DNA from: a virus
Taxonomy: Duplodnaviria > Caudoviricetes
Reading direction: 5' to 3' (one strand)
Virus record (IMG/VR): IMGVR_UViG_2751186034_000001
Span: 9,246 to 73,245 of that record
Length of the DNA: 64,000 bases
Below are positions 1 to 64,000 of this stretch, one piece after another; positions within the stretch are counted from its first letter, which is position 1, and the number at the start of each line of letters is the position of its first letter. A program made the position numbers and the translations under genes. The notes under the pieces are model-generated. The model saw only the letters and a program-made list of their open reading frames with translations, ran no database searches and had not been told where the DNA came from.

Positions 1-685
1 CATCCGGCCGTGCGAAATGTCGTCGCACGCCGTCAAGCAATTCGGAGGATGCGCTGCCGTCGCCCTCCCTGGACAGTACCGTGACCATGACTTCACCTGG
101 AGCGGTGCGCCGCGCATTGCCATCCTTGACTTGGGCCGCGTAACCGTCCGGGTCGAAGGTGTAGCTGACGGTAACCACGCCGGGAGTGGCGCTCTGCACC
201 TTGACCGACGGCCGTTCACCCAGGGTGAAGACCTCGCGTCGATACTGCATCCGCGAGCCTGCCGCCGGTGCATGGGGTGCCAGGTAGTAGCGCAGACGGG
301 CATCGTCGTCGCTTTCCAGAATGGGTGGTATCGGCGGGAATGCGGCCGGGTCGCCAGGGTCGAGGACTTGGCGTTCCAGCCCCATGTCGGCAAGGCGTGC
401 ATCCAAGTTGCTGCCGGTTGCCCACCACGCCAGCATCTGCTTGATACGGGCGTTGTACTTGCGTTCATGGGTTTGCAGGCGCACGCAAAACGCTTCCAGG
501 GCCAGGGTCAATAATTCGCTTTCATTGTCCAGACTGGCTTTGAGTTTGGGCGCGCTTTGCGGCGCACGGGTGGCCACGTAATCGATGACGAACGCCTTGA
601 ATTCCGCCAACAACGGCTCGAACGCCTCCACGGCAATAAGCGTCGGCTCCGCCAGTTGGTTCTGGCCGGGGATCAACATGCTCAT
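1..685 (-). CDS. Tailocin baseplate J-like protein (partial, runs off the left edge)
   Basis: Manual translation from ATG at 685: MSMLIPGQNQLAEPTLIAVEAFEPLLAEFKAFVIDY...QMLAWWATGSNLDARLADMGLER. ATGA overlap with the gpW stop; gpV-gpW-gpJ order. Confidence 0.85.
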   Translation of the reverse strand, partial: MSMLIPGQNQLAEPTLIAVEAFEPLLAEFKAFVIDYVATRAPQSAPKLKASLDNESELLTLALEAFCVRLQTHERKYNARIKQMLAWWATGSNLDARLADMGLERQVLDPGDPAAFPPIPPILESDDDARLRYYLAPHAPAAGSRMQYRREVFTLGERPSVKVQSATPGVVTVSYTFDPDGYAAQVKDGNARRTAPGEVMVTVLSREGDGSASSELLDGVRRHFARPD

Positions 686-1014
686 GTCACGACCTCGAAG
701 GTTTGTTGACGGTTTTTCCAGGAGCCGGCAAAACGCAGCAACAAACCAGCGCCTTGCCGCGTGGCGACGATGACCTCGGGTTGAAAATCGGCGATGCCAT
801 TCTGGGTGTTGTAGAACGCCTGCGCGGCATGGCTCTGGGCGAGGATCAGCAGGTCGTCGCCCAGGTTCTGACCAAGCAATTGCGGGATCATCGAACCGTA
901 CAGCGGGCGCTTCTGGCGAGTGCCTATGGGAGTGGTCAGCGCTCGGGTGGCGCGCTGTACGAACTGCAGCCAGTCATCCACGGCTGCCCCGGTGTTTCTA
1001 TCGATTCCGAGCAT
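682..1014 (-). CDS. Tailocin baseplate wedge protein (gpW/gp25-like)
   Basis: 110 aa, MLGIDRNTG...LTTPIGTRQKRPLYGS motif, located between gpV and gpJ. Confidence 0.85.
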   Translation of the reverse strand: MLGIDRNTGAAVDDWLQFVQRATRALTTPIGTRQKRPLYGSMIPQLLGQNLGDDLLILAQSHAAQAFYNTQNGIADFQPEVIVATRQGAGLLLRFAGSWKNRQQTFEVVT

Positions 1015-1023
1015 GGCAGATCC

Positions 1024-1635
1024 TTATGCGCTGCTGATCACACGGCCCTGGTGATCCACCACCGGGCCACTTAAATGCACTCCGCCGGCATCCAGCCGCA
1101 GGCCGGTAGCCCCCAATTGCAGGGCAATGCTGTCGGCCGTCAGTACCAGGCTGGCGGCGCCGACCTGTGCGAAGACCTGCTCCCGTGAGCCCGTGACGGT
1201 GGTGGGTCCGTTGCGCCAATTGAACAGGTGAGTGGCATCGTCGTAATCGCTTTGCGTGCCGTCCTGATAAAGGCGACGCGTCAACGTCGCCACACGGGAG
1301 ACAGGCGGAAACTGACTACTGTTGAGGCCGAACAAGGCCACGGACTGCGTCCCCCCTTCTCCACCTGCATAGTTGAGCAGCAGGCATTGCTCGCCCACAG
1401 ATGGGATGCGGGTTTCCGTCTGCGCACCGGCGCTGGGGTTGAAAAAATGAATGGCCGGGGTGAGCAAATCGCCATGCCGAACCTTGCATGTGTGGCTGGC
1501 GGCATCGACTTCCTCACATACGCCAATCCGACAAAAACTGTCGGCACGGCGGTACAGGTCTTCGAGCTGGGCCTCCATTTGCGCCAGGCGCTCGATGATC
1601 GGCCCCAGATGCATGCGTAGTAACGCGTCAAACAT
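1024..1635 (-). CDS. Tailocin baseplate spike protein (gpV-like)
   Basis: 203 aa; OB-fold N-terminus, PSVGEQCLLL motif, YDDATH beta-helix region, C-terminal His. Confidence 0.9.
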   Translation of the reverse strand: MFDALLRMHLGPIIERLAQMEAQLEDLYRRADSFCRIGVCEEVDAASHTCKVRHGDLLTPAIHFFNPSAGAQTETRIPSVGEQCLLLNYAGGEGGTQSVALFGLNSSQFPPVSRVATLTRRLYQDGTQSDYDDATHLFNWRNGPTTVTGSREQVFAQVGAASLVLTADSIALQLGATGLRLDAGGVHLSGPVVDHQGRVISSA

Positions 1636-1638
1636 GGT

Positions 1639-2154
1639 CTACTCCTGCAGAGGTCGATATTGATCGGGATCGTCGATATTCGAAACTTCCCAGGTGCAGG
1701 CAAACAGCGGTTTACCCGTAGGATCTTCGAGCAGCGGCGGCCCCAGATAGAGCGTTTGGCTGAAGGCCACCGTCCAGGTGTCGTAGTCCGTTTCGCTGGA
1801 GCCCAGAACGGAGGGTGCTGCCACAATGGCCATGGGCAGGTCGCATTGTTCGGCCGGCAGCCCCCAGCGGTTGTCTAGGGCCAGATCCATCAGTTGGCTG
1901 GCCAAGTCGCAGGCGTCAAAGGGCGCCGCACCGCTGGCAACCGTGACTTTGAGAGACACCGACAAGGCATGCGCCTTACGCCCGTCCAGGGCGCGTATTC
2001 CGGGGCCGTTACGCTCCACGCCGATCAAAATGCCGCTGGCATCCGTGGCGCCGTTGAAATCCTGGTGATTGCCCACCCGCAGGTGCGGGAACGCCAGCTT
2101 GAGCGTTTCTGCGATCGCGATGGGCAGTTGGGAAGGTTTTTCGATAAGTGTCAT
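1639..2154 (-). CDS. Tailocin conserved protein (tail completion/terminator-like)
   Basis: ORF between holin and gpV as in R-type tailocin clusters; start chosen at MTLIEK. Confidence 0.6.
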   Translation of the reverse strand: MTLIEKPSQLPIAIAETLKLAFPHLRVGNHQDFNGATDASGILIGVERNGPGIRALDGRKAHALSVSLKVTVASGAAPFDACDLASQLMDLALDNRWGLPAEQCDLPMAIVAAPSVLGSSETDYDTWTVAFSQTLYLGPPLLEDPTGKPLFACTWEVSNIDDPDQYRPLQE

Positions 2155-2175
2155 AGGGTCGCGTCCTTGCAGCAA

Positions 2176-2520
2176 TTACTGCTGATCGGGCCGCGAAGTC
2201 GGCGTCTGGTTGACCCCGATACGCTTGGCCGCCCAGCGTTCATAAAGACCGATGGCTACGTCGGCCCCCGCCATGGCGGTGAGGCAGCCGATGGCGCCGG
2301 CAGTCCAGATCGACATGCCGGCGGCGTAACACAGCATCAGGGCCGAAACCCCGCACACCATGCACGCGCCAGACCTCAAGGCCAGGCGCCGGATCAACGA
2401 CCAACCGCGGGCGCCCTCCTTGTCGGCGCGCCACATTTCGCCGGATACCCCGCCGATCAAGGCCAGTGCAATCACCAGCCAGATAGGCATTTCCGCTAAC
2501 GCTTGCTGCTCGTTTGTCAT
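2176..2520 (-). CDS. Tailocin holin
   Basis: 114 aa from MTNEQQ, three hydrophobic segments, first gene of the tailocin operon, RBS AGGAGG upstream. Confidence 0.85.
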   Translation of the reverse strand: MTNEQQALAEMPIWLVIALALIGGVSGEMWRADKEGARGWSLIRRLALRSGACMVCGVSALMLCYAAGMSIWTAGAIGCLTAMAGADVAIGLYERWAAKRIGVNQTPTSRPDQQ

Positions 2521-2594
2521 ATCACGCCTCCTGGCTGAGCAATGCCGGCTGAATGCCGGTTTTCCGGATAAATCCATTTATAGGTAGGCATTCC

Positions 2595-2619
2595 AAAAAG
2601 CCCGGTTGCCCGGGCTTTT
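2595..2619 (-). terminator. Intrinsic terminator ending the tailocin leader, upstream of holin
   Basis: Minus strand AAAAGCCCGG-GCAA-CCGGGCTTTTT. Confidence 0.8.
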
Positions 2620-2951
2620 CAGTAATGCTGTCCTCGAACCTTCGGCGCTACTGGCGCGGTACGGTTCTTTCCTCAATGTTTTTCCGACCACGATCCCTGT
2701 CTGCCGGATAACTGCTTCTGGTGCTTTACGCTGCACACCCGGGTCAGTTGCCAACCCTCTGAACCGTTAAGGCCGGTTCATCGCTGCCTGTTTCTTGTAA
2801 AGCGGTGTCACTAAAGAGCGTCGGCATCCTTGCCGGTATTGCCTGCCATCCCTGCCATCGCTGTGATGGCGTCCTTGCCGATGTTGCTTGCCTTCCTTGT
2901 CATCCTTGGCAGCATCCTTGCCGCCTCCACCAGGCCTTGTTGGCTGGCTTG
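2595..2951 (-). ncRNA. Putative ~355-nt tailocin leader RNA/sRNA with clustered CA(A/G)GGA hairpins (Rsm/Csr-type) and a boxA-like motif
   Basis: Bounded by a sigma70 promoter and a terminator. Five CAAGGA and one CAGGGA in 2827-2920, three in hairpin loops. CGCTCTTTAG at 2811-2820. Confidence 0.55.
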
Positions 2952-2957
2952 AGATGA

Positions 2958-2986
2958 AGAATATGCATGTATGCATATACAGTCAA
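2958..2986 (-). promoter_or_regulatory. sigma70 promoter of the tailocin operon
   Basis: TTGACT (2986-2981), 17-nt spacer, TATTCT (2963-2958). Confidence 0.75.
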
Positions 2987-3030
2987 TGCGTAAATGCATT
3001 TATTTTCACTCAGGATATGCTCATGTGCAT
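2963..3030. promoter_or_regulatory. Three ATGC-N6-GCAT palindromes (candidate PrtR operators)
   Basis: Exact palindromes at 2963-2976, 2986-2999 and 3017-3030; a fourth copy lies at 3889-3902. Confidence 0.65.
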
Positions 3031-3073
3031 TTTTGGCTTGGCGATTCAAGGGGTTACTGGCTTTTGGCAGGCG

Positions 3074-3101
3074 AAAAAAAACCCGCTGCTTGGCGGGTTT
3101 T
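3074..3101 (-). terminator. Terminator of prtR-like gene
   Basis: Minus strand ACCCGC-CAAGCA-GCGGGT followed by a T run. Confidence 0.8.
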
Positions 3102-3117
3102 GTCCTACTGAATTGGG

Positions 3118-3852
3118 TTAACGCGCGTACATGCCCCACCAGAACACATGGCCGAGGATACTGATCTGCTCGTCCTGGATTTCCTGGAAACTGTAGTCCT
3201 CGTCCGGATGCTCGTCGCGATTGAAGCTGCGCAGACGAATCCGGGATGGCAGGCGATAGAGCTGTTTGACCCGCAATTGGCCATTGTGATTGATGGCATA
3301 CAGATCGCCATCGACGATATCGCCGATGCCGCTCTTGCCCGCATTGACCCCGACGGTTGCGCCATCGCGCAGCACTGGCAACATGCTGTTGCCGCGCACC
3401 GTCACACACTTGGCCTGGTCGAATTGCACACCATTGTGTCGCAAGCTGCGCTTTCCAAAACGCAGGCTGGCTTTCTCGCTTTCCTCGATGACGAATCTTC
3501 CTGATCCAGCAGCCAATTCAACCTCGCGCAGAAAGGGGATCGACACCTCATCGTCATTGATAGGGGTGTCGTCGTCCCACAGGCTTATGTCCTTGAGTTC
3601 CGAATGCATCGGGTCGCGCCCGTCGTCCCGCGCAGCGCCTACGGCCACGCGCCCGCGCAGTTGGTCGGTGCTCACGCCAAAGTATTCGGCAATGCGGGAG
3701 ATATGCTTGTCAGACGGATCGACAATCTTGCCGCTGAGGATCCGAGACAGCGTGGACTGAGGCACACCGGTACGCCGGTGAAGCTCCGTTGGGGAGATCC
3801 GGTCGCGGTCCAGCAATTCTCTTAATACGATAGAAACGTTGCGTTTTTGCAT
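3118..3852 (-). CDS. prtR: PrtR-like tailocin repressor (XRE HTH + S24 autopeptidase)
   Basis: HTH (SPTELHRRTGVPQSTLSRIL), AAGSG cleavage site, GNSM serine and RVKQL lysine; divergent from the original mutS start. Confidence 0.85.
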   Translation of the reverse strand: MQKRNVSIVLRELLDRDRISPTELHRRTGVPQSTLSRILSGKIVDPSDKHISRIAEYFGVSTDQLRGRVAVGAARDDGRDPMHSELKDISLWDDDTPINDDEVSIPFLREVELAAGSGRFVIEESEKASLRFGKRSLRHNGVQFDQAKCVTVRGNSMLPVLRDGATVGVNAGKSGIGDIVDGDLYAINHNGQLRVKQLYRLPSRIRLRSFNRDEHPDEDYSFQEIQDEQISILGHVFWWGMYAR

Positions 3853-3888
3853 AACGGCGATAGTGCCGGGTGTTTTGCAGCTTGGCAA

Positions 3889-3902
3889 ATGCTAATTTGC
3901 AT
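3889..3902. promoter_or_regulatory. ATGC-N6-GCAT palindrome upstream of prtR (autoregulatory site candidate)
   Basis: ATGCTAATTTGCAT matches the three sites at the tailocin promoter. Confidence 0.6.
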
Positions 3903-4072
3903 ATTTTATGCACAGGTCGCGCTGTATCAGGGGCAGCGTCTCTGCGTTTTGTACACCGGTTTGCAACCTGCGAAGCGCCGACTTCACATGTTAACCTTGC
4001 GGCCATTGCAATAAGCAGGGCCGAGCGCCCCACCTTTGCCCCACTCCTTTCAACGAATTTGCTAACTATCTG

Positions 4073-4168
4073 ATGAGTAAGAACACGTCCGATCTGTCCT
4101 CCCACACCCCGATGATGCAGCAGTATGGGCTTGATCGATGCGCAAGCCACGTTAGGCGGGGCTTTTAA
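4073..4168 (+). pseudogene. mutS: Stranded native 5' end of mutS, fused to phage DNA
   Basis: Encodes [18 protein letters not shown] then [25 protein letters not shown] is identical to the MutS N-terminus at 61421. Confidence 0.9.
4102..4125 (+). repeat. attL core
   Basis: CCACACCCCgATGATGCAGCAGTA, 23/24 identical to 61438-61461; perfect 14-bp core ATGATGCAGCAGTA. Confidence 0.9.
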
Positions 4169-4175
4169 GGTTCCT

Positions 4176-4251
4176 CTGTCTAAAACCCTAGCGTCATTTT
4201 GGAGGCTTTAGGGGCAATAAAACCGGGTTAACGGCAGGCAGTATTAGACAG
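4176..4251. promoter_or_regulatory. Candidate integrase arm-type sites inside attL
   Basis: CTGTCTA (reverse complement TAGACAG) at 4176-4182; AGTATTAGACAG at 4240-4251, also present at 61368-61379. Confidence 0.6.
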
Positions 4252-4338
4252 TGAACCCCCCCCCGGCGTCCTGCCGATCTATATCAAATCCCAAGCTTCA
4301 AACGGCTGCTAAGCTGGTCACTCAAAAGAGGAAAAAGC

Positions 4339-4548
4339 ATGCCGAATTCAGACCTACTCCCCTCCCTGGTTACCAAGCTCTATGAAAATCAGCTGGCACT
4401 CGAAGCATCGATCATGGAGCTATCAAACTGGGTGGAGCAACGCGGCTCCGCTGAGGTCGCTGCGAATGTACGCGGCGCACTGGACACGCTCAGTCACAAT
4501 GAGGAATTCATCAAGCTCACATTGGCGGTGTTGATGTCGCCAGAGTGA
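4339..4548 (+). CDS. Hypothetical phage protein (69 aa)
   Basis: ORF with GAGGA RBS and helical composition. Confidence 0.6.
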   Translation: MPNSDLLPSLVTKLYENQLALEASIMELSNWVEQRGSAEVAANVRGALDTLSHNEEFIKLTLAVLMSPE

Positions 4549-4595
4549 CGCCATACAGCTCGTCGCTTCGAATCGCATCAGTGGCAAAGCTGGAT

Positions 4596-4615
4596 TACTG
4601 TATACACATACAGTA
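4596..4615. promoter_or_regulatory. LexA (SOS) box
   Basis: TACTGTATACACATACAGTA, near-perfect CTGT-N8-ACAG consensus, 20 bp upstream of the ORF at 4636. Confidence 0.85.
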
Positions 4616-4635
4616 AAAAATAAGCAGTCACTCAC

Positions 4636-5361
4636 ATGCCCCCTACAGAACTAAAAAAGGAATGGCTCGCCAAATGGCGGAGAATCCTCGACGACAACGC
4701 GTCCCGGATCGATAACCCCGAAGCTCATCGAATGATGTGCCGTTGGGAGACTCGTGACATGTTAGAGGCAGGGGTCATCGATGAGATGGAAAAATTTGAG
4801 ATGGATGAGCTGGCCGACGCGGCTTACTGGCATGCCGTTGAAGAGCTGGTCACCACACCTGCGGGATACACGTATGGCGGCTACTATGACGTCATTCAAC
4901 GAGCAACATCGGAGTGCGTCGGGTACATCCGAAGCAACACCTATTACTCAGCGCTCGGCCCAGGTGCTGATGGGTTTGATGGAAAGGTGTTTCGCGACAA
5001 GAATGATTTGCGACTGGTGTTCCGCAACGACAACCAGACTTGGGCGATAAATGGGTTGTTGCTTACCGCGCCATCTGGTGAGCTGTACGATCTGGTACAG
5101 ACCGCGCAATTTATCTATGGGCAGGTCTACCCAGTTATCTGCGATGCCGATATCTACCGTGCGCTGGTAGATTGCGCACAGGTCGCCTTGGAGAGCCGCG
5201 ATTTTGAGAGCTATCGCAAGGCCCGTCCTCTACTGCTCTCCGCCCAGTTCACCAAGTGCGGTGCCTGCCTGGACCGATTCGGACAGCGCGAAGATTGCAG
5301 CAACTGCACAGGTAACGGCTTTGTCAGTACAGCTGGCACTCAGCCGACGTCGTCCGCATAA
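4636..5361 (+). CDS. SOS-regulated hypothetical protein: N-terminal small helical domain, C-terminal CxxC-CxxCxGxG zinc finger
   Basis: 241 aa; CGAC...CSNCTGNG at the C-terminus; N-terminus aligns with the ORFs at 5340, 44247 and 45375. Confidence 0.7.
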   Translation: MPPTELKKEWLAKWRRILDDNASRIDNPEAHRMMCRWETRDMLEAGVIDEMEKFEMDELADAAYWHAVEELVTTPAGYTYGGYYDVIQRATSECVGYIRSNTYYSALGPGADGFDGKVFRDKNDLRLVFRNDNQTWAINGLLLTAPSGELYDLVQTAQFIYGQVYPVICDADIYRALVDCAQVALESRDFESYRKARPLLLSAQFTKCGACLDRFGQREDCSNCTGNGFVSTAGTQPTSSA

Positions 5362-5549
5362 CCTGCAACAGCCTCCTCGACCAGCTCGCGCCATTCTCCG
5401 CTGTCGATCACGCCTCGCTCCAACATGTTGTCGGCCAGTGCGAGGCGCGTTTCATAGCGATACTCAGGGCCGCCTGCCGTGAATTCGGCGTCATTGAGCA
5501 GCGCATGCCACGCTTCCATCTCGTTGACCTTCTGTATATCAGTTGTCAT
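5340..5549 (-). CDS. Small hypothetical protein (paralog family member)
   Basis: 69 aa with W...PE..Y...ADNMLERGVIDSGEWRELV motif; divergent from SRAP. Confidence 0.65.
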   Translation of the reverse strand: MTTDIQKVNEMEAWHALLNDAEFTAGGPEYRYETRLALADNMLERGVIDSGEWRELVEEAVAGYADDVG

Positions 5550-5632
5550 GACGAATCTCCGGTGCCGGTGTCTACAGTGTAGAGATCGGCCGGCGCGCGG
5601 CTGTTCATCAAGCCCGACGAGCGGAGACAGTT

Positions 5633-6322
5633 ATGTGCGGACGCCTTTCACAGTACAGCGGCATTCATGACTTCGTTGCGGCCCTCAGCATGCCGAACGC
5701 CATGGTCAACTCGGTCGGCGAACTGCCCCTGGAGCGATACAACGTCGCCCCCACCACCCAGGTCGCCGTGCTCCACGTACAGGGCGAACTCCTTTTGGCT
5801 GATCCGGTGCGCTGGGGATGGAGACCGCACTGGGCAACGGATCGCGCCGCGCCGATCAATGCCCGCGTCGAGAAAGTCGCCCACGGCCCGTTCTTCCGGG
5901 CAATCTGGCCGCACCGTGCAATCACACCAATCAATAACTGGTTTGAATGGGTCGATGAAGGCGGGCAGAAGAAACAGCCCTATCTGATCCGACGGCGCGA
6001 CGGGGCGCCGATCTACTGCGCCGCTATTGGCCAGCTACCCAACGCTAACGAAGGCCCAGGTGAGCATGACGGATTTGTGATCATCACTGCCGACAGCGCA
6101 GGCGGCATGGTGGACATCCATGACCGGCGGCCCGTGGTGCTGAATCCCGAACTGGCTCGCGAATGGTTGGACCCGGCCACCCCCAAGGAGCGCGCCGAGC
6201 AGATGGTGCTCCATCAGGGCGAGCCGGCCGAGGTGTTCGAGTGGTACAAGGTCGACACAGCCGTGGGCAATGTGCGCAACAAAGGCGAGACGCTGATAAC
6301 GCAAATTGGAGGTGTCAGCTGA
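5633..6322 (+). CDS. SOS response-associated peptidase (SRAP/YedK/HMCES family)
   Basis: N-terminal MCGR, RYNVAPT, NARVE, FEW and HDRRPVVL motifs. Confidence 0.95.
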   Translation: MCGRLSQYSGIHDFVAALSMPNAMVNSVGELPLERYNVAPTTQVAVLHVQGELLLADPVRWGWRPHWATDRAAPINARVEKVAHGPFFRAIWPHRAITPINNWFEWVDEGGQKKQPYLIRRRDGAPIYCAAIGQLPNANEGPGEHDGFVIITADSAGGMVDIHDRRPVVLNPELAREWLDPATPKERAEQMVLHQGEPAEVFEWYKVDTAVGNVRNKGETLITQIGGVS

Positions 6323-6473
6323 AAATCCACATGACAAAAAGTACGGCACTGATCCAACAGACCGTGAGAAGGATTGAGAGGCCCGCCAGTTGCTTGTCCA
6401 TAAGGCACTGTCATTTTTGAGAACAAAAAGAATGGCCTCGATTTTTCGAATACGCAACGATGACTAATAGCCA

Positions 6474-6980
6474 TTATTGCGTGATGGTCCTTACGTATGC
6501 CTGGCATGCCCGTAAAGCAATCAGTCCTCGATCCCCGTCGCCGGTGATGCCGAGAATTCTTTGAGCATGCGCTGGGTCAAGTTGGGCTCGACGGGCTGCA
6601 TGAACCACGCCGACGGCGCCGGTGGCGGTAGGCACGTTGCAGCCACCGGCTGTATCGGCTGCGTCGATAAGGACTGACAGCCGCACATCAGCAGTGGCAA
6701 GGCGATCGCGCAGAGCAGCTTGGGTACGTTGGGCATCGGTCAATTCCTTGGTGTGTTGTTGGTCCTGGATGGCCAACTGTTGCTCGGTGGCCAGGCGCTT
6801 GTCCTGCTCGGCGCGCGCTTGGGCGGAGGCAGCATTGGTGATCTCCGCCAGGTCCATCTGGTGCAGGTTGACCTGTTCGGCGAGCTTCTTGCCCATCCGC
6901 CAGTCCTGCACCTGCCAGGTGCCAGCGGCGCTAAGGACCATCGCCAGTAGGATCGCGCCCAGAATCTGCCCGGGCGTCAC
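6474..6980 (-). CDS. Rz-like inner-membrane spanin
   Basis: GTG start overlapping the endolysin stop, N-terminal TM, coiled coil, IALRACQAYV C-terminus. Confidence 0.9.
   Translation of the reverse strand: MTPGQILGAILLAMVLSAAGTWQVQDWRMGKKLAEQVNLHQMDLAEITNAASAQARAEQDKRLATEQQLAIQDQQHTKELTDAQRTQAALRDRLATADVRLSVLIDAADTAGGCNVPTATGAVGVVHAARRAQLDPAHAQRILGITGDGDRGLIALRACQAYVRTITQ
6521..6736 (-). CDS. Rz1-like outer-membrane spanin lipoprotein, embedded in Rz
   Basis: Lipobox LMCGC and a proline-rich stretch (CLPPPAPSAW), nested in the alternate frame. Confidence 0.8.
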   Translation of the reverse strand: MPNVPKLLCAIALPLLMCGCQSLSTQPIQPVAATCLPPPAPSAWFMQPVEPNLTQRMLKEFSASPATGIED

Positions 6981-7486
6981 GACATCACCCCGCCCGCCAG
7001 CCGGTACTGCTTCAGCAGATCCTCCAGGCGGTGTTCGCGCTGCCCGTATCCCGCGCCGGGCAGACTGGCCCAGATGTTCCGGCACTTCGCGATAGCCGTT
7101 TCAATCCGCCCGGCCACCACGTCGGGCAAAGCCCTGCACTCGCGTATGTGCTGCAGCGCCAGAAGGTCTTGGCTGATCGGGCTGAAGTCCGGCAGCTTGA
7201 GCAGCGCCTTGTAGTGCGGCCAGTCCTTCAGCATCTGCTGGTATCGGCCGGAAGCATTGGACGTCAGCCCCTTGCTGTTGATGACCTTCGACGCGCGCCC
7301 CTTGGCGAACGGGTGATCTGTGAAGTCCTTGAAGACCTCGGGCTTACGATCGGCTCCGGTGACGATCACGTCGTAACCGTCCATGGCCGTGGCCGGAGAT
7401 GTGCTGGTGCCCTCGGACCAGGCGAGCATGTCGAGGAACGCCAACGCGTTACGCCCGCCGGCGAGTGATTCGGAAAGTCGTGCCAT
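6977..7486 (-). CDS. Endolysin, lambda R-like lysozyme/transglycosylase
   Basis: AFLDMLAWSEGT, ASGRYQ, DFSPISQD and WASLPGAGYGQREH motifs. Confidence 0.9.
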   Translation of the reverse strand: MARLSESLAGGRNALAFLDMLAWSEGTSTSPATAMDGYDVIVTGADRKPEVFKDFTDHPFAKGRASKVINSKGLTSNASGRYQQMLKDWPHYKALLKLPDFSPISQDLLALQHIRECRALPDVVAGRIETAIAKCRNIWASLPGAGYGQREHRLEDLLKQYRLAGGVMS

Positions 7487-7501
7487 TGCTTTTCTCCAGG
7501 C

Positions 7502-7527
7502 AAAAAAAATACCCGCTCGTGGCGGGT
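7502..7527 (-). terminator. Late-operon terminator upstream of endolysin
   Basis: ACCCGC-N5-GCGGGT plus T run, continuing into GCCTGGAGAAA RBS. Confidence 0.7.
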
Positions 7528-7546
7528 GGCGGTGTTCGGCAGAAAC

Positions 7547-7759
7547 TCAAGACGCTGGTGGAGGGCTCAGCCGGTTGATGGTTGCGCGGGCGGCTGTGCG
7601 CGCCTCTTTGATGTCGTCCGGGATGGGCGTGCCATCCTCAAGCAGGGCGAAGGCATGCCAGTTGGTTTCCTTCAGGTATGCGTGGGCCTGGTCCAGGCTG
7701 ATCTCGTCCGCCAGATCCTGCGCCGTCTTGATCGGTTCAAGCTGGCTCAAATCCACCAT
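7547..7759 (-). CDS. Small tail-fibre-associated protein
   Basis: 70 aa (AYLKETNWH...IPDDIKEARTAAR), directly downstream of the fibre genes. Confidence 0.6.
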   Translation of the reverse strand: MVDLSQLEPIKTAQDLADEISLDQAHAYLKETNWHAFALLEDGTPIPDDIKEARTAARATINRLSPPPAS

Positions 7760-8117
7760 TTTCGGGTTCCTCTATAAAGGTCGGCAGTTCAACAATCGGG
7801 GCAATAGGCGGGGTTGTATCAGGGAATGGAACTGCCCCGCTTTGAATATCGATAATGATTGGCTCGGCTGGATTACGGGACTCTTCAGGGCTATCCCAGT
7901 GGACTGGAAGAAGTAGCGTAAAGTTAAGAACCCCGTCAACTCGTTCGATGTAGTCCGTATCTAGGAAGAACCGATTACCGACCGCACTACCGGGCAAACG
8001 GTATCCTGCGGGAATTCCGGATAGGTCGATAGTCTCTCTGTTAATAGTGATTACGTCACCCTTAACCGATGCCTCCAGCAGATCATTAGTCAAAAACGGG
8101 AATAACTTAATCTTCAT
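7737..8117 (-). CDS. Tail fibre assembly/chaperone-like protein
   Basis: 126 aa immediately after the tail fibre gene, with coupled overlap. Confidence 0.6.
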   Translation of the reverse strand: MKIKLFPFLTNDLLEASVKGDVITINRETIDLSGIPAGYRLPGSAVGNRFFLDTDYIERVDGVLNFTLLLPVHWDSPEESRNPAEPIIIDIQSGAVPFPDTTPPIAPIVELPTFIEEPENGGFEPA

Positions 8118-8986
8118 TTCCAGTGACCTATAATTATTGCTCGCGCATAAAATGTTTGAGCTGTTGCGCCATTTCTTATCACAAGATTTACTTGCGTTGT
8201 CGAAAGCATATACGCCGTCATAAGGGCAAAGTCATTCGCACCGTTTGGAATTAAGGAAACATAGGGTGTTGCAAAGCTAGAGTCTGGCCCTGATGATGCA
8301 GGCAGCGTTAGGGTTACCGTACCCACCGTGTTTGCTGCAATAGACGCGGTAGTACCGATGGGGCCATTCATAACTATAAGACCACTGACGAACTTATTTA
8401 TAACCATTCCGCTTATGATGGTTCGCGAGTTAATACCGCCACTAACTGAGGAGGGGTCTAGGCTAACGTTAAAATCGTTGTACATGATGCGCCATGCACC
8501 CCAAGCACCGTTAACGCAAATTCTTTCTGCGCGAATGCTTTGGGTAATTCCGTAAGCCTCTTGATGATAGTACCCAGCGCCATGGACACTAACCTTTAGA
8601 AAAAATGCATTGCCTGAAAAGTTAGGAGGACCATTAGTATAGGTTCCGTTAAGTGCATACAGCATAGCCGTTATAAGAATGTTGCAATCCGTACCATTTC
8701 CCATAACTTGTGCGGTGCCACCATTCCACCCTGCATGACCGACCGTTAGTACCTCGCCAGCTTTCACGCTGTCGCGAAATGCCTTCGGCAGCCCCAGAGC
8801 GCTCTGCGCCCCTGCTTGCGTCGTTGCGCCTGTTCCACCACGCTCCAATGGCAGCGGCGCAGCGGGTGTGCCAATCCCCTGGTAGAGCTCCAAGGTCATC
8901 GCATTTATCTTTGCGCTCGCCACGCGGGGCGTGTCGCCACCGAGACCTGTAGGCGGCGTACCGAGAATAATTTCTTGTCTTGCCAT
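8114..8986 (-). CDS. Side tail fibre / receptor-binding protein (pyocin-knob-like domain)
   Basis: MARQEIILGTPPTGLGGDT N-terminus, RGGTGATT motif, GAWGAWR knob motif; visibly lower GC in the 3' half. Confidence 0.8.
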   Translation of the reverse strand: MARQEIILGTPPTGLGGDTPRVASAKINAMTLELYQGIGTPAAPLPLERGGTGATTQAGAQSALGLPKAFRDSVKAGEVLTVGHAGWNGGTAQVMGNGTDCNILITAMLYALNGTYTNGPPNFSGNAFFLKVSVHGAGYYHQEAYGITQSIRAERICVNGAWGAWRIMYNDFNVSLDPSSVSGGINSRTIISGMVINKFVSGLIVMNGPIGTTASIAANTVGTVTLTLPASSGPDSSFATPYVSLIPNGANDFALMTAYMLSTTQVNLVIRNGATAQTFYARAIIIGHWK

Positions 8987-9050
8987 GGTTTTCTCCAGGC
9001 GAAAAAATACCCGCATAGCGGGTGGTGTAGATCAATTGATGAGTGCCCGA

Positions 9051-9737
9051 TCAGGTGCCGGGAAGTCTGGCGAATACCGCGCCGGGTGCGCCGATATTTG
9101 TCCATGGTGAGAGAGCGCTAACCCCAAACACCTGTAACCTGTTCTCTGAATAGTTGAACCTTACAGCTGATGTTAGCCAGTTTGTGTGGTTCTGTAGTAT
9201 TCCTCGCGAAAACGGATTGATCATAAAGTACTCATCAGATTGCAGTGGTGCAACAGATCCATTCGCCCAGTAGTACGCCTGTGCTGTCGCATTTAGAACT
9301 ACCTGACCCTGATATGACCATGAGTTATTGGCTCTCGTGAAGATCACCGGAGCGGCCCCTGAGTCGAAAATCAGCACGCCATTTTCGCCCCACATCCTGA
9401 GCCCATAATCGGCCTTAGTGATTGACGCGAACACCGCTGCAAACCACTTGCCTGTTGGCCTGAAGTCGATGTTCAGGGACGTTATTGAAAACCCAGTCCA
9501 AGCACCAGGACCGCCGCTAATGGTCATGCTCGTGTATAGCTCATTCGGTCTAGCCGAGCTGTTCTGAATGAATACGCACGGCGGCTCCGGCGTGGTTATG
9601 GCGGATGGGAACGACACTGACACCGATGAACTGCCGGATGCCTGATACGTTCCACTGTACAGCGCACAAAGCCTAGGTTGCTCTGAGTCTATCTGTACAT
9701 AGCTTCCATCGTTTACAACAGATAGACCGAAATTCAA
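9051..9737 (-). CDS. Tail tip accessory protein
   Basis: 228 aa with repeated YGLRMWGENGVLIFDS-type motif typical of proteins following J. Confidence 0.65.
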   Translation of the reverse strand: MNFGLSVVNDGSYVQIDSEQPRLCALYSGTYQASGSSSVSVSFPSAITTPEPPCVFIQNSSARPNELYTSMTISGGPGAWTGFSITSLNIDFRPTGKWFAAVFASITKADYGLRMWGENGVLIFDSGAAPVIFTRANNSWSYQGQVVLNATAQAYYWANGSVAPLQSDEYFMINPFSRGILQNHTNWLTSAVRFNYSENRLQVFGVSALSPWTNIGAPGAVFARLPGT

Positions 9738-10060
9738 TTTTTGAACCTCATTACAAGCAACCTGAACTGTATTGTTGATCCTATAGCGCCCGGCTCATTT
9801 GGGTGTTTTGAGCGTACAACAACCGAACCGACGCCTACCGACATAAACGGCATAGCGCTGTAGCAGTAGTTGTTAGCCGCGGCCTGGGTAGGAAGTATGA
9901 CGGCTGTGCATGTTGCCGGGTTGAACCCGGCAATGTTTGCTGTAACTACGGCGCCCATGGCGAGCGTATAGACTGCATTGTGCAGCACCTGATAGGTGTA
10001 GCTGTCGGTATCCATTTCGAGCACGCCATTCGCGCTCCACGTCCTTACTCCATAAGTCAT
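9734..10060 (-). CDS. Tail tip accessory protein
   Basis: 108 aa, MTYGVRTWSANGVLEMDT, coupled to J. Confidence 0.65.
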   Translation of the reverse strand: MTYGVRTWSANGVLEMDTDSYTYQVLHNAVYTLAMGAVVTANIAGFNPATCTAVILPTQAAANNYCYSAMPFMSVGVGSVVVRSKHPNEPGAIGSTIQFRLLVMRFKN

Positions 10061-13000
10061 GGCGAAAGCCTCCCCACCAATACACGCAGAAGCTCGTTGA
10101 TGTCGTATACCGAAAGGCCATCGTTATTGAGCAGTGTCGAGCCACCGGTGCCGGCGCTACGAAGCGTGAACGTGCCGGCCTTGACATTGATCTCCAGTAA
10201 CGGCCGCCCCTTGGAGTCGACCGTCTCTGATTTCAGCGTCATCCCCAGAATGATCTCCTGGATAAAGGCCTTGCTGATAATTGCCTGATTGAGGACTACC
10301 TGGTTCCCCTGAACAACAAACATAGGAGTGAGCTGTCCGCTAACCTCGTCGACTACCGCAAAACGCTGCGCAAAAATCAGAAACTCCGACTGCTCGCCAT
10401 CTGAGCCAAACGCGAAGCCGGAGGCGACCGTCTTTCCTCCAGCAGTGGTTTGGGCCTTGAACGTAACCATCGACGAAACCTTCCCGTCGGTGGTGGCCTG
10501 AGCTTTGCTGACGACCTGAATAGCTGCCGAGTTATCGCCGGCAACCGCCTTTAGGGTTTTGATCTCTTCGGCAGTGGCAGCTTTGTCAGTTGCCACGGCT
10601 GTCTGCACGGTCGTGATGCTTGCCGCGTTCGCCGCCACATTCGCTTCGACAATATCTGTACGCTGCGACTGCGCGAAATCCCGCTCAGCAATTGCGGACA
10701 TCAACGACCAGGCCCCGGCCGAGGCGGTGTCATCACCCGCACTGCCCTGCTCCGAGCCTGCTGAGTCGGATTTCACCAACGCATAGACGCCTTCCAAGCG
10801 TTCGGCGGTGGCCGTGACCTTCCCGTCCACCTCTTCGATGGCTGCCTTGTTCTGGCTGATTTCCAGTGCCATCGCCGCATTCGTTTCGGCGATGGTGCCC
10901 AGGTTGAACCAGTAGTTGGCGTTCGGCGGTGTGGTGTTGACCGGTACCGCCTTGGTGGCCTGGAACAACTGCTGGCCTACCCGGACCATGTCGCCCTTGG
11001 CGTAGGTCTTTGTGGCGACGTACTCCAGAGCGTCGACCACTTCCGAGATCAGATCCTCCAGCTCCTGCTTAGCCTTCTCCAGACGATCGTTGACCGAGCC
11101 CGGTCCATCACCAGTAATCAGGTCGATCTCTTCCCGCAGGCTCTGGTACAGCGCACCCTTGCCGATCTTCTCGGCGAAGTACTTGTCGTACTCGGTCCGG
11201 TCAGAACTGGCCCGGCCATTCACGGCGCCCGGGATCGGCCAGAACGGCCCGACGTTGCCGGTACGGTCCACCAGGCGTGCCCAGAAGTAGAAGCTCGCCC
11301 CCGCCAGGATGTTCTGCATCTCGTGCTTGGCCTGCGGGTAGCTGAAGTCGCTCAGCTTCACCGCAGTGGTTAGGTCCGGTGACTGGCTGTACCACAACTC
11401 GGTGCGTTGGGTGTCCTCGGCGCCCGGCGGGAAGCCCCACTGGATGCCAATGCCATAGACCAGGCTGCTGGTGGTCAGGAACGCCACCGCCGGCGGCAGG
11501 CCAACCTTCCCTTCCAGGTTGGTCAAATTGGAGCTCTTCCAGATCGAGGAGATCTCGAAGGCGCTCACCGACCGAACCCGGGCCACGTAGGAGCCCGCGT
11601 AAATGCCGGTGACGTCGACGCTGGTCGAACCGGTGCGCTGCACCTTGATCCAGTTGCCGCTGTCCTTGCGCCACTCCACGTCATACGCGACCGCACCGTT
11701 CACGGCGGGCCACGAGATGTTCATGGTGCTGATCGCGAGGCCCTGGTTAACGGCGTAGCTTGACGTCAGCGTGACGCTCGCCGGCGCCGGAACGACGGTG
11801 ATCGGCACCACGCTGATTGGGCGTTCTTCCAGGCGCGCACCGGTATCGATGTGCGCGAACTTGCTCGGGTCATACTGCACGGCCGAGATTTCAAAGACGC
11901 CTGGCTCCGGCCGGGCCACGCTCACCACCCTGTATAACGGGATTGCCAGGTCGTCGGCATCCAGCGCCCACACCAGTTCGGGTTCGGGCGCAACGGAGTA
12001 GGCCACGGTAACGGTGACCTGCCGGCCGCTGACCAGTTGCACGGTGCGCCCCTCGCACTTGCCGTCGGGCAGGTTGAGGATCAATCGATCGCCGGGCTTG
12101 GCCTGGGTATCACGGTCCAGTGTGATGACCTTGCCGTTCACAGCAGCGATGCGCCCGCCCACCGGCCGACCGGCCAGGAGTTCGTCGGCGATCGGGATCA
12201 CGTAGCCAGGCAGCGGGATGCGCCCGTCGAGGCCGACCTTGAAGGTAACGGCCCGGTCCTTGGAGTTGGTGAGCAATGCCCACTTGCCCCGGCGCTGCGC
12301 CTCCGACTCGCGGGTGCAGCCGATGGCGCTGATCTCCAGCGGGTTGTCGCCGTAGCGGCGCTGCAGCTTGGCATCCGTAACGGCCGTGACGTCGGTGTCG
12401 TAGTTGTTCGCCGGGTTGTCGTAGCTGATCAGCGCGCGGCTGTACCGGGTGCGCTCCGACGCACTCGAGTAGGTGAACTTGCTGTCGATCACGTTCGCCC
12501 GGGTGTAGGCGAAGTCGAAATCAGTGGCGCGCGGCATGTCCGACAGCGTGAAGACCTGGCCCTGGGCCCAGTAGGTCATGCCCCGGTAGATCGCCGAAAT
12601 GTCGCGCAGCAGCGACCAGGCGTCAGCCTTGCTCTGCAGGTTCAGGTTGCAGATGAAGCGCGGCTCCTGGCCGCCCTTCCCGTCCGGTACCAGTTGGTCG
12701 CAGTACTGAGAGATGCGGTAAAGCTCCCACTTGTCGACCATCCAGGGTTTGATGCGGCGGCCAAGGCCGAAGCGGTCGGCCGTGGTGATGCCGTATGTAG
12801 CCCAGGTCGGATTGTTGGTGTAGGCCTCTTTGAGCGTTCCGTCCCAGATACCACTGTATGTCCGCGACACGGGGTCGTAGTTGCTTGGGACCTGCCATTT
12901 GCGAGCCTTGCAGCCGACGGTTACCGCTGGAATGCTGCGGAACTGCTCGGCCGAAAATTCGATGTAGAGCAGCGCGGTGTTCGGATAGCGGATCTTGGCG

Positions 13001-13656
13001 TCGATCACCTCAGTGAAGCCGGCGATCTGCATCGTGTCGGAGATTTTGTTGTTGTTCTGGTTGATCGTCAGGCGGGTGATGCGCATCAGCCAGCCGGCGG
13101 TAGCCTTGGGTAAATCGATACGACGAGTGCGCTCGTAAAGGCTGGTGGTCTTACCGTCGACCGCCTCACTCAGCACCTGCTGGTAGGCGCCGCCGTCGGT
13201 GGCGAGCTCAACTTTGTACTCAATCCGGTAGCCGTTGATGTTGTTGCTGGCATCCACAGACTGGAGCGCCGGCCAAGCAAAACGCACGCGCACGGCCGAA
13301 AGCTGGGTGTTACTGATTGCCCGAACCCACGGTGTGCCGCTGCGCAGCTCGGTACTGATGGTGGTCTCGTTCTCGATCGAGGGGATGCCCTGGATATAGG
13401 TCTGGTCCACGGCCCCGGTGCGCCACTCCCACTTCACGTTCGGGAAGTTCATGTTGCCCTGAGGATCTTGCAGCGGGGTGTTGTCGAGGTAAATGTCGCG
13501 AGCGGTTGGAGTGCCTTCGAACTCACCCTCTCCGATGGCAATCAGCATCTTGGCGATGGCAACAGAGCGCAGGCTATCCGGGGCTTCCGTTGGCGTTTTT
13601 GCTTTCTCTTCGCCGCCCTTGGCGCCGTGGATATCAATCTTGCGTGCTGCGCCCAT
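10057..13656 (-). CDS. Central tail fibre / host specificity protein J
   Basis: About 1199 aa from MGAARK; lambda J-like motifs (KIRYPNTALLYIEF, AYTNNPTW, EPRFICN), FN3 and C-terminal coiled coil. Confidence 0.95.
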   Translation of the reverse strand: MGAARKIDIHGAKGGEEKAKTPTEAPDSLRSVAIAKMLIAIGEGEFEGTPTARDIYLDNTPLQDPQGNMNFPNVKWEWRTGAVDQTYIQGIPSIENETTISTELRSGTPWVRAISNTQLSAVRVRFAWPALQSVDASNNINGYRIEYKVELATDGGAYQQVLSEAVDGKTTSLYERTRRIDLPKATAGWLMRITRLTINQNNNKISDTMQIAGFTEVIDAKIRYPNTALLYIEFSAEQFRSIPAVTVGCKARKWQVPSNYDPVSRTYSGIWDGTLKEAYTNNPTWATYGITTADRFGLGRRIKPWMVDKWELYRISQYCDQLVPDGKGGQEPRFICNLNLQSKADAWSLLRDISAIYRGMTYWAQGQVFTLSDMPRATDFDFAYTRANVIDSKFTYSSASERTRYSRALISYDNPANNYDTDVTAVTDAKLQRRYGDNPLEISAIGCTRESEAQRRGKWALLTNSKDRAVTFKVGLDGRIPLPGYVIPIADELLAGRPVGGRIAAVNGKVITLDRDTQAKPGDRLILNLPDGKCEGRTVQLVSGRQVTVTVAYSVAPEPELVWALDADDLAIPLYRVVSVARPEPGVFEISAVQYDPSKFAHIDTGARLEERPISVVPITVVPAPASVTLTSSYAVNQGLAISTMNISWPAVNGAVAYDVEWRKDSGNWIKVQRTGSTSVDVTGIYAGSYVARVRSVSAFEISSIWKSSNLTNLEGKVGLPPAVAFLTTSSLVYGIGIQWGFPPGAEDTQRTELWYSQSPDLTTAVKLSDFSYPQAKHEMQNILAGASFYFWARLVDRTGNVGPFWPIPGAVNGRASSDRTEYDKYFAEKIGKGALYQSLREEIDLITGDGPGSVNDRLEKAKQELEDLISEVVDALEYVATKTYAKGDMVRVGQQLFQATKAVPVNTTPPNANYWFNLGTIAETNAAMALEISQNKAAIEEVDGKVTATAERLEGVYALVKSDSAGSEQGSAGDDTASAGAWSLMSAIAERDFAQSQRTDIVEANVAANAASITTVQTAVATDKAATAEEIKTLKAVAGDNSAAIQVVSKAQATTDGKVSSMVTFKAQTTAGGKTVASGFAFGSDGEQSEFLIFAQRFAVVDEVSGQLTPMFVVQGNQVVLNQAIISKAFIQEIILGMTLKSETVDSKGRPLLEINVKAGTFTLRSAGTGGSTLLNNDGLSVYDINELLRVLVGRLSP

Positions 13657-13715
13657 GCTTTCCTCCAGGCAATAAAAAACCGCCTCTTGGGCGGCTGCGG
13701 TGCTGCGGGTTTCTG

Positions 13716-14327
13716 CTACATCTGGTCTTCGGCGTAGATGGCGGCGCTGATAATTGCGCCACCCCACCGGCGCTCGCCTATACAAAGCGGTACCGGGTTA
13801 CCGGATGCAGTGGTGTTCTTGGCGCTGCCGAAGGCATAGCCGGGGGTGTTCTCTGGCGCGGCGCTGGTCTTGAGGCCGCCGGCCTGGGGGCTGAGCATTT
13901 GGATTACGCCGCCCAGCACCATCGATCCGCCCATCATGATCAATGCCGAGCCGAAAGGGGCCATGGTGCCGAAGCTGCCACCGGTGATCACCAAGCCAAC
14001 GACGATGAGTACGGCTCCAATGATTGTTTGTAGGGCGCCACCCCGTTTACTGCCTGTGATTACCGGTGCGATCCGGATGCTTCCTTCGCCGGAAAAACCG
14101 AGCTCTTTTTCTTCAAGATTTTTCGATCCGCGGAAAACCGCAAATTCGACACCTCGCGATTTTGCATTCGACAGGAACCGCTCAAAGCCGGGAATCTGGA
14201 CGCACAGAGCTTTAACTGCTTCTGCCGGCGTCCTTACGACCATCCGAAAGGACCTCCCAAACTGACGAAGCTGTCCGTAGAGCAGGATCGTGGTCATGGG
14301 CTGATAATTGATGGCAAGTGCCGCCAT
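13716..14327 (-). CDS. Tail assembly protein I
   Basis: LYGQLRQFG...TPAEAVKAL, YAFGSAKNT and GNPVPLCIGER motifs. Confidence 0.9.
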   Translation of the reverse strand: MAALAINYQPMTTILLYGQLRQFGRSFRMVVRTPAEAVKALCVQIPGFERFLSNAKSRGVEFAVFRGSKNLEEKELGFSGEGSIRIAPVITGSKRGGALQTIIGAVLIVVGLVITGGSFGTMAPFGSALIMMGGSMVLGGVIQMLSPQAGGLKTSAAPENTPGYAFGSAKNTTASGNPVPLCIGERRWGGAIISAAIYAEDQM

Positions 14328-14389
14328 GTGCTTTTCTCCAGGTAATAAAAAGGCCCGCCGAAGCGAGCCTTGAACAATTTGATTTGCCG

Positions 14390-14740
14390 CTACAGGCAGC
14401 CTTGCAGCGCGGTCAGCCGTTTATTGGCGATCCAATTACCCACCACCACGTAATACTTCGCCTCTGAGCCCGCGCCCTTGGGCTGGATGTCCACAAAATA
14501 AGCAGAGGCCTCAGTGAAAACGGTATAGCCGCTTGGTCTTCCGGCTTGAAGTGTTGCACCTGGCGTTCCGCCGAAAATTGCCTGATTTTGCCATTCGTAC
14601 TGAACGCATTCAGCGACGTCTTTATCCGACTTTTTCGAATGCAGGACCTTGTAAGGGCCATCTAGGCGAGCCTCGTTCATCGTTGGCGGCATACACCCCG
14701 CCAGCATCGCCACCGCTACCGCCGCTATCAAAGTTCGCAT
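14390..14740 (-). CDS. Moron lipoprotein
   Basis: Lipobox LAGC after a signal peptide; inserted between K and I. Confidence 0.8.
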   Translation of the reverse strand: MRTLIAAVAVAMLAGCMPPTMNEARLDGPYKVLHSKKSDKDVAECVQYEWQNQAIFGGTPGATLQAGRPSGYTVFTEASAYFVDIQPKGAGSEAKYYVVVGNWIANKRLTALQGCL

Positions 14741-14761
14741 GTCGTTCCTTCTTTGGTTTGT

Positions 14762-15055
14762 CTATTTGAAGCTCGTCGGAATGGTGGGCACTTCAACGAC
14801 CTTGCCGTCCACTATGCGGAAAGAGACCACTCGGCTAGCGCCAGTCATGCCGTTCGCGTGGCTCCAAACCCACATCTGTCCGTCAGCCCGAGAAACGACG
14901 GAGTACGGAGGCCCCATAATCTGGGTCACCTGTTCCTCAGTCATTCCGATCTGGACCTTCCTGGCGTCATCATACGAAAAGCTTGTTCCGGCACAGCCAG
15001 AAAGCACGAACGCCAAAGCAGCTGCGGCGACAACCTTTGAAATCCGCATGAGCAT
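14762..15055 (-). CDS. BamE/SmpA-OmlA-like lipoprotein
   Basis: Lipobox LSGC followed by KVQIGMTEEQVTQIMGPP...QMWVWS. Confidence 0.75.
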   Translation of the reverse strand: MLMRISKVVAAAALAFVLSGCAGTSFSYDDARKVQIGMTEEQVTQIMGPPYSVVSRADGQMWVWSHANGMTGASRVVSFRIVDGKVVEVPTIPTSFK

Positions 15056-15182
15056 CTCCTTGCCCTAAAACGCCGACTGTACCCCGTACCTGTCCGGGCA
15101 TCCAGTGTGGATGGAATGCCAGTAGCGACTGATCCATGAGCGGTAGTAGCCTCCGCCAACTCAAAGTCGGCCAGGAGGCCCT

Positions 15183-15782
15183 ATGTCCTCGCTCTTGTTC
15201 TACACGGATGAAAACGACGCAATTGTGGCCACGGATACGCTTTTACATTATTCCGTCGACACGCCCCCAGGATTCGCCAGCAAAGCCATCTCTATACCTC
15301 ACATGCGAATGATCATCGCAGGTACCGGATCGGCGCTTCTCTTCAGTCGCTGGATAGGCCTTGTGAATAACCAAGGTTTTGCCCTCGATGTAGATACGGT
15401 CGATGCTCATGCCCCCCAGGAGCTTCAGGCCCTCTGGAGCGAACTGAATCGCTATGTCCCCGCCCTCCAAGACCAAACTGCAACGATCTATCACTTCGGG
15501 ATTTCCGACGATTCTGGAAAAATCCATGGATTCGCTTACCGTTCTGTGTCGGACTTCAAATCCGAGCGTTTAGATTATGGGCTCGGGGTAAAGCCAGAGC
15601 TTATGAATAAGGCGGGTATCGACTTGGATTCGTTCCCTGCGTGTGCGCCCGACATAATGCGCGCGCAATCGCGACAGGAAGACGAAAAAGCCCTAAATCG
15701 CGTTTATATAGGCGGGTCGGTGCAAGTCACCCATCTATCCAAGCACGGGTTTTCCATTTATTCATTGGGCGATCTGGACTGA
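15183..15782 (+). CDS. Proteasome-beta/HslV-like Ntn-hydrolase-fold protein (antisense moron)
   Basis: AGGAGG RBS; MSSLLFY...IVATDT...ASK...IIAGTG...GGSVQV pattern. Confidence 0.55.
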   Translation: MSSLLFYTDENDAIVATDTLLHYSVDTPPGFASKAISIPHMRMIIAGTGSALLFSRWIGLVNNQGFALDVDTVDAHAPQELQALWSELNRYVPALQDQTATIYHFGISDDSGKIHGFAYRSVSDFKSERLDYGLGVKPELMNKAGIDLDSFPACAPDIMRAQSRQEDEKALNRVYIGGSVQVTHLSKHGFSIYSLGDLD

Positions 15783-16531
15783 GCATCTTTGTGCCTGAGT
15801 ATCAGGCGAGTTCTGTCATGCCACGGTCCGCCGAACACCAAAATCTCGGACGGCCTACCGTACAGGTGGTGCAGCAGGAACGGGCCAGGGCCGAAGGTGC
15901 CCGACTCTTCACCGGGCAGCGTTGGATCGGTACCCAGGTAGATCCCAGCGTGGTTCGGGTGAGCTGTCCGGCCAACCTGCATAACGATCATGTCGCCGCG
16001 CTGCGGCCGGTCGACACGTACAAAACCGGCGGCCTCGTAGTTCGCCTCGTACAGGCTGGCGTTCTCTGCGCTCTCCCACCAGCCATCGGCGCGCTGGAAG
16101 GCTTCGAATTCCAGACCCCATTCGCGCTGGTACCACTCGGCACAAATACCCCAACAGTCCCAAACCCCATGAACAAATGGGCGATTGAGCAGCGGCGTGC
16201 TGCCCGTTGGCGTGATCGACCTGAGATCGCCCTCGGGCCAACTCAGGATATGCCAGGGCAGCTCTGTAGCTTCGCACATGGCCAGGTCATGCGGTGATGG
16301 TCTGCTGGTGGCATCAGGATGCGAGTGAACGATCCCGATCACCTCGCCCAAATCTTCCGCCGCGGCGTATTCCTCGGGATCGAGCCGAAACTCTTCGTTC
16401 GGCTCCGTGGCGATGTTCCGGCATGGGAAGTACTTCTGCGCGCGCCCTATGGCCAACAACAGCCCGCAGCACTCGCGGGGATACTCCGCTGCCGCGTGCG
16501 CCTGAATCGCCGCAATGATGTGTTTGCGCAT
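15758..16531 (-). CDS. Tail assembly protein K (JAB/MPN + NlpC/P60)
   Basis: YPRECCG, HSHP...PSPHD, DCW and NHAGIYLG motifs. Confidence 0.95.
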   Translation of the reverse strand: MRKHIIAAIQAHAAAEYPRECCGLLLAIGRAQKYFPCRNIATEPNEEFRLDPEEYAAAEDLGEVIGIVHSHPDATSRPSPHDLAMCEATELPWHILSWPEGDLRSITPTGSTPLLNRPFVHGVWDCWGICAEWYQREWGLEFEAFQRADGWWESAENASLYEANYEAAGFVRVDRPQRGDMIVMQVGRTAHPNHAGIYLGTDPTLPGEESGTFGPGPFLLHHLYGRPSEILVFGGPWHDRTRLILRHKDAQSRSPNE

Positions 16532-16533
16532 AG

Positions 16534-17286
16534 TCAGCTCCTTGAGACCAAGCTCACAGCGGGGAATCCACCGAAACTGAGCTCGTTGCTCTCGCCGAAG
16601 CGCAACTTGCACGACGACAGGCAGCCCTTGCACTGATCCTTGGCGGGGTCATCCGTGGGGTTGTCCTCGTCATCGAACATGGCCGCGCCGGTGTAGCCAC
16701 AGTCCGGCCCGCGGTAGCCGTTTGTCATACTCCAGTGGCAAAACGTCGTCATCTGCCGGCCGGGCAGTCCGTGGTTGTCGATCTCCCCCGGGGAAGACAG
16801 CTCCCAGACCACCGCCTCGCCGTCCTCGCTGGTTTTCTGGTCGATGTACCAGATCTCCAACGCTTCCTGGGTCGGGTCTGCAGTCGGGTTGCCGTCAGGA
16901 AAGTTGGCCGCGTCCAGGTACTGGGCCAGGGTCTCGCGAACCGTCAGCTTGAACTTGAGCATGTCCTCGAAGGCCAGGCACAGCGCCGTGACTCTGCCGT
17001 TGACGTTGCCGGCGGCGAACGTCGGCCGTGAGGCTGTGCCGTCGCTACTCGAAGAAATCCCCTCAATCTGCACCGGCCAGGCCGCGTACTCTTCGCCCTG
17101 CCACCAGATCGACTTCGCCGGCAGATCCTCTTCCGAATGCTCGTAGGCCAGCAGTTCTTCTGGTGTGTGCGGAATGGCGTGCCCGTGGAAGCGCAGGTAA
17201 TCCGCGCCGTACTCAGTCCCGTCAATTTCAAACAGGCGAATCTCGCCACCGGGCTCCAGTTTCTGGATGTCCGTGATCAGTGCCAT
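16534..17286 (-). CDS. Minor tail protein L
   Basis: YRGPDCGY...DQCKGCLSSCKLRF...FGGFP Fe-S motif. Confidence 0.95.
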   Translation of the reverse strand: MALITDIQKLEPGGEIRLFEIDGTEYGADYLRFHGHAIPHTPEELLAYEHSEEDLPAKSIWWQGEEYAAWPVQIEGISSSSDGTASRPTFAAGNVNGRVTALCLAFEDMLKFKLTVRETLAQYLDAANFPDGNPTADPTQEALEIWYIDQKTSEDGEAVVWELSSPGEIDNHGLPGRQMTTFCHWSMTNGYRGPDCGYTGAAMFDDEDNPTDDPAKDQCKGCLSSCKLRFGESNELSFGGFPAVSLVSRS

Positions 17287-17295
17287 GGATAGGCC

Positions 17296-17634
17296 TCAGG
17301 GATGAAAGGTTTGCTTGAAGGTCGCGGTGATGGCGTAGACCTGACCGCCACGGTGAACCGGTTTGTAGCCGTTGCACTTGTAGAGGCCAAGCTCGCCCAA
17401 GGGCGGCTCCCATAGAAAGCCCTTGGCGCCCTTGTGCCGATCGAGGAACGCCTTGATTTCCAGAACGCGAGCCTTGGCGCCGGTGAACGTGAGCGGCCAG
17501 GATTGGGACTGGTTATTGAGTCCGTCTTCGACCGACTGCTCATACCCATCGCCGAACTGCTTGGTCCGGACGCGCTGGGTCACATCACCCTCCGCGCCCT
17601 TTTCCGTTGCCCAGGTGAATCGTTCGATTGCCAT
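17296..17634 (-). CDS. Minor tail protein M
   Basis: FGDGYEQ...GLNN...FLDRHKG...FLWEPP. Confidence 0.95.
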   Translation of the reverse strand: MAIERFTWATEKGAEGDVTQRVRTKQFGDGYEQSVEDGLNNQSQSWPLTFTGAKARVLEIKAFLDRHKGAKGFLWEPPLGELGLYKCNGYKPVHRGGQVYAITATFKQTFHP

Positions 17635-20600
17635 CAGCGCCCCTTGATTGCTTTGTTGATGACGCCGCCCTGGCCCATGTCCTTGTTGCGTAGCTGCTGA
17701 TACTTCTGCTCAACAAAAGCCGCCAGCTCCTTGCCAAACATGTCGTAGCCAGGCGCGTCGGCGGAGGACGATGCGTTGCCGTCTCCGTCGATATGGACCT
17801 CGACATTGATCTGTGTTGCGCCGGCCCCGCCACCGCCCATGGCCATAACGCCGAGCTTGCCGCTCGATGTCCGGGTCAGGGGCATGATCGCCTCCGGACC
17901 GGCCTCACCAGCGATACCCATGTTGCCGTTCGCCATGCCAAACGAGGTTGGCTTGCTGACGATGGAGTTGGTGAACGCGCCGCCGTCGGCGAACATCTGC
18001 ACGCCGCCCGACCAGGCGCCGCCCATGGCTTGCGGGAAGTAGCTGCCCGAGTAGCCCCCCGCTGAAGCACCGAGGTTGGAAGATGCAGCGCCAGCAGATC
18101 CTGCGGCCAGCCCGTTGCCGCCAGCAGCACTGCCGCCGAAATAGCTCGCCGCCGCCCCCACCAGGCTGCCCAGCAAAGCGGAACTGGCCTGACGTGTCGC
18201 AATGCGCGCCATGTCCGCCAAAATCGACTTGGTGAAGTCCGCGAACGACGCTTTGCCTGTAACGGCGAAGTTGACGAGCGAATCCTCCATGGAGCTGAAG
18301 GCGTTGCCGAACAGGCTTTTCGTCTGGCCGGCGATGTTCCGCGCCGAGTCCAGGTAATTGTCCCAAGCTGCCGTCGCGCCCTTCGTCCAATCGCCCTGGG
18401 CGGCTTCCACATCCGCGTAGTTCTGCCGGATCTGGTCGGTGGCGGCCTTGTTCGCATCGGCGAGCGCCTGGGATTTACGCTTGAACTCTTCCTCCGACAT
18501 GTTCCGCGACGGGTCGGACTTCTGGTTGGCCAACTCCAGGGACTGCTGAGCAAACCGGTCTTGCTGGCTGTTCAGCTCGCCGCTGAGTGCGTTTTGACGA
18601 TCACCCTGGCCCACACCGAGGACTGCACGCTGGCCAGCCAGCTCCAAGGCTCGCTGCTGCTGCCCCAGCGCCTGAATGTAGGTGCTGATCGCGCGCTCCT
18701 GCTTGGCAAGCCGCCCGGCCTCGTTGGTGGCCAACACTTCAAGCTGGCTGTCGGCATCCTTCTGCGCCTTGACCATCCCTGCGCGCGCATCGGCTATCTT
18801 TTGGTCCAGCTGGATGCTTTGCGCGGCCGATGTGGTCTTCTTGCCCTTGGCGGCCTCCAGCGCGGTGATCTCCGCCTCGTAGGCTGCCGTCACCTGATCG
18901 CGCTCGTTGCCGATCAGGGCCTGGCGGCGCAGCAGGTAGTCAGCCTCGGATACCAGGCCGGCCTTCTGCGCCGCGTCCAGTTCCTTCTGGTAGTTTTTGT
19001 AGTCGGCCGCGATGGCCGCCAGGTTGTTCTTGGCGTCGTTGAAGCCGGCCAGGTTGACCTGAGAACCCGAGGCATTGGGGTCTTTGAACTTGTCGTTGAT
19101 GTTGGAGATGTTCTTGTCGATCGCCGCCTGATCGAGGCGAGAATCCTTCGGGTCGACCTTGCGGATGTCTTCGAGCTGCCGCTTGTATTCCTTGATTGCC
19201 TCGGTGCGCTTCTGCTCATTCGTCCACGACGATTTGGTGAGCACGTCGATCTTGTCGCTGGCGACGATGGCAGCTTGCTGGGCCCTTCCCTGGTCATCGA
19301 AATACTTGATCCGAGCATCATCGGCATCACGCTGCAGCGTAAGAAAGGTGATCTGCGCCTGAATCTGGGCCCGAACCTTCGGGCTCACCTCCTGGGCGTT
19401 CATCCTCGTGCCGCCAACGTCGAACGCATCGGAGCCGGAGAGCTTGGACTGCAGGTCCTTAATCTGGTCGTTGTAGCTCTTCTGCCGACCTACATCGCTG
19501 ATTCCATCTAGGGCGCCGCTCGCGGCACTCTTGATGCCAAGCCAGGCCCGCTCCCATAGATTCAGGTTCTCTATCACCTGGCGGGATCTGGTCTGTACAG
19601 TGTCGGCATAGGTGTCGGTCAGCAGCTTGGTGGCGCCGATTTCGTCGCCTTGGTCCTTGAGTGCGACGATCTGCGAATAAACCGAGGCTGTGAGGAAGTG
19701 GTACTGCTCGTTGAGCGACTTGGCGGCGGCCACTGGGTCGTCGGCGATCTTGACGAACTCGGCAACGGTTGCCTCGATGGACTTGCCGGTGGCCTTCTCC
19801 ATGGATAGAGCCGCCTCAGCGATCTCCACGAAACTGCCGCTGGCGAGCTTACCGCTACCTGCCAGGGTGGCCAGCACGTCCGCAGCCTGCCCGGTGGTGC
19901 CCACGGTCGCTGCGACCTGGCGGGACATATCGCCCAACTGTCCAGCGCTTGCACCTGCATAGTTGCCGGTTAGGATCAGCGCTTTGTTGAAGGCTTCCGT
20001 CTCTCTGCTGCCGCTGTAGTAGGCGTAGGCCAGCCCACCTATGGCTGCGGCGACAAGGCCAATCGGAGCAGCTAGTGCCAGCAGACCGCTCATGGAGGCG
20101 CCAGCCCCTACGCCGATCTGCGTGATTGCCCGGGCACCGCTCCCCCAATCGCCGGTGGAGAGGGCATTACCGAGCTGCATAACGTTTTCCTGCGCTTGGC
20201 GGGTGCCGAGGCGCAGCTTGTCGAAGCCGGTGGTGGTTTTTTCGAGCTTGGCGTAGTCCTTGTCGATATTGCCCAGGGCTTTGTTGTAGTCGTCCTGACT
20301 CAGGCGACCCGCGTCCAAGTACTTGCCAAGTTGCTCGACTTGAGTGTCGAGTTTCGCCAGCGCGGCGCGGGCCGGGTCAATCGCCCCCAACAAGCTGTTG
20401 AGAGCTTTTTGCTCATCCAGTGCGGACTTGGCCAGGGCCACCTGCTGCTTGTCCAGCTGTGCCGATATCTTCGCTGCTTCTGCCTCGCCATAGGCGCCGG
20501 TCTTAGTCAGCTTGGCGAGAGCGTCACGCTGCTTTGCCAGGTCCTGGGTGGTTTTAGCGCTGGTGGACAGCGACTTTTCCAGCGCCTGCATTTCGTTCAT

Positions 20601-20717
20601 CAGCGAAACGGCGGACTGCTCGGCCCGGCCGCCGGCCTTCGCCATTTCGTCCAGGCTCGTTTTAGCCTGGATTGCATCGGCCGAGTCGATCTTGACGCCG
20701 AGTTCTGCAATTTTCAT
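17634..20717 (-). CDS. Tape measure protein
   Basis: 1027 aa Ala/Gln-rich helical protein with lambda H-like motifs and a GEAGPEAIMPL C-terminus. Confidence 0.95.
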   Translation of the reverse strand: MKIAELGVKIDSADAIQAKTSLDEMAKAGGRAEQSAVSLMNEMQALEKSLSTSAKTTQDLAKQRDALAKLTKTGAYGEAEAAKISAQLDKQQVALAKSALDEQKALNSLLGAIDPARAALAKLDTQVEQLGKYLDAGRLSQDDYNKALGNIDKDYAKLEKTTTGFDKLRLGTRQAQENVMQLGNALSTGDWGSGARAITQIGVGAGASMSGLLALAAPIGLVAAAIGGLAYAYYSGSRETEAFNKALILTGNYAGASAGQLGDMSRQVAATVGTTGQAADVLATLAGSGKLASGSFVEIAEAALSMEKATGKSIEATVAEFVKIADDPVAAAKSLNEQYHFLTASVYSQIVALKDQGDEIGATKLLTDTYADTVQTRSRQVIENLNLWERAWLGIKSAASGALDGISDVGRQKSYNDQIKDLQSKLSGSDAFDVGGTRMNAQEVSPKVRAQIQAQITFLTLQRDADDARIKYFDDQGRAQQAAIVASDKIDVLTKSSWTNEQKRTEAIKEYKRQLEDIRKVDPKDSRLDQAAIDKNISNINDKFKDPNASGSQVNLAGFNDAKNNLAAIAADYKNYQKELDAAQKAGLVSEADYLLRRQALIGNERDQVTAAYEAEITALEAAKGKKTTSAAQSIQLDQKIADARAGMVKAQKDADSQLEVLATNEAGRLAKQERAISTYIQALGQQQRALELAGQRAVLGVGQGDRQNALSGELNSQQDRFAQQSLELANQKSDPSRNMSEEEFKRKSQALADANKAATDQIRQNYADVEAAQGDWTKGATAAWDNYLDSARNIAGQTKSLFGNAFSSMEDSLVNFAVTGKASFADFTKSILADMARIATRQASSALLGSLVGAAASYFGGSAAGGNGLAAGSAGAASSNLGASAGGYSGSYFPQAMGGAWSGGVQMFADGGAFTNSIVSKPTSFGMANGNMGIAGEAGPEAIMPLTRTSSGKLGVMAMGGGGAGATQINVEVHIDGDGNASSSADAPGYDMFGKELAAFVEQKYQQLRNKDMGQGGVINKAIKGR

Positions 20718-20744
20718 CGACTCACCTTGAATAAGTGCCCGTGG

Positions 20745-21050
20745 TTACGGGCTGTTTTCCCTTTCCTCCGCCATGACGCGCAGGGCTTCGCCTTCCAGGA
20801 CTTGAAGGTCAGGGAAGATTTCAGCGAGTTTCTTTTTCTTGATGCCGAGGAAGCCGGCCACGTCGCGGATGCTGCTGTAGTCGAGACCGATCGCGCCGCT
20901 GGTGCCCGCCCGCCACTGTGTGGACATCCTGTTGAACAGGAGGAAGGCCGGCCAGTTGCAGGGCCAGACTTCCACATCGTCCTCATCGAGGTCGGCAGCC
21001 GTCAGCCCGAGAGCAGCCAATTGCTCAGCAGATTGGCCGCTTCCGTACAT
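20745..21050 (-). CDS. Tail assembly chaperone GT C-terminal part (DUF1799-like; -1 frameshift product)
   Basis: TQWRAG...GLDYS...DLQVLEGEAL; frame is open through the slippery site. Confidence 0.85.
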   Translation of the reverse strand: MYGSGQSAEQLAALGLTAADLDEDDVEVWPCNWPAFLLFNRMSTQWRAGTSGAIGLDYSSIRDVAGFLGIKKKKLAEIFPDLQVLEGEALRVMAEERENSP

Positions 21051-21067
21051 TGCTTTGGCTGCCGCTA

Positions 21068-21448
21068 TCAGTTTCCCAGGCGAGCCTGGCTGAATGCGCT
21101 CTGATAGGCGCTCACGACCGCTTCGGCTGTGCCATAACAGGACTTAACAAGGGCCTGGATGCTCTTGTCGTCAAACTTGTCATCGAACCCCCACCCAACG
21201 ACGAGATCCTTGATTTGCTGCACCTGAAGCTCGGTCTCGGCAGAAACGACATCGGACAAAGTGGTGGCTTCGCCGAAGCTCTCGCGCATCTCCTTCCCCT
21301 TTGCGCTCCAATCATCGAATAGGGCGGCAAGCCCCGGGCGATCCCGATACTTGAAGGTGAACTCGATTTTCTCGGGCTCCTCTCCAACAATTGGGATCAG
21401 CACGAATGCCTTGAATGTAGGGTTCTGGGCGATCCTGATCTTTGCCAT
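21068..21448 (-). CDS. Tail assembly chaperone G
   Basis: 126 aa between the tube and TMP genes; ends in G GGA AAC. Confidence 0.85.
   Translation of the reverse strand: MAKIRIAQNPTFKAFVLIPIVGEEPEKIEFTFKYRDRPGLAALFDDWSAKGKEMRESFGEATTLSDVVSAETELQVQQIKDLVVGWGFDDKFDDKSIQALVKSCYGTAEAVVSAYQSAFSQARLGN
21071..21077 (-). other. -1 programmed frameshift slippery heptamer GGGAAAC
   Basis: X XXY YYZ immediately before the G stop; the -1 frame continues as LIAAAKAMYGSG into the downstream ORF. Confidence 0.8.
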
Positions 21449-21457
21449 GGGAACTCC

Positions 21458-22117
21458 TTATGCGCCAGCCAAATAACGGAGCGAACGAGCGGAAAGCCCG
21501 ATGCTGATGGTGCGCGTCATGACGTTGTTGCGCTCCATGGTTGGGTCAGGAGTAATGCTCACATAGCCCGGGTAGAGAATCTGGTCACCGTTACGCAGCT
21601 TCATGCGGACCACCGCCAGTTCCTTGGTGTCGTCGTACCCTTCGACGGTCTCGACGTATTGAGCCGTTGGCTGGTCCTCCACCACGATGGTGATCGTGGT
21701 CGGATTGCGGTTTGTCGGGAACTGTTTGTCGTCGTCATCTTCCAGGTAGCCGACGGTTTGGTACTGCTGCTCACCGCCTGAGGACGTGAAAGAAGTCACC
21801 TTGGAGATTTGCGTCCATCCGGACACGGGAATCACAGAACCGGCGCCTGCACCGACGGTGTATTTGTCGGTATTGGTCGTGTTGAGACCGGCCAGAGCGA
21901 AAGCATCTGCAGTAATGCCGGAAGCCTTTACTGCGCGGTCGTTGATGAGCGCCCAGCCAGAGTTGATCAGCAAAACGTCGCCATTTTCAATGCTGTGCCC
22001 TACAGACGCAGCGACTGGCGATTTCGCATTGGTCAATGCGGTGAAAGCGACTGCGGAGCCCATAACGCTGGCGATCTCCAGCACAGCGCCGTTCGGCAGC
22101 GGGAAGCGTGCGGCCAT
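21458..22117 (-). CDS. Major tail tube protein
   Basis: 219 aa; ISKVTSFTSSGGEQQY and YLEDDD motifs; position before the chaperones. Confidence 0.85.
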   Translation of the reverse strand: MAARFPLPNGAVLEIASVMGSAVAFTALTNAKSPVAASVGHSIENGDVLLINSGWALINDRAVKASGITADAFALAGLNTTNTDKYTVGAGAGSVIPVSGWTQISKVTSFTSSGGEQQYQTVGYLEDDDDKQFPTNRNPTTITIVVEDQPTAQYVETVEGYDDTKELAVVRMKLRNGDQILYPGYVSITPDPTMERNNVMTRTISIGLSARSLRYLAGA

Positions 22118-22156
22118 GGTGTATTTCCTCTTGAGTGCCCGCCTGACGGCGGTAGG

Positions 22157-22585
22157 TTATGCCCCAGCGGGCGGTTGGTCTGCGACACCCAGGTAGGTGA
22201 AGCTGGCCGGGACCGTGTAGGTCGCCGACTCTGTGATAGTTGGTCCCTGATCTACTGGCTCAGTGATCAGGCCATCGAAACCGTTACGGGTCAGAGGTGT
22301 GTCGACGCGGAACAGCCGGGTCAATTCGTCAATAAGCGTCTCGGCGGTGGCCAAAGCCTGGCCGGACGGACAAACGATGCTGACCTGATAAACACCGGCG
22401 TACTCGTAGGCCTCCCCGCCGAGATAGCGGCAGGTGGTGCTGGCTGGAAGTTGAAAGGCTTGGAGGTAGGTTTCAGAAGAACCCGGAGTGAACGGTTGAT
22501 TTGGGTAGGCCACCCTTATCGGGCGCGCAGCCGCCCATGCGGCCAGCTTCGTTTCGATGGCCTGACGGGCGCGTGCGTGACTCAT
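22157..22585 (-). CDS. Tail terminator protein
   Basis: 142 aa, position before the tube gene, GVYQVSIVCP motif. Confidence 0.75.
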   Translation of the reverse strand: MSHARARQAIETKLAAWAAARPIRVAYPNQPFTPGSSETYLQAFQLPASTTCRYLGGEAYEYAGVYQVSIVCPSGQALATAETLIDELTRLFRVDTPLTRNGFDGLITEPVDQGPTITESATYTVPASFTYLGVADQPPAGA

Positions 22586-23238
22586 ACTTGGTTGTTCCTG
22601 ATGGCCTCCAGCACGATCTGCTGAAAGCGAGCCACAGTTACCCGAACCATGCCTCCGGGGGCCTGGGTTGAGTGGCCGAACTCCAGCGGAATCGCGTAGG
22701 GCAAGTTGTTGATGATGTAGGCCATTTGGCCAGCGGTGAAATCACTCATCGCGGCAACCATTGCAGCGGTGGTTTCGGCGCCGCTCGGGTCAACCTCATC
22801 AAAGGTGACGCTCTCTACCACGCCAAGCGATATGTGCCAGTTCGCCCGGAACCGGCCGCCGACGTAGTCCTTGCCAGCCACCAAACCGTTCACGTTGAAA
22901 TTCTGGTCGCGCTCGGTCTTTGTCAGGGGCTTGGCGTACTTCACACCCTTTCGCAATTTGCCGGCTTTGGTGAAGTTCGACTCGTTGAGGTTGATGATCG
23001 TATTGCGGACCGCGACCTTGAAGTCATAGTCGTCGGCCGCCCGAGTGTTCGCCTCACGGTGAGCAACGTTTGCGGCCCAGATCTCCGGGTTACCCACGGG
23101 AGACATTCGAATCAGGCTGCTGCCGACCTCGATGATGATCTCGCGCACGCTGGCGTCGATGGCTTCGCTGGTTTGGGCGGCGAACTCGGCCAGGCTCAGG
23201 GCGAAGCTGCCGGATTGACCGGCGCCTGCCCGGCTCAA
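22582..23238 (-). CDS. HK97 gp10-like tail completion protein
   Basis: SPVG...GRFRANW...NNLPYAIPLEFGHSTQAPGGMVR. Confidence 0.85.
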   Translation of the reverse strand: MSRAGAGQSGSFALSLAEFAAQTSEAIDASVREIIIEVGSSLIRMSPVGNPEIWAANVAHREANTRAADDYDFKVAVRNTIINLNESNFTKAGKLRKGVKYAKPLTKTERDQNFNVNGLVAGKDYVGGRFRANWHISLGVVESVTFDEVDPSGAETTAAMVAAMSDFTAGQMAYIINNLPYAIPLEFGHSTQAPGGMVRVTVARFQQIVLEAIRNNQV

Positions 23239-23606
23239 GACCGCACCTGCAGTTCATACAGAATCGGCGTGCCGGCCGGATTGACCTCTTTCAGCGGCGG
23301 AACGATGGACCAGGTGCGGCCCTGGGCGCCCACCTTGTCCAGCAAGCCCGGCACCCAGGTCAGCCCCTGCGCGGCGATCTTGAGCTTCTTGTCGCCCTGT
23401 TTGATCAGGCTGTTGTTCTGGAATTCTTGGCCGGTGAAGTCGAGCAGGATGCCCTGGGCAATTTGCTCGACGGTTGCGCCTGGCGCTTCGCCGCCCGTCT
23501 CCGGGTCGTACTCGCCCGGCTCCGTCTTGCTGATGGTCACGGGCTGGCCGAACTCTGTGATCATCTCCAGAGCCATCACGGCCATTTCATCGTAGAAGGT
23601 GGCCAT
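23235..23606 (-). CDS. Head closure/adaptor protein
   Basis: 123 aa from MATFYD; GEYDPETG and YELQVR motifs. Confidence 0.7.
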   Translation of the reverse strand: MATFYDEMAVMALEMITEFGQPVTISKTEPGEYDPETGGEAPGATVEQIAQGILLDFTGQEFQNNSLIKQGDKKLKIAAQGLTWVPGLLDKVGAQGRTWSIVPPLKEVNPAGTPILYELQVRS

Positions 23607-23623
23607 GATTTCTCCAGAAGTTT

Positions 23624-23941
23624 CTAGTGGGTAAAGTCTGATCTCTTTAAAAAGAAAGCACGCAAATATAGAAGAGCAAATGCAGGAATTGCGGCCGCAG
23701 ACAAAGCAACCAGCCAATTGCTGTGGCTATCGTCGTAAAACTTGTACGACATAACCGCCTGAAACAGTGCAATCAAAGGCAGACTGCATAACGCAATCAT
23801 TCGTCGCCTGCTTCGATGCAAACTTTGATTCCGCACTGATGCGCTAAAAAACAGAATGAGCCACAGAAAAAACCACTCTGTGATCCCCGTTAAAATCAAA
23901 GCTAGTGAAATTAGATCTATGAGCAAATCAACTATCTCCAT
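23624..23941 (-). CDS. Low-GC membrane protein (moron)
   Basis: 105 aa with three hydrophobic segments; AT-rich relative to the flanking neck genes. Confidence 0.6.
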   Translation of the reverse strand: MEIVDLLIDLISLALILTGITEWFFLWLILFFSASVRNQSLHRSRRRMIALCSLPLIALFQAVMSYKFYDDSHSNWLVALSAAAIPAFALLYLRAFFLKRSDFTH

Positions 23942-23986
23942 CCATCACCAGGCCAGAATATTGAAGATCGTTTCCAAGCTTCTATT

Positions 23987-24490
23987 CTAGGCTCTAACGG
24001 CAAATAGTCCGCGCCGCTGCAAATAGTCGGAAAACTGCGTAGCGCTGGGTCGATCAGGCGCCGCTGGCAGCAGCCGGTTACTGGTAGACGGAATAGCCGC
24101 ATACTGTCGCGTCACCGCCCCCTCAACACGATCCAGCAGCACAGCTCCTTTGCGCTTCTCCACCGGGTCGATATCGTCCTGATGAATCTCGGCGGCCAGG
24201 GCCATCTGGCCATACTGGATGCGCGCCGGCAGGTAGTTGTTCGGCTTGATCTCCTGATCCAGCAGCACTTCCCGGCGCGGCCAGGACAAGGCCTGCTCGC
24301 TGCTCATCTTGCGGCCTTTCCAGGTCTTGCCATCCATCGCCAAGGCGGCCCGGCGCAGCAATGCTTCCTGCTCGGGAACGCCTGCGGGGATAACCGTGCC
24401 GAATTTCACGGCATACATGGCCAAGTCCTCAGCGCTCGCGTAGCTTTCGGCGTCAGGCTTGCCGGTGCCGTCCTCGATGATGAGTGTCAT
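23987..24490 (-). CDS. Head-tail connector (DnaT-like family)
   Basis: IIEDGTG..DAESY and QALSWPR motifs. Confidence 0.75.
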   Translation of the reverse strand: MTLIIEDGTGKPDAESYASAEDLAMYAVKFGTVIPAGVPEQEALLRRAALAMDGKTWKGRKMSSEQALSWPRREVLLDQEIKPNNYLPARIQYGQMALAAEIHQDDIDPVEKRKGAVLLDRVEGAVTRQYAAIPSTSNRLLPAAPDRPSATQFSDYLQRRGLFAVRA

Positions 24491-24549
24491 GCGTCAACTC
24501 GCTGGAATGGTTTGAAGATTGGCCACCGGGTAACCGGCAGCCAGCAGTA

Positions 24550-25140
24550 TCACGCCTTGGGCAGATCAGCGACGAGCTTTTCCAAGGAGTCTTTCGAGGC
24601 GTTGGCCCGGTATGGCACCTTCGCTTCGTCGAGCTTGGCTTTCAGGTCGGCGATTTCTCCAGCCTCATCAGCCGGCGGCGTGATGGCGGCCTTCTTCAGC
24701 GCTTCAACCTCGCCGCGCAGTGTGTCGACGGTCACGAGCAGGCCGTCACGCTCAGTAGTCAGCTCTCCAACCGAGGTGTGGATGGTGCCCAGCACGCCAA
24801 ACAATCGCAACGCGATTTCACCAAATTCGGGTCGCTGAATTTCGCCAGCTTCCAGGCCATCAACCAGCAGAATGAGCGCGCCATTTTCAGTCCGCAACCT
24901 GGCAATTTCCTCAGCCAGCGCATCGGATAGTCCCGCTGGCACGCTGACTGCGGAAGGTGCTGGAGTCTCGACGACCGACACGTCAACGCCTGCAGCCTCA
25001 TAGGCAGCGACGATATCTGGATGTTCGCCAACGACTACCACCGCCGTCGCGTCGCGTTCAATGCCGCGAAATAGACTCGCAGTCCGGTAGCGCTTCTCCG
25101 GATCAAAGCCCTCAAGCTGGTTCGTGTAAATCAGTTCCAT
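24550..25140 (-). CDS. Capsid-adjacent protein with coiled coil and C-terminal HeH/LEM-like motif
   Basis: LKAKLDEAKVPYRANASKDSLEKL at the C-terminus. Confidence 0.55.
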   Translation of the reverse strand: MELIYTNQLEGFDPEKRYRTASLFRGIERDATAVVVVGEHPDIVAAYEAAGVDVSVVETPAPSAVSVPAGLSDALAEEIARLRTENGALILLVDGLEAGEIQRPEFGEIALRLFGVLGTIHTSVGELTTERDGLLVTVDTLRGEVEALKKAAITPPADEAGEIADLKAKLDEAKVPYRANASKDSLEKLVADLPKA

Positions 25141-25186
25141 GGGAATCTCCGTAGCGGCCGTTGCCGACCGCTTCCTGGGGTGAATA

Positions 25187-26149
25187 TCAGCCGCCGGCTG
25201 GTGGCGTAGTGGTGAGGGTGATCATCACGCCGGCGGTGACCTTGTTGCTGTCGGCATGCTTGACCCAGTTGGCCGCCGAACCGACAGCCGCCAGGGTTGG
25301 GTTCGCGCCGCCGGCAGTTTCCTTCCAGCTGTAACCCAGGACGTCAATGTTGACGGTGCCCTCGGCGCGGTAGCCGATGCCGAGGTTTTCCTCGTCGTCC
25401 ACATTGTACGAACGGAAGCCGGGGGCTTGGGACTCGGTGATCACCACGGCGTTCGGCAGCAGGCCGAAGATCACGTCAGATGGCGCGGTATCAGTCACCA
25501 GCACGGGCTTGCCCAGGGTGCCAGGCAGGCCACCATAGATAACGACACCGGCTTCTTCGTAGATTTTGTTGGTGATGGCCTCGTCGACGATGTCGAAGTA
25601 GGCACTGGAGTGCATAACCCACAACGCAATGCGACCGAACTTGTCGCCGAATTTGCGCATGCCGCGGGTCAGCGTCTTCTTGCCGTCGGTTTCGATGTTC
25701 GCCGAGACCACCATGCCGGCGTTGGAGCCGATGGCGGCGCGCAACGCGGCGGTGGCGTACTGGATGAAGCCTTCCAAGGTCGCGTCGGCAACGTCGGCAC
25801 CGATGATCTGGGAGAACTCATCAACCGGGCGGCCGCGACGCTTGAACGCCTCTTCGGTGGTCTGGTACGGGCCGTATTTCCACGGTGCTTTGACACCGAC
25901 GGCCTCACCGGCGCCGATCTTTTTGGCGGTCACCTTCCCGGTGGAGTTGACGTCGCGGTGTTCCAGCGAGCCGCCAATCTTGTAGAAAGCGCGCTTGCGG
26001 AAGTCGCCTTCGATCAGCTCGTTGTCGAGGACGATCGCGCCATTGGAAGATGCGTTGAACACGTCCAGGTTGTCCTGAACGCGCTCCAAGTATGCAGTTT
26101 GCGCCTCATCGTTGTAGATGATCAGGTCGCTATTGACGGTTGTCGCCAT
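25187..26149 (-). CDS. Major capsid protein
   Basis: 320 aa following the scaffold gene; ANWVKHA...KVTAGV C-terminus. Confidence 0.85.
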   Translation of the reverse strand: MATTVNSDLIIYNDEAQTAYLERVQDNLDVFNASSNGAIVLDNELIEGDFRKRAFYKIGGSLEHRDVNSTGKVTAKKIGAGEAVGVKAPWKYGPYQTTEEAFKRRGRPVDEFSQIIGADVADATLEGFIQYATAALRAAIGSNAGMVVSANIETDGKKTLTRGMRKFGDKFGRIALWVMHSSAYFDIVDEAITNKIYEEAGVVIYGGLPGTLGKPVLVTDTAPSDVIFGLLPNAVVITESQAPGFRSYNVDDEENLGIGYRAEGTVNIDVLGYSWKETAGGANPTLAAVGSAANWVKHADSNKVTAGVMITLTTTPPAGG

Positions 26150-26161
26150 GAGTATTTCCCC

Positions 26162-26890
26162 TTACTTGGGCAATTGCAGATATGCGGTTTGGCCGTGCTT
26201 GCGCTGGTATTCGCGCTTTTGCTCGGAGGTCATTTCGGAGCGCTTGAATGCAGCCTGGCCGCCGCCCCCGCCCGGGGCTTGTGTCCCTGAAGCCCTTGGC
26301 CACAGGTGGGGTGCGCTTTCGCGCAGGGATTCCGCCCATTCGAGCGGAGTCAGAGGGGTCTTGCCGTCTTTGCCGAGGATGGTCTGGCCATGCTCATCGA
26401 CAGCGACCGCTTCGCCCTCTTCGTTCAGAGAGAACACGCCTTTGGCGCGCAGGATGATGTCGTCGGTTGCTTCCGGCAGTGCGCCGGCTTTCAGTGCAGC
26501 GCCGCGCACCGAGTCGCCCAAGACCTTGCCCTGGAACTTGGCGGCGAAGGCTTCAGCCTTCTCGGCGCGGCCGGCGAGCGCCTTCAGTTGCTTGTCGTGC
26601 TCGCCACGCAGGCGCTCGGTGCGCTTGTTAAACACTTCGTCAACCTTGCCCTCAGTTAGCAACTTGGTTTCTTCGTCCTGGCCCGCTCGACTGAGCAGTC
26701 CTTTGACGGCGTCGATGTCGATGCCTTCAAATTGGGTTTCGAACTGGGTCAACTTGCCGGAGGTTTCCTTCAGCTTGCCCAGCAGTTCCGAGTTCTTGGT
26801 TTTCAAACCAGAAACGGATGCTTCAACGGCAGTCGCGATAGCGGCCTTGATTGCCGGGTTTTCCAGGTCGATTTCGTTTTCTTCTGCCAC
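26162..26890 (-). CDS. Head scaffolding protein
   Basis: GTG start; coiled coil, GLKTKNSELL and EWAESL...PHLWP motifs. Confidence 0.75.
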   Translation of the reverse strand: MAEENEIDLENPAIKAAIATAVEASVSGLKTKNSELLGKLKETSGKLTQFETQFEGIDIDAVKGLLSRAGQDEETKLLTEGKVDEVFNKRTERLRGEHDKQLKALAGRAEKAEAFAAKFQGKVLGDSVRGAALKAGALPEATDDIILRAKGVFSLNEEGEAVAVDEHGQTILGKDGKTPLTPLEWAESLRESAPHLWPRASGTQAPGGGGGQAAFKRSEMTSEQKREYQRKHGQTAYLQLPK

Positions 26891-26972
26891 GTTGATGCAC
26901 CCCTTGGGTATGTTTCGCCCGCTTTGCAGGCAATAAAAAACCGCCCGGAGGCGGCTGATTGAATGTGTTCGG

Positions 26973-28058
26973 TTAAATTCCGGCGCGCTCGAATGCCAGC
27001 GGTTCAAGCCCTTTCATTTGCGCCAGGGTCAGCGGCGCGAAGTTGCGATCAAGCTGCAGCTCCGAGAAGCGCTCCACGGTCAAGCCACCCTCCCGGAACA
27101 GCTTGGCACGCACCGGACCAATCGCCACATCCTGAAACGCCGCAGGCTGCTGCTGAAGCCAGTGGTAATAGTCGAGGTCGGCACTGACCTGCTGTCCGCC
27201 ATTGGCACCCACCGAAGCCCGGGTAGCACCTTTGGCAAACATCGCGCTGAGCTTGGTCAGGAGAATGAAGGTAGTGCGGCAGTTCGGGTGGAATGGCGGC
27301 CTTGGGCCGGAATCCACCGGAAACTTGCGCTTGTCCATAGAGCGGCAAAGCTGACTGGTTTTGCTGTCCAGCGTGGCCACCATCTGGATTTCTTCCACGA
27401 TGTCAGTGTTGGCCTTGGCCACCTCCATACGCGCCTGAGACGACACATGCTGAATCGCGGTATGTACGACCGTGGCGGCATTGCGGTTGGTGGTCGCCAG
27501 GATGCCGTCTTTGTACCCGGCAGCCTTGGTACCGCGAATGTTGCGGATGATCTGGAAGTTCGTCTGCCCTTCGAAGTAGCCCTGCCGAATAGTGCCGGTG
27601 ACACGCTCTCGCTCGGCGCCGGTCCAACCCTTGATGAAGGCCTTCAGCAACTTCCCACCGCCGGTACCGCGCACGCTGAGCGGATTCTTCAGCACTGCAG
27701 TGCGGATTGCTGCGGCTGTCGGCGCAACCACGTCGAGCGATACGCCGACCGGTGCTGACCTGGCAAGACTGGTCGCCTCGAACTCGGCCTCATAGTTGGC
27801 GATATCCACCAAGTCGAGGTTCAGTTGCGCGCTGTAGCGGTCGAAGATGCCCAGCAACAGGCTGTCGACCTCCTTCAGCAGCGCTTCCAGGCGCTTGACG
27901 TTGTACTCGGTCAGGTCCGACTGGGTCAGCCGGTCGCGGATCGAGCGATCGATCTCCTTGAGGAAGGGGGCGAACTTGCCCACCTCCCCCGCCTTCAGCT
28001 TTTCGAGGAAAACGGCGTGCCGGATGGTGGCGTCATGGATTGCTTGGTTTGCCGCCAT
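26973..28058 (-). CDS. Minor head protein (SPP1 gp7/F-like)
   Basis: ATLDSKTSQLC...PPFHPNCRT. Confidence 0.9.
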   Translation of the reverse strand: MAANQAIHDATIRHAVFLEKLKAGEVGKFAPFLKEIDRSIRDRLTQSDLTEYNVKRLEALLKEVDSLLLGIFDRYSAQLNLDLVDIANYEAEFEATSLARSAPVGVSLDVVAPTAAAIRTAVLKNPLSVRGTGGGKLLKAFIKGWTGAERERVTGTIRQGYFEGQTNFQIIRNIRGTKAAGYKDGILATTNRNAATVVHTAIQHVSSQARMEVAKANTDIVEEIQMVATLDSKTSQLCRSMDKRKFPVDSGPRPPFHPNCRTTFILLTKLSAMFAKGATRASVGANGGQQVSADLDYYHWLQQQPAAFQDVAIGPVRAKLFREGGLTVERFSELQLDRNFAPLTLAQMKGLEPLAFERAGI

Positions 28059-29451
28059 TTGGTGCGTCCTCGTTGTCCAGGCCCAGGCCGTCGCCCTGCT
28101 CCTGCAATTCGCCGTCGATCTGCAGGTCAGTGCGCTCTGGCGCGATCAGGCCCAACTTACGCAGGTAGGCCCGAAGGTCAGCCTTCGCGAATCCGCCGTT
28201 CTGCCACAAGCCGACCAAGGCGGTGATCATCTGCGGATCAGCCGTCAGCTCGACGAACTCCTGATTCACCTGGTAGGCAACCTTCTTGTCAGCGATGCCC
28301 ATGTAGGCACAGCACCACATGATTGCTCGGGTGTAAGCCTCGCTTACGTTTGCCACGCAGCCGGCCAGCACCGAAGTGGAGGCCGACTGATCACCACGAG
28401 ACTCCGTAGCGGTCTTGGTGGCAATTGACGCCACCACCATCCGCGCGCCCAGCTCGATCATCATCTGGTTCTTGTCGGCCATGGCCTCTTTGACCAGTGT
28501 GTTGGGCAATGGCTGCGCGTAGCCGAACTGGCCACCGGCCGGCAGCATCATTGGCGCCCTGGAGCCGACATAGACGCCGTTCTTCTCCATCCAGTCGCGC
28601 CACTGCTCATCCAAGCCGCTGATCCACGGCTGAGCCTGCCCACACCAGAAAACGCTGTCTTCATAGTCGGCGCTGTTCCGGTAATGACCTAGGTTGATCA
28701 TGGCAATGTCGTACAGCGGTGATTCGTCGATGCTGGGGTCATTGTTCTGCGCGCCGACAAAGGTGAACGGGATCTCTTTGAAACGCCCAGTGACACCTTC
28801 AGGCCTGAATTCTTCGGTGACCGCCAACGGCCCGCCACCTTTCGGCCCGGACCTGCGCCAGACCCGGCAGACAAAGCCGTCGTCCTCCAGCGCCAGTTCC
28901 CGGTACTGCTCGACCGTCTTGAAACCGAAGCCGTCGGGAATCTCAGGCGACTCACGCAACACCACCAGCGTCAGCACGCTGTGACCGTTAACCATGCCGG
29001 TGCGCCAGTTGATGATGTCTTCAGCGCAGTAGGACAGGATCACCGAGTGCCCGCCGATGCTGTCGTCCTGGTGATAGTCGACGTACAGCCCATGCCGACC
29101 GGCCTCAAGCACCTTTTCAAGCGTGCCCTGGGAGTGCTGGTAGACGCTGACGCCGGAACCGTTGGCATTGTCCTGCAGGTACTCAAGCTTCTTCGACACC
29201 GTGAGTGTCGGGTCTTTATGGAAGGCCAGGCCAAGCAATCCGTTACGGGTGTGCCCGGTGGCGTTCTTGAACACCGCTCGCTCGCGGTAAGCCCGGTTCC
29301 GGTCTTCGTTCTCCGGCGACTTGTCGTGCGCGTTGATGTACGGGAGCCGATCGACAACCCGGTGCTGCCCGGCGCAGACGTCGCGAACGGTCGCCCAGCG
29401 GTCCAGCGCTTCAATGTAATCCGCCCGCTTGAAGGAGACGTCGTTGCTCAT
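28033..29451 (-). CDS. Portal protein (DUF4055-like)
   Basis: 472 aa from MSNDVS, directly after terL; PLYDIAMINLGHYRNSADY motif. Confidence 0.85.
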   Translation of the reverse strand: MSNDVSFKRADYIEALDRWATVRDVCAGQHRVVDRLPYINAHDKSPENEDRNRAYRERAVFKNATGHTRNGLLGLAFHKDPTLTVSKKLEYLQDNANGSGVSVYQHSQGTLEKVLEAGRHGLYVDYHQDDSIGGHSVILSYCAEDIINWRTGMVNGHSVLTLVVLRESPEIPDGFGFKTVEQYRELALEDDGFVCRVWRRSGPKGGGPLAVTEEFRPEGVTGRFKEIPFTFVGAQNNDPSIDESPLYDIAMINLGHYRNSADYEDSVFWCGQAQPWISGLDEQWRDWMEKNGVYVGSRAPMMLPAGGQFGYAQPLPNTLVKEAMADKNQMMIELGARMVVASIATKTATESRGDQSASTSVLAGCVANVSEAYTRAIMWCCAYMGIADKKVAYQVNQEFVELTADPQMITALVGLWQNGGFAKADLRAYLRKLGLIAPERTDLQIDGELQEQGDGLGLDNEDAPNGGKPSNP

Positions 29452-30749
29452 CGGGCGTATCCCATTTTGATAGCGGTGACCGGTTTGATGATCGGGTACT
29501 CGCGGTGGATGAAGTAACCGCCAGCGTCGTTCGCGTGATCGATCCCGGCAGTTTTGTCTGGCTCCCCGTTCGCGCCCCACACCTGCTGCTCCAGGCCATC
29601 GGCGTAGGTTGGGCAGGTAAACGGATTGACCAGGTAGCGGCGCTCGCCCTGCGCATTGCAGAAGACGGCGTTCATTGCGTTGATTCGGTCCTTCACCGGC
29701 GGGTTTGCCGCTGGAGCGATGACCGCGAACCCGGCCTGCTTGAGCATGGCAAGGTCGGTGATGCTGGCGTTCACAGACTTGCGTGAATCGCCCGAGGCAT
29801 CCGGGTAGATCCTGATCTCGCAGGTCTTCTTGAAGTCATTCCCATCGTGCTGCCAGTAGCGTTCCTTGATGCGACGGATCATGTCGGGCGTGTCGTAGCC
29901 GTCGATCAGCTCATCCACGGCCCTGGGCAAGCCTTGATCGCGCTTGACGTGGGTGATCGCCGCCATCTTGCCGACGTTGAAGTCCATGCCGATGAACAGG
30001 GGCTCACCAGGCTTTACGGTGTCGAAGCATTCGTTGAGCTTGCGATCGTAGGCCGTGTAGATCGTCCCGGACGTCAGGTTGACGAACTGGCCCTTGAGGT
30101 ACGCCATGATCAGCTGTGGTGGATACGACTCCATCAGGGATGCGATGTAGTCATCCGGCAGGTTCAGCTCGTTGTCGAAAGTGCTGGCTTGTACCAGGCC
30201 GTACATCTCTTTGAGCGAAGGCTTGTCCCGCAACTGCTTCACGAACTGCAGGAAGACGAACTTGAAGCCTTCCGGTGTCGTGGTTACGTCCACCCCGTTC
30301 TTCAGCCCGGGCAGGTTGTAGCGCATCCGGGCAATGATCTTGCGCCAAGCTTGCTGCGCCTTGACAGCGGTCAGCACGTCCAGCTCATCCACTAGAGCAT
30401 GGCCAATCTTGAAGCCGACGATGGTCTGCGGCTTCTCCATCGATCGGCAGATCACAGTGCCGCGGGACTGGCGGCCACTGTAGATATGAACCTCGTGGTT
30501 CGCCTGGTTGATCTTCGTCTTCAACCCCCAGTCGTAGGCCACCTCATCCATGGTCGGATAGAAGATGTCCCGGATCTGCGGGTAAGTCGGTGCGAAGTAG
30601 CCCGCGTTGACGCCAGGCCACTCCATGAAATGCTTGCTCAGTGCCGAGCATCCCACCCAGGTCTTGCCTGAACCGAACCCGGCAACGAACGCGCGAAACT
30701 TGTGGGGCAGTGTGAGGAACTGAGCCTGCGGAACGTTAAGGCTCGGCAT
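29448..30749 (-). CDS. Terminase large subunit
   Basis: Walker A VAGFGSGKT, Walker B LVDE, nuclease GMDFN and DHANDA motifs. Confidence 0.95.
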   Translation of the reverse strand: MPSLNVPQAQFLTLPHKFRAFVAGFGSGKTWVGCSALSKHFMEWPGVNAGYFAPTYPQIRDIFYPTMDEVAYDWGLKTKINQANHEVHIYSGRQSRGTVICRSMEKPQTIVGFKIGHALVDELDVLTAVKAQQAWRKIIARMRYNLPGLKNGVDVTTTPEGFKFVFLQFVKQLRDKPSLKEMYGLVQASTFDNELNLPDDYIASLMESYPPQLIMAYLKGQFVNLTSGTIYTAYDRKLNECFDTVKPGEPLFIGMDFNVGKMAAITHVKRDQGLPRAVDELIDGYDTPDMIRRIKERYWQHDGNDFKKTCEIRIYPDASGDSRKSVNASITDLAMLKQAGFAVIAPAANPPVKDRINAMNAVFCNAQGERRYLVNPFTCPTYADGLEQQVWGANGEPDKTAGIDHANDAGGYFIHREYPIIKPVTAIKMGYAR

Positions 30750-31197
30750 TCGGCTTCCTCGCATCCACCACGTCGACCTGGATTCGGGTCGGGATCACCG
30801 GTTCGTCGCCAACCTCTTCCTTCCGGGCCCGGTTGACGTAGATGTCGCCGGTTTCCTTCGCGGCCTGTTCGAGAATTTGCATTGCCAAGCCGATGTTCTT
30901 CATCGTCTCGGCCTTCTCCACGAAACGATTCATGGCGCGGAGTCGATAAGCTCGGTTAGCTATGGGTATCTCTGCGGTTTGCTCACGGAAACGCTTGCGA
31001 GTGTCGTGGAACAGGGTTTGCCATTTGAGTGCCAGATGGGAGCCAGCACGCTTTGTGGGGTCGTGCTGCTCTACCTGCTGGCGGGTCACGTCCACGTCGA
31101 ATTCTTGCTTCACCGCTTGTGAGACCTGGCTCGGCGTGTCGAAACAGGCCAAAGCCTGAACGATGAAGCTCTTCACCTCATTTTTCAGGGCTGCCAT
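30736..31197 (-). CDS. Terminase small subunit (DUF2280-like)
   Basis: FIVQALACFDTPSQV...IPIANRAYRL, upstream of terL. Confidence 0.85.
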   Translation of the reverse strand: MAALKNEVKSFIVQALACFDTPSQVSQAVKQEFDVDVTRQQVEQHDPTKRAGSHLALKWQTLFHDTRKRFREQTAEIPIANRAYRLRAMNRFVEKAETMKNIGLAMQILEQAAKETGDIYVNRARKEEVGDEPVIPTRIQVDVVDARKPNAEP

Positions 31198-31228
31198 AAG
31201 TTAGATTCCGTCTCACGCCTGTCTTACA

Positions 31229-31837
31229 TCAGGCCAACTTGAGCAGACAGGTTCCGCAGGCCCTCGATATGTTCAATTTCCCCACCTCAGCAGGACTGTT
31301 TGCAGCGTCCACCAACGCTTGGACGTCAGGGCTCGCACCATAGCGGCGGACCACACCGACGAACTCTTCGACGTCGTGACCGCGCATCTCAAGCTTGGGC
31401 AATCCTTCCTGGGTGAACTTGGGAGCGCCGTACTGATCCTTCGCCTGGGCGATGTGGTACAGCTCGTGCTCTACCAGGGCACAGAACTCAGCCTCGGTGC
31501 ACTGGGCGCAGTAGTCAGCGGCAAGGGTGATCAGGAACTCTGGCTCTTCGCCGAACCAGTCACGCATCTGCTGCTCTTGTCGGGCCTTCTGCCAACCACC
31601 CGCCCGGATCATCAGTTGCTCGGCCTGGCCCAGCACCGTCCTACCCTTCTTCGCAAACGCAGACGACGCCCACAGCACGCCGACATTCGCGTCGATGAGG
31701 TGAGCGTGCTCTTCGTTGTGGATACCACCGGTGGTGGCGAGGATCTCGGCCTGTATCCACTCCCATACATCAGGGGCAGGTTGCAGGGTGAGCCATAGCG
31801 ACTCGAGCAGGTCGGCCGGTGGCATCGGTCTGCTCAT
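31229..31837 (-). CDS. Putative phage metallopeptidase
   Basis: LVEHELYH and GHDVEEF motifs. Confidence 0.75.
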   Translation of the reverse strand: MSRPMPPADLLESLWLTLQPAPDVWEWIQAEILATTGGIHNEEHAHLIDANVGVLWASSAFAKKGRTVLGQAEQLMIRAGGWQKARQEQQMRDWFGEEPEFLITLAADYCAQCTEAEFCALVEHELYHIAQAKDQYGAPKFTQEGLPKLEMRGHDVEEFVGVVRRYGASPDVQALVDAANSPAEVGKLNISRACGTCLLKLA

Positions 31838-31928
31838 AGCTACTCCCGCGCCACAAAACGGCGCATGTCGATTTCGTGGCGCGGTGGAATTATCCTATCC
31901 GCGAATGAATTACCCCACAGGGATCGGG

Positions 31929-32351
31929 ATGACCAGACTTACCAAGATTCGTATTGCCCTCACGCTTGGTGCGCTCGCCGGAATCGCTCCAGTGACATTG
32001 ATCTTCCTCTGGGGACTAATCTATTTGGTCATAGCCATCGTCTATATGGATAAGCTTGCCTTGCCAGTGACGATAATCGCCATCTCTGTACCGAGCCTAT
32101 GGGGGTGCTGGAAAGCCTATGCAGCCGCAATGGCGAGCAAGCCCAGGCACCCACGTGACTGGCGAGTTATCGCGTCAGTCATTGTCGCCACTTTCTGGGC
32201 CTTCCCATGCAGCGCGGCAATGAGCTGGGATCTCACGATCCTATTCACATTTCTCATGCCGGGATTGACTGCAGCGATCATGCTCGCCGTGACCGAGTGC
32301 CGCGCTCGCAGGAATGGTCAGAACGGCGAGGTTACGGCGATACCCGATTGA
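31929..32351 (+). CDS. Antisense four-TM membrane protein (moron)
   Basis: 140 aa from MTRLTK with four hydrophobic helices, opposite to the late operon. Confidence 0.65.
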   Translation: MTRLTKIRIALTLGALAGIAPVTLIFLWGLIYLVIAIVYMDKLALPVTIIAISVPSLWGCWKAYAAAMASKPRHPRDWRVIASVIVATFWAFPCSAAMSWDLTILFTFLMPGLTAAIMLAVTECRARRNGQNGEVTAIPD

Positions 32352-32649
32352 GGGCCTCATCAGCCTTGTCGGCTGCCTTTGTAGCGGTGGTCGCCGCCTT
32401 GGTGGCCTTCTCGGCTGCCGAGCTGGTCTTTCGGGTCAGCTCATCCAGGCGATGGTCACGCTGCAGCGTGGCCTCGTCGTAGGCGGCGCGGATCTCGGCG
32501 ACCTGTTGGCGGTAGGAATCAGCCAGCGCCCACTGACCGAGCTGGAAGCCGAAGAAGACCCCACCGGTGACCAGCAGCATCGCGATAAACCACACCTCCA
32601 CCCGACGCCACCAATGGCGGGCCATGAACTGGATTGCGCACTTGTCCAT
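32332..32649 (-). CDS. Lysis-position single-TM coiled-coil protein
   Basis: One TM (VWFIAMLLVTGGVFFGF) plus a helical tail; second late gene. Confidence 0.5.
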   Translation of the reverse strand: MDKCAIQFMARHWWRRVEVWFIAMLLVTGGVFFGFQLGQWALADSYRQQVAEIRAAYDEATLQRDHRLDELTRKTSSAAEKATKAATTATKAADKADEALNRVSP

Positions 32650-33020
32650 CAGGTAGTACCTCCCAGCTTGATGCGCAGGCGGGCGATCTCGTCGCTTTGC
32701 AGCGTCACCCGCTCTGTGAGGTTGGCGACCTGACTGGTCAGGGCTTCGATCTTCCCTTCCATGCGGCCGACGGTTGCGGCCAAGTCATTGCGCTCCTTGG
32801 CGAACTGATCGGCGCGGGCCTCGGCAAGCTTGCGGGCCTCACGTTCGGAGTCGAGCAGTTCATTCAGGCGGCGCACGGTGCCGATGTCGGCGTTATCCAT
32901 TGCGCGGTCAGCTGCATCCTTAGAGAGGAACTTGCGCAGCCAGAGGAATCCTCCCAGCAATACGGTGCCCGTTCCGCTCAGCCAGGTAGCTGTGCCTGGG
33001 CCAAGGTCGGTTGGGTCCAT
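32649..33020 (-). CDS. Holin-position TM plus coiled-coil protein
   Basis: First gene after the late terminator; N-terminal TM and long heptad region. Holin function is inferred from position only. Confidence 0.45.
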   Translation of the reverse strand: MDPTDLGPGTATWLSGTGTVLLGGFLWLRKFLSKDAADRAMDNADIGTVRRLNELLDSEREARKLAEARADQFAKERNDLAATVGRMEGKIEALTSQVANLTERVTLQSDEIARLRIKLGGTT

Positions 33021-33065
33021 ATTTGCTCCGCCCCGTCCGGGACTCTTGAGGCCCTCTTGCGGGCA

Positions 33066-33095
33066 ATAAAAAACCCGGCTTTTTGGGCCGGGCTT
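33066..33095 (-). terminator. tR'-like terminator
   Basis: Minus strand AAGCCCGGC-CCAAAAA-GCCGGGTTTTTT. Confidence 0.8.
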
Positions 33096-33138
33096 CTTGT
33101 GGTCACTCCTAAACGCGCAGGAATGACAGGATGGGTGG

Positions 33139-33168
33139 ATATTGGCTCATTGGCTCACTCGTCGTCAA
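33139..33168 (-). promoter_or_regulatory. pR'-like late promoter with tandem GAGCCAAT repeat
   Basis: TTGACG overlapping the Q stop, two 8-bp direct repeats (33141-33156), CAATAT as candidate -10. Confidence 0.6.
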
Positions 33169-33710
33169 GCGACATTTGCCACCAATAGGCCTTCATGGTC
33201 GAGAATGTGCTGAGCCTCGGTCAAAGCCTCGTTAACGGCGCCCTCCAGCACCTTGCGGATGTCACGCCGCCAGCGCTCTTGGGTCTTGATTGGGTGCGGC
33301 TCGTTTGACCAGTTGTCCATCTCGTACCAGCCGGCCGGCAAGACGTTCGTCGACCGCTTCCCATCCACGCCAGGCAGCTTTGGCAACGCCCATGTGACGA
33401 CGGCACAGTGAAGGAAACGCTCGGGCGCTGGGGATCGCATGACCTTGGTCAGCTCCGCGATTGCCGCGTGTTTGCGCTCGGTGTGGGTCGAGAACTTCGC
33501 CACCAGCGCCCGCCAGTGCGCCGCCGACAGCGACTTATGCAGCCGGCCGAACACCCAGCAGTCGGTCAGGAAGGCAGCCTCCTTCCCGACGATCTCCCCC
33601 TTCTGCTTCGCGCACTGAACCTTTGGCTCGAAATCGCAGCCGCCGGCAGAGTTGATGGTTTCCGCGGCCAAGGCCCGGACTACTGCTGAAACAACGTTGC
33701 GATAGGTCAT
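33165..33710 (-). CDS. Putative late-gene antiterminator (Q position)
   Basis: 181 aa from MTYRNV, between NinG and the late promoter/terminator. Confidence 0.6.
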   Translation of the reverse strand: MTYRNVVSAVVRALAAETINSAGGCDFEPKVQCAKQKGEIVGKEAAFLTDCWVFGRLHKSLSAAHWRALVAKFSTHTERKHAAIAELTKVMRSPAPERFLHCAVVTWALPKLPGVDGKRSTNVLPAGWYEMDNWSNEPHPIKTQERWRRDIRKVLEGAVNEALTEAQHILDHEGLLVANVA

Positions 33711-34342
33711 GCTGCCTCCCCCTTCTTCAGCTCTTTGGTCATTGCCCGGTACTTGGCCTTGATGGCCTTGATCTCTTCGACGGTGTACTTGCAGGCCGGG
33801 TGCAGCCCTTCCAGCCATGCCACCTTCTCGGCGCCGATGCGCTGGACTAGGCGGATGCGGTACTCCACGGCGTTGCCGGAAAGGTTGCGGTTGCACTTCA
33901 CACACTGGCGATGGATGTTCAGCGGCTCGAAGCGAAGCTCAGGACACGCGCCGACGGAGCGGTAATGCCCGGCGTCCCAGCGGCTGCCGGTCATGAGGTC
34001 GTTGTCGTTCGGCGTGGAGTCGCAGCTGATGCACGGCAGGTGCGCGTCACGGAGGCGCACGTACTCGTTCACCGCGACCTGGGCTTCGCGCAGGTGATCC
34101 GCCCTGCTCTTCAGCTTTTCCTTGCGGACCTTGATCTCCCGGCGCCCTACTTCTGCCAAGGCTTTCCCGGCAATGGCTCGCCCCTTCTCGGACTTGCCGT
34201 GTGCGATGGCGCACTCGATCTCGCCGCACACCGCCTGCGCGCTTCTGGATGGCGTGAACATCACCCGGCACTCGGGGCAGCGCTTGCGGCGTGGCGCCCC
34301 AGATTTGATCGGGGTCTTGCGCTGCAGTGGGGTGCGCTTCAT
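33707..34342 (-). CDS. ninG: NinG/Rap recombination endonuclease
   Basis: YVRLRD..LPCISC, WDAGHYRS..ACPELRF..LNIHRQCVKCN. Confidence 0.9.
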   Translation of the reverse strand: MKRTPLQRKTPIKSGAPRRKRCPECRVMFTPSRSAQAVCGEIECAIAHGKSEKGRAIAGKALAEVGRREIKVRKEKLKSRADHLREAQVAVNEYVRLRDAHLPCISCDSTPNDNDLMTGSRWDAGHYRSVGACPELRFEPLNIHRQCVKCNRNLSGNAVEYRIRLVQRIGAEKVAWLEGLHPACKYTVEEIKAIKAKYRAMTKELKKGEAA

Positions 34343-34650
34343 GCGGCCTCCTTTGGCGGGAAAACCGTCCAGTCGCCAATGTCCGACCAAACTCCGTGCT
34401 TGTGAGTCAGCTTGTCGGGCGAATAGCTGAAGCCGCCGATGAATGTCCAGAAGAACAACGGAATCCATGACAAGCCTGCGCGACCTTTAAGGCCATGCGT
34501 GCGGATGATTGCTTTCGTCCATCGGCAAACACTGGATGCCCGACCAATTGCGATAGCGACCCGAGGAATCGCTTTGCCGATTGCCCATGCGAGCCTGATC
34601 AGCACAGCCCAGCCGATCGCATAAACGATCACATCGAACCAAGTAATCAC
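34339..34650 (-). CDS. Nin-region membrane protein
   Basis: 103 aa hydrophobic ORF with coupled overlaps at both ends. Confidence 0.55.
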   Translation of the reverse strand: MITWFDVIVYAIGWAVLIRLAWAIGKAIPRVAIAIGRASSVCRWTKAIIRTHGLKGRAGLSWIPLFFWTFIGGFSYSPDKLTHKHGVWSDIGDWTVFPPKEAA

Positions 34651-34919
34651 AGGGCCACCTCCTGCGACTTCTGCTGCTCATGGGTAAAGTCGCCCCTCAA
34701 CGGCATCAGGTCTGCCGCCCTGAAGAATCCGTAGCCGTCCTCATCATCACGTCCAACGACCCAGCCCGCGTGCGGAGCGAACCACAAACAGCCATCCGGC
34801 TCGATAGCACCCTCCCCGGCAGGAATGAACACAACCAGCGACACAGTAGCCATAGCCGGAATCTGGTATTTCGAAACCAGCGTCAGTGCCAGGTCGCCCG
34901 GCTTGAAGTTATGGCTCAT
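34647..34919 (-). CDS. Nin-region hypothetical protein
   Basis: 90 aa, FKPGDLAL...DLMPLRGD pattern. Confidence 0.6.
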   Translation of the reverse strand: MSHNFKPGDLALTLVSKYQIPAMATVSLVVFIPAGEGAIEPDGCLWFAPHAGWVVGRDDEDGYGFFRAADLMPLRGDFTHEQQKSQEVAL

Positions 34920-35503
34920 GCGTAGCTCCCGATCTGGTCAGCAGCACTCAAGGCCGCCTCTTCCGATTCAAAGTGGGCAGACAGGACCAAGCGCCAGCAG
35001 GCGTTGAACACGTCGCGGTAAAGGGGCTCAAAGGCTGTGTCATCCATCGAGGCCCAACTGATCGACTTGGCTTCCTTGCGCACGCCGTCGGGAGTGCGCA
35101 CAAGATGAAAATGACCGGCCTCGATCGTCACCCACTCACGGAATGCCTCGCGGGACTTGTCCACGGCAGGAAAGCGCTCAGCCCTGGCCGACTCTAGGCC
35201 GGCGATGTATGCATTAACCGCATGCGACAACTGCCCAGGCTTTCCGCTCTGCGCCTCGAAGAACTTGGCCAGACCCTGTATGCCTCGCAACTCCTGACGA
35301 GGCACCAGGCCGCCGACCGGCTCCCAGTACTCCCACGCCAGATCCAGCATCGAGAAGAATTTGCCGTGGAACTTGGCGTTGCGCATGCGGGTGAATTTGC
35401 CGTGCACGACCTGGCCCAGCTTCCACTTCTGGGTTAGCTCGCGGTCGGCCTCGGTGGCGGGTACCAGGCCCTGGGCTGTGCGGATAAGGGCGAGTTCAGC
35501 CAT
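34916..35503 (-). CDS. DUF1367-family protein
   Basis: RNAKFHGKFF, FREWVTIEAG and KSISWASMD motifs. Confidence 0.8.
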   Translation of the reverse strand: MAELALIRTAQGLVPATEADRELTQKWKLGQVVHGKFTRMRNAKFHGKFFSMLDLAWEYWEPVGGLVPRQELRGIQGLAKFFEAQSGKPGQLSHAVNAYIAGLESARAERFPAVDKSREAFREWVTIEAGHFHLVRTPDGVRKEAKSISWASMDDTAFEPLYRDVFNACWRLVLSAHFESEEAALSAADQIGSYA

Positions 35504-35615
35504 GAGAGAGCCTCCCAAGCACAAACGCAGCTACTGCAATGATCACCAGAGAGACAACCCCGTAAACCAGCGCACGCCTGGCCGCTTTAGCGATTTCGTT
35601 GCCGATTCCATTCAT
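35496..35615 (-). CDS. 39-aa single-TM peptide
   Basis: Manual translation MNGIGNEIAKAARRALVYGVVSLVIIAVAAFVLGRLSHG; overlaps both neighbours. Confidence 0.55.
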   Translation of the reverse strand: MNGIGNEIAKAARRALVYGVVSLVIIAVAAFVLGRLSHG

Positions 35616-35803
35616 GTCCGTTGCTCCGCCGCTTCTGCGATCAATGCCATGCGCCCAAAGCGCTCAGCGGCCTGACTGGCGAGATTGACCATGTCCGCCT
35701 CATCCACCACCGGCATGCACACGAAACGGATGCCGTGCTTGACCATGGTGTTCGCCATCTCAAGGGATTGGCGTAGCTGTGCTGGGTTTGCTCGCTTCAT
35801 CAC
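35612..35803 (-). CDS. Hypothetical phage protein
   Basis: 63 aa with ATGA-type coupling. Confidence 0.6.
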   Translation of the reverse strand: MMKRANPAQLRQSLEMANTMVKHGIRFVCMPVVDEADMVNLASQAAERFGRMALIAEAAEQRT

Positions 35804-36018
35804 TTGCGCTCCCGTGCAGCCAGCATCTCGTCGGCGAAGCGATAGGCGGCGACCGAATACTCCGGCATCGATGTCCAGTTGTGGCGCTTCCCGTCGCTGT
35901 CGGTGTAACCCCAGCCGCCGGCGATGATCATCGCGTTCATTGCCTGCATAGCGATCTCATCGCGCAGACGAACAAGGTCCTCGGAGGCAGGGGTGAGTTT
36001 CTTTACCGGGCTCGTCAT
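35800..36018 (-). CDS. Hypothetical phage protein
   Basis: 72 aa, LRDEIAMQAM...AYRFADEMLAAR motif. Confidence 0.65.
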   Translation of the reverse strand: MTSPVKKLTPASEDLVRLRDEIAMQAMNAMIIAGGWGYTDSDGKRHNWTSMPEYSVAAYRFADEMLAARERK

Positions 36019-36518
36019 TGCGAGATCCCCTTCAGCAGTTCCTGCAACTGTTTCAGCTTGCCCACGGCCGCTGCGTTGGTTTCGCGCTCAGCCTCCACGG
36101 ACAGCGCCACCTCTTCGATGCGACTGGCGAGCGCCTTCATGCGCTTGCTGAAATCATCAGCCAGGCTCACGACTTCGCCGGAAAGGCTGGCCATAACATC
36201 CAGGGGGCCTTCGGACTTCTTGATCGAAACAACGGCTTGTTTGGCTACCTGGGTCACGGCTTGCTCCTTGATTGTTTTGGGGGTCGCTGCGTCACGCTGA
36301 AACTTGCCACCTATCGGCTCACGGATGAGGCCCGCTTCCTTGAGTTCGCCGAGGGCGCGGCGGATGGCATAAGGCGATGCGCTAGTAGCCTTGGCTGTGA
36401 GGGCGGCGCCGTGGATTTCGTGATTGCTCCAGGCCGCCTGGATGGGAACCAGGGTGAAAACCTTCTGAGCGATCGAGGATTGCCCGGCGAGGATCTGCTG
36501 CTGTCTGGATTCATTCAT
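36015..36518 (-). CDS. Hypothetical wHTH/coiled-coil protein
   Basis: 167 aa following the helicase gene. Confidence 0.6.
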   Translation of the reverse strand: MNESRQQQILAGQSSIAQKVFTLVPIQAAWSNHEIHGAALTAKATSASPYAIRRALGELKEAGLIREPIGGKFQRDAATPKTIKEQAVTQVAKQAVVSIKKSEGPLDVMASLSGEVVSLADDFSKRMKALASRIEEVALSVEAERETNAAAVGKLKQLQELLKGISQ

Positions 36519-37918
36519 CAGAAGCCACCCCGTGGATTGAAGTCGTTCAAAAGGGATTTGGAGGACTTGCGGGGCGCTGGCGCGGCGGCTTCTTGCTGCT
36601 GCTCGCGCTGCCCTGCGTAGCTGACGAACCGTGCGAACTCGCCCTGGTGCTGGAGCAGGCAGTGCCCGACCGATGCATGCCGGTGCTTCACCACGTCGAT
36701 CTCGGTCACGCCGCTGCGCCCGAGGTCAGAATCGGCGTCACGGTGGGCAATCATGATGATGTCGGCGTCCTGCTCGATCTCGCCGGAGTCGCGCAGGTCG
36801 GACATTTGTGGCTTCTTGGTCGAGCGCGTTTCGATGCTGCGGTTGAGCTGGGCCAGGACGATAATCGGGATGTCCAGTTCCTTGGCCATCGCCTTGATGC
36901 CTCGACTGATGGCGCCCAGCTCCAGGTTCCGGTTCTGCTGGCGAGAGCTAGCCTCTGGCGCGATCAGGCCGATGTAGTCGATGACAATCAGGTCCAGCGG
37001 CTTGGCGCGGTGCTGAAAACGGGCGATGTTGCGGATGCGGCTCAGCGGCAGGCCGCCCTTCTGGCAGATGCGCAGATCGGCAGAGTGCATGCGGCTCACA
37101 GCGCCGGTGATTCGAGTAATCGATTCGTCGTTGCCCATGGCCTGGCCGGTGTCGATGCTGCCAAGTGTTACCGCCGAAGAAGACGCCAGGCTGCGTTTGG
37201 AAAGCTCCTTGGCAGACATTTCGAGCGAGAACACCAGCGCTGACTTGCTTTCGCGGATGGTCAGGTTTTCGGCGATACCCAGGCCCAGCGTGGTTTTACC
37301 AGTGCCCGGACGCCCAGCGATGATGATGACGTGTGAGCCGCGCAGGCCTTGGACCAGTTCATCCAGATCCTTCAGGCCTGTTGCGTGGCCGTTGATGCCC
37401 TCGCCATTGAAGCGAGCGTCCATTTCGTCAACGACCGGGCCGAGCGCTTCACGCAGGCTGATCACGTCCGGTTCGTCGTCTTCGCTGTTCAGGGCCAAAA
37501 CGGCCTCTTGAGCGTCTGCGATGATCCCGGCCAATGGCCGTGCGTGGCTCGCCATGTCGATGATGGCCTGACCGATCTCCGCGACCTTCCGGGCCTTGGA
37601 ACGCTCCACCACGATACGGGCGTACTCCAGGCCATTCGCGGCGCTTGGCACGCCGTTGTAGATCTCGGAGGCCCGGATCATGGTCAGTTCGCCGCTGGAC
37701 AGTTCGTGGCGAATGTCGGCAATCGAAACAGGGTCTGCTGGCCGGCCGGCGGAACGGGCGGCAAGGATAAGCGTGTAAATCTCGGCAACGTCTTGGTCGT
37801 AGAAGTCGGTCGGGCTGACCATGGCGCCGATTGATTCAATCAGATCGGGTTTGATGAACAGGGAGCCGACAACGCCGTATTCAGCTTCCATCGCAACCAG
37901 TGGGCGATCAGTAATCAT
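36518..37918 (-). CDS. DnaB-like replicative helicase
   Basis: AGRPGTGKT, FSLEMS, IVIDYIGL, AQLNR and SDLRDSGEIEQDAD motifs. Confidence 0.95.
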   Translation of the reverse strand: MITDRPLVAMEAEYGVVGSLFIKPDLIESIGAMVSPTDFYDQDVAEIYTLILAARSAGRPADPVSIADIRHELSSGELTMIRASEIYNGVPSAANGLEYARIVVERSKARKVAEIGQAIIDMASHARPLAGIIADAQEAVLALNSEDDEPDVISLREALGPVVDEMDARFNGEGINGHATGLKDLDELVQGLRGSHVIIIAGRPGTGKTTLGLGIAENLTIRESKSALVFSLEMSAKELSKRSLASSSAVTLGSIDTGQAMGNDESITRITGAVSRMHSADLRICQKGGLPLSRIRNIARFQHRAKPLDLIVIDYIGLIAPEASSRQQNRNLELGAISRGIKAMAKELDIPIIVLAQLNRSIETRSTKKPQMSDLRDSGEIEQDADIIMIAHRDADSDLGRSGVTEIDVVKHRHASVGHCLLQHQGEFARFVSYAGQREQQQEAAAPAPRKSSKSLLNDFNPRGGF

Positions 37919-38739
37919 AGGGCCTCCAACACTTTCAGGACCTTGTCCTGGCGGGTCAGAAACTCAATATCGGCAGTCCAGCCCCGGTCGTTCTCACCGA
38001 TCCAGTGCTTGTTGTTCAGGCAATCGGTGAAGTACGCGGTCCAGAACTCACCCTTGCGGAAGGGATGAACGCCGTTGATCTCCAGGTTCCAGCAGCCCTT
38101 GATCAGGTTCTTGCGTTTGGTCGAGAGCTTCAGGCACTTCGGCAGCTTCTCGCCGCAGACGGTGTTGTAGATCTCAGCGATTCGGCCGTACGGGATTCGA
38201 TCAACCTTGGCTGCAGGAGGTTGATCAGGTTCTGGCGCGCCCTGCTGTTCCGGCTCAGATTCCAAATCCTCGCCGGTCGAAGCGTCAGCGGCGACAACTG
38301 CGTTAGCAGTTAGATTTGTATTTCTGTCTTTTATGTGTGTAATTTTCGACACGGTGGAAGGTGCGCTTTCTACACAGTGTGTAGTTTTCGACACGGTGGA
38401 TTTAGGGTCTATTTTCCATTCGGTTACGGGTAGAAAAGTGATCGGATCACGACTCCCGCCATCACGAAACAGAACCCGCTGACGGATCAGGGAGTTGATT
38501 GCTCGGGATACGTTTGCACGCTCCGACACGGCCTTCTCCTCGTCGCTGTACATCATTTTAGAAATGTAGAGGGCCGCTACCTTCACCGCTTCCTTGTTGT
38601 AACCGCTGGTGAGCCTGTGGATCGCCAGGGCGACACGCAGCTCACGTCCTGAAAGGTCGGCACCTATCAAGGCTTCGTACAGGTCGTTGTCCATCCGGGT
38701 AAATCCCCCGGTATTGCGAAGTGGGATGACATTGCTCAT
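37915..38739 (-). CDS. Replication initiator (lambda O-like)
   Basis: GGFTRMDN...ELRVALAIHRLTSGYNK N-terminus; internal iterons. Confidence 0.9.
   Translation of the reverse strand: MSNVIPLRNTGGFTRMDNDLYEALIGADLSGRELRVALAIHRLTSGYNKEAVKVAALYISKMMYSDEEKAVSERANVSRAINSLIRQRVLFRDGGSRDPITFLPVTEWKIDPKSTVSKTTHCVESAPSTVSKITHIKDRNTNLTANAVVAADASTGEDLESEPEQQGAPEPDQPPAAKVDRIPYGRIAEIYNTVCGEKLPKCLKLSTKRKNLIKGCWNLEINGVHPFRKGEFWTAYFTDCLNNKHWIGENDRGWTADIEFLTRQDKVLKVLEAL
38311..38400. repeat. Replication origin iterons within O
   Basis: TTTTCGACACGGTGGA at 38343-38358 and 38385-38400, a degenerate copy at 38366-38381, and an adjacent AT-rich tract. Confidence 0.7.
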
Positions 38740-38837
38740 ACTTAATGCGTCCTGATATTTGAAATGCTCGCTTCGGTTGCAGCCGAACGAGACAAAGAAG
38801 CCCGCAAATGACTCATGCAGTCGTTGCGGGCTTTTTT
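38714..38837 (+). ncRNA. OOP-like antisense RNA with promoter and terminator (~90 nt)
   Basis: TTGCGA-N17-CATACT (38714-38742) over the O start; long hairpin 38798-38833 followed by a T run. Confidence 0.55.
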
Positions 38838-39002
38838 CTTGGCTGGCTCGCTGTAGGAAAGCCGAACCAGAAACGCAGCCTTCTCTGCTGCGAATTGATG
38901 AAACTCACGGGTGCCCGCCTCCACCGGCACTGAGTCAGCGAGTTTTTCCAAGGCCTCATCGAGACCCTGATTGATATGACGCGCAGGGTGCGGGCGAAAC
39001 AT
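38742..39002 (-). CDS. Hypothetical protein between the CII-like gene and O
   Basis: 86 aa ORF coupled to the upstream gene. Confidence 0.5.
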   Translation of the reverse strand: MFRPHPARHINQGLDEALEKLADSVPVEAGTREFHQFAAEKAAFLVRLSYSEPAKKKARNDCMSHLRASLSRSAATEASISNIRTH

Positions 39003-39478
39003 CAGGCCACCTTCACCGAGGCTTTCAATTGCGCCAGGGCGCTCTCGGCATGATCGATCTCGCGAAGAATCCGGGCGCGATCGACCTGGTCTACTCGACC
39101 ATCAGCCATCGCCGCATGTGTCTCGACGGTGACTTCTGCAAACTCCAGGGTTGCGCGCCCCAGTGCGTCATGAATGTCGATAGCCTTAGGCTGGGCAGTC
39201 TTCACGATCGAATAGCCGAACTCGCCAGCCAGCGCAGCCAGTGGCCGCATGTCCTCGGTATGCAGCAGCAAGGAGTACAGGTGCTTCACGTTGAACCAAG
39301 CGCCGTCGTAGTTCGCGTTGGCGCGCTGGAGCAAGCTCACCGGCGGCATGCTCATCAGTGTCGCGAGATTCTTGGTGTTCGCCTCTTCGACAGAGGTGTC
39401 GCAAGCCCTCAGAAAATCCTGCATACCTAAAACCTCGAATTTCTTTACGTGGCGCCCTGCGGGTGCAGAGGCGATCAT
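39002..39478 (-). CDS. Phage regulatory CII/YmfL-family protein
   Basis: 158 aa after cro; LLQRANANY...LLLHTEDMRPLAALA pattern. Confidence 0.65.
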   Translation of the reverse strand: MIASAPAGRHVKKFEVLGMQDFLRACDTSVEEANTKNLATLMSMPPVSLLQRANANYDGAWFNVKHLYSLLLHTEDMRPLAALAGEFGYSIVKTAQPKAIDIHDALGRATLEFAEVTVETHAAMADGRVDQVDRARILREIDHAESALAQLKASVKVA

Positions 39479-39506
39479 TTGCTCAATGGAACGGCGGACA
39501 GGGATG

Positions 39507-39746
39507 TCAGGCGGCGGTCTTCTTCGGATGGGCCTCGGAAAGAAGCCAAGAAGGTTCGAATGGCTTGCCGTTAGCAGAAGCTAGGGCCGCGATTCTTTCT
39601 GCGTACCGTGTCTCTCCGGTGTATTCGGTGCGGGGCAGGCAGTCGGCGGTAAGCCACTTGTAAACGGCCCGAGGCGTCTTGCCGCATGCCAGGGCAACCA
39701 CCGGAACGCCGCCGGCATCATCAATTGATTTCTTAAGCGGGCTCAT
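39507..39746 (-). CDS. cro: Cro-like repressor
   Basis: 79 aa HTH (GGVPVVALACGKTPRAVYKW), divergent from cI. Confidence 0.85.
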   Translation of the reverse strand: MSPLKKSIDDAGGVPVVALACGKTPRAVYKWLTADCLPRTEYTGETRYAERIAALASANGKPFEPSWLLSEAHPKKTAA

Positions 39747-39764
39747 GTGGCCACCAAGCGAAAT

Positions 39765-39838
39765 ATGAACTTGCAGTACATATTATGTCGGAACTGAAAG
39801 TACATGCAAGGCCATGCGATATTGAACCTATGGTTCAA
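39765..39838. promoter_or_regulatory. OR operators: three 17-bp palindromes
   Basis: ATGAAC-N5-GTACAT (39765), CGGAAC-N5-GTACAT (39789), TTGAAC-N5-GTTCAA (39822). Confidence 0.75.
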
Positions 39839-40690
39839 ATCGAAGAGATACGCGCAGCGTTTGCCTCTCGCCTCAAAAAATCCGTTGCCGCAAAAGGCAT
39901 CGATCAATGGGGCGCGGGCGCTCGGCTGTCTGAAATAGCCAAGGTCACCCCGAAAGCAGCCAGCAAATGGCTGAACGGTGAGAGCATTCCAGGTCCTGCC
40001 AAAATGCAGGCTATAGCTGAGGCGCTCGACGTGAAAATCGAGTGGCTACAGCATGGGGCAGGTGATGAGCCGGGACACTCCAGCTTACACATGACCAAAG
40101 ACCCAGCGAGCGCAGATAGGCTGTCTGCCGCCGATCTAGTGCGTGACATGCTTGAAAAGCACGGAAAGGGTTTGCCAAAAGAAGTACGCCAGCGCATTGC
40201 GTCAGCGGCAAATGAGCCGGCGAGCAACGTCATCACCGTCGACTTCTCCCGCCCCGGCCAGGTCGGTGACGAGGTGTGGATCGCTCACTACGACGTTCGC
40301 GCAGCCATGGGCGGCGGGCAGATCCCGCACGAATACCCGGAAATGCTCCAGGATATCAGGGTCAGCCCCAAGCACCTGCGCGACCTAGGCGTCACCTTCA
40401 AAGAGCACTTCCACCTCAAGATGATCACCGGGTGGGGTCAGTCGATGGCCCCCACGATCAAGGACCGGGATCCGCTGCTGGTAGATATCACGATCCGGGA
40501 GTTCACCGGCGACGGCATCTACCTCTTCTCCCACGACGACATGCTGTACGTGAAGCGCCTGCAGAAGAAAGGCAAGGACCGCTTCAAGATGATTTCGGAC
40601 AACAAGCACCACGCCGCCGAGGATATCCGAGTGGACGACACTCACATTCTGGCTCGGGTGCTTTACGTGTGGAACGGACAACCGGTGTGA
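39830..40690 (+). CDS. cI: CI-like prophage repressor (HTH + S24)
   Basis: HTH (VTPKAASKWLNGESIP), AMGGG cleavage site, GQSM serine and YVKRL lysine. Confidence 0.9.
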   Translation: MVQIEEIRAAFASRLKKSVAAKGIDQWGAGARLSEIAKVTPKAASKWLNGESIPGPAKMQAIAEALDVKIEWLQHGAGDEPGHSSLHMTKDPASADRLSAADLVRDMLEKHGKGLPKEVRQRIASAANEPASNVITVDFSRPGQVGDEVWIAHYDVRAAMGGGQIPHEYPEMLQDIRVSPKHLRDLGVTFKEHFHLKMITGWGQSMAPTIKDRDPLLVDITIREFTGDGIYLFSHDDMLYVKRLQKKGKDRFKMISDNKHHAAEDIRVDDTHILARVLYVWNGQPV

Positions 40691-40694
40691 CGAC

Positions 40695-40931
40695 ATGGCC
40701 CTCACTAAACCCAACCAGCAGCTGCGTCGCGACCTGAAAGATGCTGCGGCCCTGCTCAAGTGGTCGGGCGTCGACCTGAAGCAGGCTGCTGTAAAGCTTT
40801 CTGATGCCGGCCAGGAAGATGACGCTCGCGAACTGATAGCGATCGCTATGAGGTTCCAGGAGGTCGAGGAGCTGATGGATGGGTATGCGGATGAGGTAAA
40901 GACGGCGCATATAACGCGCGTCAGTCGCTAG
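40695..40931 (+). CDS. Small helical protein (paralog of 41164)
   Basis: KPNQQLRRDL...LKWS...GYADEVK. Confidence 0.7.
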   Translation: MALTKPNQQLRRDLKDAAALLKWSGVDLKQAAVKLSDAGQEDDARELIAIAMRFQEVEELMDGYADEVKTAHITRVSR

Positions 40932-40962
40932 GTAAATAATCGCACAGATAAATGCGGAGAAC

Positions 40963-41154
40963 ATGGCTATGACGCAGACTGCAAAATCTGAGATTGAAGC
41001 TTACTCGGCGAACCTTGAAGCTATCGCCGAAACGCTGGCCAGTCAGGCAGTGGAATTAATGAATGCAGGCCTTATCGATCTCGGCGAAGCAGCCCTGGAG
41101 CAGTCCGTAAAGCTCAGAGACGCCATTGAGCGCCTTCGAGCCATAGATCTGTAA
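40963..41154 (+). CDS. Small helical protein
   Basis: 63 aa with GGAG RBS. Confidence 0.6.
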   Translation: MAMTQTAKSEIEAYSANLEAIAETLASQAVELMNAGLIDLGEAALEQSVKLRDAIERLRAIDL

Positions 41155-41163
41155 GGACGCATT

Positions 41164-41409
41164 ATGACCCTCGACAAACCAAACCAAGACCTTAAGCGCG
41201 ACTTGCAAGGCGTCGCCTCCGACCTCAAGTGGTCAGCCGTAGAGCTGATGAGGATTGCGGAGCGGCTGAGCCTTGCAGGGAGCGAGGCGGACGCCCAGGC
41301 CGTGCTGAAGATGTGCACCGTGTTTCATGCTGATGAGGATCGACTGGCGGGTTATGCGGATGAGGTGAAGGACTGCCGGATAATTCGGACTGCGGAACAG
41401 CGCAAATGA
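41164..41409 (+). CDS. Small helical protein (paralog of 40695)
   Basis: KPNQDLKRDL...LKWS...GYADEVK. Confidence 0.7.
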   Translation: MTLDKPNQDLKRDLQGVASDLKWSAVELMRIAERLSLAGSEADAQAVLKMCTVFHADEDRLAGYADEVKDCRIIRTAEQRK

Positions 41410-41621
41410 CTGCATGGCGAGAGCAAAGCTTCTGGAGCAAGGTGGGGGTCATTGCCTGGCTGGCGCTGCTTATGATGATCCCCGGATACTCCGACGCAGC
41501 TGGTCTTAGCTGGGGTTCATCCGGCCGCAAGCGAGTCTTCAGCCCTGGCTTCGTTGTGCTCTGCACCATCGTGGCGGTGGTTGAGCTGATAGCGCTGAAT
41601 CACTTTTATGGCAGCGGATGA
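41406..41621 (+). CDS. Two-TM small membrane protein
   Basis: Two hydrophobic segments; ATGA overlap. Confidence 0.6.
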   Translation: MTAWREQSFWSKVGVIAWLALLMMIPGYSDAAGLSWGSSGRKRVFSPGFVVLCTIVAVVELIALNHFYGSG

Positions 41622-41710
41622 GGTGAATGCGGGAAGCATAATCAGAACGTAACCGGGCCGTACGACTAAGAAGGTTACGCATTTAAATTTAGCTCAGGGA
41701 TAGTGCGGCT

Positions 41711-42454
41711 ATGTCGGACCTAGTAACAGCTGTCGAAATTGTTCGACAAAGCCATCAGGGAATATCCATAAAGCCTTTCATTGTTCGTGCTGACGATGGT
41801 GAAACCTACTTTGTAAAAGGGCTTTCCAAATCTGGCGGTCCGGCACTGATATCGGAGTTACTCAGCGCAGAATTGGGCAAAATTCTCGGGTTGCCTATTC
41901 CTCCATGGAAAAAGATGGTCGTACCTCAAGACCTGATCGACTTCAGCGTGGTTCCAAACGTCTCCGATCTGGAGGGGGGATTAGCCTTCGCATCGCAAGC
42001 GGTCGAAAGCGCCGTAGATTTCAACATTGCCCATCTGAAATCCACCCCTCGAGACCTGATGAGGAAGGTTCTACTTTTTGATTGGTGGGTACAAAATGGT
42101 GACAGGATTCTCGGTCCAATGGGTGGGAACGTGAACCTTCTATTGGACAGCCGTGGCGAGCTAGCCGTCATCGATCACAACATGGCATTTCATAAGTCAT
42201 TCAATCAGGAGGAATTTCTAGAAGAGCACGTATTCTGCGAGTGCCGTAAAGATTTTAGGGACTACCTCGTTCGTCAGGAATACACTGATATCCTCAGCAA
42301 GGCGCTGTCGAACTGGGATACGATCACCACCTTTTTGACCGAAGACTGGCTTTATAGGGATGCAGACCTCATCGACCTGACAGAGCCAACGCTAGCAAGC
42401 CGGCTAGAAATTCTGCAGATGTTCAAGGAAGAGCGATTCTGGGGGGCCCTATGA
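41711..42454 (+). CDS. HipA-like (PI3K/HipA superfamily) kinase
   Basis: YFVK lysine, SELLSAEL glutamate, DWWVQNGDR...NVNLL catalytic loop, IDHNMAF Mg-binding motif. Confidence 0.85.
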   Translation: MSDLVTAVEIVRQSHQGISIKPFIVRADDGETYFVKGLSKSGGPALISELLSAELGKILGLPIPPWKKMVVPQDLIDFSVVPNVSDLEGGLAFASQAVESAVDFNIAHLKSTPRDLMRKVLLFDWWVQNGDRILGPMGGNVNLLLDSRGELAVIDHNMAFHKSFNQEEFLEEHVFCECRKDFRDYLVRQEYTDILSKALSNWDTITTFLTEDWLYRDADLIDLTEPTLASRLEILQMFKEERFWGAL

Positions 42455-43293
42455 GAATCATATGTAATTATTCAATTTTGAGGTTTCTCCCTTACCCAGA
42501 GACGGGTGAGTTTGTAAACATCGGGATAGTGTTGTTGGCCAATAACGGTGATTTTCGTTTCGTCGTAGAGACCAAACGCCAGCGCGTAACAACATTTTTC
42601 CCAAGTCTTGATGCCAAGATTTTTATCAGGGCACGAAAAGAAGTAAATGCTGAGCTTGCTAGGCTCAGCGGCTTTTTCACGAGCCATAGATCTGATCGCC
42701 AAGCCCTCTCTGCGACATTCAGCCACCTGGTGCATCCGCGGGAAACGATGATGCGCTTCAGTGAGCCTGGATCAATAGTTGCGGCAAATTCAGACCAGGC
42801 ACTAAAGGCTCTATTTGACCACTATGTGAAGCACAGCTTTGCAACAAAGGAATATCAAGAAGCAGCTCTAGAGAAACAGTTAGGCAGGCTGTTGGCTGAC
42901 GTTAATCTGAAGCAGCACTACGTGGATCGAAAGCTGGGCTCAGCTGACTACCCAGTGAAATTTCCATTCGTACTGATCCAGGGCGGTAAGCCTGTGCAGG
43001 CAATCAAACCATTGCACCTTGGTCACGAAGAATCCGGAAAAATTTATGAACACGGGGATGCATGGATATCACGAGTGCGACGCCTAAGCGCAAAGGGCCA
43101 GCTACCACCTGATACCTTGTTTGTCGCGGGCCCTCCTATCGCTGGAAAGCCGAAGCTTTTTAAGGCTTATAAAGAAGTTTCAATAGAATTGAGTGCGTTT
43201 CCAGAGGTTCGCGTGATCAGTTCAGAAGAAGATCGAGCAAGCATGGTGAGTCTAATTAAGGAAGGCATTCCAGCCTCGGCTGAAATAGCTTAG
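42451..43293 (+). CDS. DUF3037-domain protein, coupled to the kinase
   Basis: YSILRFLPYPETGEFVNIGIVL N-terminus; ATGA overlap with the kinase stop. Confidence 0.8.
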   Translation: MRIICNYSILRFLPYPETGEFVNIGIVLLANNGDFRFVVETKRQRVTTFFPSLDAKIFIRARKEVNAELARLSGFFTSHRSDRQALSATFSHLVHPRETMMRFSEPGSIVAANSDQALKALFDHYVKHSFATKEYQEAALEKQLGRLLADVNLKQHYVDRKLGSADYPVKFPFVLIQGGKPVQAIKPLHLGHEESGKIYEHGDAWISRVRRLSAKGQLPPDTLFVAGPPIAGKPKLFKAYKEVSIELSAFPEVRVISSEEDRASMVSLIKEGIPASAEIA

Positions 43294-43297
43294 GTAA

Positions 43298-43324
43298 AGC
43301 CCGGCCAAGCGCCGGGCTTCTTGT
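43298..43324 (+). terminator. Hairpin terminator, cassette linker copy 1
   Basis: AGCCCGGC-CAAGC-GCCGGGCTTCTTGT. Confidence 0.7.
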
Positions 43325-43379
43325 TTCTCCACCTTGAGATGATAAAATCTGTGCCCTCCTCTCGAATGGACTCGTTTTT

Positions 43380-43724
43380 ATGCGCCTATCCTTGATGCCA
43401 TTGGCCTTCTGCGCCCTATTCACCTGCATTTCCTTCACCGCCCAAGCAGAAACCCAAAAAGAGAGAGACCTCCACTGCGCGGCCTACTACGAAGTGCTTT
43501 CAGTAGCTGGTGACCAGCCAGACATAAGCCGCAGTCAGTCCTCAAGAGCCTCCTATGTACTATTGGTGCATGCTGGCTATACCCCGGAGGCTCAGGAAGA
43601 AGTTGCGCAAAAAATGGTGGAATTGCACAAAGAGACACCAGGGCGGATGACGCCAGCTAGCACTGCCAAGCTGCGTGAAAAATACGACGCCGAATGCAAA
43701 GTCCTTCTGAAGGCCGCCATGTGA
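43380..43724 (+). CDS. Secreted helical protein
   Basis: Sec signal ending AQA, with two Cys in the mature part. Confidence 0.7.
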   Translation: MRLSLMPLAFCALFTCISFTAQAETQKERDLHCAAYYEVLSVAGDQPDISRSQSSRASYVLLVHAGYTPEAQEEVAQKMVELHKETPGRMTPASTAKLREKYDAECKVLLKAAM

Positions 43725-43784
43725 AGATCCTGGTACTTGTGAGAGCTGTTACCCTGGCGGTAGCAGCATAAGCAGCCATCATCG

Positions 43785-43811
43785 AGCCCGGCCCTGCGCC
43801 GGGCTTCTTGT
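43785..43811 (+). terminator. Hairpin terminator, cassette linker copy 2
   Basis: AGCCCGGC-CCTGC-GCCGGGCTTCTTGT. Confidence 0.7.
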
Positions 43812-43873
43812 ATCTGGCGAACGCTCTGCTCTGCTATTGTGGCGCCCTCTTGATGCAATGGAAGCAAAGAAGA

Positions 43874-44200
43874 ATGGACTCATGGAAGACTCTAGCGATC
43901 GCACTGCTGGCATCGGTCAGCACGCAGGCCGTATCAGGTGATGGCGCCAACCCTATCGCTGCCGCGATATTTCTCACAATCTCCGCGCCAACTATTTTAA
44001 TTGGCGCGACCACATCTCTCACAACCGAGCCGCCTAAGATTTTCAAATCGGCGAAGACCGACGCTCTGGCGTTCATTGGTTCGGATGGCGAGATCCGCGG
44101 TGCCCAGTTTGAGCAAGCCTCCAGGTACTACCGCTCGACCAGCGCACCGCCGCTGATGTCAGACACGCAACTGGCCAGGGCGATCGCAACTTCCCTCTGA
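43874..44200 (+). CDS. DUF2388-family secreted protein
   Basis: AKTDALAFIGSDGEIRGAQFEQA...SDTQLARAI motif after a signal peptide. Confidence 0.8.
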   Translation: MDSWKTLAIALLASVSTQAVSGDGANPIAAAIFLTISAPTILIGATTSLTTEPPKIFKSAKTDALAFIGSDGEIRGAQFEQASRYYRSTSAPPLMSDTQLARAIATSL

Positions 44201-44246
44201 CAGCCACTTCCCAGCCGTCCACGGCGCCGGCCTTCTTGTATCTGCC

Positions 44247-44468
44247 CTACCCAGGTCCGCCCATACACTCGGAGGTGCTGGCAAGCAATGTTCCCGCCTC
44301 CCTTACAAGTCTTACCCATTCGTCGCTGGTGATGAGCTCGGCAAGCTCCATGGCGTCAGCCCGCCGCAACAAGCCAAAATACTTAACCTCTGCGTCCATT
44401 TGACTTCCAGCAAGTGCAAACAGGTCTCGCCAGGCTGTCATAGCCAGTCTTCGCTGCGCCTCTCTCAT
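44247..44468 (-). CDS. Small hypothetical protein (paralog family member)
   Basis: 73 aa from MREAQ; W...DAE.KY..L.RRADAM...I..DEW..LV.EA. Confidence 0.65.
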   Translation of the reverse strand: MREAQRRLAMTAWRDLFALAGSQMDAEVKYFGLLRRADAMELAELITSDEWVRLVREAGTLLASTSECMGGPG

Positions 44469-44909
44469 TGAGGGCCCCTGATGATGAGATGACTCAGTAT
44501 GTATCAGGTTGCCGGGGACGTTCGGAATGATCTCGTAATTGCCGACAAATGGTGGCATTACGCCATGAACGGCAAGATATTGGCTTAGCCACGCTGAATA
44601 ATCGGCGCCCTAGTTGTTACAAAGCGCCCGCCCCGTGCGGGCTTTCTGCTTTTGCGACATCCTTTTCACCTGGCATATTCAGGATAGCGGCCATGCTCTC
44701 CATTCCTTCTACTGGAGACCAAATCGTTGCCCTTCCCCGGATACTCACTGACCTGACTCAATGGATATCCCGGCGTAGAGCAGCGCTTCTTGTTTCTAGA
44801 TGACGATCGGATAGTTTTTCCTCGGTTAACTATCAACCTGCTTCTATGTACATTGATGTCATTATGCCGCATAACGGTCTTATCGCATTTATACGCAGGG
44901 GATGCCTAA

Positions 44910-45179
44910 GTGAAAGTCTTTATGCTGGGTATCCTGATCCCACTCTGCGAATTCAGCTATTTAGGTACTAGCGGCGACAACGAGGTCGCGCTGTTTGCCA
45001 ACATTCTGTTCTTCTCAAGCGCTACAGCTCTGTATTTCTACCCATCAATATGCGCAATGGGCCATACCAGTCAAACTCGCTTATCGATCTTCAAGCTGAA
45101 TCTGCTAGCTGGCTGGACCGGAGTCGGTTGGTGTTTAGCGCTATATCAGGCCTTGGCGTTGCCGCTGGCGAGCGAGTAA
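44910..45179 (+). CDS. T4 Imm-like superinfection immunity protein
   Basis: LYFYPSICA...IFKLNLLAGWTGVGW motif. Confidence 0.8.
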   Translation: MKVFMLGILIPLCEFSYLGTSGDNEVALFANILFFSSATALYFYPSICAMGHTSQTRLSIFKLNLLAGWTGVGWCLALYQALALPLASE

Positions 45180-45374
45180 TTCGAGCCCGACTTGTTGTCT
45201 CCGCCCTTCCTTGACCGCTTTCTAACTTGGTCTACGATCAAATAGTCGAGCTGCAAGTCCCCCTCCGTGCTCGACCTTAGCTCGCATATGCGAGCTTTTT
45301 TGTTTGCTTCCCGATTTGCGACAAAGGATCGAGCTCTACGGCGGTAACGACGGATGAGCGAGCCACTAGGGTGT

Positions 45375-45596
45375 TTAAGGGCCCACGTCATTCTCGCTAC
45401 CTTCCCCCACCAAAATTATGGACGCGTCACGAACAAGGTGACGCCACTCGGCAGGGCTGATGATGCCTGCTTGCTCTAAAGAATCAGCCATCTGGAGGAG
45501 CAGATCGTAAAGCTCTTCGGGGTCGATGTAGAGCTTTGGTTCTTCGAGCATGCGGTGCCAAGTGGCCAGCGCAATTACTTTACTGTCTTTGCTCAT
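45375..45596 (-). CDS. Small hypothetical protein (paralog family member)
   Basis: 73 aa from MSKDSK; W...DPEELY..L.QMADSL...I..AEW..LV.DA. Confidence 0.65.
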   Translation of the reverse strand: MSKDSKVIALATWHRMLEEPKLYIDPEELYDLLLQMADSLEQAGIISPAEWRHLVRDASIILVGEGSENDVGP

Positions 45597-45716
45597 AACG
45601 ACACGCCGAGTATTTTTTATTGGGTTAGCCAAGCTTCGTCTTTCTAGCCGCGGCAGCTCTAATAGTAGCTGTTCGCCACGAATGGTAAAGTGCGGGCTCA
45701 ATTAAGGAGGGAACAA

Positions 45717-46292
45717 ATGAAGGGATTTGGAACGTTCGCACTGATCGTCGGGATATGCTGGCTGGTCTTCGCGCTGAGCATGGATGTATCCGTGGCAACC
45801 GGTGCCGGCGGCCGAGTGAACAACATGGGGCTGATGGCCGACCGGCAGATCCATACGATTGTCGGCGGCATGATCGCGCTCGCCGGCCTGCTCATGGTTT
45901 TGCTGGGCGGCAAAGGCTCCCGTACTGCCACCCAGGTAGAGAAAGATACTCGCTCCTGCCCTATGTGTGCCGAGAGCATCAAGAATGCTGCGGTCAAGTG
46001 CAAGCACTGCGGCGCCGATATTGAGCCAGTAGCAGCCCCGCGCCCTAAAAATGGATGGGTTGCATCAACTGCCTGCCGTGACGAAGAAGAACAGCAGCGA
46101 ACCATTGAGGCAATTGCCAGCACCGGACTTCCGGTTGTTCCAATGATCGGTCTGGCAGTGGGTGCCGGCCCATTTGAAACGAAAGAAGAGGCAAAACAGG
46201 CCCTGGTCACTATGCGTGATGGCCCCAGGTTGTTCAGCGAGATCGTCTACAGAGACTCGGTGAGCGGCAAGTACCCACCGATTACAGACTGA
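45717..46292 (+). CDS. Two-TM, zinc ribbon and SPOR-like domain protein
   Basis: AGGAGG RBS; two TMs; CPMC...CKHC; VGAGPFETKEEAKQAL. Confidence 0.65.
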   Translation: MKGFGTFALIVGICWLVFALSMDVSVATGAGGRVNNMGLMADRQIHTIVGGMIALAGLLMVLLGGKGSRTATQVEKDTRSCPMCAESIKNAAVKCKHCGADIEPVAAPRPKNGWVASTACRDEEEQQRTIEAIASTGLPVVPMIGLAVGAGPFETKEEAKQALVTMRDGPRLFSEIVYRDSVSGKYPPITD

Positions 46293-46309
46293 CCAACCAT
46301 TTTTTAGTG

Positions 46310-46333
46310 AGCCCGCCAAGCGCGGGCTTTTTC
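46310..46333. terminator. Terminator between convergent genes (related linker hairpin)
   Basis: AGCCCGC-CAAGC-GCGGGCTTTTT. Confidence 0.75.
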
Positions 46334-46340
46334 TTGTCAG

Positions 46341-46652
46341 TCAGAAAGGCGCCGCCTCCTCTTCCAGCTCGAACGCGACATCTCCCCTCTCCGCTACCTC
46401 GACGTCCTGTTGTTCCCACCTCACCGTCACACTGCCGTCGTCATTGAGCGTCAGCTCCAGTTCGTCCGTATCGGCGATTACGCTCAGCACCTCCTCCCAC
46501 TCGCGGTCTCCATCCGTGTCCAGGCGGTGAATAGTCACCCAGCGCTGCGCCTGCGCGACCGGGTGATTGATCATCGACGAAACCCTCAGCCCAAGGCGCT
46601 CCATCCCGTTCATCTCCTGCCTCGCTACCGATGCCGCCTGCTTCTTCGCCAT
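46341..46652 (-). CDS. DUF1654-family protein
   Basis: ERLGLRVSSMINHP.AQ.QRWVTIHRLD.D.DREWEEVL...LTLNDDGSVTVRW. Confidence 0.8.
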   Translation of the reverse strand: MAKKQAASVARQEMNGMERLGLRVSSMINHPVAQAQRWVTIHRLDTDGDREWEEVLSVIADTDELELTLNDDGSVTVRWEQQDVEVAERGDVAFELEEEAAPF

Positions 46653-46674
46653 GGAATCATCTCTCGATTAAATA

Positions 46675-46690
46675 CTGTATATGCGTACAG
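46675..46690. promoter_or_regulatory. LexA (SOS) box upstream of DUF1654
   Basis: CTGTATATGCGTACAG. Confidence 0.85.
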
Positions 46691-46764
46691 TTATGGCGCG
46701 AGCATAGCGAACCGTTGGTTCAACGTAAATCCCATTTCGTCCGCCGTTTTTCCTTCCTTCGAAA

Positions 46765-46824
46765 GTGAACCAGAAAATTATGTACTTTTGGTACTTGACT
46801 GAATGTGAACCTGTAGTTCATATT
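46765..46824 (+). promoter_or_regulatory. OL operators and PL promoter
   Basis: ATGTAC-N5-GTACTT (46780) and GTGAAC-N5-GTTCAT (46805); TTGACT at 46795 with CATATT about 18 nt downstream. Confidence 0.7.
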
Positions 46825-46874
46825 TAACCCATCGCAGCGACTTACGAGGGACTGCGAAGGGCCTCACAGCTCGC

Positions 46875-46886
46875 CGCTCTTTAACA
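46875..46886 (+). promoter_or_regulatory. boxA (nut-like) element
   Basis: CGCTCTTTAACA, consensus boxA, shortly after PL. Confidence 0.75.
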
Positions 46887-47147
46887 GTTCAAGACCTTCG
46901 CAGATCGATCCCCGGCAACGGGCACAGCGCGAACAATAAATTCGATCTCCACGCCAGCTCTGGAACTGGCCGTGCTCACCAGATGTGAGTACGCGAAACC
47001 ACGCAAGCCAGCCAGGAAGAACACCGGACACGAAATGTGTGACCTGGCCAGAGATATGAATCCGGCGATGCGCGTGGTGGAGACAACAGATTTCCTCGAT
47101 GACCTTGGCGACAGGGTCATCCGGAAAATCAAACGGAGAATAAAGCG

Positions 47148-47333
47148 ATGAGCAATCAATTCGATGTGAAGGTGAAGTCGAGCCACGAAGCCTACGTCGT
47201 CACTTGCAAAGACGCAGGAGAACGCAACTCCGTAACAACAGAGTGCGTTCGGGATGGTCATGAGCACCAGCCTGCGACCGAAGCCGACCAATCGCTCCAG
47301 CGTGTTGATTATTTGGACTGGAATCCAGCATGA
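47148..47333 (+). CDS. Early hypothetical protein
   Basis: 61 aa with GGAG RBS, coupled to the next ORF. Confidence 0.45.
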   Translation: MSNQFDVKVKSSHEAYVVTCKDAGERNSVTTECVRDGHEHQPATEADQSLQRVDYLDWNPA

Positions 47334-47503
47334 GCAGATCGCCGGCAGTAGCCATCAACAGCCGATGGGTTGGCAGCAAAGGCCGAGTCGTCGTGGTGCT
47401 GGAGCGAAAGCCATTCGGAATCCTTGAGTACCAGATCGAGGGTCGAGCAATCTTCGGTAGCAGTAAGCAGGCCGACTTCCTGCGCAACTTCAAACCAGCA
47501 TGA
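47330..47503 (+). CDS. 57-aa early protein
   Basis: Manual translation MSRSPAVAINSRWVGSKGRVVVVLERKPFGILEYQIEG...; ATGA overlap. Confidence 0.55.
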   Translation: MSRSPAVAINSRWVGSKGRVVVVLERKPFGILEYQIEGRAIFGSSKQADFLRNFKPA

Positions 47504-47564
47504 CCGCATATTCCTGATGCCGCTTCTATGAGGCGGCATTGGAAATCCAATGGAGGGCAAGACG

Positions 47565-47753
47565 ATGACCGATGCAGCAGCAACGCAAACGAAGTGCACG
47601 TACTGCGGTAAGCCAGCCGAAAAGGTGGTGCGCCGCAACATTCACGACCGCACCCGCGACCCATACACCAATCGGCAGGTGCTTCGCACTCGAGAGTTGT
47701 CGTTTTGCAGCGCCGAGCATGCAAGCAACTACCAAATGGGCTGCGAAGGCTGA
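47565..47753 (+). CDS. Small zinc-binding protein (CxxC...FCS..H)
   Basis: CTYC and FCSAEH; GGAGG RBS. Confidence 0.6.
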   Translation: MTDAAATQTKCTYCGKPAEKVVRRNIHDRTRDPYTNRQVLRTRELSFCSAEHASNYQMGCEG

Positions 47754-47817
47754 CGGACCTTTTCACTGATGCCCATCCAGAGCGGTGGGCATTGGGAAAA
47801 CAACCCGGAGCATGACC

Positions 47818-48015
47818 ATGAACAAAGTCATCCACATCACTCTGCGCGGCGAACTTCAGGTATTTGCCGATAAGAGCCTGGCCGCCTGTATCAGCGAGGC
47901 AAACAGGCTCAACGCTGAGCGTGGATTCACCAGTGGCGTGCGCGTTGTTGAGTGCGAAGACGGACATCGAATGACGGCCGCCGATTGCAAGTCTTACTTA
48001 GATATTCCCGTCTAG
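47818..48015 (+). CDS. Early hypothetical protein
   Basis: MNKVIHITLRGELQVF; GGAG RBS. Confidence 0.6.
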   Translation: MNKVIHITLRGELQVFADKSLAACISEANRLNAERGFTSGVRVVECEDGHRMTAADCKSYLDIPV

Positions 48016-48375
48016 GGAGTAGATAAGCGGGGCGGTGATCGTAATTGGGCCGTCTTTCATTAAGTCGGCTGGTGGTTTTGGCAGTGGCTGGGCGCGACGG
48101 ATTAACTCTAGAGTGGCCGCGTCCAAGTCCACATTTCCTGAACTTTGTACCAGCTCATAAGAAACGACATTTCCGTCGCCATCTATCGTAAAGCGCAGTT
48201 GGTTTGTCCCTTCAATCCCGGCCAATTGCGAGGCGATCGGGTAATTCTTGAATTTATTCAAATGCGCCACGAGCCCGGCGCTCAGTGTCTTTTCTTGTTC
48301 GGCAGTGGAGGAGCAACCAGAGATTACGCCGAGAAAAACAAAGGCAAAAATAGTGGTTAGAAAAAATCTGAACAT
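47998..48375 (-). CDS. TonB C-terminal domain lipoprotein (antisense moron)
   Basis: Lipobox ISGC, then YPIASQLAGIEG...RFTIDGDGNV...VQSSGNVDLDAATLELIRRAQPLP. Confidence 0.85.
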   Translation of the reverse strand: MFRFFLTTIFAFVFLGVISGCSSTAEQEKTLSAGLVAHLNKFKNYPIASQLAGIEGTNQLRFTIDGDGNVVSYELVQSSGNVDLDAATLELIRRAQPLPKPPADLMKDGPITITAPLIYSLDGNI

Positions 48376-48594
48376 TCAAAGTCTCGCTATTTGGCGGTGC
48401 GATTCTCGCACATGGCTGTTTTTAGCCTATCAGCTCACTCAACTGTCCAGCAATAAAAGCGCCGCTTCAACGAAGTTGGATGACCTGTCCTCCCTTCCCC
48501 GCCTCTATTACGTCAGCACTCCTCCCCCGCGCCCATCGGCAACCAGCGGGAGGAATGAGTGTTGACGAATACAGGTGAACCAAAGGAGCGAGAC

Positions 48595-48801
48595 ATGAAC
48601 TTCCAACCGCCAGATCCGCCCGATTATGGCCACTGCCTGACCTGCAATCGGGTCATCCATGTGGACGAAAAGCGAGGCGATAACTGCATCGAGTGTGACG
48701 ACCAAGGAGGGAGCGACGGCGCCGATGAAAACGGGGTTCGCCCCGCTGTTTCTGAGGACGGCGCCTACCGCTTCAACCCGTGGACCGGCCAGCACGAATA
48801 G
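48595..48801 (+). CDS. Small Cys-motif protein
   Basis: CLTC...CIEC; AGGAG RBS. Confidence 0.45.
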   Translation: MNFQPPDPPDYGHCLTCNRVIHVDEKRGDNCIECDDQGGSDGADENGVRPAVSEDGAYRFNPWTGQHE

Positions 48802-48840
48802 TCCGCTCGTTCCGCCTAACCCCAAACACTGGAGGTCGCC

Positions 48841-49104
48841 ATGGCCGTCACTACCTCGCAGGCTGTCGTCTACAAGGGCGGCGGTCGGCGTTATCTCACG
48901 CTCAGGTCGGCTTGTGCTGCCGAGGCCCGGGCACTGCTCAAAACCCGCTGCGACTGCGAGTACATGGATTACGGCGGTTCAATTGGCGGCGAGTGGCTGA
49001 CCTGCTGGTATCACGAAGAAGAACGCAACGCCGTACTGATGCGGCGCCTGACCGGTGCGTATATGCGCCGCTACCGAGCGCAGAACGCGAGGATCAAGCC
49101 ATGA
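48841..49104 (+). CDS. Early hypothetical protein
   Basis: 87 aa with GGAGG RBS. Confidence 0.6.
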   Translation: MAVTTSQAVVYKGGGRRYLTLRSACAAEARALLKTRCDCEYMDYGGSIGGEWLTCWYHEEERNAVLMRRLTGAYMRRYRAQNARIKP

Positions 49105-49526
49105 ACGCAGCATTGAAGATTTGTCAGGCGATGTACGACGCCCAGTTGCCTCCACCAGTGAGCGAGTCGGCGGTGGAGATTGCCCGCAAGGAGTGGCTTT
49201 ACAACGCCACCGAGCAGTTGGTGCGGTTCCGTATGGATGTCAAGTTCCAGCGCCGTATGTGCCAACCACAGGGCGTGCGGGTGTCCCAGCTTGCCTTGGC
49301 GCTGGATGAGCACGTGAACAACCGGCTGGCGAACTGCGAGGTAACCTCACCGGCCCTGGGCTGGCTTCTGGTCACCACTGACGACAATCCCGACAAGAAC
49401 GCCATAGCCGAGCTACTCGGCCCCAGTGACCACCACTTCGGCAAGCTTGGCGAAATTGCAGAGGCTCTACTAAGGCCCCTCGCAGACGATGCACTGGCCG
49501 CCCAGGCCGAGGACGAAGAACTATGA
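49101..49526 (+). CDS. Early hypothetical protein
   Basis: 141 aa from MNAALK, coupled start. Confidence 0.6.
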   Translation: MNAALKICQAMYDAQLPPPVSESAVEIARKEWLYNATEQLVRFRMDVKFQRRMCQPQGVRVSQLALALDEHVNNRLANCEVTSPALGWLLVTTDDNPDKNAIAELLGPSDHHFGKLGEIAEALLRPLADDALAAQAEDEEL

Positions 49527-49738
49527 ATACCCCTACCACCCTCGCCCGCCTGTGCCTGGAAATCGCCAAGATGAAGAAGTCATGCACCCCGGTACCGGAC
49601 CGCACCTTTGTCATGGGCATGATCGAAATGGCCGAGTTCGCCGATCTGGTCGACTCCCCTACCGCAAACCGTTACCGCGATGCGTTGGACGCCAAGTTCG
49701 TCGAGCGTAATGCAGAACTCAAGAGGGCCGCAGCATGA
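49523..49738 (+). CDS. Early hypothetical protein
   Basis: 71 aa, coupled. Confidence 0.6.
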   Translation: MNTPTTLARLCLEIAKMKKSCTPVPDRTFVMGMIEMAEFADLVDSPTANRYRDALDAKFVERNAELKRAAA

Positions 49739-49929
49739 CTACCGCGCCGGTTAAATCGCTCGCAGAAGAGAATCTCGACGACATCGAGCGCCGCATTGCC
49801 ATCCTCGGCTTCGGCCTCCCCTTCAACGAGCTGATCGGCCGCAAGCGTGAAGACCTGGTACGGGATCTGCCACAGCGCCTGGCGCCAACCATGAAGGGTG
49901 GGCGGATTGCGGTGAGGGTTCGGCCATGA
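49735..49929 (+). CDS. Early hypothetical protein
   Basis: 64 aa, coupled. Confidence 0.6.
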   Translation: MTTAPVKSLAEENLDDIERRIAILGFGLPFNELIGRKREDLVRDLPQRLAPTMKGGRIAVRVRP

Positions 49930-50282
49930 ACCCGCGCATTGAAAAGAAGCTCAGCAAACGCCTTGTACAGCTGTATCCGCACTTATACGGACGCGCCTGG
50001 ATCGACGACGATCATTCGGAGCTGGCTTATGATGAAAACTCGAATGTTCGGCATTGTCCGAGCGTCGGCGGCGGGTACGACTCGTACACCGGGGACAGCG
50101 ACGAGGCCTACACAGTTTGGGCGTCCTGGCTGCATATTTGGCCTTGGCATGGTCCATTCGACGCATACCCGCACGACCACAAGCACGCGATGTTCCCCAA
50201 TACAGAAGGCTTCAGGCCGACCACGCGAAACCTGCTGAGGTTGGCCGCCCAGTGCGAAAAAGCCGAGCGGTTGAGTTCATGA
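49926..50282 (+). CDS. Early hypothetical protein
   Basis: 118 aa, coupled. Confidence 0.6.
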   Translation: MNPRIEKKLSKRLVQLYPHLYGRAWIDDDHSELAYDENSNVRHCPSVGGGYDSYTGDSDEAYTVWASWLHIWPWHGPFDAYPHDHKHAMFPNTEGFRPTTRNLLRLAAQCEKAERLSS

Positions 50283-50398
50283 CCACCCACCAGCGGCACC
50301 GGCGCCGCGCCATCCGCCCTCTGTCGGCCATCGTTGGCCTGACCTTCCTCACCATCGTTCTACTGGGCCCCGCTATCGGTGGCCTGATCACTCAATAA
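50279..50398 (+). CDS. 39-aa single-TM peptide
   Basis: MTTHQRHRRRAIRPLSAIVGLTFLTIVLLGPAIGGLITQ; coupled start. Confidence 0.55.
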   Translation: MTTHQRHRRRAIRPLSAIVGLTFLTIVLLGPAIGGLITQ

Positions 50399-50441
50399 AC
50401 AACACCTCTAATCGCTGCGAGCATCGCGGCAGGGAGTCACC

Positions 50442-51599
50442 GTGTCCGCACAACAGCAAGTAATCACCATCGACGACATCAGCGCCGACAATGCTCCGGC
50501 CATCTACGTGGCCGGCGGCCTGGGCCAGTTCTTCGAAGCGGTGAAAGCAGAAGTCACCGGAGAGGTGCCCGATCTGACCACTGTGAAAGGTCGCGCTCGC
50601 ATCGCCTCCTTGGCAGCAACGGTGAGCAAGTCCAAGGCTGCTGTCGAGAAGCCTGGTCGCGACTACCTCAAGCGCCTCAAGGAAATGCCAAAGGTCGTCG
50701 AGGCCGAGCTACGCGAGTTCGTCACCAAGATGGACAGCCTGCGCGATGCAACCCGCCAGCCCCTGACCGACTGGGAAAATGCCGAGCAGGTCCGCAAGGA
50801 CCGGCACGTCGACAACATCCAGGCCATCAAGGACATGGAAGTGTTTGGCGCCACGCCGACTGCAGCTGCAGTGGCGCAAGTGATTGTCCAGCTGGAAGCC
50901 ATCGAGCTTGGCGACTCCTGGGAAGAGTTCCTGCCAGAAGCAGCCCAGGCGAAAGACCGCACCCTCTCACTATTGCGCGCAATACATGCCGAGCGCACCC
51001 AGCACGAAGCCGAGCAGGCCGAACTCGTCCGGTTGCGCGCCGAAGCAGAAGCCCAGGCCCAGCGAGACCGTGACGCTGCTATCGCCCAGGCCGCCGCTGA
51101 TCAGGCCCGCCGTGAAGCAGCTGAGCGTGCTGAGACTGAGCGCTTGGCCGCCGCCCGCCGAGAACAGGATCTACTTGATCAGGCCGCCGCCGCACAGCGC
51201 GCCGCCGCTCAAGCCGTACTGGATGCCGAGGCCGCCGCCGAGCGCCAGCGCATGCGACTTGAACTACAGGCCGAGCAGGCCCGTGCAGCAGCGGCGCAGG
51301 CCGAGTCAAGCCGTCTGGCCGCCGAACAGCGCGCCGAGCAAGATCGTGCCGCCGCAGCGCAGCGCCAGGAGCAGGCAGTCGAGCAAGCACGCCAGAACGA
51401 ACTGGCACGCCAGGCCGCAGCCGTAGCGTTCGAACTGGAGCAGGCCCAGGCCCGCGAAGCTGATGAAGCGCATCGCCGCGCAATCAACCGTGCAGCCCTG
51501 GACGCCTTTATTGCTGGCGGCATGCCAGAAGAGTGCGCCAAGCAGGCCGTTAAGTTGATTGCCCAGCGCAAGATTCCAGCCGTATCCATTTCCTACTGA
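50442..51599 (+). CDS. Recombination-module coiled-coil protein
   Basis: 385 aa Ala/Gln/Glu-rich protein directly upstream of the annealase/exonuclease pair. Confidence 0.65.
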   Translation: MSAQQQVITIDDISADNAPAIYVAGGLGQFFEAVKAEVTGEVPDLTTVKGRARIASLAATVSKSKAAVEKPGRDYLKRLKEMPKVVEAELREFVTKMDSLRDATRQPLTDWENAEQVRKDRHVDNIQAIKDMEVFGATPTAAAVAQVIVQLEAIELGDSWEEFLPEAAQAKDRTLSLLRAIHAERTQHEAEQAELVRLRAEAEAQAQRDRDAAIAQAAADQARREAAERAETERLAAARREQDLLDQAAAAQRAAAQAVLDAEAAAERQRMRLELQAEQARAAAAQAESSRLAAEQRAEQDRAAAAQRQEQAVEQARQNELARQAAAVAFELEQAQAREADEAHRRAINRAALDAFIAGGMPEECAKQAVKLIAQRKIPAVSISY

Positions 51600-51606
51600 G
51601 GTCGCC

Positions 51607-52551
51607 ATGAGCCAAGCCGTCGCAACAATCACTCAGGACATCTACGGTGCGCGCAATCAGTTCGCCAACGTCCTGACCGACCGCTCGCTGAACTTCGAGC
51701 GCGAGGCTGAATTCGCCATTCAGGTGATCACCTCCAGCGAGTACGCCACCAAGATCGCCGTACAGAACCGGCAGTCAGTGGTCAACGCAATCACGAACAT
51801 CGCCGCCATCGGTATCAGCTTGAACCCTGCGAAGAAGCAGGCCTATCTGGTTCCTCGGGACGGCAAGATCTGCTTGGACATCAGCTATATCGGTCTGATG
51901 GACCTGGCCATGGCCACTGGCGCAATTCGCTGGGCCCAGGCCGAGCTGGTTTATACGGCTGACTCCTTCGCTCTCAACGGCTTCGACAAGCCGCCGACCC
52001 ACTCATACAACCCGTTCGCAAAGGATCGTGGCGAGGCTGTCGGCGTTTATGTGGTGGTCAAGACGGCAGACGGCGACTACCTCACCGAGACGATGAGCAT
52101 CGACGACGTGAACGCGATCCGTGACCGTTCAAGCGCTTGGAAAGCATGGATCAGCAAGAAGTCATCCTGCCCATGGGTTACCGACCCGGGTGAAATGGCA
52201 AAGAAAACCGTGGTGAAGCGCGGCTACAAGTATTGGCCGAAGACGGAGCGACTTGAGCAGGCCATCCATCACCTGAACACCGATGGCGGCGAAGGCCTCG
52301 CATCGATTCAAGGCTCGGCTCCAACCGACCCTGAGATGGTGAACGACTGGATTGATTTGGCTATGCGCGCCGGAAGTCTGGAGTCACTCGCCGAGGTTTA
52401 CCACAACGGCACGGCCGCGATGAAGCAAGCCAAAGATGCTGCTGGTCACGCCCGCTTTAAGGCGGAAGTGACCAAGCGCAGCGAAACCCTGAAAGCAGCA
52501 GCCGAGCCAATCGAAGGTGAAGCTGAGGAGGTGTTAGATGGAACAGCGTAG
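51607..52551 (+). CDS. RecT/Redbeta-family single-strand annealing protein
   Basis: GISLNPAKKQAYLVP, ISYIGL and EMAKKTVVKR motifs. Confidence 0.9.
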   Translation: MSQAVATITQDIYGARNQFANVLTDRSLNFEREAEFAIQVITSSEYATKIAVQNRQSVVNAITNIAAIGISLNPAKKQAYLVPRDGKICLDISYIGLMDLAMATGAIRWAQAELVYTADSFALNGFDKPPTHSYNPFAKDRGEAVGVYVVVKTADGDYLTETMSIDDVNAIRDRSSAWKAWISKKSSCPWVTDPGEMAKKTVVKRGYKYWPKTERLEQAIHHLNTDGGEGLASIQGSAPTDPEMVNDWIDLAMRAGSLESLAEVYHNGTAAMKQAKDAAGHARFKAEVTKRSETLKAAAEPIEGEAEEVLDGTA

Positions 52552-53170
52552 CGCTGAATGGTTTGCGGCAAGGCTGGGCAACGTCACGGCCAGCCGCGTC
52601 AAGGATGTGATGGCCAGCGGGCGCGGCGGCGCACCTTCTGCCACTCGCAAAAATTACATGATGGAGCTGCTCTGTGAGCGCCTGACCGGACAGCAAGGCG
52701 GTAGCGACCTTTCGCGCAACGCTGCAGTACAGCGCGGCGTCGAGCTTGAGCCGTTCGCCTGCATGGCCTACGAGGCTGATAAGGGTCTGATGGTGGAAGA
52801 GACCGGGCTTGTCATGCACCCCAAGATCCAGGGCTTCGGTGCATCACCAGATGGGCTTGCAGGTGATGATGGCGTTCTTGAAATCAAGTGCCCGAACACC
52901 GCAACCCACATCGCGACGATGCAGTCAGGCAAGCATGACCCTCAGTACGAATGGCAGATGCTGGCCCAGATGGCTTGCACCGGCCGCAAGTGGGCCGACT
53001 TCGTGAGCTACGACGACCGCTTGCCTGAAGAGCTTCAGTACGTTTGCTTCCGGTACGAGTTCGACTTCAAGCGAGCCCGCGAGATGGAATCCGAAATCAC
53101 GGCATTTCTGGAAGAGCTGGCCGACCTTGAGAAGGAAATGCGGGAGCGGATGAGGAGCAAAGCAGCATGA
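52538..53170 (+). CDS. YqaJ/lambda-type exonuclease
   Basis: EQRSAEWFAAR.G.VTAS, GASPDG and LEIKCP motifs. Confidence 0.95.
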   Translation: MEQRSAEWFAARLGNVTASRVKDVMASGRGGAPSATRKNYMMELLCERLTGQQGGSDLSRNAAVQRGVELEPFACMAYEADKGLMVEETGLVMHPKIQGFGASPDGLAGDDGVLEIKCPNTATHIATMQSGKHDPQYEWQMLAQMACTGRKWADFVSYDDRLPEELQYVCFRYEFDFKRAREMESEITAFLEELADLEKEMRERMRSKAA

Positions 53171-53415
53171 CCTACGTCAGCAACCACCTAAGCCTGGTAG
53201 AGCAGCACCGCCAGCACGCCGACTCAATATCGGAACGCACCGCGCAGTTCCTGGCTGCCGGCGGGAACGTCGCCCAGGTGCCAAGCCTGGCGGGCAATCC
53301 GATCCCTCCCAAGCGATCCGCGAAGATTGATCCCGAAACCATCCTCAAGCGCCGAAAGCCAGCCATCACCAGGGCTGAGCGTAACGCGCTGCGCAAATTG
53401 GCGGAGGCATTATGA
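53167..53415 (+). CDS. Hypothetical phage protein
   Basis: 82 aa, coupled. Confidence 0.6.
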   Translation: MTYVSNHLSLVEQHRQHADSISERTAQFLAAGGNVAQVPSLAGNPIPPKRSAKIDPETILKRRKPAITRAERNALRKLAEAL

Positions 53416-53882
53416 GCAAGCGTAAGCCTCACAACCTGCAGGCGCGCATCGCCCGGTCGTGCCGGTCACTCCTGACATCCAACCATGTCGCGGTGGTGAA
53501 CATTGATCCCAGCGGCCGCCAGGGCATGATCAATTACAAGTCACTCAAGAACATTGCGCCGGGGAAGATCGGCCAGGCCGTGTGCGGCATCCCTCACCGC
53601 TGGACGATCTACATGAGCGCAATGTGCATTGACGCTCGCGGCGACCGCTACAGCAAGTCGGTGGAACTGGCACCGGACGGGGTTTACCTGTCCGACCACC
53701 TGGAAGACGTGATCGAGCATTGCTACATGAAGCTGCGCGCCGAGGCCAACCAAAGCCAGATGGTGGCCTCCGGCTGGATCGCCATCCCCGACACTCTGTC
53801 GCTGGACGAGGAACACGCCGCGCGAATCTTCGAAGCGGTCGGTGCTTGGCGCCAGGTGAAGGTCGATTCATGCGCCGCATAG
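53412..53882 (+). CDS. Hypothetical phage protein
   Basis: 156 aa, coupled. Confidence 0.6.
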   Translation: MSKRKPHNLQARIARSCRSLLTSNHVAVVNIDPSGRQGMINYKSLKNIAPGKIGQAVCGIPHRWTIYMSAMCIDARGDRYSKSVELAPDGVYLSDHLEDVIEHCYMKLRAEANQSQMVASGWIAIPDTLSLDEEHAARIFEAVGAWRQVKVDSCAA

Positions 53883-53951
53883 CCCGCACCCAGCAACGCA
53901 AACGTCAAACCTGGCTCGCACTGCCGGCCAGCGGAATAGAGGAGGTAGGCC

Positions 53952-54275
53952 ATGGCGAAAACACCGCAGGAACGCTCGGCCAAAACCGCCAGGAAGCGCG
54001 TGGCGAATGCCGAAGAGGAATTGAGGCTCAGCGTTCGCCCCGGCACCCGACAGGCGCTGGCCGACCTGATGGAGTGGTCAGGCATTACTGAGCAGGGAGA
54101 GGCAATGACGCTGATGATTCATCGTCTTCATGACCTTGGCTCGAAGTCCAAAGCGCTACTCGAACCGCCGCGCCACGAATTCAAGATATCCGAAAACGTG
54201 GCGCGGGAATTTCGCAATAAAAGCCTGCTCGCCATCCAGAAAGACCCCGGCGACGAGATCATCGAACCCGAATAA
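53952..54275 (+). CDS. Hypothetical protein (RHH-like)
   Basis: 107 aa with GGAGG RBS; LRLSVRPGTRQALADL. Confidence 0.6.
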   Translation: MAKTPQERSAKTARKRVANAEEELRLSVRPGTRQALADLMEWSGITEQGEAMTLMIHRLHDLGSKSKALLEPPRHEFKISENVAREFRNKSLLAIQKDPGDEIIEPE

Positions 54276-54332
54276 CCCACCCTACTCGCTGCATCCGGTA
54301 ACCGGAGGGCGGCGCCTGACTGGAGACAATCC

Positions 54333-54776
54333 ATGAGCAACATTCCCCCGCGCCCGAAGGCCGACAAAGTAATGATCCTTGCGGCTTGCACCCTTGTTGC
54401 TGAGAAGATCAACGGCGATGCCGAAACCATCGCCAAGCACTACCGTCGCCACATGGACGGTTTTGAGCTGGCAAAGGAACTCGATAAGTACGCGTCCTGG
54501 GACACCACGCGTGATGATATGGATGCGCTGGACGAGGTCGACTATCTCGTAGATCGGGCCGAGGGCCTGGCGGTTAAAGCGTGGGCTGAAGAGTTCAAGC
54601 CCGAACCGCCGCTGCCTATTGGCACCAGGGTAAAACAAGGCGTGATCACGCGGATCTACGAGCACACCCCAGCCACGTACTGCGTCAAAGAAGACGGCTG
54701 CACCAACGATACCCGCAGCCTGCTGATCAAGTTCGAAGACGCCGTAGCCGTCCGGCTCCATGCCGGTCACCCGTAA
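54333..54776 (+). CDS. Hypothetical phage protein
   Basis: 147 aa with GGAG RBS. Confidence 0.6.
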   Translation: MSNIPPRPKADKVMILAACTLVAEKINGDAETIAKHYRRHMDGFELAKELDKYASWDTTRDDMDALDEVDYLVDRAEGLAVKAWAEEFKPEPPLPIGTRVKQGVITRIYEHTPATYCVKEDGCTNDTRSLLIKFEDAVAVRLHAGHP

Positions 54777-54814
54777 TACCCCATATCAATCTCGGACGCA
54801 GATATTTTTAGATT

Positions 54815-55054
54815 CTAGCTTGAGCGAACTATGAAAACTGCCGCTATCGCAATCACAGCGACGACTCCAAACACCATCCGTGCGAGCCAAGGAGCTGTTA
54901 GCCAGACGCCGGTAACCCCGGCAATCTGCCCAATGTTTTTTTCGCTGAAATAGCGGCCAGATGGCGGCTCGCGAAAAGGATTTCCGCAGTGGGGGCAGGA
55001 GTAGGCTTTATCAGAGATTTTTGCAGAGCATTCAGGGCAGTCAATTAGGCTCAT
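54815..55054 (-). CDS. Zinc ribbon plus TM protein (antisense moron)
   Basis: CPEC...CPHCG followed by hydrophobic segments. Confidence 0.7.
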   Translation of the reverse strand: MSLIDCPECSAKISDKAYSCPHCGNPFREPPSGRYFSEKNIGQIAGVTGVWLTAPWLARMVFGVVAVIAIAAVFIVRSS

Positions 55055-55147
55055 GATTTTTTGTCCGTTTTAATTAATGGCTGCAAACCAATATGAAGAC
55101 TTCATTTTCTGATTTTGGTTCTGCGGGAAATCATATGAGCCCACTCA

Positions 55148-55333
55148 TTAACGAATCACGCCAGCCGGCTCAGTAGCAGGCAGGCCGGCGAGGTCACGCC
55201 ACTTCGCCAGGTCAGCGATCAACTTAAGTCCTGGGCGCACCTCAGCTTCGAGCGCTTCATCAGGAAGGCTCAGCAGGCGGACAACCTCAGCGCCGATCAG
55301 GCGTATCGCTTACACATCGGTTTTCGTGCTCAT
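55148..55333 (-). pseudogene. Small ORF interrupted by TAA at codon 8
   Basis: MSTKTDV*AIRLIGAEVVRLLSLPDEALE...GVIR*; the frame is otherwise open. Confidence 0.5.
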
Positions 55334-55411
55334 CGCAGTCACCGTCAGGTTTTTGCTGAGTGCAAATCATCAACCCAATTTACGAATCACGCCAGCAGGC
55401 GAGGATCCCCT

Positions 55412-57469
55412 ATGTCCGCACAACAGAAGAAACACCCCTTCGATTTCAAAACCCAATACGGACTCGGCTTCAACCCTCAGGACGATGAGATCGTTGTCGA
55501 CTTCTTCTGTGGCGGCGGCGGGGCCGGTACCGGGCTTGAAATGGGCTTGGGCCGCACGGTGAACGTGGCGAAGAATCACAGCCCGCAAGCGATCAGCATG
55601 CACACCGTCAATCACCCAGGTGCCAAGCACTTCACCACCGACGTGTTCGAGGGTGATCCGGACACCGAGTGCGGCGGCCGCCCGGTCGGCTGGTTCCACA
55701 TGTCACCGGACTGCACGCACCACAGCCAGGCGGCCGGCGGCCAGCCGCGCAAGCGCGAAATCCGGAACCTTTCATGGATCGGGCTCAAGTGGGCAGGTAT
55801 GAAGCGGCCCCGGGTGATCAGCTTGGAAAACGTGAAGCAGATCCTTCAGTGGGGCCGCCTGATCGCCAAGCGCGACAAGGCCACCGGCCGCGTGGTCAAG
55901 CTGGACGGCAACATTGCTGCACCTGGTGAGGTTGTCCCGGTGGGCCAGCAGTTCCTAATCCCTGACCCGAAACAGCGCGGCCGCACTTGGCGCCGTTTCG
56001 TGGCCCTGCTGGAAGGCATGGGCTATGTCGTTGAGTGGAAGGTGATCAAGGCATGCGACTTCGGTGCGCCGACCAGCCGTGAACGCCTGTTCATGATTGC
56101 GAGGTGCGACGGCCAGCCAATCGTGTGGCCGGAGCCAACCCACGCCAAGAACCCCACCAAGGGTCAGCAGAAGTGGAAGACAGCCGCCGACTGCATCGAC
56201 TTCACCGACCTGGGCAAAAGCATCTTTGGCCGCAAGAAAGACCTGGCCCCGGCCACACTGCGCCGCGTTGCCAAGGGCATGAAGAAGTTCGTCATCGACA
56301 GCGCGTCGCCGTTCATTGTGCCGATAGCCAACTGGTCAGGTGAGGCGGTGCAGTCTGCCGATGAGCCACTGCGCACCGTCACCTCCTACCCGAAGGGCGG
56401 CGCCTTCTCGGTGGTCAGCCCGATCATTGCCCCAGCTACCCACCAGGGCAGCGACCGAATCAATGATCCACTTGAACCGCTGCCGACAGTGACCTGCGCA
56501 AACCGCGGGGAGCTGACGCTGATCAGTCCCACGCTGATTCAGTCAGGGTACGGCGAGCGGCCGGGCCAGGAGCCGCGAGTGCCTGGTCTGGATCAACCAC
56601 TGGGTACGGTGGTCGCCGGCGGCGTGAAGCACGCTCTCGCAGCCGCGCACCTGGTGAAGTTTCGATTCAACGACGCGGGCAAGGCGCTGGATGAGCCACT
56701 GCCGACCATCACCAGCGGCGGCAACTATCAGCGCCCGGCCGGCGCCGCTCACGCCATGGGCATATCCACGGTGTTCATGGCGCAAATGAATGGCGGCTTC
56801 AACACCACTGACGCCAAGAGCATAGAAGACCCGATGACCACGGTGACCAACACCGGTAGCCAGCAACAGCTGGTGGCGGCAAACCTGGTGCACTTGCGCG
56901 GCAACTGCGATGCACGGGACGCCAATGACCCGCTGCACACCGTCAGCGCCGGTGGCCAGCACCACGGGTTGGTGAGCGCATTCATGGAGCGGGCATTCGG
57001 CGGCAGCATTGGCCAGGGCCTGGAGGAACCGGCGCCAACCATTACCGCCGGTGGCGGGGGCAAGAGTTCGCTGGTTTCGCTCACCCTTTCGCCCGAACAC
57101 GAAGCCGGTGCCCTCCGCGTAGCCGCTTTCCTGATCAGCTACTACGGTACCGAGAACATCAGCGCTTGCGACTCGCCGGCGCCGACGATCACCACCAAGG
57201 ACCGCCTGGCCATGGTCACCGTGATGGTCAAGGGCGCCCCCTACGTGATCGTCGACATCTGCCTGCGGATGCTGAAGCCGTCCGAACTGTACAAGGCCCA
57301 GGGCTTCCCAGCCGACTACATCATCAGCCACGGTGCCGACGGCAAGCCGTTTACCAAAACCCAGCAGGTGCACATGTGCGGTAACAGCGTCAGCCCGCCG
57401 CCGATGGCAGCGCTGGCACGCGCCAACGACCCGTGGCGATTGTCATCTTTTCAATCAGTGGCGGCTTAA
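55412..57469 (+). CDS. C5 DNA cytosine methyltransferase with expanded variable region
   Basis: DFFCGGGG, SPDC, ENV, RER and GNSV motifs; eight P-x-x-T-[IV] repeats. Confidence 0.9.
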   Translation: MSAQQKKHPFDFKTQYGLGFNPQDDEIVVDFFCGGGGAGTGLEMGLGRTVNVAKNHSPQAISMHTVNHPGAKHFTTDVFEGDPDTECGGRPVGWFHMSPDCTHHSQAAGGQPRKREIRNLSWIGLKWAGMKRPRVISLENVKQILQWGRLIAKRDKATGRVVKLDGNIAAPGEVVPVGQQFLIPDPKQRGRTWRRFVALLEGMGYVVEWKVIKACDFGAPTSRERLFMIARCDGQPIVWPEPTHAKNPTKGQQKWKTAADCIDFTDLGKSIFGRKKDLAPATLRRVAKGMKKFVIDSASPFIVPIANWSGEAVQSADEPLRTVTSYPKGGAFSVVSPIIAPATHQGSDRINDPLEPLPTVTCANRGELTLISPTLIQSGYGERPGQEPRVPGLDQPLGTVVAGGVKHALAAAHLVKFRFNDAGKALDEPLPTITSGGNYQRPAGAAHAMGISTVFMAQMNGGFNTTDAKSIEDPMTTVTNTGSQQQLVAANLVHLRGNCDARDANDPLHTVSAGGQHHGLVSAFMERAFGGSIGQGLEEPAPTITAGGGGKSSLVSLTLSPEHEAGALRVAAFLISYYGTENISACDSPAPTITTKDRLAMVTVMVKGAPYVIVDICLRMLKPSELYKAQGFPADYIISHGADGKPFTKTQQVHMCGNSVSPPPMAALARANDPWRLSSFQSVAA

Positions 57470-57477
57470 GTGCAACC

Positions 57478-58260
57478 CTACCTAAGCCATAACCCTAAAG
57501 AAATGAAGTCCGAAAAACGAGCGGACTTTATATCTTTAAGAACTTCGGATTCTTTAGGGATAATTGATATTTTATAATTGTATCGATCTTCAAAAACCCC
57601 AGCTGCAACAAACCTATCTCCATAAGCAGCAACAAGAGCATACTCTTCACCATCAAGCATTACGGTTGAATAATTGGTTTTCCAATGTGCAACGCCGAAC
57701 CCTATACCCCGAATCATGAACACTACGCAGAGTGTAAAAATTAACACCGATGCCCACATGTAGAGATAGTCTCGAAATATCATAGATCTAGCGGGCACTT
57801 CCGATTTACTCCGTTCGAGCACTCCCTCTGAGTCTGCAAATTCGCTGAGCGCGTGCTCCAGCCCTCTAGATCTAGCTTTATATAGTATTTTTATAAGGGT
57901 CCATGCTAGATAAGCAAAAGAGCCCGAAAGGAGAACTTTCATCACTGTCGACTGAAATCCCGTAATGTAGAAGCCGAACATAGTGAACACCGGGTACAAC
58001 AAAGGAAGTGCAGCAGCGCGTATTTTTTTAGAGTCAGACTGCAGTAAAAACAAAAAAGCGTAAAGAAAAACAAACAATGGAAGCAAGACTACAATCACAC
58101 AAACCAACGCAACTACCATAACTTTCAAATCAACCTCAATAAAATAGTAATCATACCCAAACGCATCCGCATACCCCATCTCAAAAATAAATGATACGAC
58201 AAACGCTAGTACCGGCAGGGAAGCCAATAAAAAACTGTCCCTATTCAAGAATTCCTTCAC
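57478..58260 (-). CDS. Low-GC multi-TM membrane protein (antisense moron)
   Basis: 260 aa with about five TMs and a soluble C-terminus; visibly AT-rich. Confidence 0.7.
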   Translation of the reverse strand: MKEFLNRDSFLLASLPVLAFVVSFIFEMGYADAFGYDYYFIEVDLKVMVVALVCVIVVLLPLFVFLYAFLFLLQSDSKKIRAAALPLLYPVFTMFGFYITGFQSTVMKVLLSGSFAYLAWTLIKILYKARSRGLEHALSEFADSEGVLERSKSEVPARSMIFRDYLYMWASVLIFTLCVVFMIRGIGFGVAHWKTNYSTVMLDGEEYALVAAYGDRFVAAGVFEDRYNYKISIIPKESEVLKDIKSARFSDFISLGLWLR

Positions 58261-58427
58261 GCGATTATCTCCATTGATAGTAAGAGCCGTTCGAGTATGT
58301 CTGAATCGTTGCTGTGCAGCGAGTTATTGAAGCGATGCCAAGAGCAATAAGCGTCGTAATCATCTAAGGAGTACATCCGTACCCCTCTCCCTTCAAAGTC
58401 AGCCGCTATAGCGGCAAGGACGAAGTC

Positions 58428-59078
58428 ATGCCTGAAATAAAGGAACGCCCCATCCTGTTCTCGGCGCCGATGGTGCGCGCCATCCTGGAAGGTCGGAAGA
58501 CGGTCACGCGGCGGGCGGTGAAACCGCAGCCAGAAGTACGCATGGTCGACATGATCGGCCCAATGCTGACTTTCAAAAATAAGCGGGGCGGCCATTGGCT
58601 TTATCCGAATGCCAAAGCACAAATCATCGCTGACTGCCCCTATGGCAAGCCAGGCGACCGGCTGTGGGTGCGCGAGACCTGGTACTGCGATCACTTCGAA
58701 GTAATGCGCGGACCCTACCTCAAGCCGGATGATCTGGACATCCGTGAAGCGCTCGAGGACGGGACGCTGGTCTACGCCGCCGACGGGCTGACCCCGTACG
58801 AGCAGGAGCAGCCAACCTGGAAACCCAGCATCCACATGCCGCGCTGGGCCTGCCGCATCCTGCTGGAGATCACCGACGTGCGCGTCGAGCGGTTGCAGGA
58901 CATCAGCGCCGACCAATGCCGGCGCGAGGGATATCCAGCAGATCGGCAAGCGGAAACTGGCGGTAGCGATATGGACGCGTGGCTTTGGTTTCGGGATTTG
59001 TGGCAGCAGATAAACGGCCCTGAAAGCTTCGGCGATCAGCGGGTCTGGGTGGTCGAGTTCAAGCGGGTGACGCCATGA
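58428..59078 (+). CDS. ASCH/PUA-like phage protein
   Basis: PILFSAPMVRAILEGRKTVTRR and WKPSIHMPR motifs. Confidence 0.6.
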   Translation: MPEIKERPILFSAPMVRAILEGRKTVTRRAVKPQPEVRMVDMIGPMLTFKNKRGGHWLYPNAKAQIIADCPYGKPGDRLWVRETWYCDHFEVMRGPYLKPDDLDIREALEDGTLVYAADGLTPYEQEQPTWKPSIHMPRWACRILLEITDVRVERLQDISADQCRREGYPADRQAETGGSDMDAWLWFRDLWQQINGPESFGDQRVWVVEFKRVTP

Positions 59079-59131
59079 TCGCCACCCTCTGGTTCGCCTA
59101 CGTCTTCATCTACCGAGGTCCAAAGCCATGA
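59075..59131 (+). CDS. 18-aa hydrophobic peptide
   Basis: MIATLWFAYVFIYRGPKP; ATGA overlaps at both ends. Confidence 0.45.
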   Translation: MIATLWFAYVFIYRGPKP

Positions 59132-59460
59132 ACGATTGTGAGCTTTTGGATCTGGCGGCGAAGGCGGCAGGCATTGATCTCGAAGAAAACCGCCACTGCC
59201 CTTCCGGCGGGATGTGGATTGTCGATAAAAAGTCAGGACTGGATGTCGTCTGGTCCCCGCTGACCAATGACGGCGATGCGCAGCGCCTGGCAACAAGCCT
59301 TCAGCTCAGCATCCTCTGGCTCACCAACCTGCAATACGTGATGGTGGAGCGCCGCGGTTTCGGCGAGAACATCGGCTGGACCGATGACGCGGGCCGAGGT
59401 GGCGCGCTCCGCAGAGCAATCACCGCCGTCGCAGCACAAATCGGCAGCACGCTTCCATAA
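59128..59460 (+). CDS. Hypothetical phage protein
   Basis: 110 aa, WSPLTNDGDAQRLA...RRAITAVAA. Confidence 0.6.
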   Translation: MNDCELLDLAAKAAGIDLEENRHCPSGGMWIVDKKSGLDVVWSPLTNDGDAQRLATSLQLSILWLTNLQYVMVERRGFGENIGWTDDAGRGGALRRAITAVAAQIGSTLP

Positions 59461-59509
59461 CCCCAATCCCCCTACATGCCTGCCGGTGAGCGGCGGGCGG
59501 AGCTATGCC

Positions 59510-59917
59510 ATGAGCAGACAAGTAACCGAGATGGATTTCCGAAAGCCTGAATTTCGCCACGAGAAGGTAGAGGACTACGAATTCCGGGATGACGGGGCAA
59601 TTGTCCGCAAGGATCGATGGGTCAGCGGAATGCGGCAGATCAGTTCAATCATGGGCAATCGCGGCGGGTTTGAAATTGAAGACGTGGTCAGTCAGGTCCT
59701 CACCCTCAAGGGCAACTGGCAAGACGCCGACCCAGAGGAAGACCCAGCCGTAGACCTGATTGATGTGCGCCTATCCTGCGGCAGCATTTTGGCCGGTTGC
59801 GAGCGAACTGGTGAGTTTGCTTACTACTGGCCGTTCGGAACCATCGAGCTTACCGCCAAGGATTTCGGCGCCGATGCCGTCGAGTGGAAGCTGAGCTACA
59901 CAAAGCCAACCCAATAA
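59510..59917 (+). CDS. Hypothetical phage protein
   Basis: 135 aa from MSRQVT. Confidence 0.55.
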   Translation: MSRQVTEMDFRKPEFRHEKVEDYEFRDDGAIVRKDRWVSGMRQISSIMGNRGGFEIEDVVSQVLTLKGNWQDADPEEDPAVDLIDVRLSCGSILAGCERTGEFAYYWPFGTIELTAKDFGADAVEWKLSYTKPTQ

Positions 59918-59953
59918 CCCACCTTCTGCCGCCCAGCGCGGCAAGGACACCCC

Positions 59954-60172
59954 ATGTTCGCTATGAAACTCACCCTGACTGTACTGGGCGCCCTGTTGTA
60001 CCTGGTAGGAACCCTCGGCTGGTTCTTATGGGCCGGGCTTGACCTGCTGGACACCGGCACCACCGAGGCACTGCTCTACGCCTTCGCCGGCACATGCGCC
60101 TGGCTGCTGATCAGCTTCGGCCTGGCCATCCACATCATCAAGACAGCGCGGCCCACGGTGGGCGGGAGGTAG
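59954..60172 (+). CDS. Two-TM small membrane protein
   Basis: 72 aa hydrophobic ORF with AAGGA RBS. Confidence 0.6.
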   Translation: MFAMKLTLTVLGALLYLVGTLGWFLWAGLDLLDTGTTEALLYAFAGTCAWLLISFGLAIHIIKTARPTVGGR

Positions 60173-60174
60173 AA

Positions 60175-60369
60175 ATGTTTTTGACAGCAGAGGAAGTTGC
60201 CGACCTGACCGGCTACAAGAAGCCAGGGGCACAGATAAAGTGGCTGACCGCAGAACGATACGGGTTCGCGGTAGGTGGTGATGGTCACCCGAAGGTGCTG
60301 CGCCAAGTTGTCATCGGGCGACTGGGTGGTATTCAATCAAGGAAGGGGCCGGAGTTGCGGCTGTGCTGA
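60175..60369 (+). CDS. xis: Excisionase (DUF4224-like)
   Basis: MFLTAEEVADLTGYK...Q.KWL, directly upstream of int. Confidence 0.8.
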   Translation: MFLTAEEVADLTGYKKPGAQIKWLTAERYGFAVGGDGHPKVLRQVVIGRLGGIQSRKGPELRLC

Positions 60370-60379
60370 GGTGAGATAG

Positions 60380-61369
60380 ATGCGACCGCGCAAGAAGGAC
60401 CGGCACCTGCCAGCGTGCATGTACCAGAAGCACGGCGCCTACTACTTAGTCCGCAAGGGCAAGTGGTTGCGCCTTGGCACGGATTTTCAGGCGTCTCTCG
60501 CTGAGTACGCCATGCTTCTGGACAAGCGCAGCATGGGCGGAATGCCCAAACTGATCGACGACGCGCTGGAACACATGCGCACCAGGACAAAGCCGCCGCT
60601 GAAGCCGAACACGCTCAAGCAGTACGAGGCGGCTTGCGAGCGGCTGAAGGAGACCTTCGCCGACTTCGAGCCGCGCGAGGTGCTTCAACGCCACGTCGTG
60701 GCGCTCAAGTTGCACATGGCGGACACGCCGAACATGTCGAACCGGGTGATCTCGGTACTGCGGGCGGTGTTCACCTACGCACTGGAGCAGCAGATCGTCG
60801 ACTCGAATCCGTGCATCGGCGTACGGCGGCACCTAGAACACAAGCGCGACAGGTACATCACCCATGGCGAGTTCCAGGCGATCTGCGCCAACTCAAGCGA
60901 CAACATGCGCGTCATCTACGAGATGTGCTACCTGACCGGCCAGCGCATCGGTGATGTGCTGTCCATCCGATTGGCCGACATCAGCGCCGAAGGCATTGCA
61001 TTCAAGCAGGAGAAGACGAACGCAAGGTTGCTGGTGCAAATGACTCCAGACCTGGAAGACCTGATCGCGCGCGCAAAGGCGCTGCCTAGGAAGATCCGTG
61101 GGCTCACGCTGTTCTGTTCCCCGCGCGGCGGCAAGCCAGTGCACTACAGCTCGGTGAAAGATGCCTTCGCAATCAGTTGCAGGAAGGCCGGCGTTGAAGA
61201 TGCAAGCCTCCATGACCTGCGCGCCAAGTCGCTTTCCGACACGGACGACCAGGGCAACGACGCACAGAAGCTCGGTGGCCATACCGATGCAAAGATGACG
61301 CAACGTTATCTGCGCCTGCGTAAAATCAACGTGGGCCTCCCGCCGACAATGCCGAAAAAATCCCTGTAG
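60380..61369 (+). CDS. int: Tyrosine integrase
   Basis: TGQRIGD, HDLRAK, LGGH and TQRY catalytic motifs; N-terminal arm-binding region. Confidence 0.95.
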   Translation: MRPRKKDRHLPACMYQKHGAYYLVRKGKWLRLGTDFQASLAEYAMLLDKRSMGGMPKLIDDALEHMRTRTKPPLKPNTLKQYEAACERLKETFADFEPREVLQRHVVALKLHMADTPNMSNRVISVLRAVFTYALEQQIVDSNPCIGVRRHLEHKRDRYITHGEFQAICANSSDNMRVIYEMCYLTGQRIGDVLSIRLADISAEGIAFKQEKTNARLLVQMTPDLEDLIARAKALPRKIRGLTLFCSPRGGKPVHYSSVKDAFAISCRKAGVEDASLHDLRAKSLSDTDDQGNDAQKLGGHTDAKMTQRYLRLRKINVGLPPTMPKKSL

Positions 61370-61401
61370 TATTAGACAGATGTACTTTGTCAAATAGACA
61401 G
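61368..61401 (+). promoter_or_regulatory. Candidate integrase arm-type sites inside attR
   Basis: AGTATTAGACAG at 61368-61379 and TAGACAG at 61395-61401. Confidence 0.6.
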
Positions 61402-61420
61402 GAAGAGCTGAACGCCCCGT

Positions 61421-64000
61421 ATGACAGACCTTTCAAGCCACACCCCAATGATGCAGCAGTACTGGCGCTTGAAAAACCAGCACCCTGATCAGTTGATGTT
61501 CTACCGCATGGGCGACTTCTACGAGATCTTCTACGAAGACGCGAAGAAGGCTGCCAAGTTGCTGGACATCACGCTGACCGCGCGCGGGCAGTCGGCGGGG
61601 CAGTCAATTCCGATGTGTGGGATTCCTTACCACTCCCTCGAAGGCTATCTGGCCAAGCTGGTAAAGCTGGGCGAGTCGGTGGTGATCTGCGAGCAGATCG
61701 GCGATCCGGCCACCAGCAAAGGCCCGGTGGAACGTCAGGTGGTGCGCATCATTACGCCGGGTACGGTGAGTGATGAAGCGCTGCTGGATGAGCGTCGCGA
61801 TAACTTGATCGCGGCGGTGCTGGGGGATGAGCGCTTGTTCGGCCTGGCCGTGCTGGATATCACCAGCGGCAATTTCACAGTCCTGGAGATCAAGGGCTGG
61901 GAGAACCTCCTGGCGGAGCTGGAGCGCATTAATCCCGTGGAGTTGCTGATCCCGGACGATTGGCCCAAGGATTTGCCGGCGGAAAAACGGCGTGGGACCA
62001 AACGTCGCGCGCCGTGGGATTTCGAGCGTGACTCGGCGCTCAAGAGCCTGTGCCAGCAATTCTCCGTGCAAGACCTTAAAGGCTTCGGTTGCGAAACCCT
62101 GACCCTGGCCATCGGCGCCGCCGGTTGCCTGCTCAGCTATGCCAAGGAAACCCAGCGCACCGCCCTGCCGCACTTGCGCAGCCTGCGCCACGAACGCTTG
62201 GACGATACCGTGGTGCTCGATGGCGCCAGCCGTCGCAACCTGGAGCTGGACACCAATCTGGCCGGCGGGCGCGACAATACTTTGCAATCGGTGGTCGACC
62301 GTTGCCAGACCGCCATGGGCAGCCGCCTGCTGACCCGTTGGCTGAACCGTCCGCTGCGGGATCTGAAGGTGCTGCAAGCACGCCAATCCTCCATCACCTG
62401 CCTGCTGGATGGTTACCGCTTTGAAAAGCTGCAGCCGCAGCTCAAGGAAATCGGCGATATCGAGCGCATTCTGGCGCGGATCGGCCTGCGAAATGCGCGC
62501 CCGCGCGACCTGGCGCGCCTGCGCGATGCGCTCGGCGCCCTGCCGCAATTGCAAGCAGCCATGACGGAACTGGACGCGCCGCACCTGCAACAACTGGCCG
62601 TGACCACCAGCACCTACCCGGAACTGGCGGCGCTGCTGGAAAAAGCCATCATCGATAACCCGCCGGCCATCATCCGTGACGGTGGCGTACTGAAGACCGG
62701 TTACGACAGCGAACTGGATGAGTTGCAAGCCCTGAGCGAAAACGCCGGGCAATTCCTTATCGACCTGGAAGCCCGCGAAAAAGCCCGCACTGGCCTGGCC
62801 AATCTGAAGGTCGGCTACAACCGCGTGCATGGCTACTTTATCGAGCTGCCCAGCAAACAGGCCGAGCAGGCACCGATCGACTATCAGCGCCGCCAGACAC
62901 TTAAAGGTGCCGAACGCTTTATCACCCCGGAGCTTAAGGAGTTCGAAGACAAGGCACTGTCAGCCAAAAGCCGAGCCTTGGCGCGGGAAAAGATGCTGTA
63001 TGAGGCGCTGCTCGAAGACTTGATCGGCCAACTGGCGCCGCTGCAAGACACGGCTGCAGCGTTGTCGGAACTGGACGTGTTGAGCAACCTGGCCGAACGC
63101 GCCCTCAACCTCGACCTCAACTGTCCGCGGTTCGTCAGCGAGCCATGCATGCGCATCGTGCAGGGGCGTCACCCGGTGGTGGAGCAGGTGCTGACCACGC
63201 CGTTCGTCGCCAACGATCTGTCGCTGGATGACGATACCCGCATGCTGGTGATCACCGGTCCGAATATGGGCGGTAAATCCACCTACATGCGCCAGACGGC
63301 GTTGATCGTGTTGTTGGCGCATATCGGCAGTTTTGTGCCGGCGGCCAGTTGCGAGCTGTCCCTGGTAGACCGGATTTTCACCCGGATCGGCTCCAGCGAC
63401 GACCTGGCCGGTGGGCGTTCGACCTTTATGGTGGAAATGAGCGAGACCGCCAATATCCTGCATAACGCTACCGAACGCAGCCTGGTGCTGATGGACGAAG
63501 TGGGTCGCGGCACCAGCACCTTCGACGGGCTGTCCCTGGCTTGGGCCGCCGCCGAGCGCCTGGCACACCTACGCGCCTACACGCTGTTCGCCACCCACTA
63601 TTTCGAGCTGACCGTACTACCGGAAAGCGAGCCGCTGGTGGCCAACGTGCACTTGAACGCGACCGAGCACAACGAGCGTATCGTGTTTCTGCACCATGTA
63701 TTGCCGGGGCCGGCCAGTCAAAGCTACGGCCTGGCTGTTGCGCAACTGGCCGGTGTGCCGGACGACGTGATCAGCCGCGCCCGCGAACACCTCAGTCGCC
63801 TGGAAACCACTGCGTTACCCCACGAAACTGCGGTAGTCAGTCCCGCCAAGACTCAGCGACAAAGTGCCGCGCCACATCAGAGCGATCTCTTCGCCAGCCT
63901 GCCCCACCCCGTGCTGGATGAACTGGCCAAGCTGGAGCTGGACGATCTGACGCCGCGTAAAGCACTCGAAATGTTATATGCACTGAAGACTCGGATATAA
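61421..64000 (+). CDS. mutS: DNA mismatch repair protein MutS with phage-supplied 5' end
   Basis: 859 aa; [30 protein letters not shown] and ATHYFEL motifs; stop at 64000. Confidence 0.98.
61438..61461 (+). repeat. attR core
   Basis: CCACACCCCaATGATGCAGCAGTA, matching 4102-4125. Confidence 0.9.

What the first reader, a model, noticed from the sequence alone, without database searches (positions are those of the whole stretch)
2595..2951. Tailocin leader looks like an RsmA/CsrA-binding RNA with boxA and terminator
Seen: a clean sigma70 promoter (2958-2986) starts a ~355-nt transcript that ends at an intrinsic terminator before the holin. Its first ~130 nt contain five CAAGGA and one CAGGGA; three sit in hairpin loops (GGCGGC-AAGGAT-GCTGCC 2908-2925, GGC-AAGGAC-GCC 2868-2879, CGGC-AAGGAT-GCCG 2822-2835). 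CGCTCTTTAG (boxA-like) follows at 2811-2820. Known: CANGGA in hairpin loops is the RsmA/RsmE-binding architecture of RsmX/Y/Z. Inference: either a DNA-damage-inducible Rsm sponge encoded by the tailocin locus, or an Rsm/Nus-controlled antitermination leader linking tailocin lysis to Gac/Rsm signalling. No prtN-like activator is visible between prtR and the holin.
Basis: partly seen in the sequence, partly recalled or inferred. Interest (0 to 1): 0.78.

Follow-up and report, generated by a model that had tools for sequence, protein, structure and literature searches.

The report
Rsm-site array on tailocin leader RNA
The stretch between the repressor gene and the holin of this Pseudomonas tailocin is transcribed as a discrete non-coding RNA of about 320-355 nt, which joins a conserved array of five RsmA/CsrA-type binding sites and a ribosomal-type boxA to a structured RNA absent from Rfam that also heads prophage and conjugation operons, so it probably sets whether transcription runs on into the lysis genes.

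Summary
On the minus strand a conserved sigma-70 promoter (2986-2958) precedes six CANGGA motifs in 94 nt (about 0.12 expected), a boxA (2820-2811) and a terminator hairpin (2628-2588) upstream of the holin (ATG 2520).

In 69 distinct orthologous leaders, five sites keep C-A-N-G-G-A-N-G. The specified letters are invariant and both N positions vary (Fisher p = 2e-6), which is the RsmA/CsrA consensus. The ORFs are not conserved: 19 of 69 are broken, and third codon positions vary least.

RNA-seq contigs from two studies cover only 2626-2942, deeper than prtR or the holin. That fits a discrete RNA.

The 3' two-thirds (2793-2588) is a covarying six-hairpin RNA: 98% of cells paired, 18 of 26 pairs compensatory. 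It has no Rfam match. It was found in 225 of 401 sampled genomes of the genus and in named lambdoid phages at the pL-leader position. The GGA array is an insertion specific to the P. fluorescens subgroup.

My best reading is a leader that terminates basal transcription before the holin and uses boxA/Nus plus the structured RNA for read-through, with Rsm proteins as an added input or a titrated partner. Binding and antitermination are both untested. An earlier follow-up of this scan described the core RNA on other DNA.

The parts
3118..3888 (-). prtR-like repressor gene (HTH plus S24 peptidase), followed by its own terminator at about 3073-3100
   Evidence: Pfam Peptidase_S24 1e-18 and HTH_3; 99% identical to the P. 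rhodesiae protein
2958..2986 (-). sigma-70 promoter TTGACT-17-TATTCT, with ATGCAT repeats and an SOS-box-like CTGTATATGCATACAT (2983-2968) in the spacer; the predicted start is near 2951
   Evidence: near-invariant in 72 aligned loci; the RNA contigs reach 2942
2930..2947 (-). 5' hairpin P0 (CCAGCC...GGCCUGG), the counterpart of CCGG-N7-CCGG in the phage versions
2822..2925 (-). GGA array: conserved CANGGANG sites at 2920-2913, 2899-2892, 2877-2870, 2854-2847 and 2832-2825; an unconserved site at 2908-2903; hairpins 2925-2908, 2870-2854 and 2835-2822
2811..2820 (-). boxA CGCUCUUUAG
   Evidence: invariant in 103 leaders; the host rrn boxA GCTCTTTAACAA lies 150 nt before the 16S gene
2669..2793 (-). 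core of the structured RNA: invariant GGCAGCGAUG, then P1 2780-2760, P2 2757-2741, P3 2739-2720 (loop GCAGCGUAAA) and P4 2708-2683
2636..2667 (-). P5 hairpin with the conserved apical sequence CGCCAGUAGCG
   Evidence: an apical motif of this kind is present in 112 of 131 distinct tails, and the stem differs between members
2588..2628 (-). P6 long hairpin with a bulged A; the inner GC stem 2615-2600 plus UUUUU 2599-2595 acts as an intrinsic terminator here
   Evidence: no RNA contig covers 2469-2625
2176..2520 (-). holin gene (Phage_holin_3_5), with SD AGGAGG at 2532-2527
   Evidence: Pfam 3.9e-53; the start is conserved as AGGAGGCGTGACATG

Best explanation
This is a composite regulatory leader RNA of about 320-355 nt. 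It is transcribed from the PrtR-controlled promoter and normally ends at hairpin P6 before the holin. Shown: the RNA is non-coding; RNA-seq contigs cover it alone and more deeply than its neighbours; and it has three modules. These are (i) five selected CANGGANG sites, (ii) a boxA that matches the first nine letters of the host rrn boxA, and (iii) a covarying six-hairpin RNA shared with Pseudomonas lambdoid phages at the pL-leader position. Inferred: at basal promoter activity P6 stops transcription, which keeps the lethal holin silent. After PrtR is cleaved, boxA with host Nus factors, together with the structured RNA, makes RNA polymerase resistant to P6 and to later terminators in the long operon, with no protein antiterminator from the element. 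In the P. fluorescens subgroup, RsmA/E-type proteins bind the array. Its last site lies two nucleotides from boxA, so bound protein could block assembly of the read-through complex until leader copies exceed free Rsm protein. That would tie tailocin release to the Gac/Rsm state. The same abundant terminated RNA would also soak up Rsm protein.
For: Six CANGGA lie in 94 nt against 0.12 expected. In 69 distinct leaders, 28 of 30 specified motif columns are invariant and 9 of 10 N columns vary, p = 1.9e-6. The array holds 6 CANGGANG in 141 nt, against 3 and 2 CANGGA in the host's RsmZ and RsmY. The ORF is broken in 19 of 69, and third codon positions vary least. RNA contigs in 4 runs of 2 studies cover 2626/2631-2933/2942 at depth 8-43, against about 3 on the holin and 5 on prtR; cover is zero at 2469-2625 and 2961-3165, and adapter letters sit at two contig ends. 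boxA is invariant and matches the rrn boxA; it accompanies 19 of 66 leaders without an array, against 0.006 expected per leader. The core is 98% paired, 18 of 26 pairs are compensatory and 0 of 500 shuffles reach this. It sits just after cI, a terminator and a promoter in PseuP_224 and downstream of cI in Medea1; Orimi01 has a divergent repressor-like gene there. It also sits after S24 repressors ahead of SSB/methylase, GerE-regulator and VirB4 operons. In P. protegens CHA0 the whole prtR1-hol intergenic region drives a reporter about 1000-fold on mitomycin C even when the tailocin cluster or both prophages are deleted, so no element-encoded factor is needed (PMC12066065).
Against: No binding or read-through has been measured. 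In the RNA-seq runs the holin has little or no cover, so read-through is not constitutive as it is for HK022 put. Contigs cannot give strand, exact ends or levels. Roughly a third of the members seen lack boxA, and several lack a U run after P6, so a terminator gate is not universal to the family. The phages carry one copy only, unlike putL plus putR. Relatives without the GGA array have the same promoter, core and holin, so Rsm input is dispensable. The CHA0 induction without PrtR1 could come from LexA acting at the SOS-box-like operator and not from the RNA, and I did not verify that the CHA0 region carries the RNA. The alignment used for the pair counts was fitted to the model.
Confidence: 0.45

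Rival explanations
1. The terminated leader works mainly in trans as a DNA-damage-inducible sponge for RsmA/E/I, a locally encoded counterpart of RsmX/Y/Z. On SOS induction it floods the cell with high-affinity sites and lifts repression of Rsm targets; the structured 3' part only stabilises it.
For: It has five selected CANGGANG sites, closer to the optimum than those of host RsmY/Z. The RNA is discrete and more deeply covered than its neighbours. A terminator hairpin ends it, as in the Rsm sRNAs. There is a weak PrrB_RsmZ match of 17.3 bits.
Against: It lies below the Rfam threshold of 44 bits. The promoter carries PrtR/SOS-type repeats and I saw no GacA-type upstream site. Its abundance relative to RsmY/Z is unknown. 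A cell about to lyse gains little from global derepression. The array sits directly against boxA, which suggests action in cis.
Confidence: 0.2
2. The structured core is a ligand- or protein-sensing attenuator (riboswitch-like). It decides termination at P6, or ribosome access just downstream, in response to a signal linked to DNA damage. The GGA sites and boxA are accessories.
For: It has the layout of a conserved aptamer-sized fold followed by a terminator or by an SD within about 10 nt. Termination appears efficient without induction. Loop sequences are invariant.
Against: No ligand-related genes are shared downstream; the contexts are tailocin, phage early genes and a type IV secretion operon. 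I found no consistent alternative pairing between the core and P6. There is no Rfam riboswitch match.
Confidence: 0.12
3. The region encodes a small protein: the 62- or 69-aa ORFs, or the 34-aa ORF from ATG 2915 behind GGAGG.
For: The frames are open in the window. GGAGG lies 8 nt before ATG 2915. 50 of 69 orthologues keep the 34-aa frame.
Against: The 62- and 69-aa ORFs start upstream of the promoter's -10 element. 19 of 69 orthologues lack the ATG, are frameshifted or carry a stop. Variable columns by codon position number 14, 18 and 15, with the fewest minor alleles at position 3. Second codon positions change freely at the N of CANGGA. There is no Pfam match.
Confidence: 0.03

Closest known systems
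RsmX/RsmY/RsmZ (and RsmV/RsmW) sponge RNAs of Pseudomonas
   Same: Several (A)CANGGA sites at about 22-nt spacing, some in short GC-closed hairpin loops and some between hairpins; ended by a terminator hairpin; similar site density.
   Different: Scores 17.3 bits against the RsmZ cut-off of 44. It sits under a PrtR/SOS-type promoter, not a GacA-dependent one. It is fused to boxA and a 200-nt structured RNA. It is the leader of an operon. It is restricted to the P. fluorescens subgroup.
HK022 putL/putR antiterminator RNAs
   Same: Same position in the phage map (leader of the early-left operon, just after the repressor gene); no N-like protein; a structured RNA that could act in cis on RNA polymerase.
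   Different: No sequence or structure similarity: the model's best hit in HK022 scores 7.3 bits. It has six hairpins, not two. There is one copy per phage. It is often joined to boxA, which put does not need. Read-through appears not to be constitutive.
lambda nutL (boxA-boxB) and rrn leader antitermination sites
   Same: boxA matching the first nine letters of the host rrn boxA, followed by RNA hairpins, in the pL-type leader; a long hairpin follows before the first gene, as the RNase III site does in the lambda N leader.
   Different: No N gene or any conserved first gene. The RNA part is far larger than boxB. boxA is absent from about a third of the members seen.
AlpA-dependent antitermination of alpBCDE and PrtN activation of pyocins in P. 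aeruginosa
   Same: A LexA-like repressor controls a lysis cluster, with a terminator between promoter and lysis genes (AlpA system; from my own knowledge of the literature).
   Different: No alpA- or prtN-like gene here. blastn found the RNA in no phage recorded as a P. aeruginosa phage.

Membership tests
Rfam PrrB_RsmZ / RsmY / rsmX | Covariance-model score at or above the curated gathering score | tested here: not met
   17.3 bits against 44 for PrrB_RsmZ. RsmY and rsmX gave no match at E up to 10 in 1-8000. Nothing reached gathering score in the whole window. The true RsmZ and RsmY of the nearest genome score 119.7 and 125.8.
Rsm/Csr sponge RNAs (functional class) | Several conserved (A/U)CANGGANG(U/A) sites, partly in hairpin loops | tested here: met
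   Five sites with invariant specified letters and variable N positions in 69 leaders. Two lie in conserved hairpin loops.
Rsm/Csr sponge RNAs (functional class) | GacA-dependent promoter with an upstream activating sequence | tested here: inconclusive
   Reading the aligned promoter shows only ATGCAT repeats and an SOS-box-like CTGT-N8-ACAT. I ran no dedicated GacA-box search.
Rsm/Csr sponge RNAs (functional class) | Binds and titrates RsmA/E protein | not testable with these tools
   Needs EMSA, ITC, RIP-seq or CLIP.
HK022 put RNA | Homology to the two-stem put fold | tested here: not met
   Model R1 against the whole HK022 genome with filters off: best 7.3 bits, E = 0.38, not at a put site.
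HK022 put RNA | Factor-independent, cis-acting read-through of terminators | not testable with these tools
   Needs in vitro transcription. The RNA-seq contigs suggest termination in uninduced cells.
Nus-dependent antitermination sites (nut / rrn) | boxA matching the host consensus near the 5' end of a long operon | tested here: met
   GCUCUUUAG against the host rrn GCUCUUUAACAA, which lies 150 nt before the 16S gene. It is invariant in 103 leaders.
Nus-dependent antitermination sites (nut / rrn) | N-type protein partner (for nut) | tested here: not met
   No conserved first gene follows the RNA; the first genes seen are a holin, a GerE regulator, small ORFs or an SLT protein.
Protein-coding small ORF | Frame and start conserved, third positions most variable | tested here: not met
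   19 of 69 are broken; position 3 is the least variable.

The most novel reading that the evidence does not exclude
The leader is a two-input switch made of RNA. One input is a new class of polymerase-modifying antiterminator RNA, unrelated to put and shared by Pseudomonas lambdoid phages, tailocins and a conjugation-type operon. In the P. fluorescens subgroup it has gained a five-site Rsm array placed against boxA. Tailocin suicide then fires only when DNA damage has removed PrtR and leader copies outnumber free RsmA/E, and the induced leader in turn rewires the Gac/Rsm regulon.
Probability: 0.25. Interest if true: 0.85.

Novelty: new variant of a known kind. Interest (0 to 1): 0.7.

Why it matters
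Environmental pseudomonads make tailocins without the PrtN activator of P. aeruginosa, and how transcription enters the lethal lysis genes is not settled (PMC12066065 reports that mechanisms besides PrtR1 are involved). A conserved leader RNA with a terminator, a boxA and an Rsm-site array gives concrete, mutable elements to test. If Rsm proteins bind, it would link the SOS response to the Gac/Rsm network that governs biocontrol traits. The structured core is a candidate RNA family for curation. It marks SOS-repressor-controlled operons in phages, tailocins and a secretion or conjugation element across more than half of the sampled species of the genus.

Tried and rejected
- **Rfam:** the search at E up to 10 on 1-8000 and at gathering score on the whole window found no family for the core. 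The mir-1277/mir-3149 and Trp/Leu-leader rows are chance matches to the AT-rich operator and the prtR terminator.
- **Small ORFs:** rejected.
- **Homology to HK022 put:** rejected.
- **Second copy:** none in the window or in three phage genomes.
- **Distribution outside the family:** the model found nothing credible in 150 sampled genomes of the class (two hits at 19 bits). This is 'not found in those searched', not absence.
- **CsrA gene:** none in the window's own record.
- **Alternative pairing:** I compared the terminator's 5' arm with the P2/P3 junction (CCCGGG-type complementarity) by eye in five members. It was inconsistent and I dropped it.
- **ops resemblance:** the likeness of the P5 loop CCAGUAGCG to the RfaH ops element GGCGGTAGCG was noted from memory only and not pursued.
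- **Literature:** searches for tailocin with antitermination, tailocin with RsmA, put RNA with Pseudomonas, and PFLU1169 found no description of this leader.
- **RNA-seq limits:** the contigs show no cover at 2469-2625 and little on the holin. Missing cover in contigs is weak evidence and is used only as a hint.

Full report
**Where it lies**

The feature is on the minus strand, between a prtR-like repressor gene (3888-3118; HTH plus S24 peptidase) and a holin gene (Phage_holin_3_5). A baseplate gene follows downstream. The window is an IMG/VR provirus record. The nearest genome is Pseudomonas rhodesiae, with a 99% identical PrtR. The holin most likely starts at ATG 2520 behind AGGAGG, because that start and its SD are conserved in nearly all of the 80 related loci. 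That leaves about 600 nt without a gene.

**Checking the observation**

- The promoter TTGACT-17-TATTCT lies at 2986-2958.
- Six CANGGA lie between 2920 and 2827. The window's own density predicts 0.12, so P = 3e-9.
- boxA-like CGCTCTTTAG lies at 2820-2811.
- A 13-bp GC/AU hairpin with a UUUUU run lies at 2620-2595, inside a longer stem 2628-2588, in both the minimum-energy and the centroid fold.

The third competes with the hairpin GCCAUC-N5-GAUGGC (2870-2854), which shows compensatory U-A to C-G changes.

**Is the GGA block selected, and for what?**

I aligned 69 distinct leaders from species of the P. fluorescens subgroup. About half of the block's columns are invariant. At five of the six sites the pattern is C-A-N-G-G-A-N-G.

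- 28 of the 30 specified columns never change.
- 9 of the 10 N columns do change; for example the N of site 5 is G in 46, A in 19 and C in 4.
- A one-sided Fisher test gives 1.9e-6. The columns are not phylogenetically independent, so this figure is only a guide.

CANGGANG is the established consensus for RsmA/RsmE/CsrA binding; that statement rests on my own knowledge of the SELEX and structural literature. Site 2 (2908-2903) is not conserved. One species has an extra site created by a 15-nt tandem duplication (L006). The host's own RsmZ (134 nt) and RsmY (118 nt) hold 3 and 2 CANGGA and no full CANGGANG, whereas the leader's first 141 nt hold six. By score the block is still not a member of the Rfam Rsm families: 17.3 bits against a threshold of 44.

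**Coding is excluded**

- The 62- and 69-aa ORFs begin upstream of the -10 element.
- The 34-aa ORF (ATG 2915 to the TAG inside boxA) is broken in 19 of 69 orthologues: 3 lack the ATG, 14 are frameshifted and 2 carry stops.
- Third codon positions are the least variable, with 63 minor alleles against 100 and 130 at positions 1 and 2.

**boxA**

GCTCTTTAG is invariant in all 103 leaders that carry it. The nearest genome has GCTCTTTAACAA 150 nt upstream of a 16S rRNA gene, so the leader matches the first nine letters of the host rrn boxA. Among leaders without a GGA array, 19 of 66 still carry a boxA 22-56 nt before the core, where chance predicts 0.006 per leader.

The alignment of 72 loci shows that the GGA block is absent from more distant tailocin loci (P. 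gingeri, P. fuscovaginae, P. batumici). There a single GGCA-GCAA-UGCC hairpin stands in its place. The promoter, boxA and about 200 nt downstream are almost unchanged.

That downstream part is a structured RNA:

- an invariant GGCAGCGAUG;
- four hairpins, P1 to P4 (2780-2683);
- a hairpin P5 with apical CGCCAGUAGCG (2667-2636);
- a long hairpin P6 with a bulged A (2628-2588).

On 43 diverse members, 98% of cells are paired. 18 of 26 pairs show changes on both sides. No shuffle out of 500 reaches this, and slid controls pair at 25-51%. That alignment was fitted to the model, but an independent MAFFT/RNAalifold run had already found 14 of 26 compensatory pairs. P5 and P6 recur with different stem sequences, but I did not count their pairs formally.

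**Distribution and context of the core RNA**

- BLAST finds the core in 225 of 401 sampled genomes of the genus, with up to four copies in one genome.
- The covariance model finds distant members in other genera of the family.
- It finds nothing credible in 150 sampled genomes of the class.
- Rfam has no match.

The named phages PseuP_224, Orimi01/Orisa, Medea1, Aurca01 and DVM-2008 carry one copy each. In PseuP_224 it lies directly after cI, a terminator and a promoter, and in Medea1 downstream of cI; in Orimi01 the neighbouring gene is a divergently oriented repressor-like gene. This is the position of nutL or putL in the lambdoid map. Other copies follow S24 repressors and precede SSB and methylase genes, GerE-type regulators, or an SLT-VirB4 type IV secretion operon. 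So the repressor, promoter and RNA leader form a mobile cassette, and the tailocin has kept it.

**Is there an RNA?**

Four RNA-seq runs from two studies each hold one contig of 305-334 nt, of which 305-318 nt lie on the leader. These cover 2626/2631 to 2933/2942 at depth 8-43. The holin has about 3 in one run and nothing in the others, prtR has 5 in one run, and 2469-2625 and 2961-3165 have none. Illumina adapter letters adjoin two of the contig ends.

The silent flanks argue against DNA carry-over. The 5' limit fits a start near 2951. The 3' limit is the foot of P6, which is expected if random priming cannot enter a stable terminal hairpin. Contigs cannot give strand, exact ends or levels, so I read this only as consistent with a discrete leader RNA that mostly stops before the holin in the sampled, presumably uninduced, cultures.

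**Mechanism**

What is shown is the anatomy; what follows is inference.

A leader at the head of long operons in horizontally acquired elements points to control of transcription elongation when it carries a boxA, an RNA conserved down to its loop sequences, and no conserved partner gene. In P. protegens CHA0 the whole prtR1-hol intergenic region drives a reporter about 1000-fold on mitomycin C even when the tailocin cluster or both prophages are deleted (PMC12066065). So no element-encoded protein is needed to pass the leader. I did not verify that the CHA0 region contains the RNA. The induction that remains without PrtR1 may come from LexA acting at the SOS-box-like CTGTATATGCATACAT in the promoter spacer.

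The RNA-seq picture argues against constitutive, put-like read-through. The model also does not match HK022. I therefore favour a gated leader: P6 stops basal transcripts, and the boxA/Nus complex with the structured RNA gives read-through when transcription is induced.

The Rsm array ends two nucleotides before boxA. Bound RsmA/E could therefore hinder assembly of the complex until leader copies exceed free protein, and the terminated RNA would titrate Rsm protein as a by-product. A purely trans-acting sponge and a riboswitch-like attenuator remain open. I put the combined cis model at about 0.45 and the sponge at 0.2. Separately from these models, I put Rsm binding itself at roughly 0.75.

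**Comparison with known systems and novelty**

The array works like RsmX/Y/Z but is not a member of those families by score or by promoter type. The core sits where put and nut sit but shares neither fold with put nor a protein partner with nut. An earlier follow-up in this scan (e1-5265906) described the same core RNA on other DNA with a put-like reading. My tests agree with it on family, distribution and absence from Rfam. They add the Rsm-site conservation pattern, the rejection of the ORFs, the RNA-seq contigs, the phage map position and the type IV secretion context. I rate the finding as a new variant of known kinds, with good prospects for direct testing.

Noticed in passing
L165:3638-3832(-), L167:3444-3629(-), L178:1206-1370(-): In three other mobile elements, a CsrA-family gene lies within a few hundred nt downstream of the same leader RNA, as the first or second gene (Pfam CsrA 1e-23 to 1e-25 for the first two; tblastn only for L178). 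Those leaders carry no GGA array.
   Followed up: partly
G001:C33:336752-336885 against 332214-332338 (P. rhodesiae genome): The true rsmZ gene lies only 4.4 kb from the tailocin leader on the same strand in the nearest genome (from my own knowledge, the usual rpoS-rsmZ-fdxA-mutS-prtR order). The window has no rsmZ within reach, and other phage-like genes stand there instead.
   Followed up: partly
window 5633-6322(+) and 6474-7085(-): Upstream of prtR lie an SOS-response-associated peptidase (SRAP) gene and, on the other strand, an Rz-type lysis gene. This suggests that a second phage-derived region abuts the tailocin.
   Followed up: no
window 2968-2983(-): The promoter spacer holds CTGTATATGCATACAT, one letter short of a CTGT-N8-ACAG SOS box, and is conserved in all aligned loci. 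LexA as well as PrtR might bind here, which could explain the PrtR1-independent induction reported for CHA0.
   Followed up: no
L190:4234 onward; L151:5765-6151(+); L152:3456-3923(-): Several prophages encode a small GerE/LuxR-type regulator with an N-terminal GTWxGHLGRGL motif as the first or an early gene after the leader. In PseuP_224 the ORF at 4234 has no CDS annotated over it (its family there was judged from the motif only).
   Followed up: partly
L148:4029-4239 (second locus in genome G127): A second copy of the leader in one genome carries a shortened GGA block and boxA, and precedes a Mu Com-like zinc-ribbon gene. The array is therefore not strictly confined to the mutS-side tailocin.
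   Followed up: partly
window 2545-2559(-): A further small hairpin CCGGC-AUUCA-GCCGG lies between P6 and the holin SD, whose CCAGGAGG contains AGGA and could itself be an Rsm target.
   Followed up: no

Follow-up and report, generated by a model that had tools for sequence, protein, structure and literature searches.

A lambdoid prophage integrated in mutS carries a native-like 5' module from which the gene is rebuilt

In the window analysed here (the whole stretch of 64,000 nucleotides, positions 9,246 to 73,245 of the IMG/VR virus record IMGVR_UViG_2751186034_000001), mutS is split by a 57.3-kb lambdoid prophage (57,322 bp) with the 14-bp core ATGATGCAGCAGTA at both ends, and the gene continues in frame on the right-hand side from a start that the phage carries. 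The reading we favor, with a probability of roughly 0.7, is near-neutral integration by the tyrosine integrase at this core, with mutS rebuilt by a phage-borne and native-like 5' module. This arrangement of mutS has been known since 2017, Pseudomonas included, so the window is a further example and not a discovery. What is new compared with 2017 is the adjacency to mutS across an integrase clade, the attP of the packaged phage phiAH14a, the homology of the module to resident upstream regions, and the cargo found between int and the module.

The two copies of the core are a perfect repeat (Table 1). The core consists of the M-M-Q-Q-Y codons inside the stretch of mutS that codes for HTPMMQQY, and at both junctions it is preceded by CACACCCC and a single G/A difference. 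The 23-mer encoding HTPMMQQY has exactly two copies in the 73-kb record, so the duplicated core is not due to chance. In six prophage-free relatives the flanks of the window meet at the core, and at the unoccupied locus L053 a near-identical MSKNTSDLSS start is joined straight to WRLKNQH. On the left side, the orphaned ATG still adjoins the tailocin repressor gene, whose product matches Peptidase_S24 and HTH_3; the R-tailocin cluster is the usual left neighbor of mutS in fluorescens-group Pseudomonas, at the mutS-cinA tailocin locus (PMC2647930, PMC4684702). The DNA between the repressor gene and this ATG (type A) aligns with the DNA that immediately precedes intact mutS in prophage-free relatives, and the orphaned stub MSKNTSDLSS matches the N-termini of the intact mutS genes at L053 and L054. 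The junctions, the empty sites, and the intact reading frame thus agree with the initial annotation, in which the prophage splits mutS and brings a replacement 5' end. The 23-mer target was present in 395 of 401 sampled Pseudomonas species genomes. A second copy of it was also tried as a measure of occupied sites and was rejected because it over-counts: 9 of the 19 genomes with at least two copies had no close int relative, and the extra copies were assembly duplicates (two genomes) or lay far from mutS and were attP-like or truncated.

Table 1 Features of the window and the basis of their assignment
Feature	Coordinates	Strand	Basis or remark
Start of host R-tailocin cluster: baseplate genes, holin-like gene, PrtR-like repressor (3118-3852)	1-3852	-	ORFs
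Native mutS upstream region (type A), separated from mutS by the prophage	3853-4072	+	Alignment
Orphaned native mutS start, ATG 4073 (MSKNTSDLSS...)	4073-4126	+	Reads into phage DNA, stop near 4168
attL core copy	4113-4126	+	Sequence comparison
Prophage body, lambdoid siphovirus, 57,322 bp	4127-61448	.	PHROGs matches
Phage P arm, candidate Int arm-type sites 4176-4185 (inverted) and 4242-4251	4127-4260	+	Motif search
Rz-like spanin	6474-7085		PHROGs
Tail protein J	10057-13785		PHROGs
Tape measure	17634-20717		PHROGs
Major head	25187-26149		PHROGs
Portal	28033-29580		PHROGs
Large terminase	29448-30764		PHROGs
DnaB-like helicase	36518-37918		PHROGs
O-like initiator	37915-38739		PHROGs; followed by early-left operon on + strand
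CI-like repressor	39785-40690	+ (strand of int and mutS)	phrog_4, phrog_6201
DUF4224 protein, putative excisionase just before int	60175-60369	+	PF13986, E = 1.7e-11
Tyrosine integrase, 329 aa	60380-61369	+	PF00589
Phage-borne mutS 5' module (P' arm), about 86 bp	61363-61448	+	From CCTGTAG (holding the int stop) to ATG 61421 and nine codons, MTDLSSHTP
Functional-looking chimeric mutS, 859 aa	61421-64000	+	First nine codons phage-borne, remainder host
attR core copy	61449-61462	+	Sequence comparison

The reading frame that opens at the phage-borne ATG (MTDLSS...) contains all five MutS Pfam domains (MutS domains I-V). Five of the seven codons ahead of the core differ between host and phage (GAT/GAC, CTG/CTT, TCC/TCA, TCC/AGC, and CCG/CCA), and all the differences are synonymous; both starts and these codons read in the sequence as previously annotated, with MT replacing MSKNTS. 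The position of int just upstream of mutS in the PL orientation was also confirmed by the coordinates, with a gap of 51 bp between the int stop (61367-61369) and the mutS ATG. Among 21 distinct phage versions, the start was in frame in all and the H-T-P codons varied only at third positions, which points to purifying selection on the phage-borne start and codons and supports the earlier proposal of selection on the phage to keep MutS functional. The mutS ORF was full length in every lysogen locus that reaches the end of the gene, and a dozen species had lysogens with an intact gene. The classical cases (Campbell's reviews) in which attP copies the displaced gene end with silent differences and the target stays functional are phage 21 and e14, both in icd, and the phages that integrate in tRNA genes. 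These phages replace the 3' end, whereas the window phage replaces the 5' end, so it must also supply the start of transcription and of translation.

Judged by its genes, the prophage is a complete lambdoid temperate phage and a mosaic relative of Pseudomonas phage phiAH14a: the gene set of a lambdoid temperate siphovirus is complete, with int and the putative xis ending the early-left operon (PHROGs, Pfam, and gene order), and the CheckV completeness of the record was 100. The DUF4224 protein is a putative excisionase by its position only. Phage phiAH14a (KU708004) was induced with mitomycin C and packaged, and the paper on it (Dziewit and Radlinska 2016, PMC4936722) says nothing of mutS, of attP, or of where the phage integrates. 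Its genome has the order int, ATG with nine MutS codons, full core, and non-mutS DNA, which is the predicted attP. The layout of this attP, the core, and the arm sites are the same as in the window prophage, and the structural module is about 86% identical over half of the late region, but the early region is mostly different (11% covered). Three further attL junctions share the conserved P arm, as does the phiAH14a attP.

The integrase is 95% identical to that of phiAH14a. More than 1,300 protein clusters matched it at E <= 1e-20, and the best 120 of these were all at least 60% identical, all organism-named ones among them being from Pseudomonas or a sister genus. It had been asked earlier whether relatives of the integrase always target mutS, and within the clade of 55-97% identity the mutS start adjoins the integrase in every relative with readable downstream DNA. 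The start lay just downstream in 11 of 12 relatives in genome contigs (62-96% identity) and in all 12 relatives found among the 401 sampled Pseudomonas species genomes, and the same core, preceded by MNKPNTDIAQHTP codons, is found in a P. aeruginosa phage whose integrase is 55% identical. At 25-42% identity the answer is different: none of the relatives in a class-level sample of 400 genomes adjoined mutS, so this class-level search gave no connection with the elements of Vibrio, E. coli, and Burkholderia. Bordetella phage PHB09 (PMC7010805), with a 42% identical integrase, likewise uses a 14-bp core inside a gene, but it targets and disrupts a pilin gene, which shows mutS targeting to be confined to the closer integrase clade.

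The module was found to be homologous to the resident mutS upstream regions (type C) of about 55 prophage-free Pseudomonas species, with alignment scores 5-8 standard deviations above shuffled controls and also above types A and B. The native type A region of the window and the module are unrelated in sequence. The pattern of CCTGTA, a gap of 55-85 nt, and the 23-mer occurred in 62 of the 401 genomes, of which 55 were without an integrase relative, and all 28 int-less loci that were fetched contained no int and adjoined prtR or cinA-recA, or had no such marker. The left junction of one genome (G003, locus L020) and the upstream regions of three others (G259, G066, and G342) were considered as relics of integration, but G003 has one int and the pattern is clade-wide, so this was rejected; by homology these regions are resident type C modules related to the phage module, and transfer could run either way. 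In a tree of 100-nt modules, the window-type phage modules grouped with one host subtype (support 92/90) and the L007-type modules with another, on weak branches, which is only a hint of repeated exchange between phage and host. These alignments suggest that the module is a native mutS 5' region that was captured or exchanged, and not a makeshift start. It may have been captured from another Pseudomonas lineage as a native promoter, leader, and start of mutS, possibly through a lambda-gal-like aberrant excision that joined the end of int to host DNA left of attL, and phage and host versions may have been exchanged more than once; to this more specific history we give not quite even odds.

In the favored near-neutral integration, the integrase would recombine attP with the 14-bp core in the host MMQQY codons of mutS. 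The stretch of attP from int to the core, about 86 bp long, would be a diverged native mutS upstream region with its start and first codons. After integration it fronts the remaining mutS and gives an in-frame full-length gene, and the native promoter and start are left 57 kb away, facing the left end of the phage. The most likely purpose would be the use of an almost invariant chromosomal landing site with mismatch repair kept working, and lysogeny would be close to neutral for the mutation rate. Excision by Int/Xis at the perfect 14-bp core would be expected to give back the native gene with no scar. We infer a functional promoter within the module, near-normal MutS levels, and clean excision.

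The initial annotation had gone from a weak ribosome-binding site and the lack of a clear promoter to phage control of the mismatch-repair level, and this step finds no support here. Neither the module nor the last 1.5 kb ahead of mutS yielded a predicted sigma-70-like promoter, and the scans (59900-61600, 54000-61500, 3700-4700, and 3900-5120 of locus L001) found none before the surrogate or the native start, so the mutS promoter is not placeable by consensus at either. AGGAAG lies 14 nt upstream of ATG 61421 and is not conserved across phage versions, but native Pseudomonas mutS starts are likewise without a Shine-Dalgarno sequence, and the module is homologous to resident regions. Cargo of 0.6-2.2 kb separated int from the module in 6 of 12 sampled lysogens, and L001, the sole cargo-carrying locus scanned, has a bidirectional terminator with a 12-bp stem after int, so mutS there cannot depend on read-through from int. 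Thus, with cargo in half of the sampled lysogens, co-transcription with int is not the general rule. In type C hosts, the resident promoter could sit upstream of the part that the phage carries.

A regulatory switch, in which the module would express mutS at another level or under other signals than the native promoter and lysogeny and excision would toggle the mutation rate with the gene unbroken, is unlikely, though it survives best among the alternatives. Candidate routes are binding of Int or Xis at arm sites overlapping the module, or read-through from PL on induction: two candidate Int arm-type sites of the TAGACAG type found by motif search (61370-61379 and 61393-61402) lie less than 50 bp from the surrogate ATG, and the terminator scan found none between the PL-oriented operon and mutS in the window. 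Chu et al. (2017; PMC5296598) raised such a switch for cleanly excising elements, those of Pseudomonas among them, and the unrelated sequences of the type A region and the module fit it, but the module is homologous to what permanently drives mutS in about 55 sampled species, and the native starts equally have no Shine-Dalgarno sequence.

Far less probable is that mutS is effectively silent in the lysogen, so that it would be a genuine mutator until the prophage is lost. The failure of the scans to predict a promoter and the start without a good ribosome-binding site would suit such silence, but they are outweighed by the purifying selection on the phage-borne start and codons, by the intact gene in lysogens of a dozen species, by the presence of the same kind of module as the resident upstream region in many species, and by the Vibrio splendidus element, which keeps MutS functional while integrated (PMC5296598). 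The model for this would be SpyCI at mutL of Streptococcus pyogenes (PMC4129442), also a phage-like element in a mismatch-repair locus, which interrupts the mutS-mutL operon, blocks mutL transcription, and makes the host a mutator while integrated, whereas mutS in the window is rebuilt. Integration of the SpyCI type abolishes expression of the mismatch-repair gene, and the in-frame gene seen here, with its own start and a native-like upstream homolog, argues against such a loss.

Integrase-bearing elements in the HTPMMQQ motif of mutS were described in hundreds of Beta- and Gammaproteobacteria by Chu et al. (2017; mBio 8:e02045-16; PMC5296598), whose Table S2 includes 27 Pseudomonas strains, among them P. 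fluorescens WH6, P. synxantha BG33R, and P. putida F1. Some of these elements are prophages, as here, and the integrase beside mutS, the insertion at HTPMMQQ, the orphaned native start, and the element-borne in-frame start are all found in the window. Chu et al. treat the start and promoter of the element as independent, whereas the segment here is homologous to DNA that is resident upstream of mutS in Pseudomonas. The same paper showed scar-free excision for the P. putida F1 element and proposed the idea of a promoter swap. Least probable of all is scar-forming excision, by which a small mutS deletion would leave a heritable hypermutator as in V. splendidus 12B01 (2-bp excision scar; PMC5296598), because, although that element is of the same kind and in the same motif, the 14-bp core is repeated without a mismatch at the two junctions here, the P. 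putida F1 element left no scar, and the phiAH14a attP carries the full core, and clean excision would be expected for the window prophage.

Because the mutation rate is an important trait that can itself evolve, any mobile element capturing the mutS start, as this prophage does, is a candidate modulator of it. The variants with inserted cargo mean that mutS cannot generally rely on transcription of int, and phiAH14a, a growable phage, ties integration in mutS to a tractable system of lysogen versus cured strain. About one-seventh of the sampled Pseudomonas species have a resident region homologous to the surrogate 5' end, which suggests that phages turn over the regulatory DNA of a housekeeping repair gene. 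If the module was indeed captured, temperate phages would carry the control region and N-terminus of a core DNA-repair gene through the genus and replace resident versions of them, with a module that would also double as the P' arm for Int.

The prophage insertion in mutS is real and precise. After the native mutS start, MutS can be read for 18 residues before unrelated DNA follows, and a second mutS ATG lies 51 bp past the int stop, opening an ORF of 859 codons that runs to the window end and contains all five MutS domains. Both mutS sites carry the same 14-bp core, ATGATGCAGCAGTA, and CACACCCC with one G/A difference precedes it at both. Five codons ahead of the core differ between the host and phage sides, all of them synonymously (e.g. 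TCC versus AGC for serine), and the 73-kb provirus record contains exactly two copies of the 23-mer coding for HTPMMQQY, which overlaps the core. Thus, the initial annotation, which described a mutS split by the prophage and given a synonymous phage-side 5' end just downstream of int, was correct throughout. In prophage-free Pseudomonas genomes the left flank of the window (repressor gene, intergenic region and stub) meets the mutS flank at the core, and at L053, a locus from an unoccupied genome, a nearly identical MSKNTSDLSS start is continuous with the remainder of mutS. R-tailocin clusters are the usual mutS neighbour in fluorescens-group Pseudomonas (PMC2647930, PMC4684702).

Features of the window around the two mutS sites and in the prophage
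Feature	Position	Strand	Basis or remark
R-tailocin cluster, start	1-3852	minus	ORFs; ends in PrtR-like repressor
PrtR-like S24/HTH repressor	3118-3852	minus	domain matches
Native mutS start	4073		ATG
14-bp core, left	4113-4126		
Core-proximal stretch	4127-4170		first ~40 nt after core
Phage left end	4127-6322		
Candidate Int arm-type sites	4176-4185, 4242-4251, 61370-61379		match to TATTAGACAG
ORF, 69 aa	4339-4548		phage left end
ORF, 241 aa	4636-5361		phage left end
SRAP gene	5633-6322		PF02586; phage left end
C5 cytosine DNA methylase	55412-57469		early-left operon
Membrane-protein gene	57478-58260	minus	260 aa, multi-pass; AT-rich
Tyrosine integrase (int)	60380-61369		PF00589
Looser candidate arm-type copy	61393-61402		copy of TATTAGACAG
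Surrogate mutS start	61421		ATG
14-bp core, right	61449-61462		

A complete lambdoid siphovirus is encoded in the 57,322 bp from core to core, and the provirus record is complete by CheckV. Late and lysis genes (large terminase, portal, major head, tape measure, J-type tail tip, spanin) and replication genes (O-like initiator, DnaB-like helicase) are present, and the CI repressor gene shares its strand with the early-left operon, which ends with a DUF4224 protein gene and int. This operon also contains a C5 methylase of unusual length (685 aa), whose counterpart in the related Pseudomonas phage phiAH14a is a far shorter methyltransferase, and it is interrupted by the membrane-protein gene. Upstream of int, promoter-like matches on the plus strand were seen only antisense inside that gene. 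At the other end, the displaced native mutS promoter now faces the phage left end, and no terminator was predicted from this promoter to the SRAP gene, so phage accessory genes may be transcribed from the host mutS promoter in the lysogen. The core-proximal stretch is conserved in three relatives (L015, L019, L083) as TGGGCT.GA ... AGGCC ... GGCTTT with a short inverted repeat, and may be a protein-binding site or sib-like element; the short peptide it could code for is not conserved among relatives.

The prophage integrase shares 95% identity with that of phiAH14a, a phage that was induced by mitomycin C and packaged; its paper mentions neither mutS nor attP. In the free phiAH14a genome, int is followed by a short spacer, an ATG with nine MutS codons, the core, and non-mutS DNA matching the attL side of the window, so the surrogate mutS start belongs to attP. 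Whether relatives always sit at mutS depended on their distance. Among genome contigs with integrases of 62-96% identity, a mutS start lay just downstream in 11 of 12, the twelfth contig ending too early to read the downstream DNA, and of 401 evenly sampled Pseudomonas species genomes 12 (3%) contain a relative, in each case at the mutS start. The same core, preceded by MNKPNTDIAQHTP codons, is present in a P. aeruginosa phage whose integrase is 55% identical. Targeting of mutS is not shared by more distant relatives: no mutS was found near the 25-42% identical matches of a class-wide genome sample (G546 and G713, both flagged unpublished, included), and Bordetella phage PHB09 (42%) is inserted in a pilin gene. 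The target 23-mer is present in 395/401 Pseudomonas genomes, and mutS is full length in all lysogens whose locus extends to the gene end.

Such elements have been described. In hundreds of Beta- and Gammaproteobacteria, Chu et al. 2017 (PMC5296598) found the HTPMMQQ motif of mutS interrupted by mobile elements, in some cases prophages, with sizes from 4 to >150 kb; 27 Pseudomonas strains, fluorescens-group among them, appear in Table S2. Each element leaves an orphaned native start upstream and brings its own start and promoter region. The window shows the same arrangement and is therefore a further example of this known type.

The phage module runs from CCTGTAG, which contains the int stop, to the core. 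At least three types (A, B, C) can be told apart among the regions upstream of mutS in Pseudomonas; that of the window's host is type A, and type B shows no relation to the phage segment. Alignments of the phage segment with type C scored far above those with types A and B or with shuffles (mean 10 for the window segment, against -13.4 +/- 4.1 for shuffles; 25 for the segment of L007). CCTGTA followed after 55-85 nt by the 23-mer was found in 62/401 genomes (G104, flagged unpublished, included), where about 3 were expected by chance. Only 7 of the 62 are lysogens and 55 have no integrase relative; the 28 int-less loci that were fetched contained no int, and most adjoin prtR or cinA-recA. One lysogen, G400, has a resident module at attL and the phage module at attR. 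These comparisons are most simply read as a capture: the surrogate would be a native mutS 5' module taken up by the phage, with candidate Int arm-type sites in addition. Exactly this attP would result from an aberrant excision in which the phage end at int became linked to host DNA on the left of attL. In a module tree, window-type and L007-type phage modules grouped with different host subtypes with weak support, at most a hint of repeated exchange.

Two further observations concern these loci. In the type C host at L101 (G003:C1:474000-493700, ~16100-19450), mutS is separated from the tailocin repressor gene by genes for a LysR regulator and an amino-acid permease and by a dioxygenase-like gene, which fits the "metabolic cargo" of Ghequire et al. 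2015. Seven genomes have a second 23-mer copy (L070, L074, L076, L080, L082, L084, L086; G365, G360, G212, G210, G019, G260, G040), 0.1-1.8 Mb from mutS and often on the opposite strand in the four with both on one contig, and on a separate contig in G365 and G360. These copies are flanked by neither mutS nor its native upstream region, and are attP-like or truncated fragments that perhaps mark other elements inserted elsewhere, or rearrangements.

Cargo of 0.6-2.2 kb separates int from the attR-proximal segment in 6/12 sampled lysogens, and the segment kept always starts at or beside CCTGTAG. The hot spot is the junction of int with the attP left arm (L001:3999-4973, L005/L033, L006, L008/L035, L028, L031, G211). 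At L001 the cargo holds a reverse-strand gene for a 264-aa P-loop protein (GAGKT motif, zeta-toxin-like by eye) and possibly a small partner gene; here the integrase C-terminal tail differs and a strong bidirectional terminator follows int. Judged from sequence, mutS does not in general depend on int transcription. No promoter was predicted for the surrogate or native mutS start, and the starts of both kinds examined lack a Shine-Dalgarno sequence.

An in-frame start codon was present in 21/21 distinct phage versions, and their H, T and P codons vary at third positions only, which supports the earlier proposal of selection on the phage to keep MutS whole. Variability in the four residues ahead of H-T-P is similar to that of native N-termini. 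These extend from MDVSAHTP to MNKAISDLSSHTP, and MT in place of MSKNTS is thus inside natural variation.

Most likely, integration occurs by Int-mediated recombination between attP and the mutS core; this displaces the native promoter and first 13 codons, and the phage module restores start and reading frame, probably together with the promoter. Excision over the perfect 14-bp core should give back native mutS. Scar-free excision was shown for the P. putida F1 element, and excision of the V. splendidus 12B01 element left a 2-bp deletion and a hypermutator (PMC5296598). The possible switch role named in the initial annotation is already in print as a proposal, in which excision would move mutS from one regulatory region to another (Chu et al. 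2017); the initial interpretation as a whole is partly supported. What is added here is evidence pointing to capture of a native module, and the link to a growable phage, phiAH14a; the conserved 23-mer would offer a landing site across the genus at little host cost.

What the first reader, a model, noticed from the sequence alone, without database searches (positions are those of the whole stretch)
41711..43293. HipA-like kinase plus DUF3037 two-gene system in the rex position: candidate anti-phage kinase module
Seen: an intact kinase motif set, ATGA-coupled to a 280-aa DUF3037 protein, lower GC than the phage core, own terminator, located between cI and OL. There is no HipB-like HTH partner. 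Known: this slot holds exclusion systems in lambdoid phages (rexAB in lambda, the stk kinase in 933W), and HipA-family kinases are TA toxins. Inference: a TA-like abortive infection system in which DUF3037 is the antitoxin or sensor, or a phosphorylation-gated effector; its C-terminal half may be a degenerate restriction-endonuclease-like fold. I know of no functional characterisation, but could not search.
Basis: partly seen in the sequence, partly recalled or inferred. Interest (0 to 1): 0.78.

Follow-up and report, generated by a model that had tools for sequence, protein, structure and literature searches.

The report
Prophage HipAD kinase defence pair
Right after its repressor gene, this Pseudomonas prophage carries a toxin-like kinase and its partner protein; the pair belongs to the HipAD anti-phage system, which was shown to work in E. 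coli in 2025-2026, so it is a sound new example of a known system.

Summary
Two genes overlap by ATGA: 41711-42454 (247 aa, Pfam HipA_2, E 8e-64) and 42451-43293 (280 aa, DUF3037, E 4e-22). They form a 1.7-kb low-GC module that ends in a hairpin terminator. The module lies between a cI-type repressor gene and the left operator.

The pair is called HipAD, also DS-6 or PADLOC candidate PDC-M66. In E. coli phage PhiR5_1 (PV340545.1), genes annotated 'HipA toxin' and 'HipD antitoxin' sit in the same order, with the same 4-bp overlap, directly after cI. They are 31% and 33% identical to ours (E 2e-33 and 9e-32).

Published tests on relatives show three things:
- Deleting HipA abolishes defence.
- A catalytic mutant of the kinase loses defence.
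- Deleting DUF3037 is toxic.

Added here:
- 78 of 79 related viral loci keep the gene pair, and 56 of those 78 have an S24 repressor gene within 500 nt upstream.
- The kinase model matches HipA, CtkA and PI4K-II folds.
- The C-terminal half of HipD has a restriction-endonuclease-like fold whose acidic catalytic residues are replaced across the family.

The kinase's target and the trigger were not found in what I could read. The scan had already noted this same stretch in an overlapping window.

The parts
39785..40690 (+). cI-type prophage repressor (HTH_3 plus Peptidase_S24). It heads the strand on which hipAD lies.
   Evidence: Pfam PF00717 E 9.5e-18 and PF01381 E 5e-8. It is divergent from a Cro-like gene (39507-39746, -) and a CII-like gene (39002-39478, -).
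39766..39783 (+). Operator-like 18-mer in the cro/cI intergenic region (OR).
   Evidence: TGAACTTGCAGTACATAT. The word TGAACnTGnAGTnCATAT occurs only twice in the window, against 0.05 expected. The pattern was derived from these two sites.
41614..41710 (+). Conserved leader and left edge of the hipAD cassette. It contains the inverted repeat CGTAACC-N18-GGTTACG at 41648-41679. No sigma-70 consensus promoter was found.
   Evidence: blastn similarity to L002, L046 and L003 starts at 41614-41621. Alignment A3. Inverted repeat. No promoter-like site was scored here.
41711..42454 (+). hipA: a compact 247-aa HipA_2-family Ser/Thr-kinase-like protein, the predicted toxin.
   Evidence: PF20613 E 8.2e-64. 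phrog_3162 E 6e-66. PDC-M66A E 8e-8. 31% identity to PhiR5_1 HipA, E 2e-33. AF2 pLDDT 92. Fold Z 13.6 to PI4KII-alpha, 12.9 to CtkA, 12.4 to HipA 4pu3, 11.3 to HipT. Invariant K36, D131, N142 and D155.
42451..43293 (+). hipD: a 280-aa two-domain protein, the predicted antitoxin/regulator. It has an N-terminal DUF3037 domain (1-127) and a C-terminal degenerate PD-(D/E)xK-like domain (130-278).
   Evidence: PF11236 E 4.2e-22. phrog_5137 E 3e-69. PDC-M66B E 4e-19. 33% identity to PhiR5_1 HipD, E 9e-32. AF2 pLDDT 95. C-domain Z 10.1 to BstEII and 8.6 to I-Bth0305I. Foldseek prob 0.99 to Can2. E137, P172-F173 and A184-x-K186 are conserved.
43297..43329 (+). Intrinsic-terminator-like hairpin and right edge of the cassette.
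   Evidence: 9-bp stem with 7 GC pairs and tail CTTGTTTCTC. blastn similarity to L002 and L046 ends at 43328.
46806..46823 (+). Second copy of the operator-like word, the putative OL. It lies inside a promoter-like site at 46795-46824 that faces the RecT/RecE early-left operon.

Best explanation
The two genes are a Pseudomonas-prophage member of the HipAD system (also called DS-6 or PADLOC PDC-M66). This is a two-gene, toxin-antitoxin-type anti-phage defence carried in the immunity region of temperate phages.

Shown here:
- The anatomy, the homology to the annotated HipA/HipD of E. coli phage PhiR5_1, and an intact kinase active site.
- A kinase fold of the HipA/CtkA/PI4K-II type.
- A two-domain HipD.
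- Conserved placement behind cI.

Taken from published experiments on relatives: the kinase is needed for defence, its catalytic residue is needed, and loss of the DUF3037 protein is toxic.

Inferred for this locus:
- In the lysogen the pair is expressed together with, or just downstream of, the repressor. I found no sigma-70 promoter of its own.
- HipD binds HipA and holds it inactive.
- Infection by another phage releases or activates the kinase. The kinase then phosphorylates an essential host protein, or possibly a phage protein, and stops growth before the invader completes its cycle. This protects the lysogen population and the resident prophage.
- The C-terminal domain of HipD has lost its nuclease activity. 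It most likely serves in binding, either DNA or a phage cue.
For: - Family and order: Pfam HipA_2 plus DUF3037 in that order, with an ATGA overlap.
- Known models: PADLOC PDC-M66A/B match. PHROGs 3162 and 5137 match at E-66 and E-69.
- Annotated relative: PV340545.1 has cI, then HipA toxin, then HipD antitoxin, with the same overlap. BLASTP gives 31% over 219 aa at E 2e-33 and 33% over 242 aa at E 9e-32. The Pfam architecture is the same.
- Experiments on relatives: PMC12548924 and PMC13092281.
- Kinase: catalytic residues are invariant and the fold matches known kinases.
- Conservation of the pair: 229 IMG/VR contigs encode HipD relatives. In 78 of 79 fetched loci hipA lies immediately upstream and overlapping. 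In 56 of those 78 a cI-like gene lies within 500 nt upstream on the same strand, median 77 nt. Ten of ten sampled cI-like proteins are Peptidase_S24.
- Mobility: the discrete cassette 41614-43328 is shared at 87-95% identity among phages with different flanks and has low GC.
Against: - Identity to the validated E. coli pair is only 31-33%, so function in Pseudomonas is inferred and not shown.
- The PADLOC hit for the kinase is weak and partial (E 8e-8, residues 4-161).
- The DUF1829 domain reported for DS-6B gives no Pfam hit in our HipD. It gives none in the PhiR5_1 HipD either.
- In the papers I could read, abortive infection is a hypothesis. No target or trigger is given there, and the primary HipAD paper (Brenes and Laub 2025) was not available.
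- Four small ORFs separate cI from hipA here, so co-transcription with cI is uncertain.
Confidence: 0.85

Rival explanations
1. The pair is mainly an addiction or stabilisation module for the prophage. It would kill cells that lose or partly delete the element, and phage defence would be a side effect or absent in the native host.
For: Toxin-antitoxin behaviour is documented: deleting DUF3037 is toxic. The pair sits next to the gene that maintains lysogeny. It travels as a cassette among prophages.
Against: Two different members of the family defended against phages when cloned away from any prophage. In lambdoid phages the slot after cI holds exclusion genes such as rexAB (established knowledge).
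Confidence: 0.07
2. The kinase acts directly on a protein of the incoming phage, or on a host factor the phage needs. It would block infection without killing the cell. HipD would be a sensor or adaptor and not an antitoxin.
For: The target is unknown in everything I could read. HipD is large (280 aa, two domains). It carries a conserved inactivated nuclease-like domain suited to binding a ligand. AlphaFold3 in PMC13092281 predicted DNA contact only weakly (ipTM 0.67).
Against: Deleting DUF3037 made the construct toxic without any phage present. That result points to a host target and a neutralising role for HipD.
Confidence: 0.06
3. This copy is an inactive relic: homologous to HipAD but no longer expressed or functional.
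For: No sigma-70-like promoter was scored upstream. The copy lies 1 kb from cI, unlike most relatives.
Against: Both frames are intact and full length. All invariant kinase residues are kept. The models are confident, with pLDDT 92 and 95. Copies at 92-95% nucleotide identity and 98-99% HipD protein identity occur in other proviruses with both frames open.
Confidence: 0.02

Closest known systems
HipAD (HipA toxin / HipD antitoxin) of Escherichia phage PhiR5_1, GenBank PV340545.1. Equals DS-6 of DefensePredictor (PMC13092281) and is attributed there to Brenes and Laub 2025, Cell Host Microbe 33:1004.
   Same: The Pfam families are the same (PF20613 then PF11236). Protein sizes are close (249 and 275 aa against 247 and 280 aa). 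The 4-bp overlap, the strand and the side of cI are the same. Homology covers nearly the full length.
   Different: Identity is only 31-33%. The host is Pseudomonas and not E. coli. Here 1 kb with four small ORFs separates cI from hipA, against 122 nt in PhiR5_1. Extra cargo follows hipD before OL.
HipA-like/DUF3037 pair next to Retron-Sda1 (PLoS Biol 2025, PMC12548924); PADLOC candidate PDC-M66.
   Same: It is a two-gene HipA-like plus DUF3037 system. PADLOC PDC-M66A/B profiles match our proteins. That paper gives the genetic evidence for the toxin and antitoxin roles.
   Different: That copy sits beside a type III retron reverse transcriptase, not in a prophage immunity region. I could not compare the sequences because no reference to them was available.
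Canonical HipBA and HipBST type II toxin-antitoxin kinases.
   Same: The kinase core has the same fold type: Z 12.4 to S. oneidensis HipA, 11.3 to HipT and 10.7 to E. coli HipA. It has an equivalent catalytic Lys, Asp, Asn and Asp. Both follow the logic of a toxic kinase held by a partner.
   Different: There is no sequence-level match to any solved HipA, even with a profile. The protein has 247 aa and lacks the HipA N-terminal subdomain; the match starts at HipA residue 147. The partner is downstream and is not an HTH protein. Gene order is reversed relative to hipBA.
rexAB of phage lambda.
   Same: It occupies the same genomic slot, between cI and OL on the cI strand. It has the same presumed role as a lysogen-expressed exclusion system.
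   Different: There is no homology. Rex is a sensor plus an ion channel, not a kinase.

Membership tests
HipAD / DS-6 / PDC-M66 | First gene encodes a HipA_2 (PF20613) kinase-like protein. | tested here: met
   E 8.2e-64, 238 of 240 profile positions.
HipAD / DS-6 / PDC-M66 | Second gene, immediately downstream on the same strand, encodes a DUF3037 (PF11236) protein of about 275 aa. | tested here: met
   E 4.2e-22; 280 aa; ATGA overlap.
HipAD / DS-6 / PDC-M66 | Homology of both proteins to an annotated or validated pair. | tested here: met
   Against PV340545.1 HipA and HipD: E 2e-33 and 9e-32, 31% and 33% identity.
HipAD / DS-6 / PDC-M66 | Match to both PADLOC PDC-M66 profiles. | tested here: met
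   M66A E 7.8e-8 (partial, residues 4-161); M66B E 3.9e-19. PADLOC's own calling thresholds were not applied.
HipAD / DS-6 / PDC-M66 | Kinase catalytic residues present (published work shows a catalytic mutant loses defence). | tested here: met
   K36, D131, N142 and D155 are invariant in 28 homologues. Which residue the paper mutated is not known to me.
HipAD / DS-6 / PDC-M66 | Second protein also carries DUF1829, as stated for DS-6B. | tested here: inconclusive
   No Pfam DUF1829 hit at E up to 10 in our HipD or in PhiR5_1 HipD. The C-terminal domain is conserved across the family and has a PD-(D/E)xK-like fold.
HipAD / DS-6 / PDC-M66 | Kinase toxic alone, neutralised by HipD, and the pair protects against phage. 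| not testable with these tools
   Needs bench work. Known only for relatives.
Canonical HipBA type II TA | Sequence membership in the HipA families, and similarity to solved HipA. | tested here: not met
   Only PF20613 matches. phmmer and a profile search of PDB sequences find no HipA. Only the fold is shared.
Canonical HipBA type II TA | HipB-type HTH antitoxin encoded upstream. | tested here: not met
   The upstream small ORFs have no HTH match. The partner lies downstream and is DUF3037.
PD-(D/E)xK nucleases (HipD residues 130-278) | Alpha-beta-beta-beta-alpha-beta core fold. | tested here: met
   Secondary-structure order H133-150, E157-164, E167-177, E180-189, H195-214, E221-227. BstEII Z 10.1, rmsd 3.1, 131 aligned; I-Bth0305I Z 8.6; PspGI and NgoMIV at 7.5-7.8. 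Can2, SfsA and BstEII by Foldseek. Unrelated alpha/beta folds reach Z of about 7, so support is moderate.
PD-(D/E)xK nucleases (HipD residues 130-278) | Catalytic Asp on strand 2 and (D/E)xK on strand 3. | tested here: not met
   In 49 homologues the positions read P172 (44 of 49), then F173 (F39, L9, Y1), and A/V/I184, I185, K186 (K44, R5). The positions were assigned from strand order, not from a residue-level superposition.

The most novel reading that the evidence does not exclude
The inactivated restriction-endonuclease-like domain of HipD could be the sensor of the system. It would recognise a DNA form or a phage protein made during infection and thereby release the kinase. The compact HipA_2 kinase would have a target different from the tRNA synthetases hit by classical HipA and HipT. 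A further possibility is that tight linkage to cI reflects regulatory coupling to the lysis-lysogeny switch, and not just a convenient cargo slot.
Probability: 0.25. Interest if true: 0.55.

Novelty: new member of a known kind. Interest (0 to 1): 0.25.

Why it matters
This locus extends an experimentally validated E. coli defence system to Pseudomonas prophages.

It also shows that the system is a typical occupant of the slot behind the repressor gene: 56 of 78 related viral loci have this layout. That makes it a functional counterpart of lambda rexAB.

It is a useful annotation. NCBI names these proteins only 'HipA family kinase' and 'DUF3037 domain-containing protein'.

It points to the open questions for the family, namely the kinase's target, the trigger, and the role of the dead nuclease-like domain. 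It is not a discovery of a new kind of system.

Tried and rejected
- Sequence searches of both proteins against solved structures, singly and with a profile of the kinase, gave only chance-level hits. Kinship to HipA therefore rests on Pfam naming and on fold.
- NCBIfam gave nothing meaningful.
- Foldseek on the whole HipD model gave no match at E <= 0.001. The VIA search covered only residues 130-278, so the N-terminal DUF3037 domain remains without a tested fold.
- The ESM Atlas search of residues 1-130 gave only scores of 0.80 or less to unnamed clusters.
- The primary HipAD paper (Brenes and Laub 2025) is not held. Searches for 'HipAD' and 'HipD' returned almost only unrelated uses of those words, and two citing papers added nothing on mechanism.
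These are viral by construction and cannot show how often the pair occurs outside prophages.
- I looked for a promoter of its own upstream of hipA and found no sigma-70 consensus site. The 7-bp inverted repeat in the leader is only partly conserved in the closest relatives, so I do not claim it as an operator.
- I considered the small ORFs between cI and hipA as a third component and rejected the idea. Most related loci lack them, and the median cI-hipA gap is 77 nt.

Full report
**What is there**

The window has two + strand ORFs, 41711..42454 (247 aa) and 42451..43293 (280 aa). They overlap by the four bases ATGA.

- The first ORF matches Pfam HipA_2 (PF20613) over its whole length, E 8.2e-64.
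- The second matches DUF3037 (PF11236) over residues 7-126, E 4.2e-22.
- PHROGs places them in phrog_3162 and phrog_5137, at E 6e-66 and 3e-69, both of unknown function.
- NCBIfam has no model for either.
- GC content falls to 0.47-0.50 across 41600-43400, against 0.55-0.63 on either side.
- A 9-bp GC-rich hairpin with a T-rich tail starts 4 nt after the second stop codon.

**Setting**

The layout is lambdoid.

- Upstream on the same strand lies a cI-type repressor, 39785-40690, with HTH_3 and Peptidase_S24 domains.
- It faces a Cro-like gene (39507-39746, -), a CII-like gene (39002-39478, -) and a further ORF (37915-38739, -) that I did not scan against any library.
- The word TGAACnTGnAGTnCATAT occurs exactly twice in 64 kb, against 0.05 expected. 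One copy is at 39766, between cro and cI. The other is at 46806. I derived the pattern from those two sites.
- The second copy lies inside a promoter-like site at 46795-46824.
- Downstream on the + strand lie RecT-like and RecE-like genes.

However, 1020 nt with four small ORFs separate cI from hipA, and about 3.4 kb of further cargo follows the terminator.

**It is a known system**

- PADLOC-DB profiles PDC-M66A and PDC-M66B match the two proteins, at E 7.8e-8 and 3.9e-19.
- PLoS Biol 2025 (PMC12548924) studied a HipA-like/DUF3037 pair beside Retron-Sda1 and identified it as PDC-M66. Deleting HipA abolished defence against phage Bas51. Deleting DUF3037 was toxic. The retron parts were dispensable. 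The authors concluded that the pair is a stand-alone defence with HipA as a toxin neutralised by DUF3037.
- The DefensePredictor paper (PMC13092281) validated the pair as DS-6. A catalytic mutant of the kinase lost defence. AlphaFold3 predicted a DS-6A/DS-6B complex (ipTM 0.76-0.79). The system had been found independently and renamed HipAD by Brenes and Laub 2025. That paper is not in the library.

**Direct comparison**

A tblastn search of phage records with our DUF3037 protein found Escherichia phage PhiR5_1, PV340545.1. Its annotation reads cI, 'HipA toxin', 'HipD antitoxin', all on one strand. HipA and HipD overlap by 4 bp, and Kil, Gam, Bet and exonuclease genes follow.

- Our kinase is 31% identical to that HipA over 219 residues, E 2e-33.
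- Our second protein is 33% identical to that HipD over 242 residues, E 9e-32.
- Both E. coli proteins have the same Pfam families as ours.

I therefore file the locus as a member of HipAD.

**The kinase**

In an alignment of 28 homologues down to 31% identity, these residues are invariant: K36, E49, D124, N129, D131, R132, N140, N142, D155 and H156. This is the expected set of ATP-binding lysine, catalytic-loop Asp and Asn, and metal-binding Asp.

The AlphaFold2 model is confident, with pLDDT 92 and pTM 0.89. Its best structural matches are:

| Match | Z |
|---|---|
| PI4K II-alpha | 13.6 |
| Helicobacter CtkA | 12.9 |
| Shewanella HipA | 12.4 |
| Fam20 | 12.2 |
| HipT | 11.3 |
| E. coli HipA | 10.7 |

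 The match to HipA begins at HipA residue 147, so this is a minimal kinase core without the HipA N-terminal subdomain. No solved HipA is found by sequence, even with a profile. It works like a HipA, but by sequence it is not a member of the canonical HipA family.

**HipD**

An exhaustive HMMER search found 737 cluster representatives at E <= 0.001. Nearly all are 265-290 aa long and align over both halves, so the two-domain form is the rule.

The model has pLDDT 95 and shows two domains:

- An N-terminal domain, residues 1-127, which is DUF3037.
- A C-terminal domain with the order helix, three strands, helix, strand, helix, strand, helix.

The C-terminal domain matches restriction and homing endonucleases: BstEII (Z 10.1, 131 residues aligned, rmsd 3.1), I-Bth0305I (Z 8.6), and PspGI, NgoMIV, McrC, Vsr and CdiA-CT at Z 7-8. 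Foldseek finds Can2, SfsA and BstEII. Unrelated alpha/beta folds also reach about Z 7, so this support is moderate.

Where a PD-(D/E)xK enzyme has Asp on strand 2 and (D/E)xK on strand 3, 49 HipD homologues have P172-F173 and A/V184-I185-K186. The lysine and an upstream glutamate (E137) are kept. The two acidic residues are replaced by hydrophobic ones throughout the family.

I assigned the positions from strand order, not from a superposition.

The DUF1829 domain reported for DS-6B gave no Pfam hit in our protein or in the PhiR5_1 protein.

**Conservation of the arrangement**

IMG/VR holds 229 viral contigs that encode a HipD relative. I fetched 80 of them and found a complete HipD ORF in 79.

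- 78 of the 79 have a HipA_2 gene immediately upstream and overlapping.
- 56 of those 78 have a cI-like gene within 500 nt upstream on the same strand, and 65 have one within 2 kb. The median gap is 77 nt.
- Ten of ten sampled cI-like proteins carry Peptidase_S24.

The slot behind the repressor is therefore the usual home of this system in temperate phages. These loci are the best 80 hits and many are from Pseudomonas, so the fractions are descriptive only.

**A mobile cassette**

Window 41614-43328 is 92-95% identical to two other proviruses (L002, L046) and 87% identical to a third (L003). The flanks differ. In L036 the homologue of our OL region follows hipD within about 100 nt. The cassette edges coincide with the dip in GC content.

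**Mechanism**

- Shown here: intact genes, an intact active site, the two folds, and the conserved arrangement.
- Published for relatives: the kinase is required, its catalytic residue is required, and loss of HipD is toxic.
- Inferred: HipD binds and silences HipA in the lysogen; infection frees the kinase; phosphorylation of an essential target stops growth and aborts the infection.

The target and trigger are unknown to me. I found no sigma-70 promoter upstream of hipA. The leader's inverted repeat is only partly conserved. Whether the pair is transcribed with cI stays open.

**Verdict**

The system has been described and validated since 2025, and an existing defence model covers it. It is a new member of a known kind.

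Noticed in passing
window 40695-40931 and 41164-41409: Two small ORFs of 78 and 81 aa are 47% identical paralogues. Both fall in phrog_6388 (unknown function). A relative sits between cI and hipA in 11 of 79 related IMG/VR loci.
   Followed up: partly
window 41406-41621: A 71-aa ORF with two hydrophobic stretches (phrog_29612) lies just upstream of the hipAD cassette. It was found in only two other loci, L017 and L020. It may be a small membrane protein of the immunity region.
   Followed up: partly
window 43297-43319, 43784-43806, 46309-46329: Three related GC-rich hairpins (GCCCGG..CGCCGGGCTT followed by CTTGT/TTTCT) each close a cargo gene between hipD and OL. The same hairpin recurs after hipD in other proviruses (blastn matches to 43784-43816).
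   Followed up: partly
window 43380-46340: Extra cargo lies between the hipAD terminator and OL: a 114-aa protein with a signal-peptide-like start, a DUF2388 protein (43808-44200), and a 200-aa membrane/zinc-ribbon protein (45690-46292, phrog_8032). In L002 the homologue of the last gene follows hipD directly, so 43330-45675 looks like a later insertion.
   Followed up: partly
window 39766-39783 and 46806-46823: An 18-nt operator-like word is shared by the cro/cI intergenic region and a promoter-like site about 6 kb downstream. These are probably the OR and OL sites for the cI repressor.
   Followed up: partly
L001 (PV340545.1) 6828-7253: In E. coli phage PhiR5_1 a 425-nt unannotated gap separates hipD from kil. 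No N gene is annotated there.
   Followed up: no
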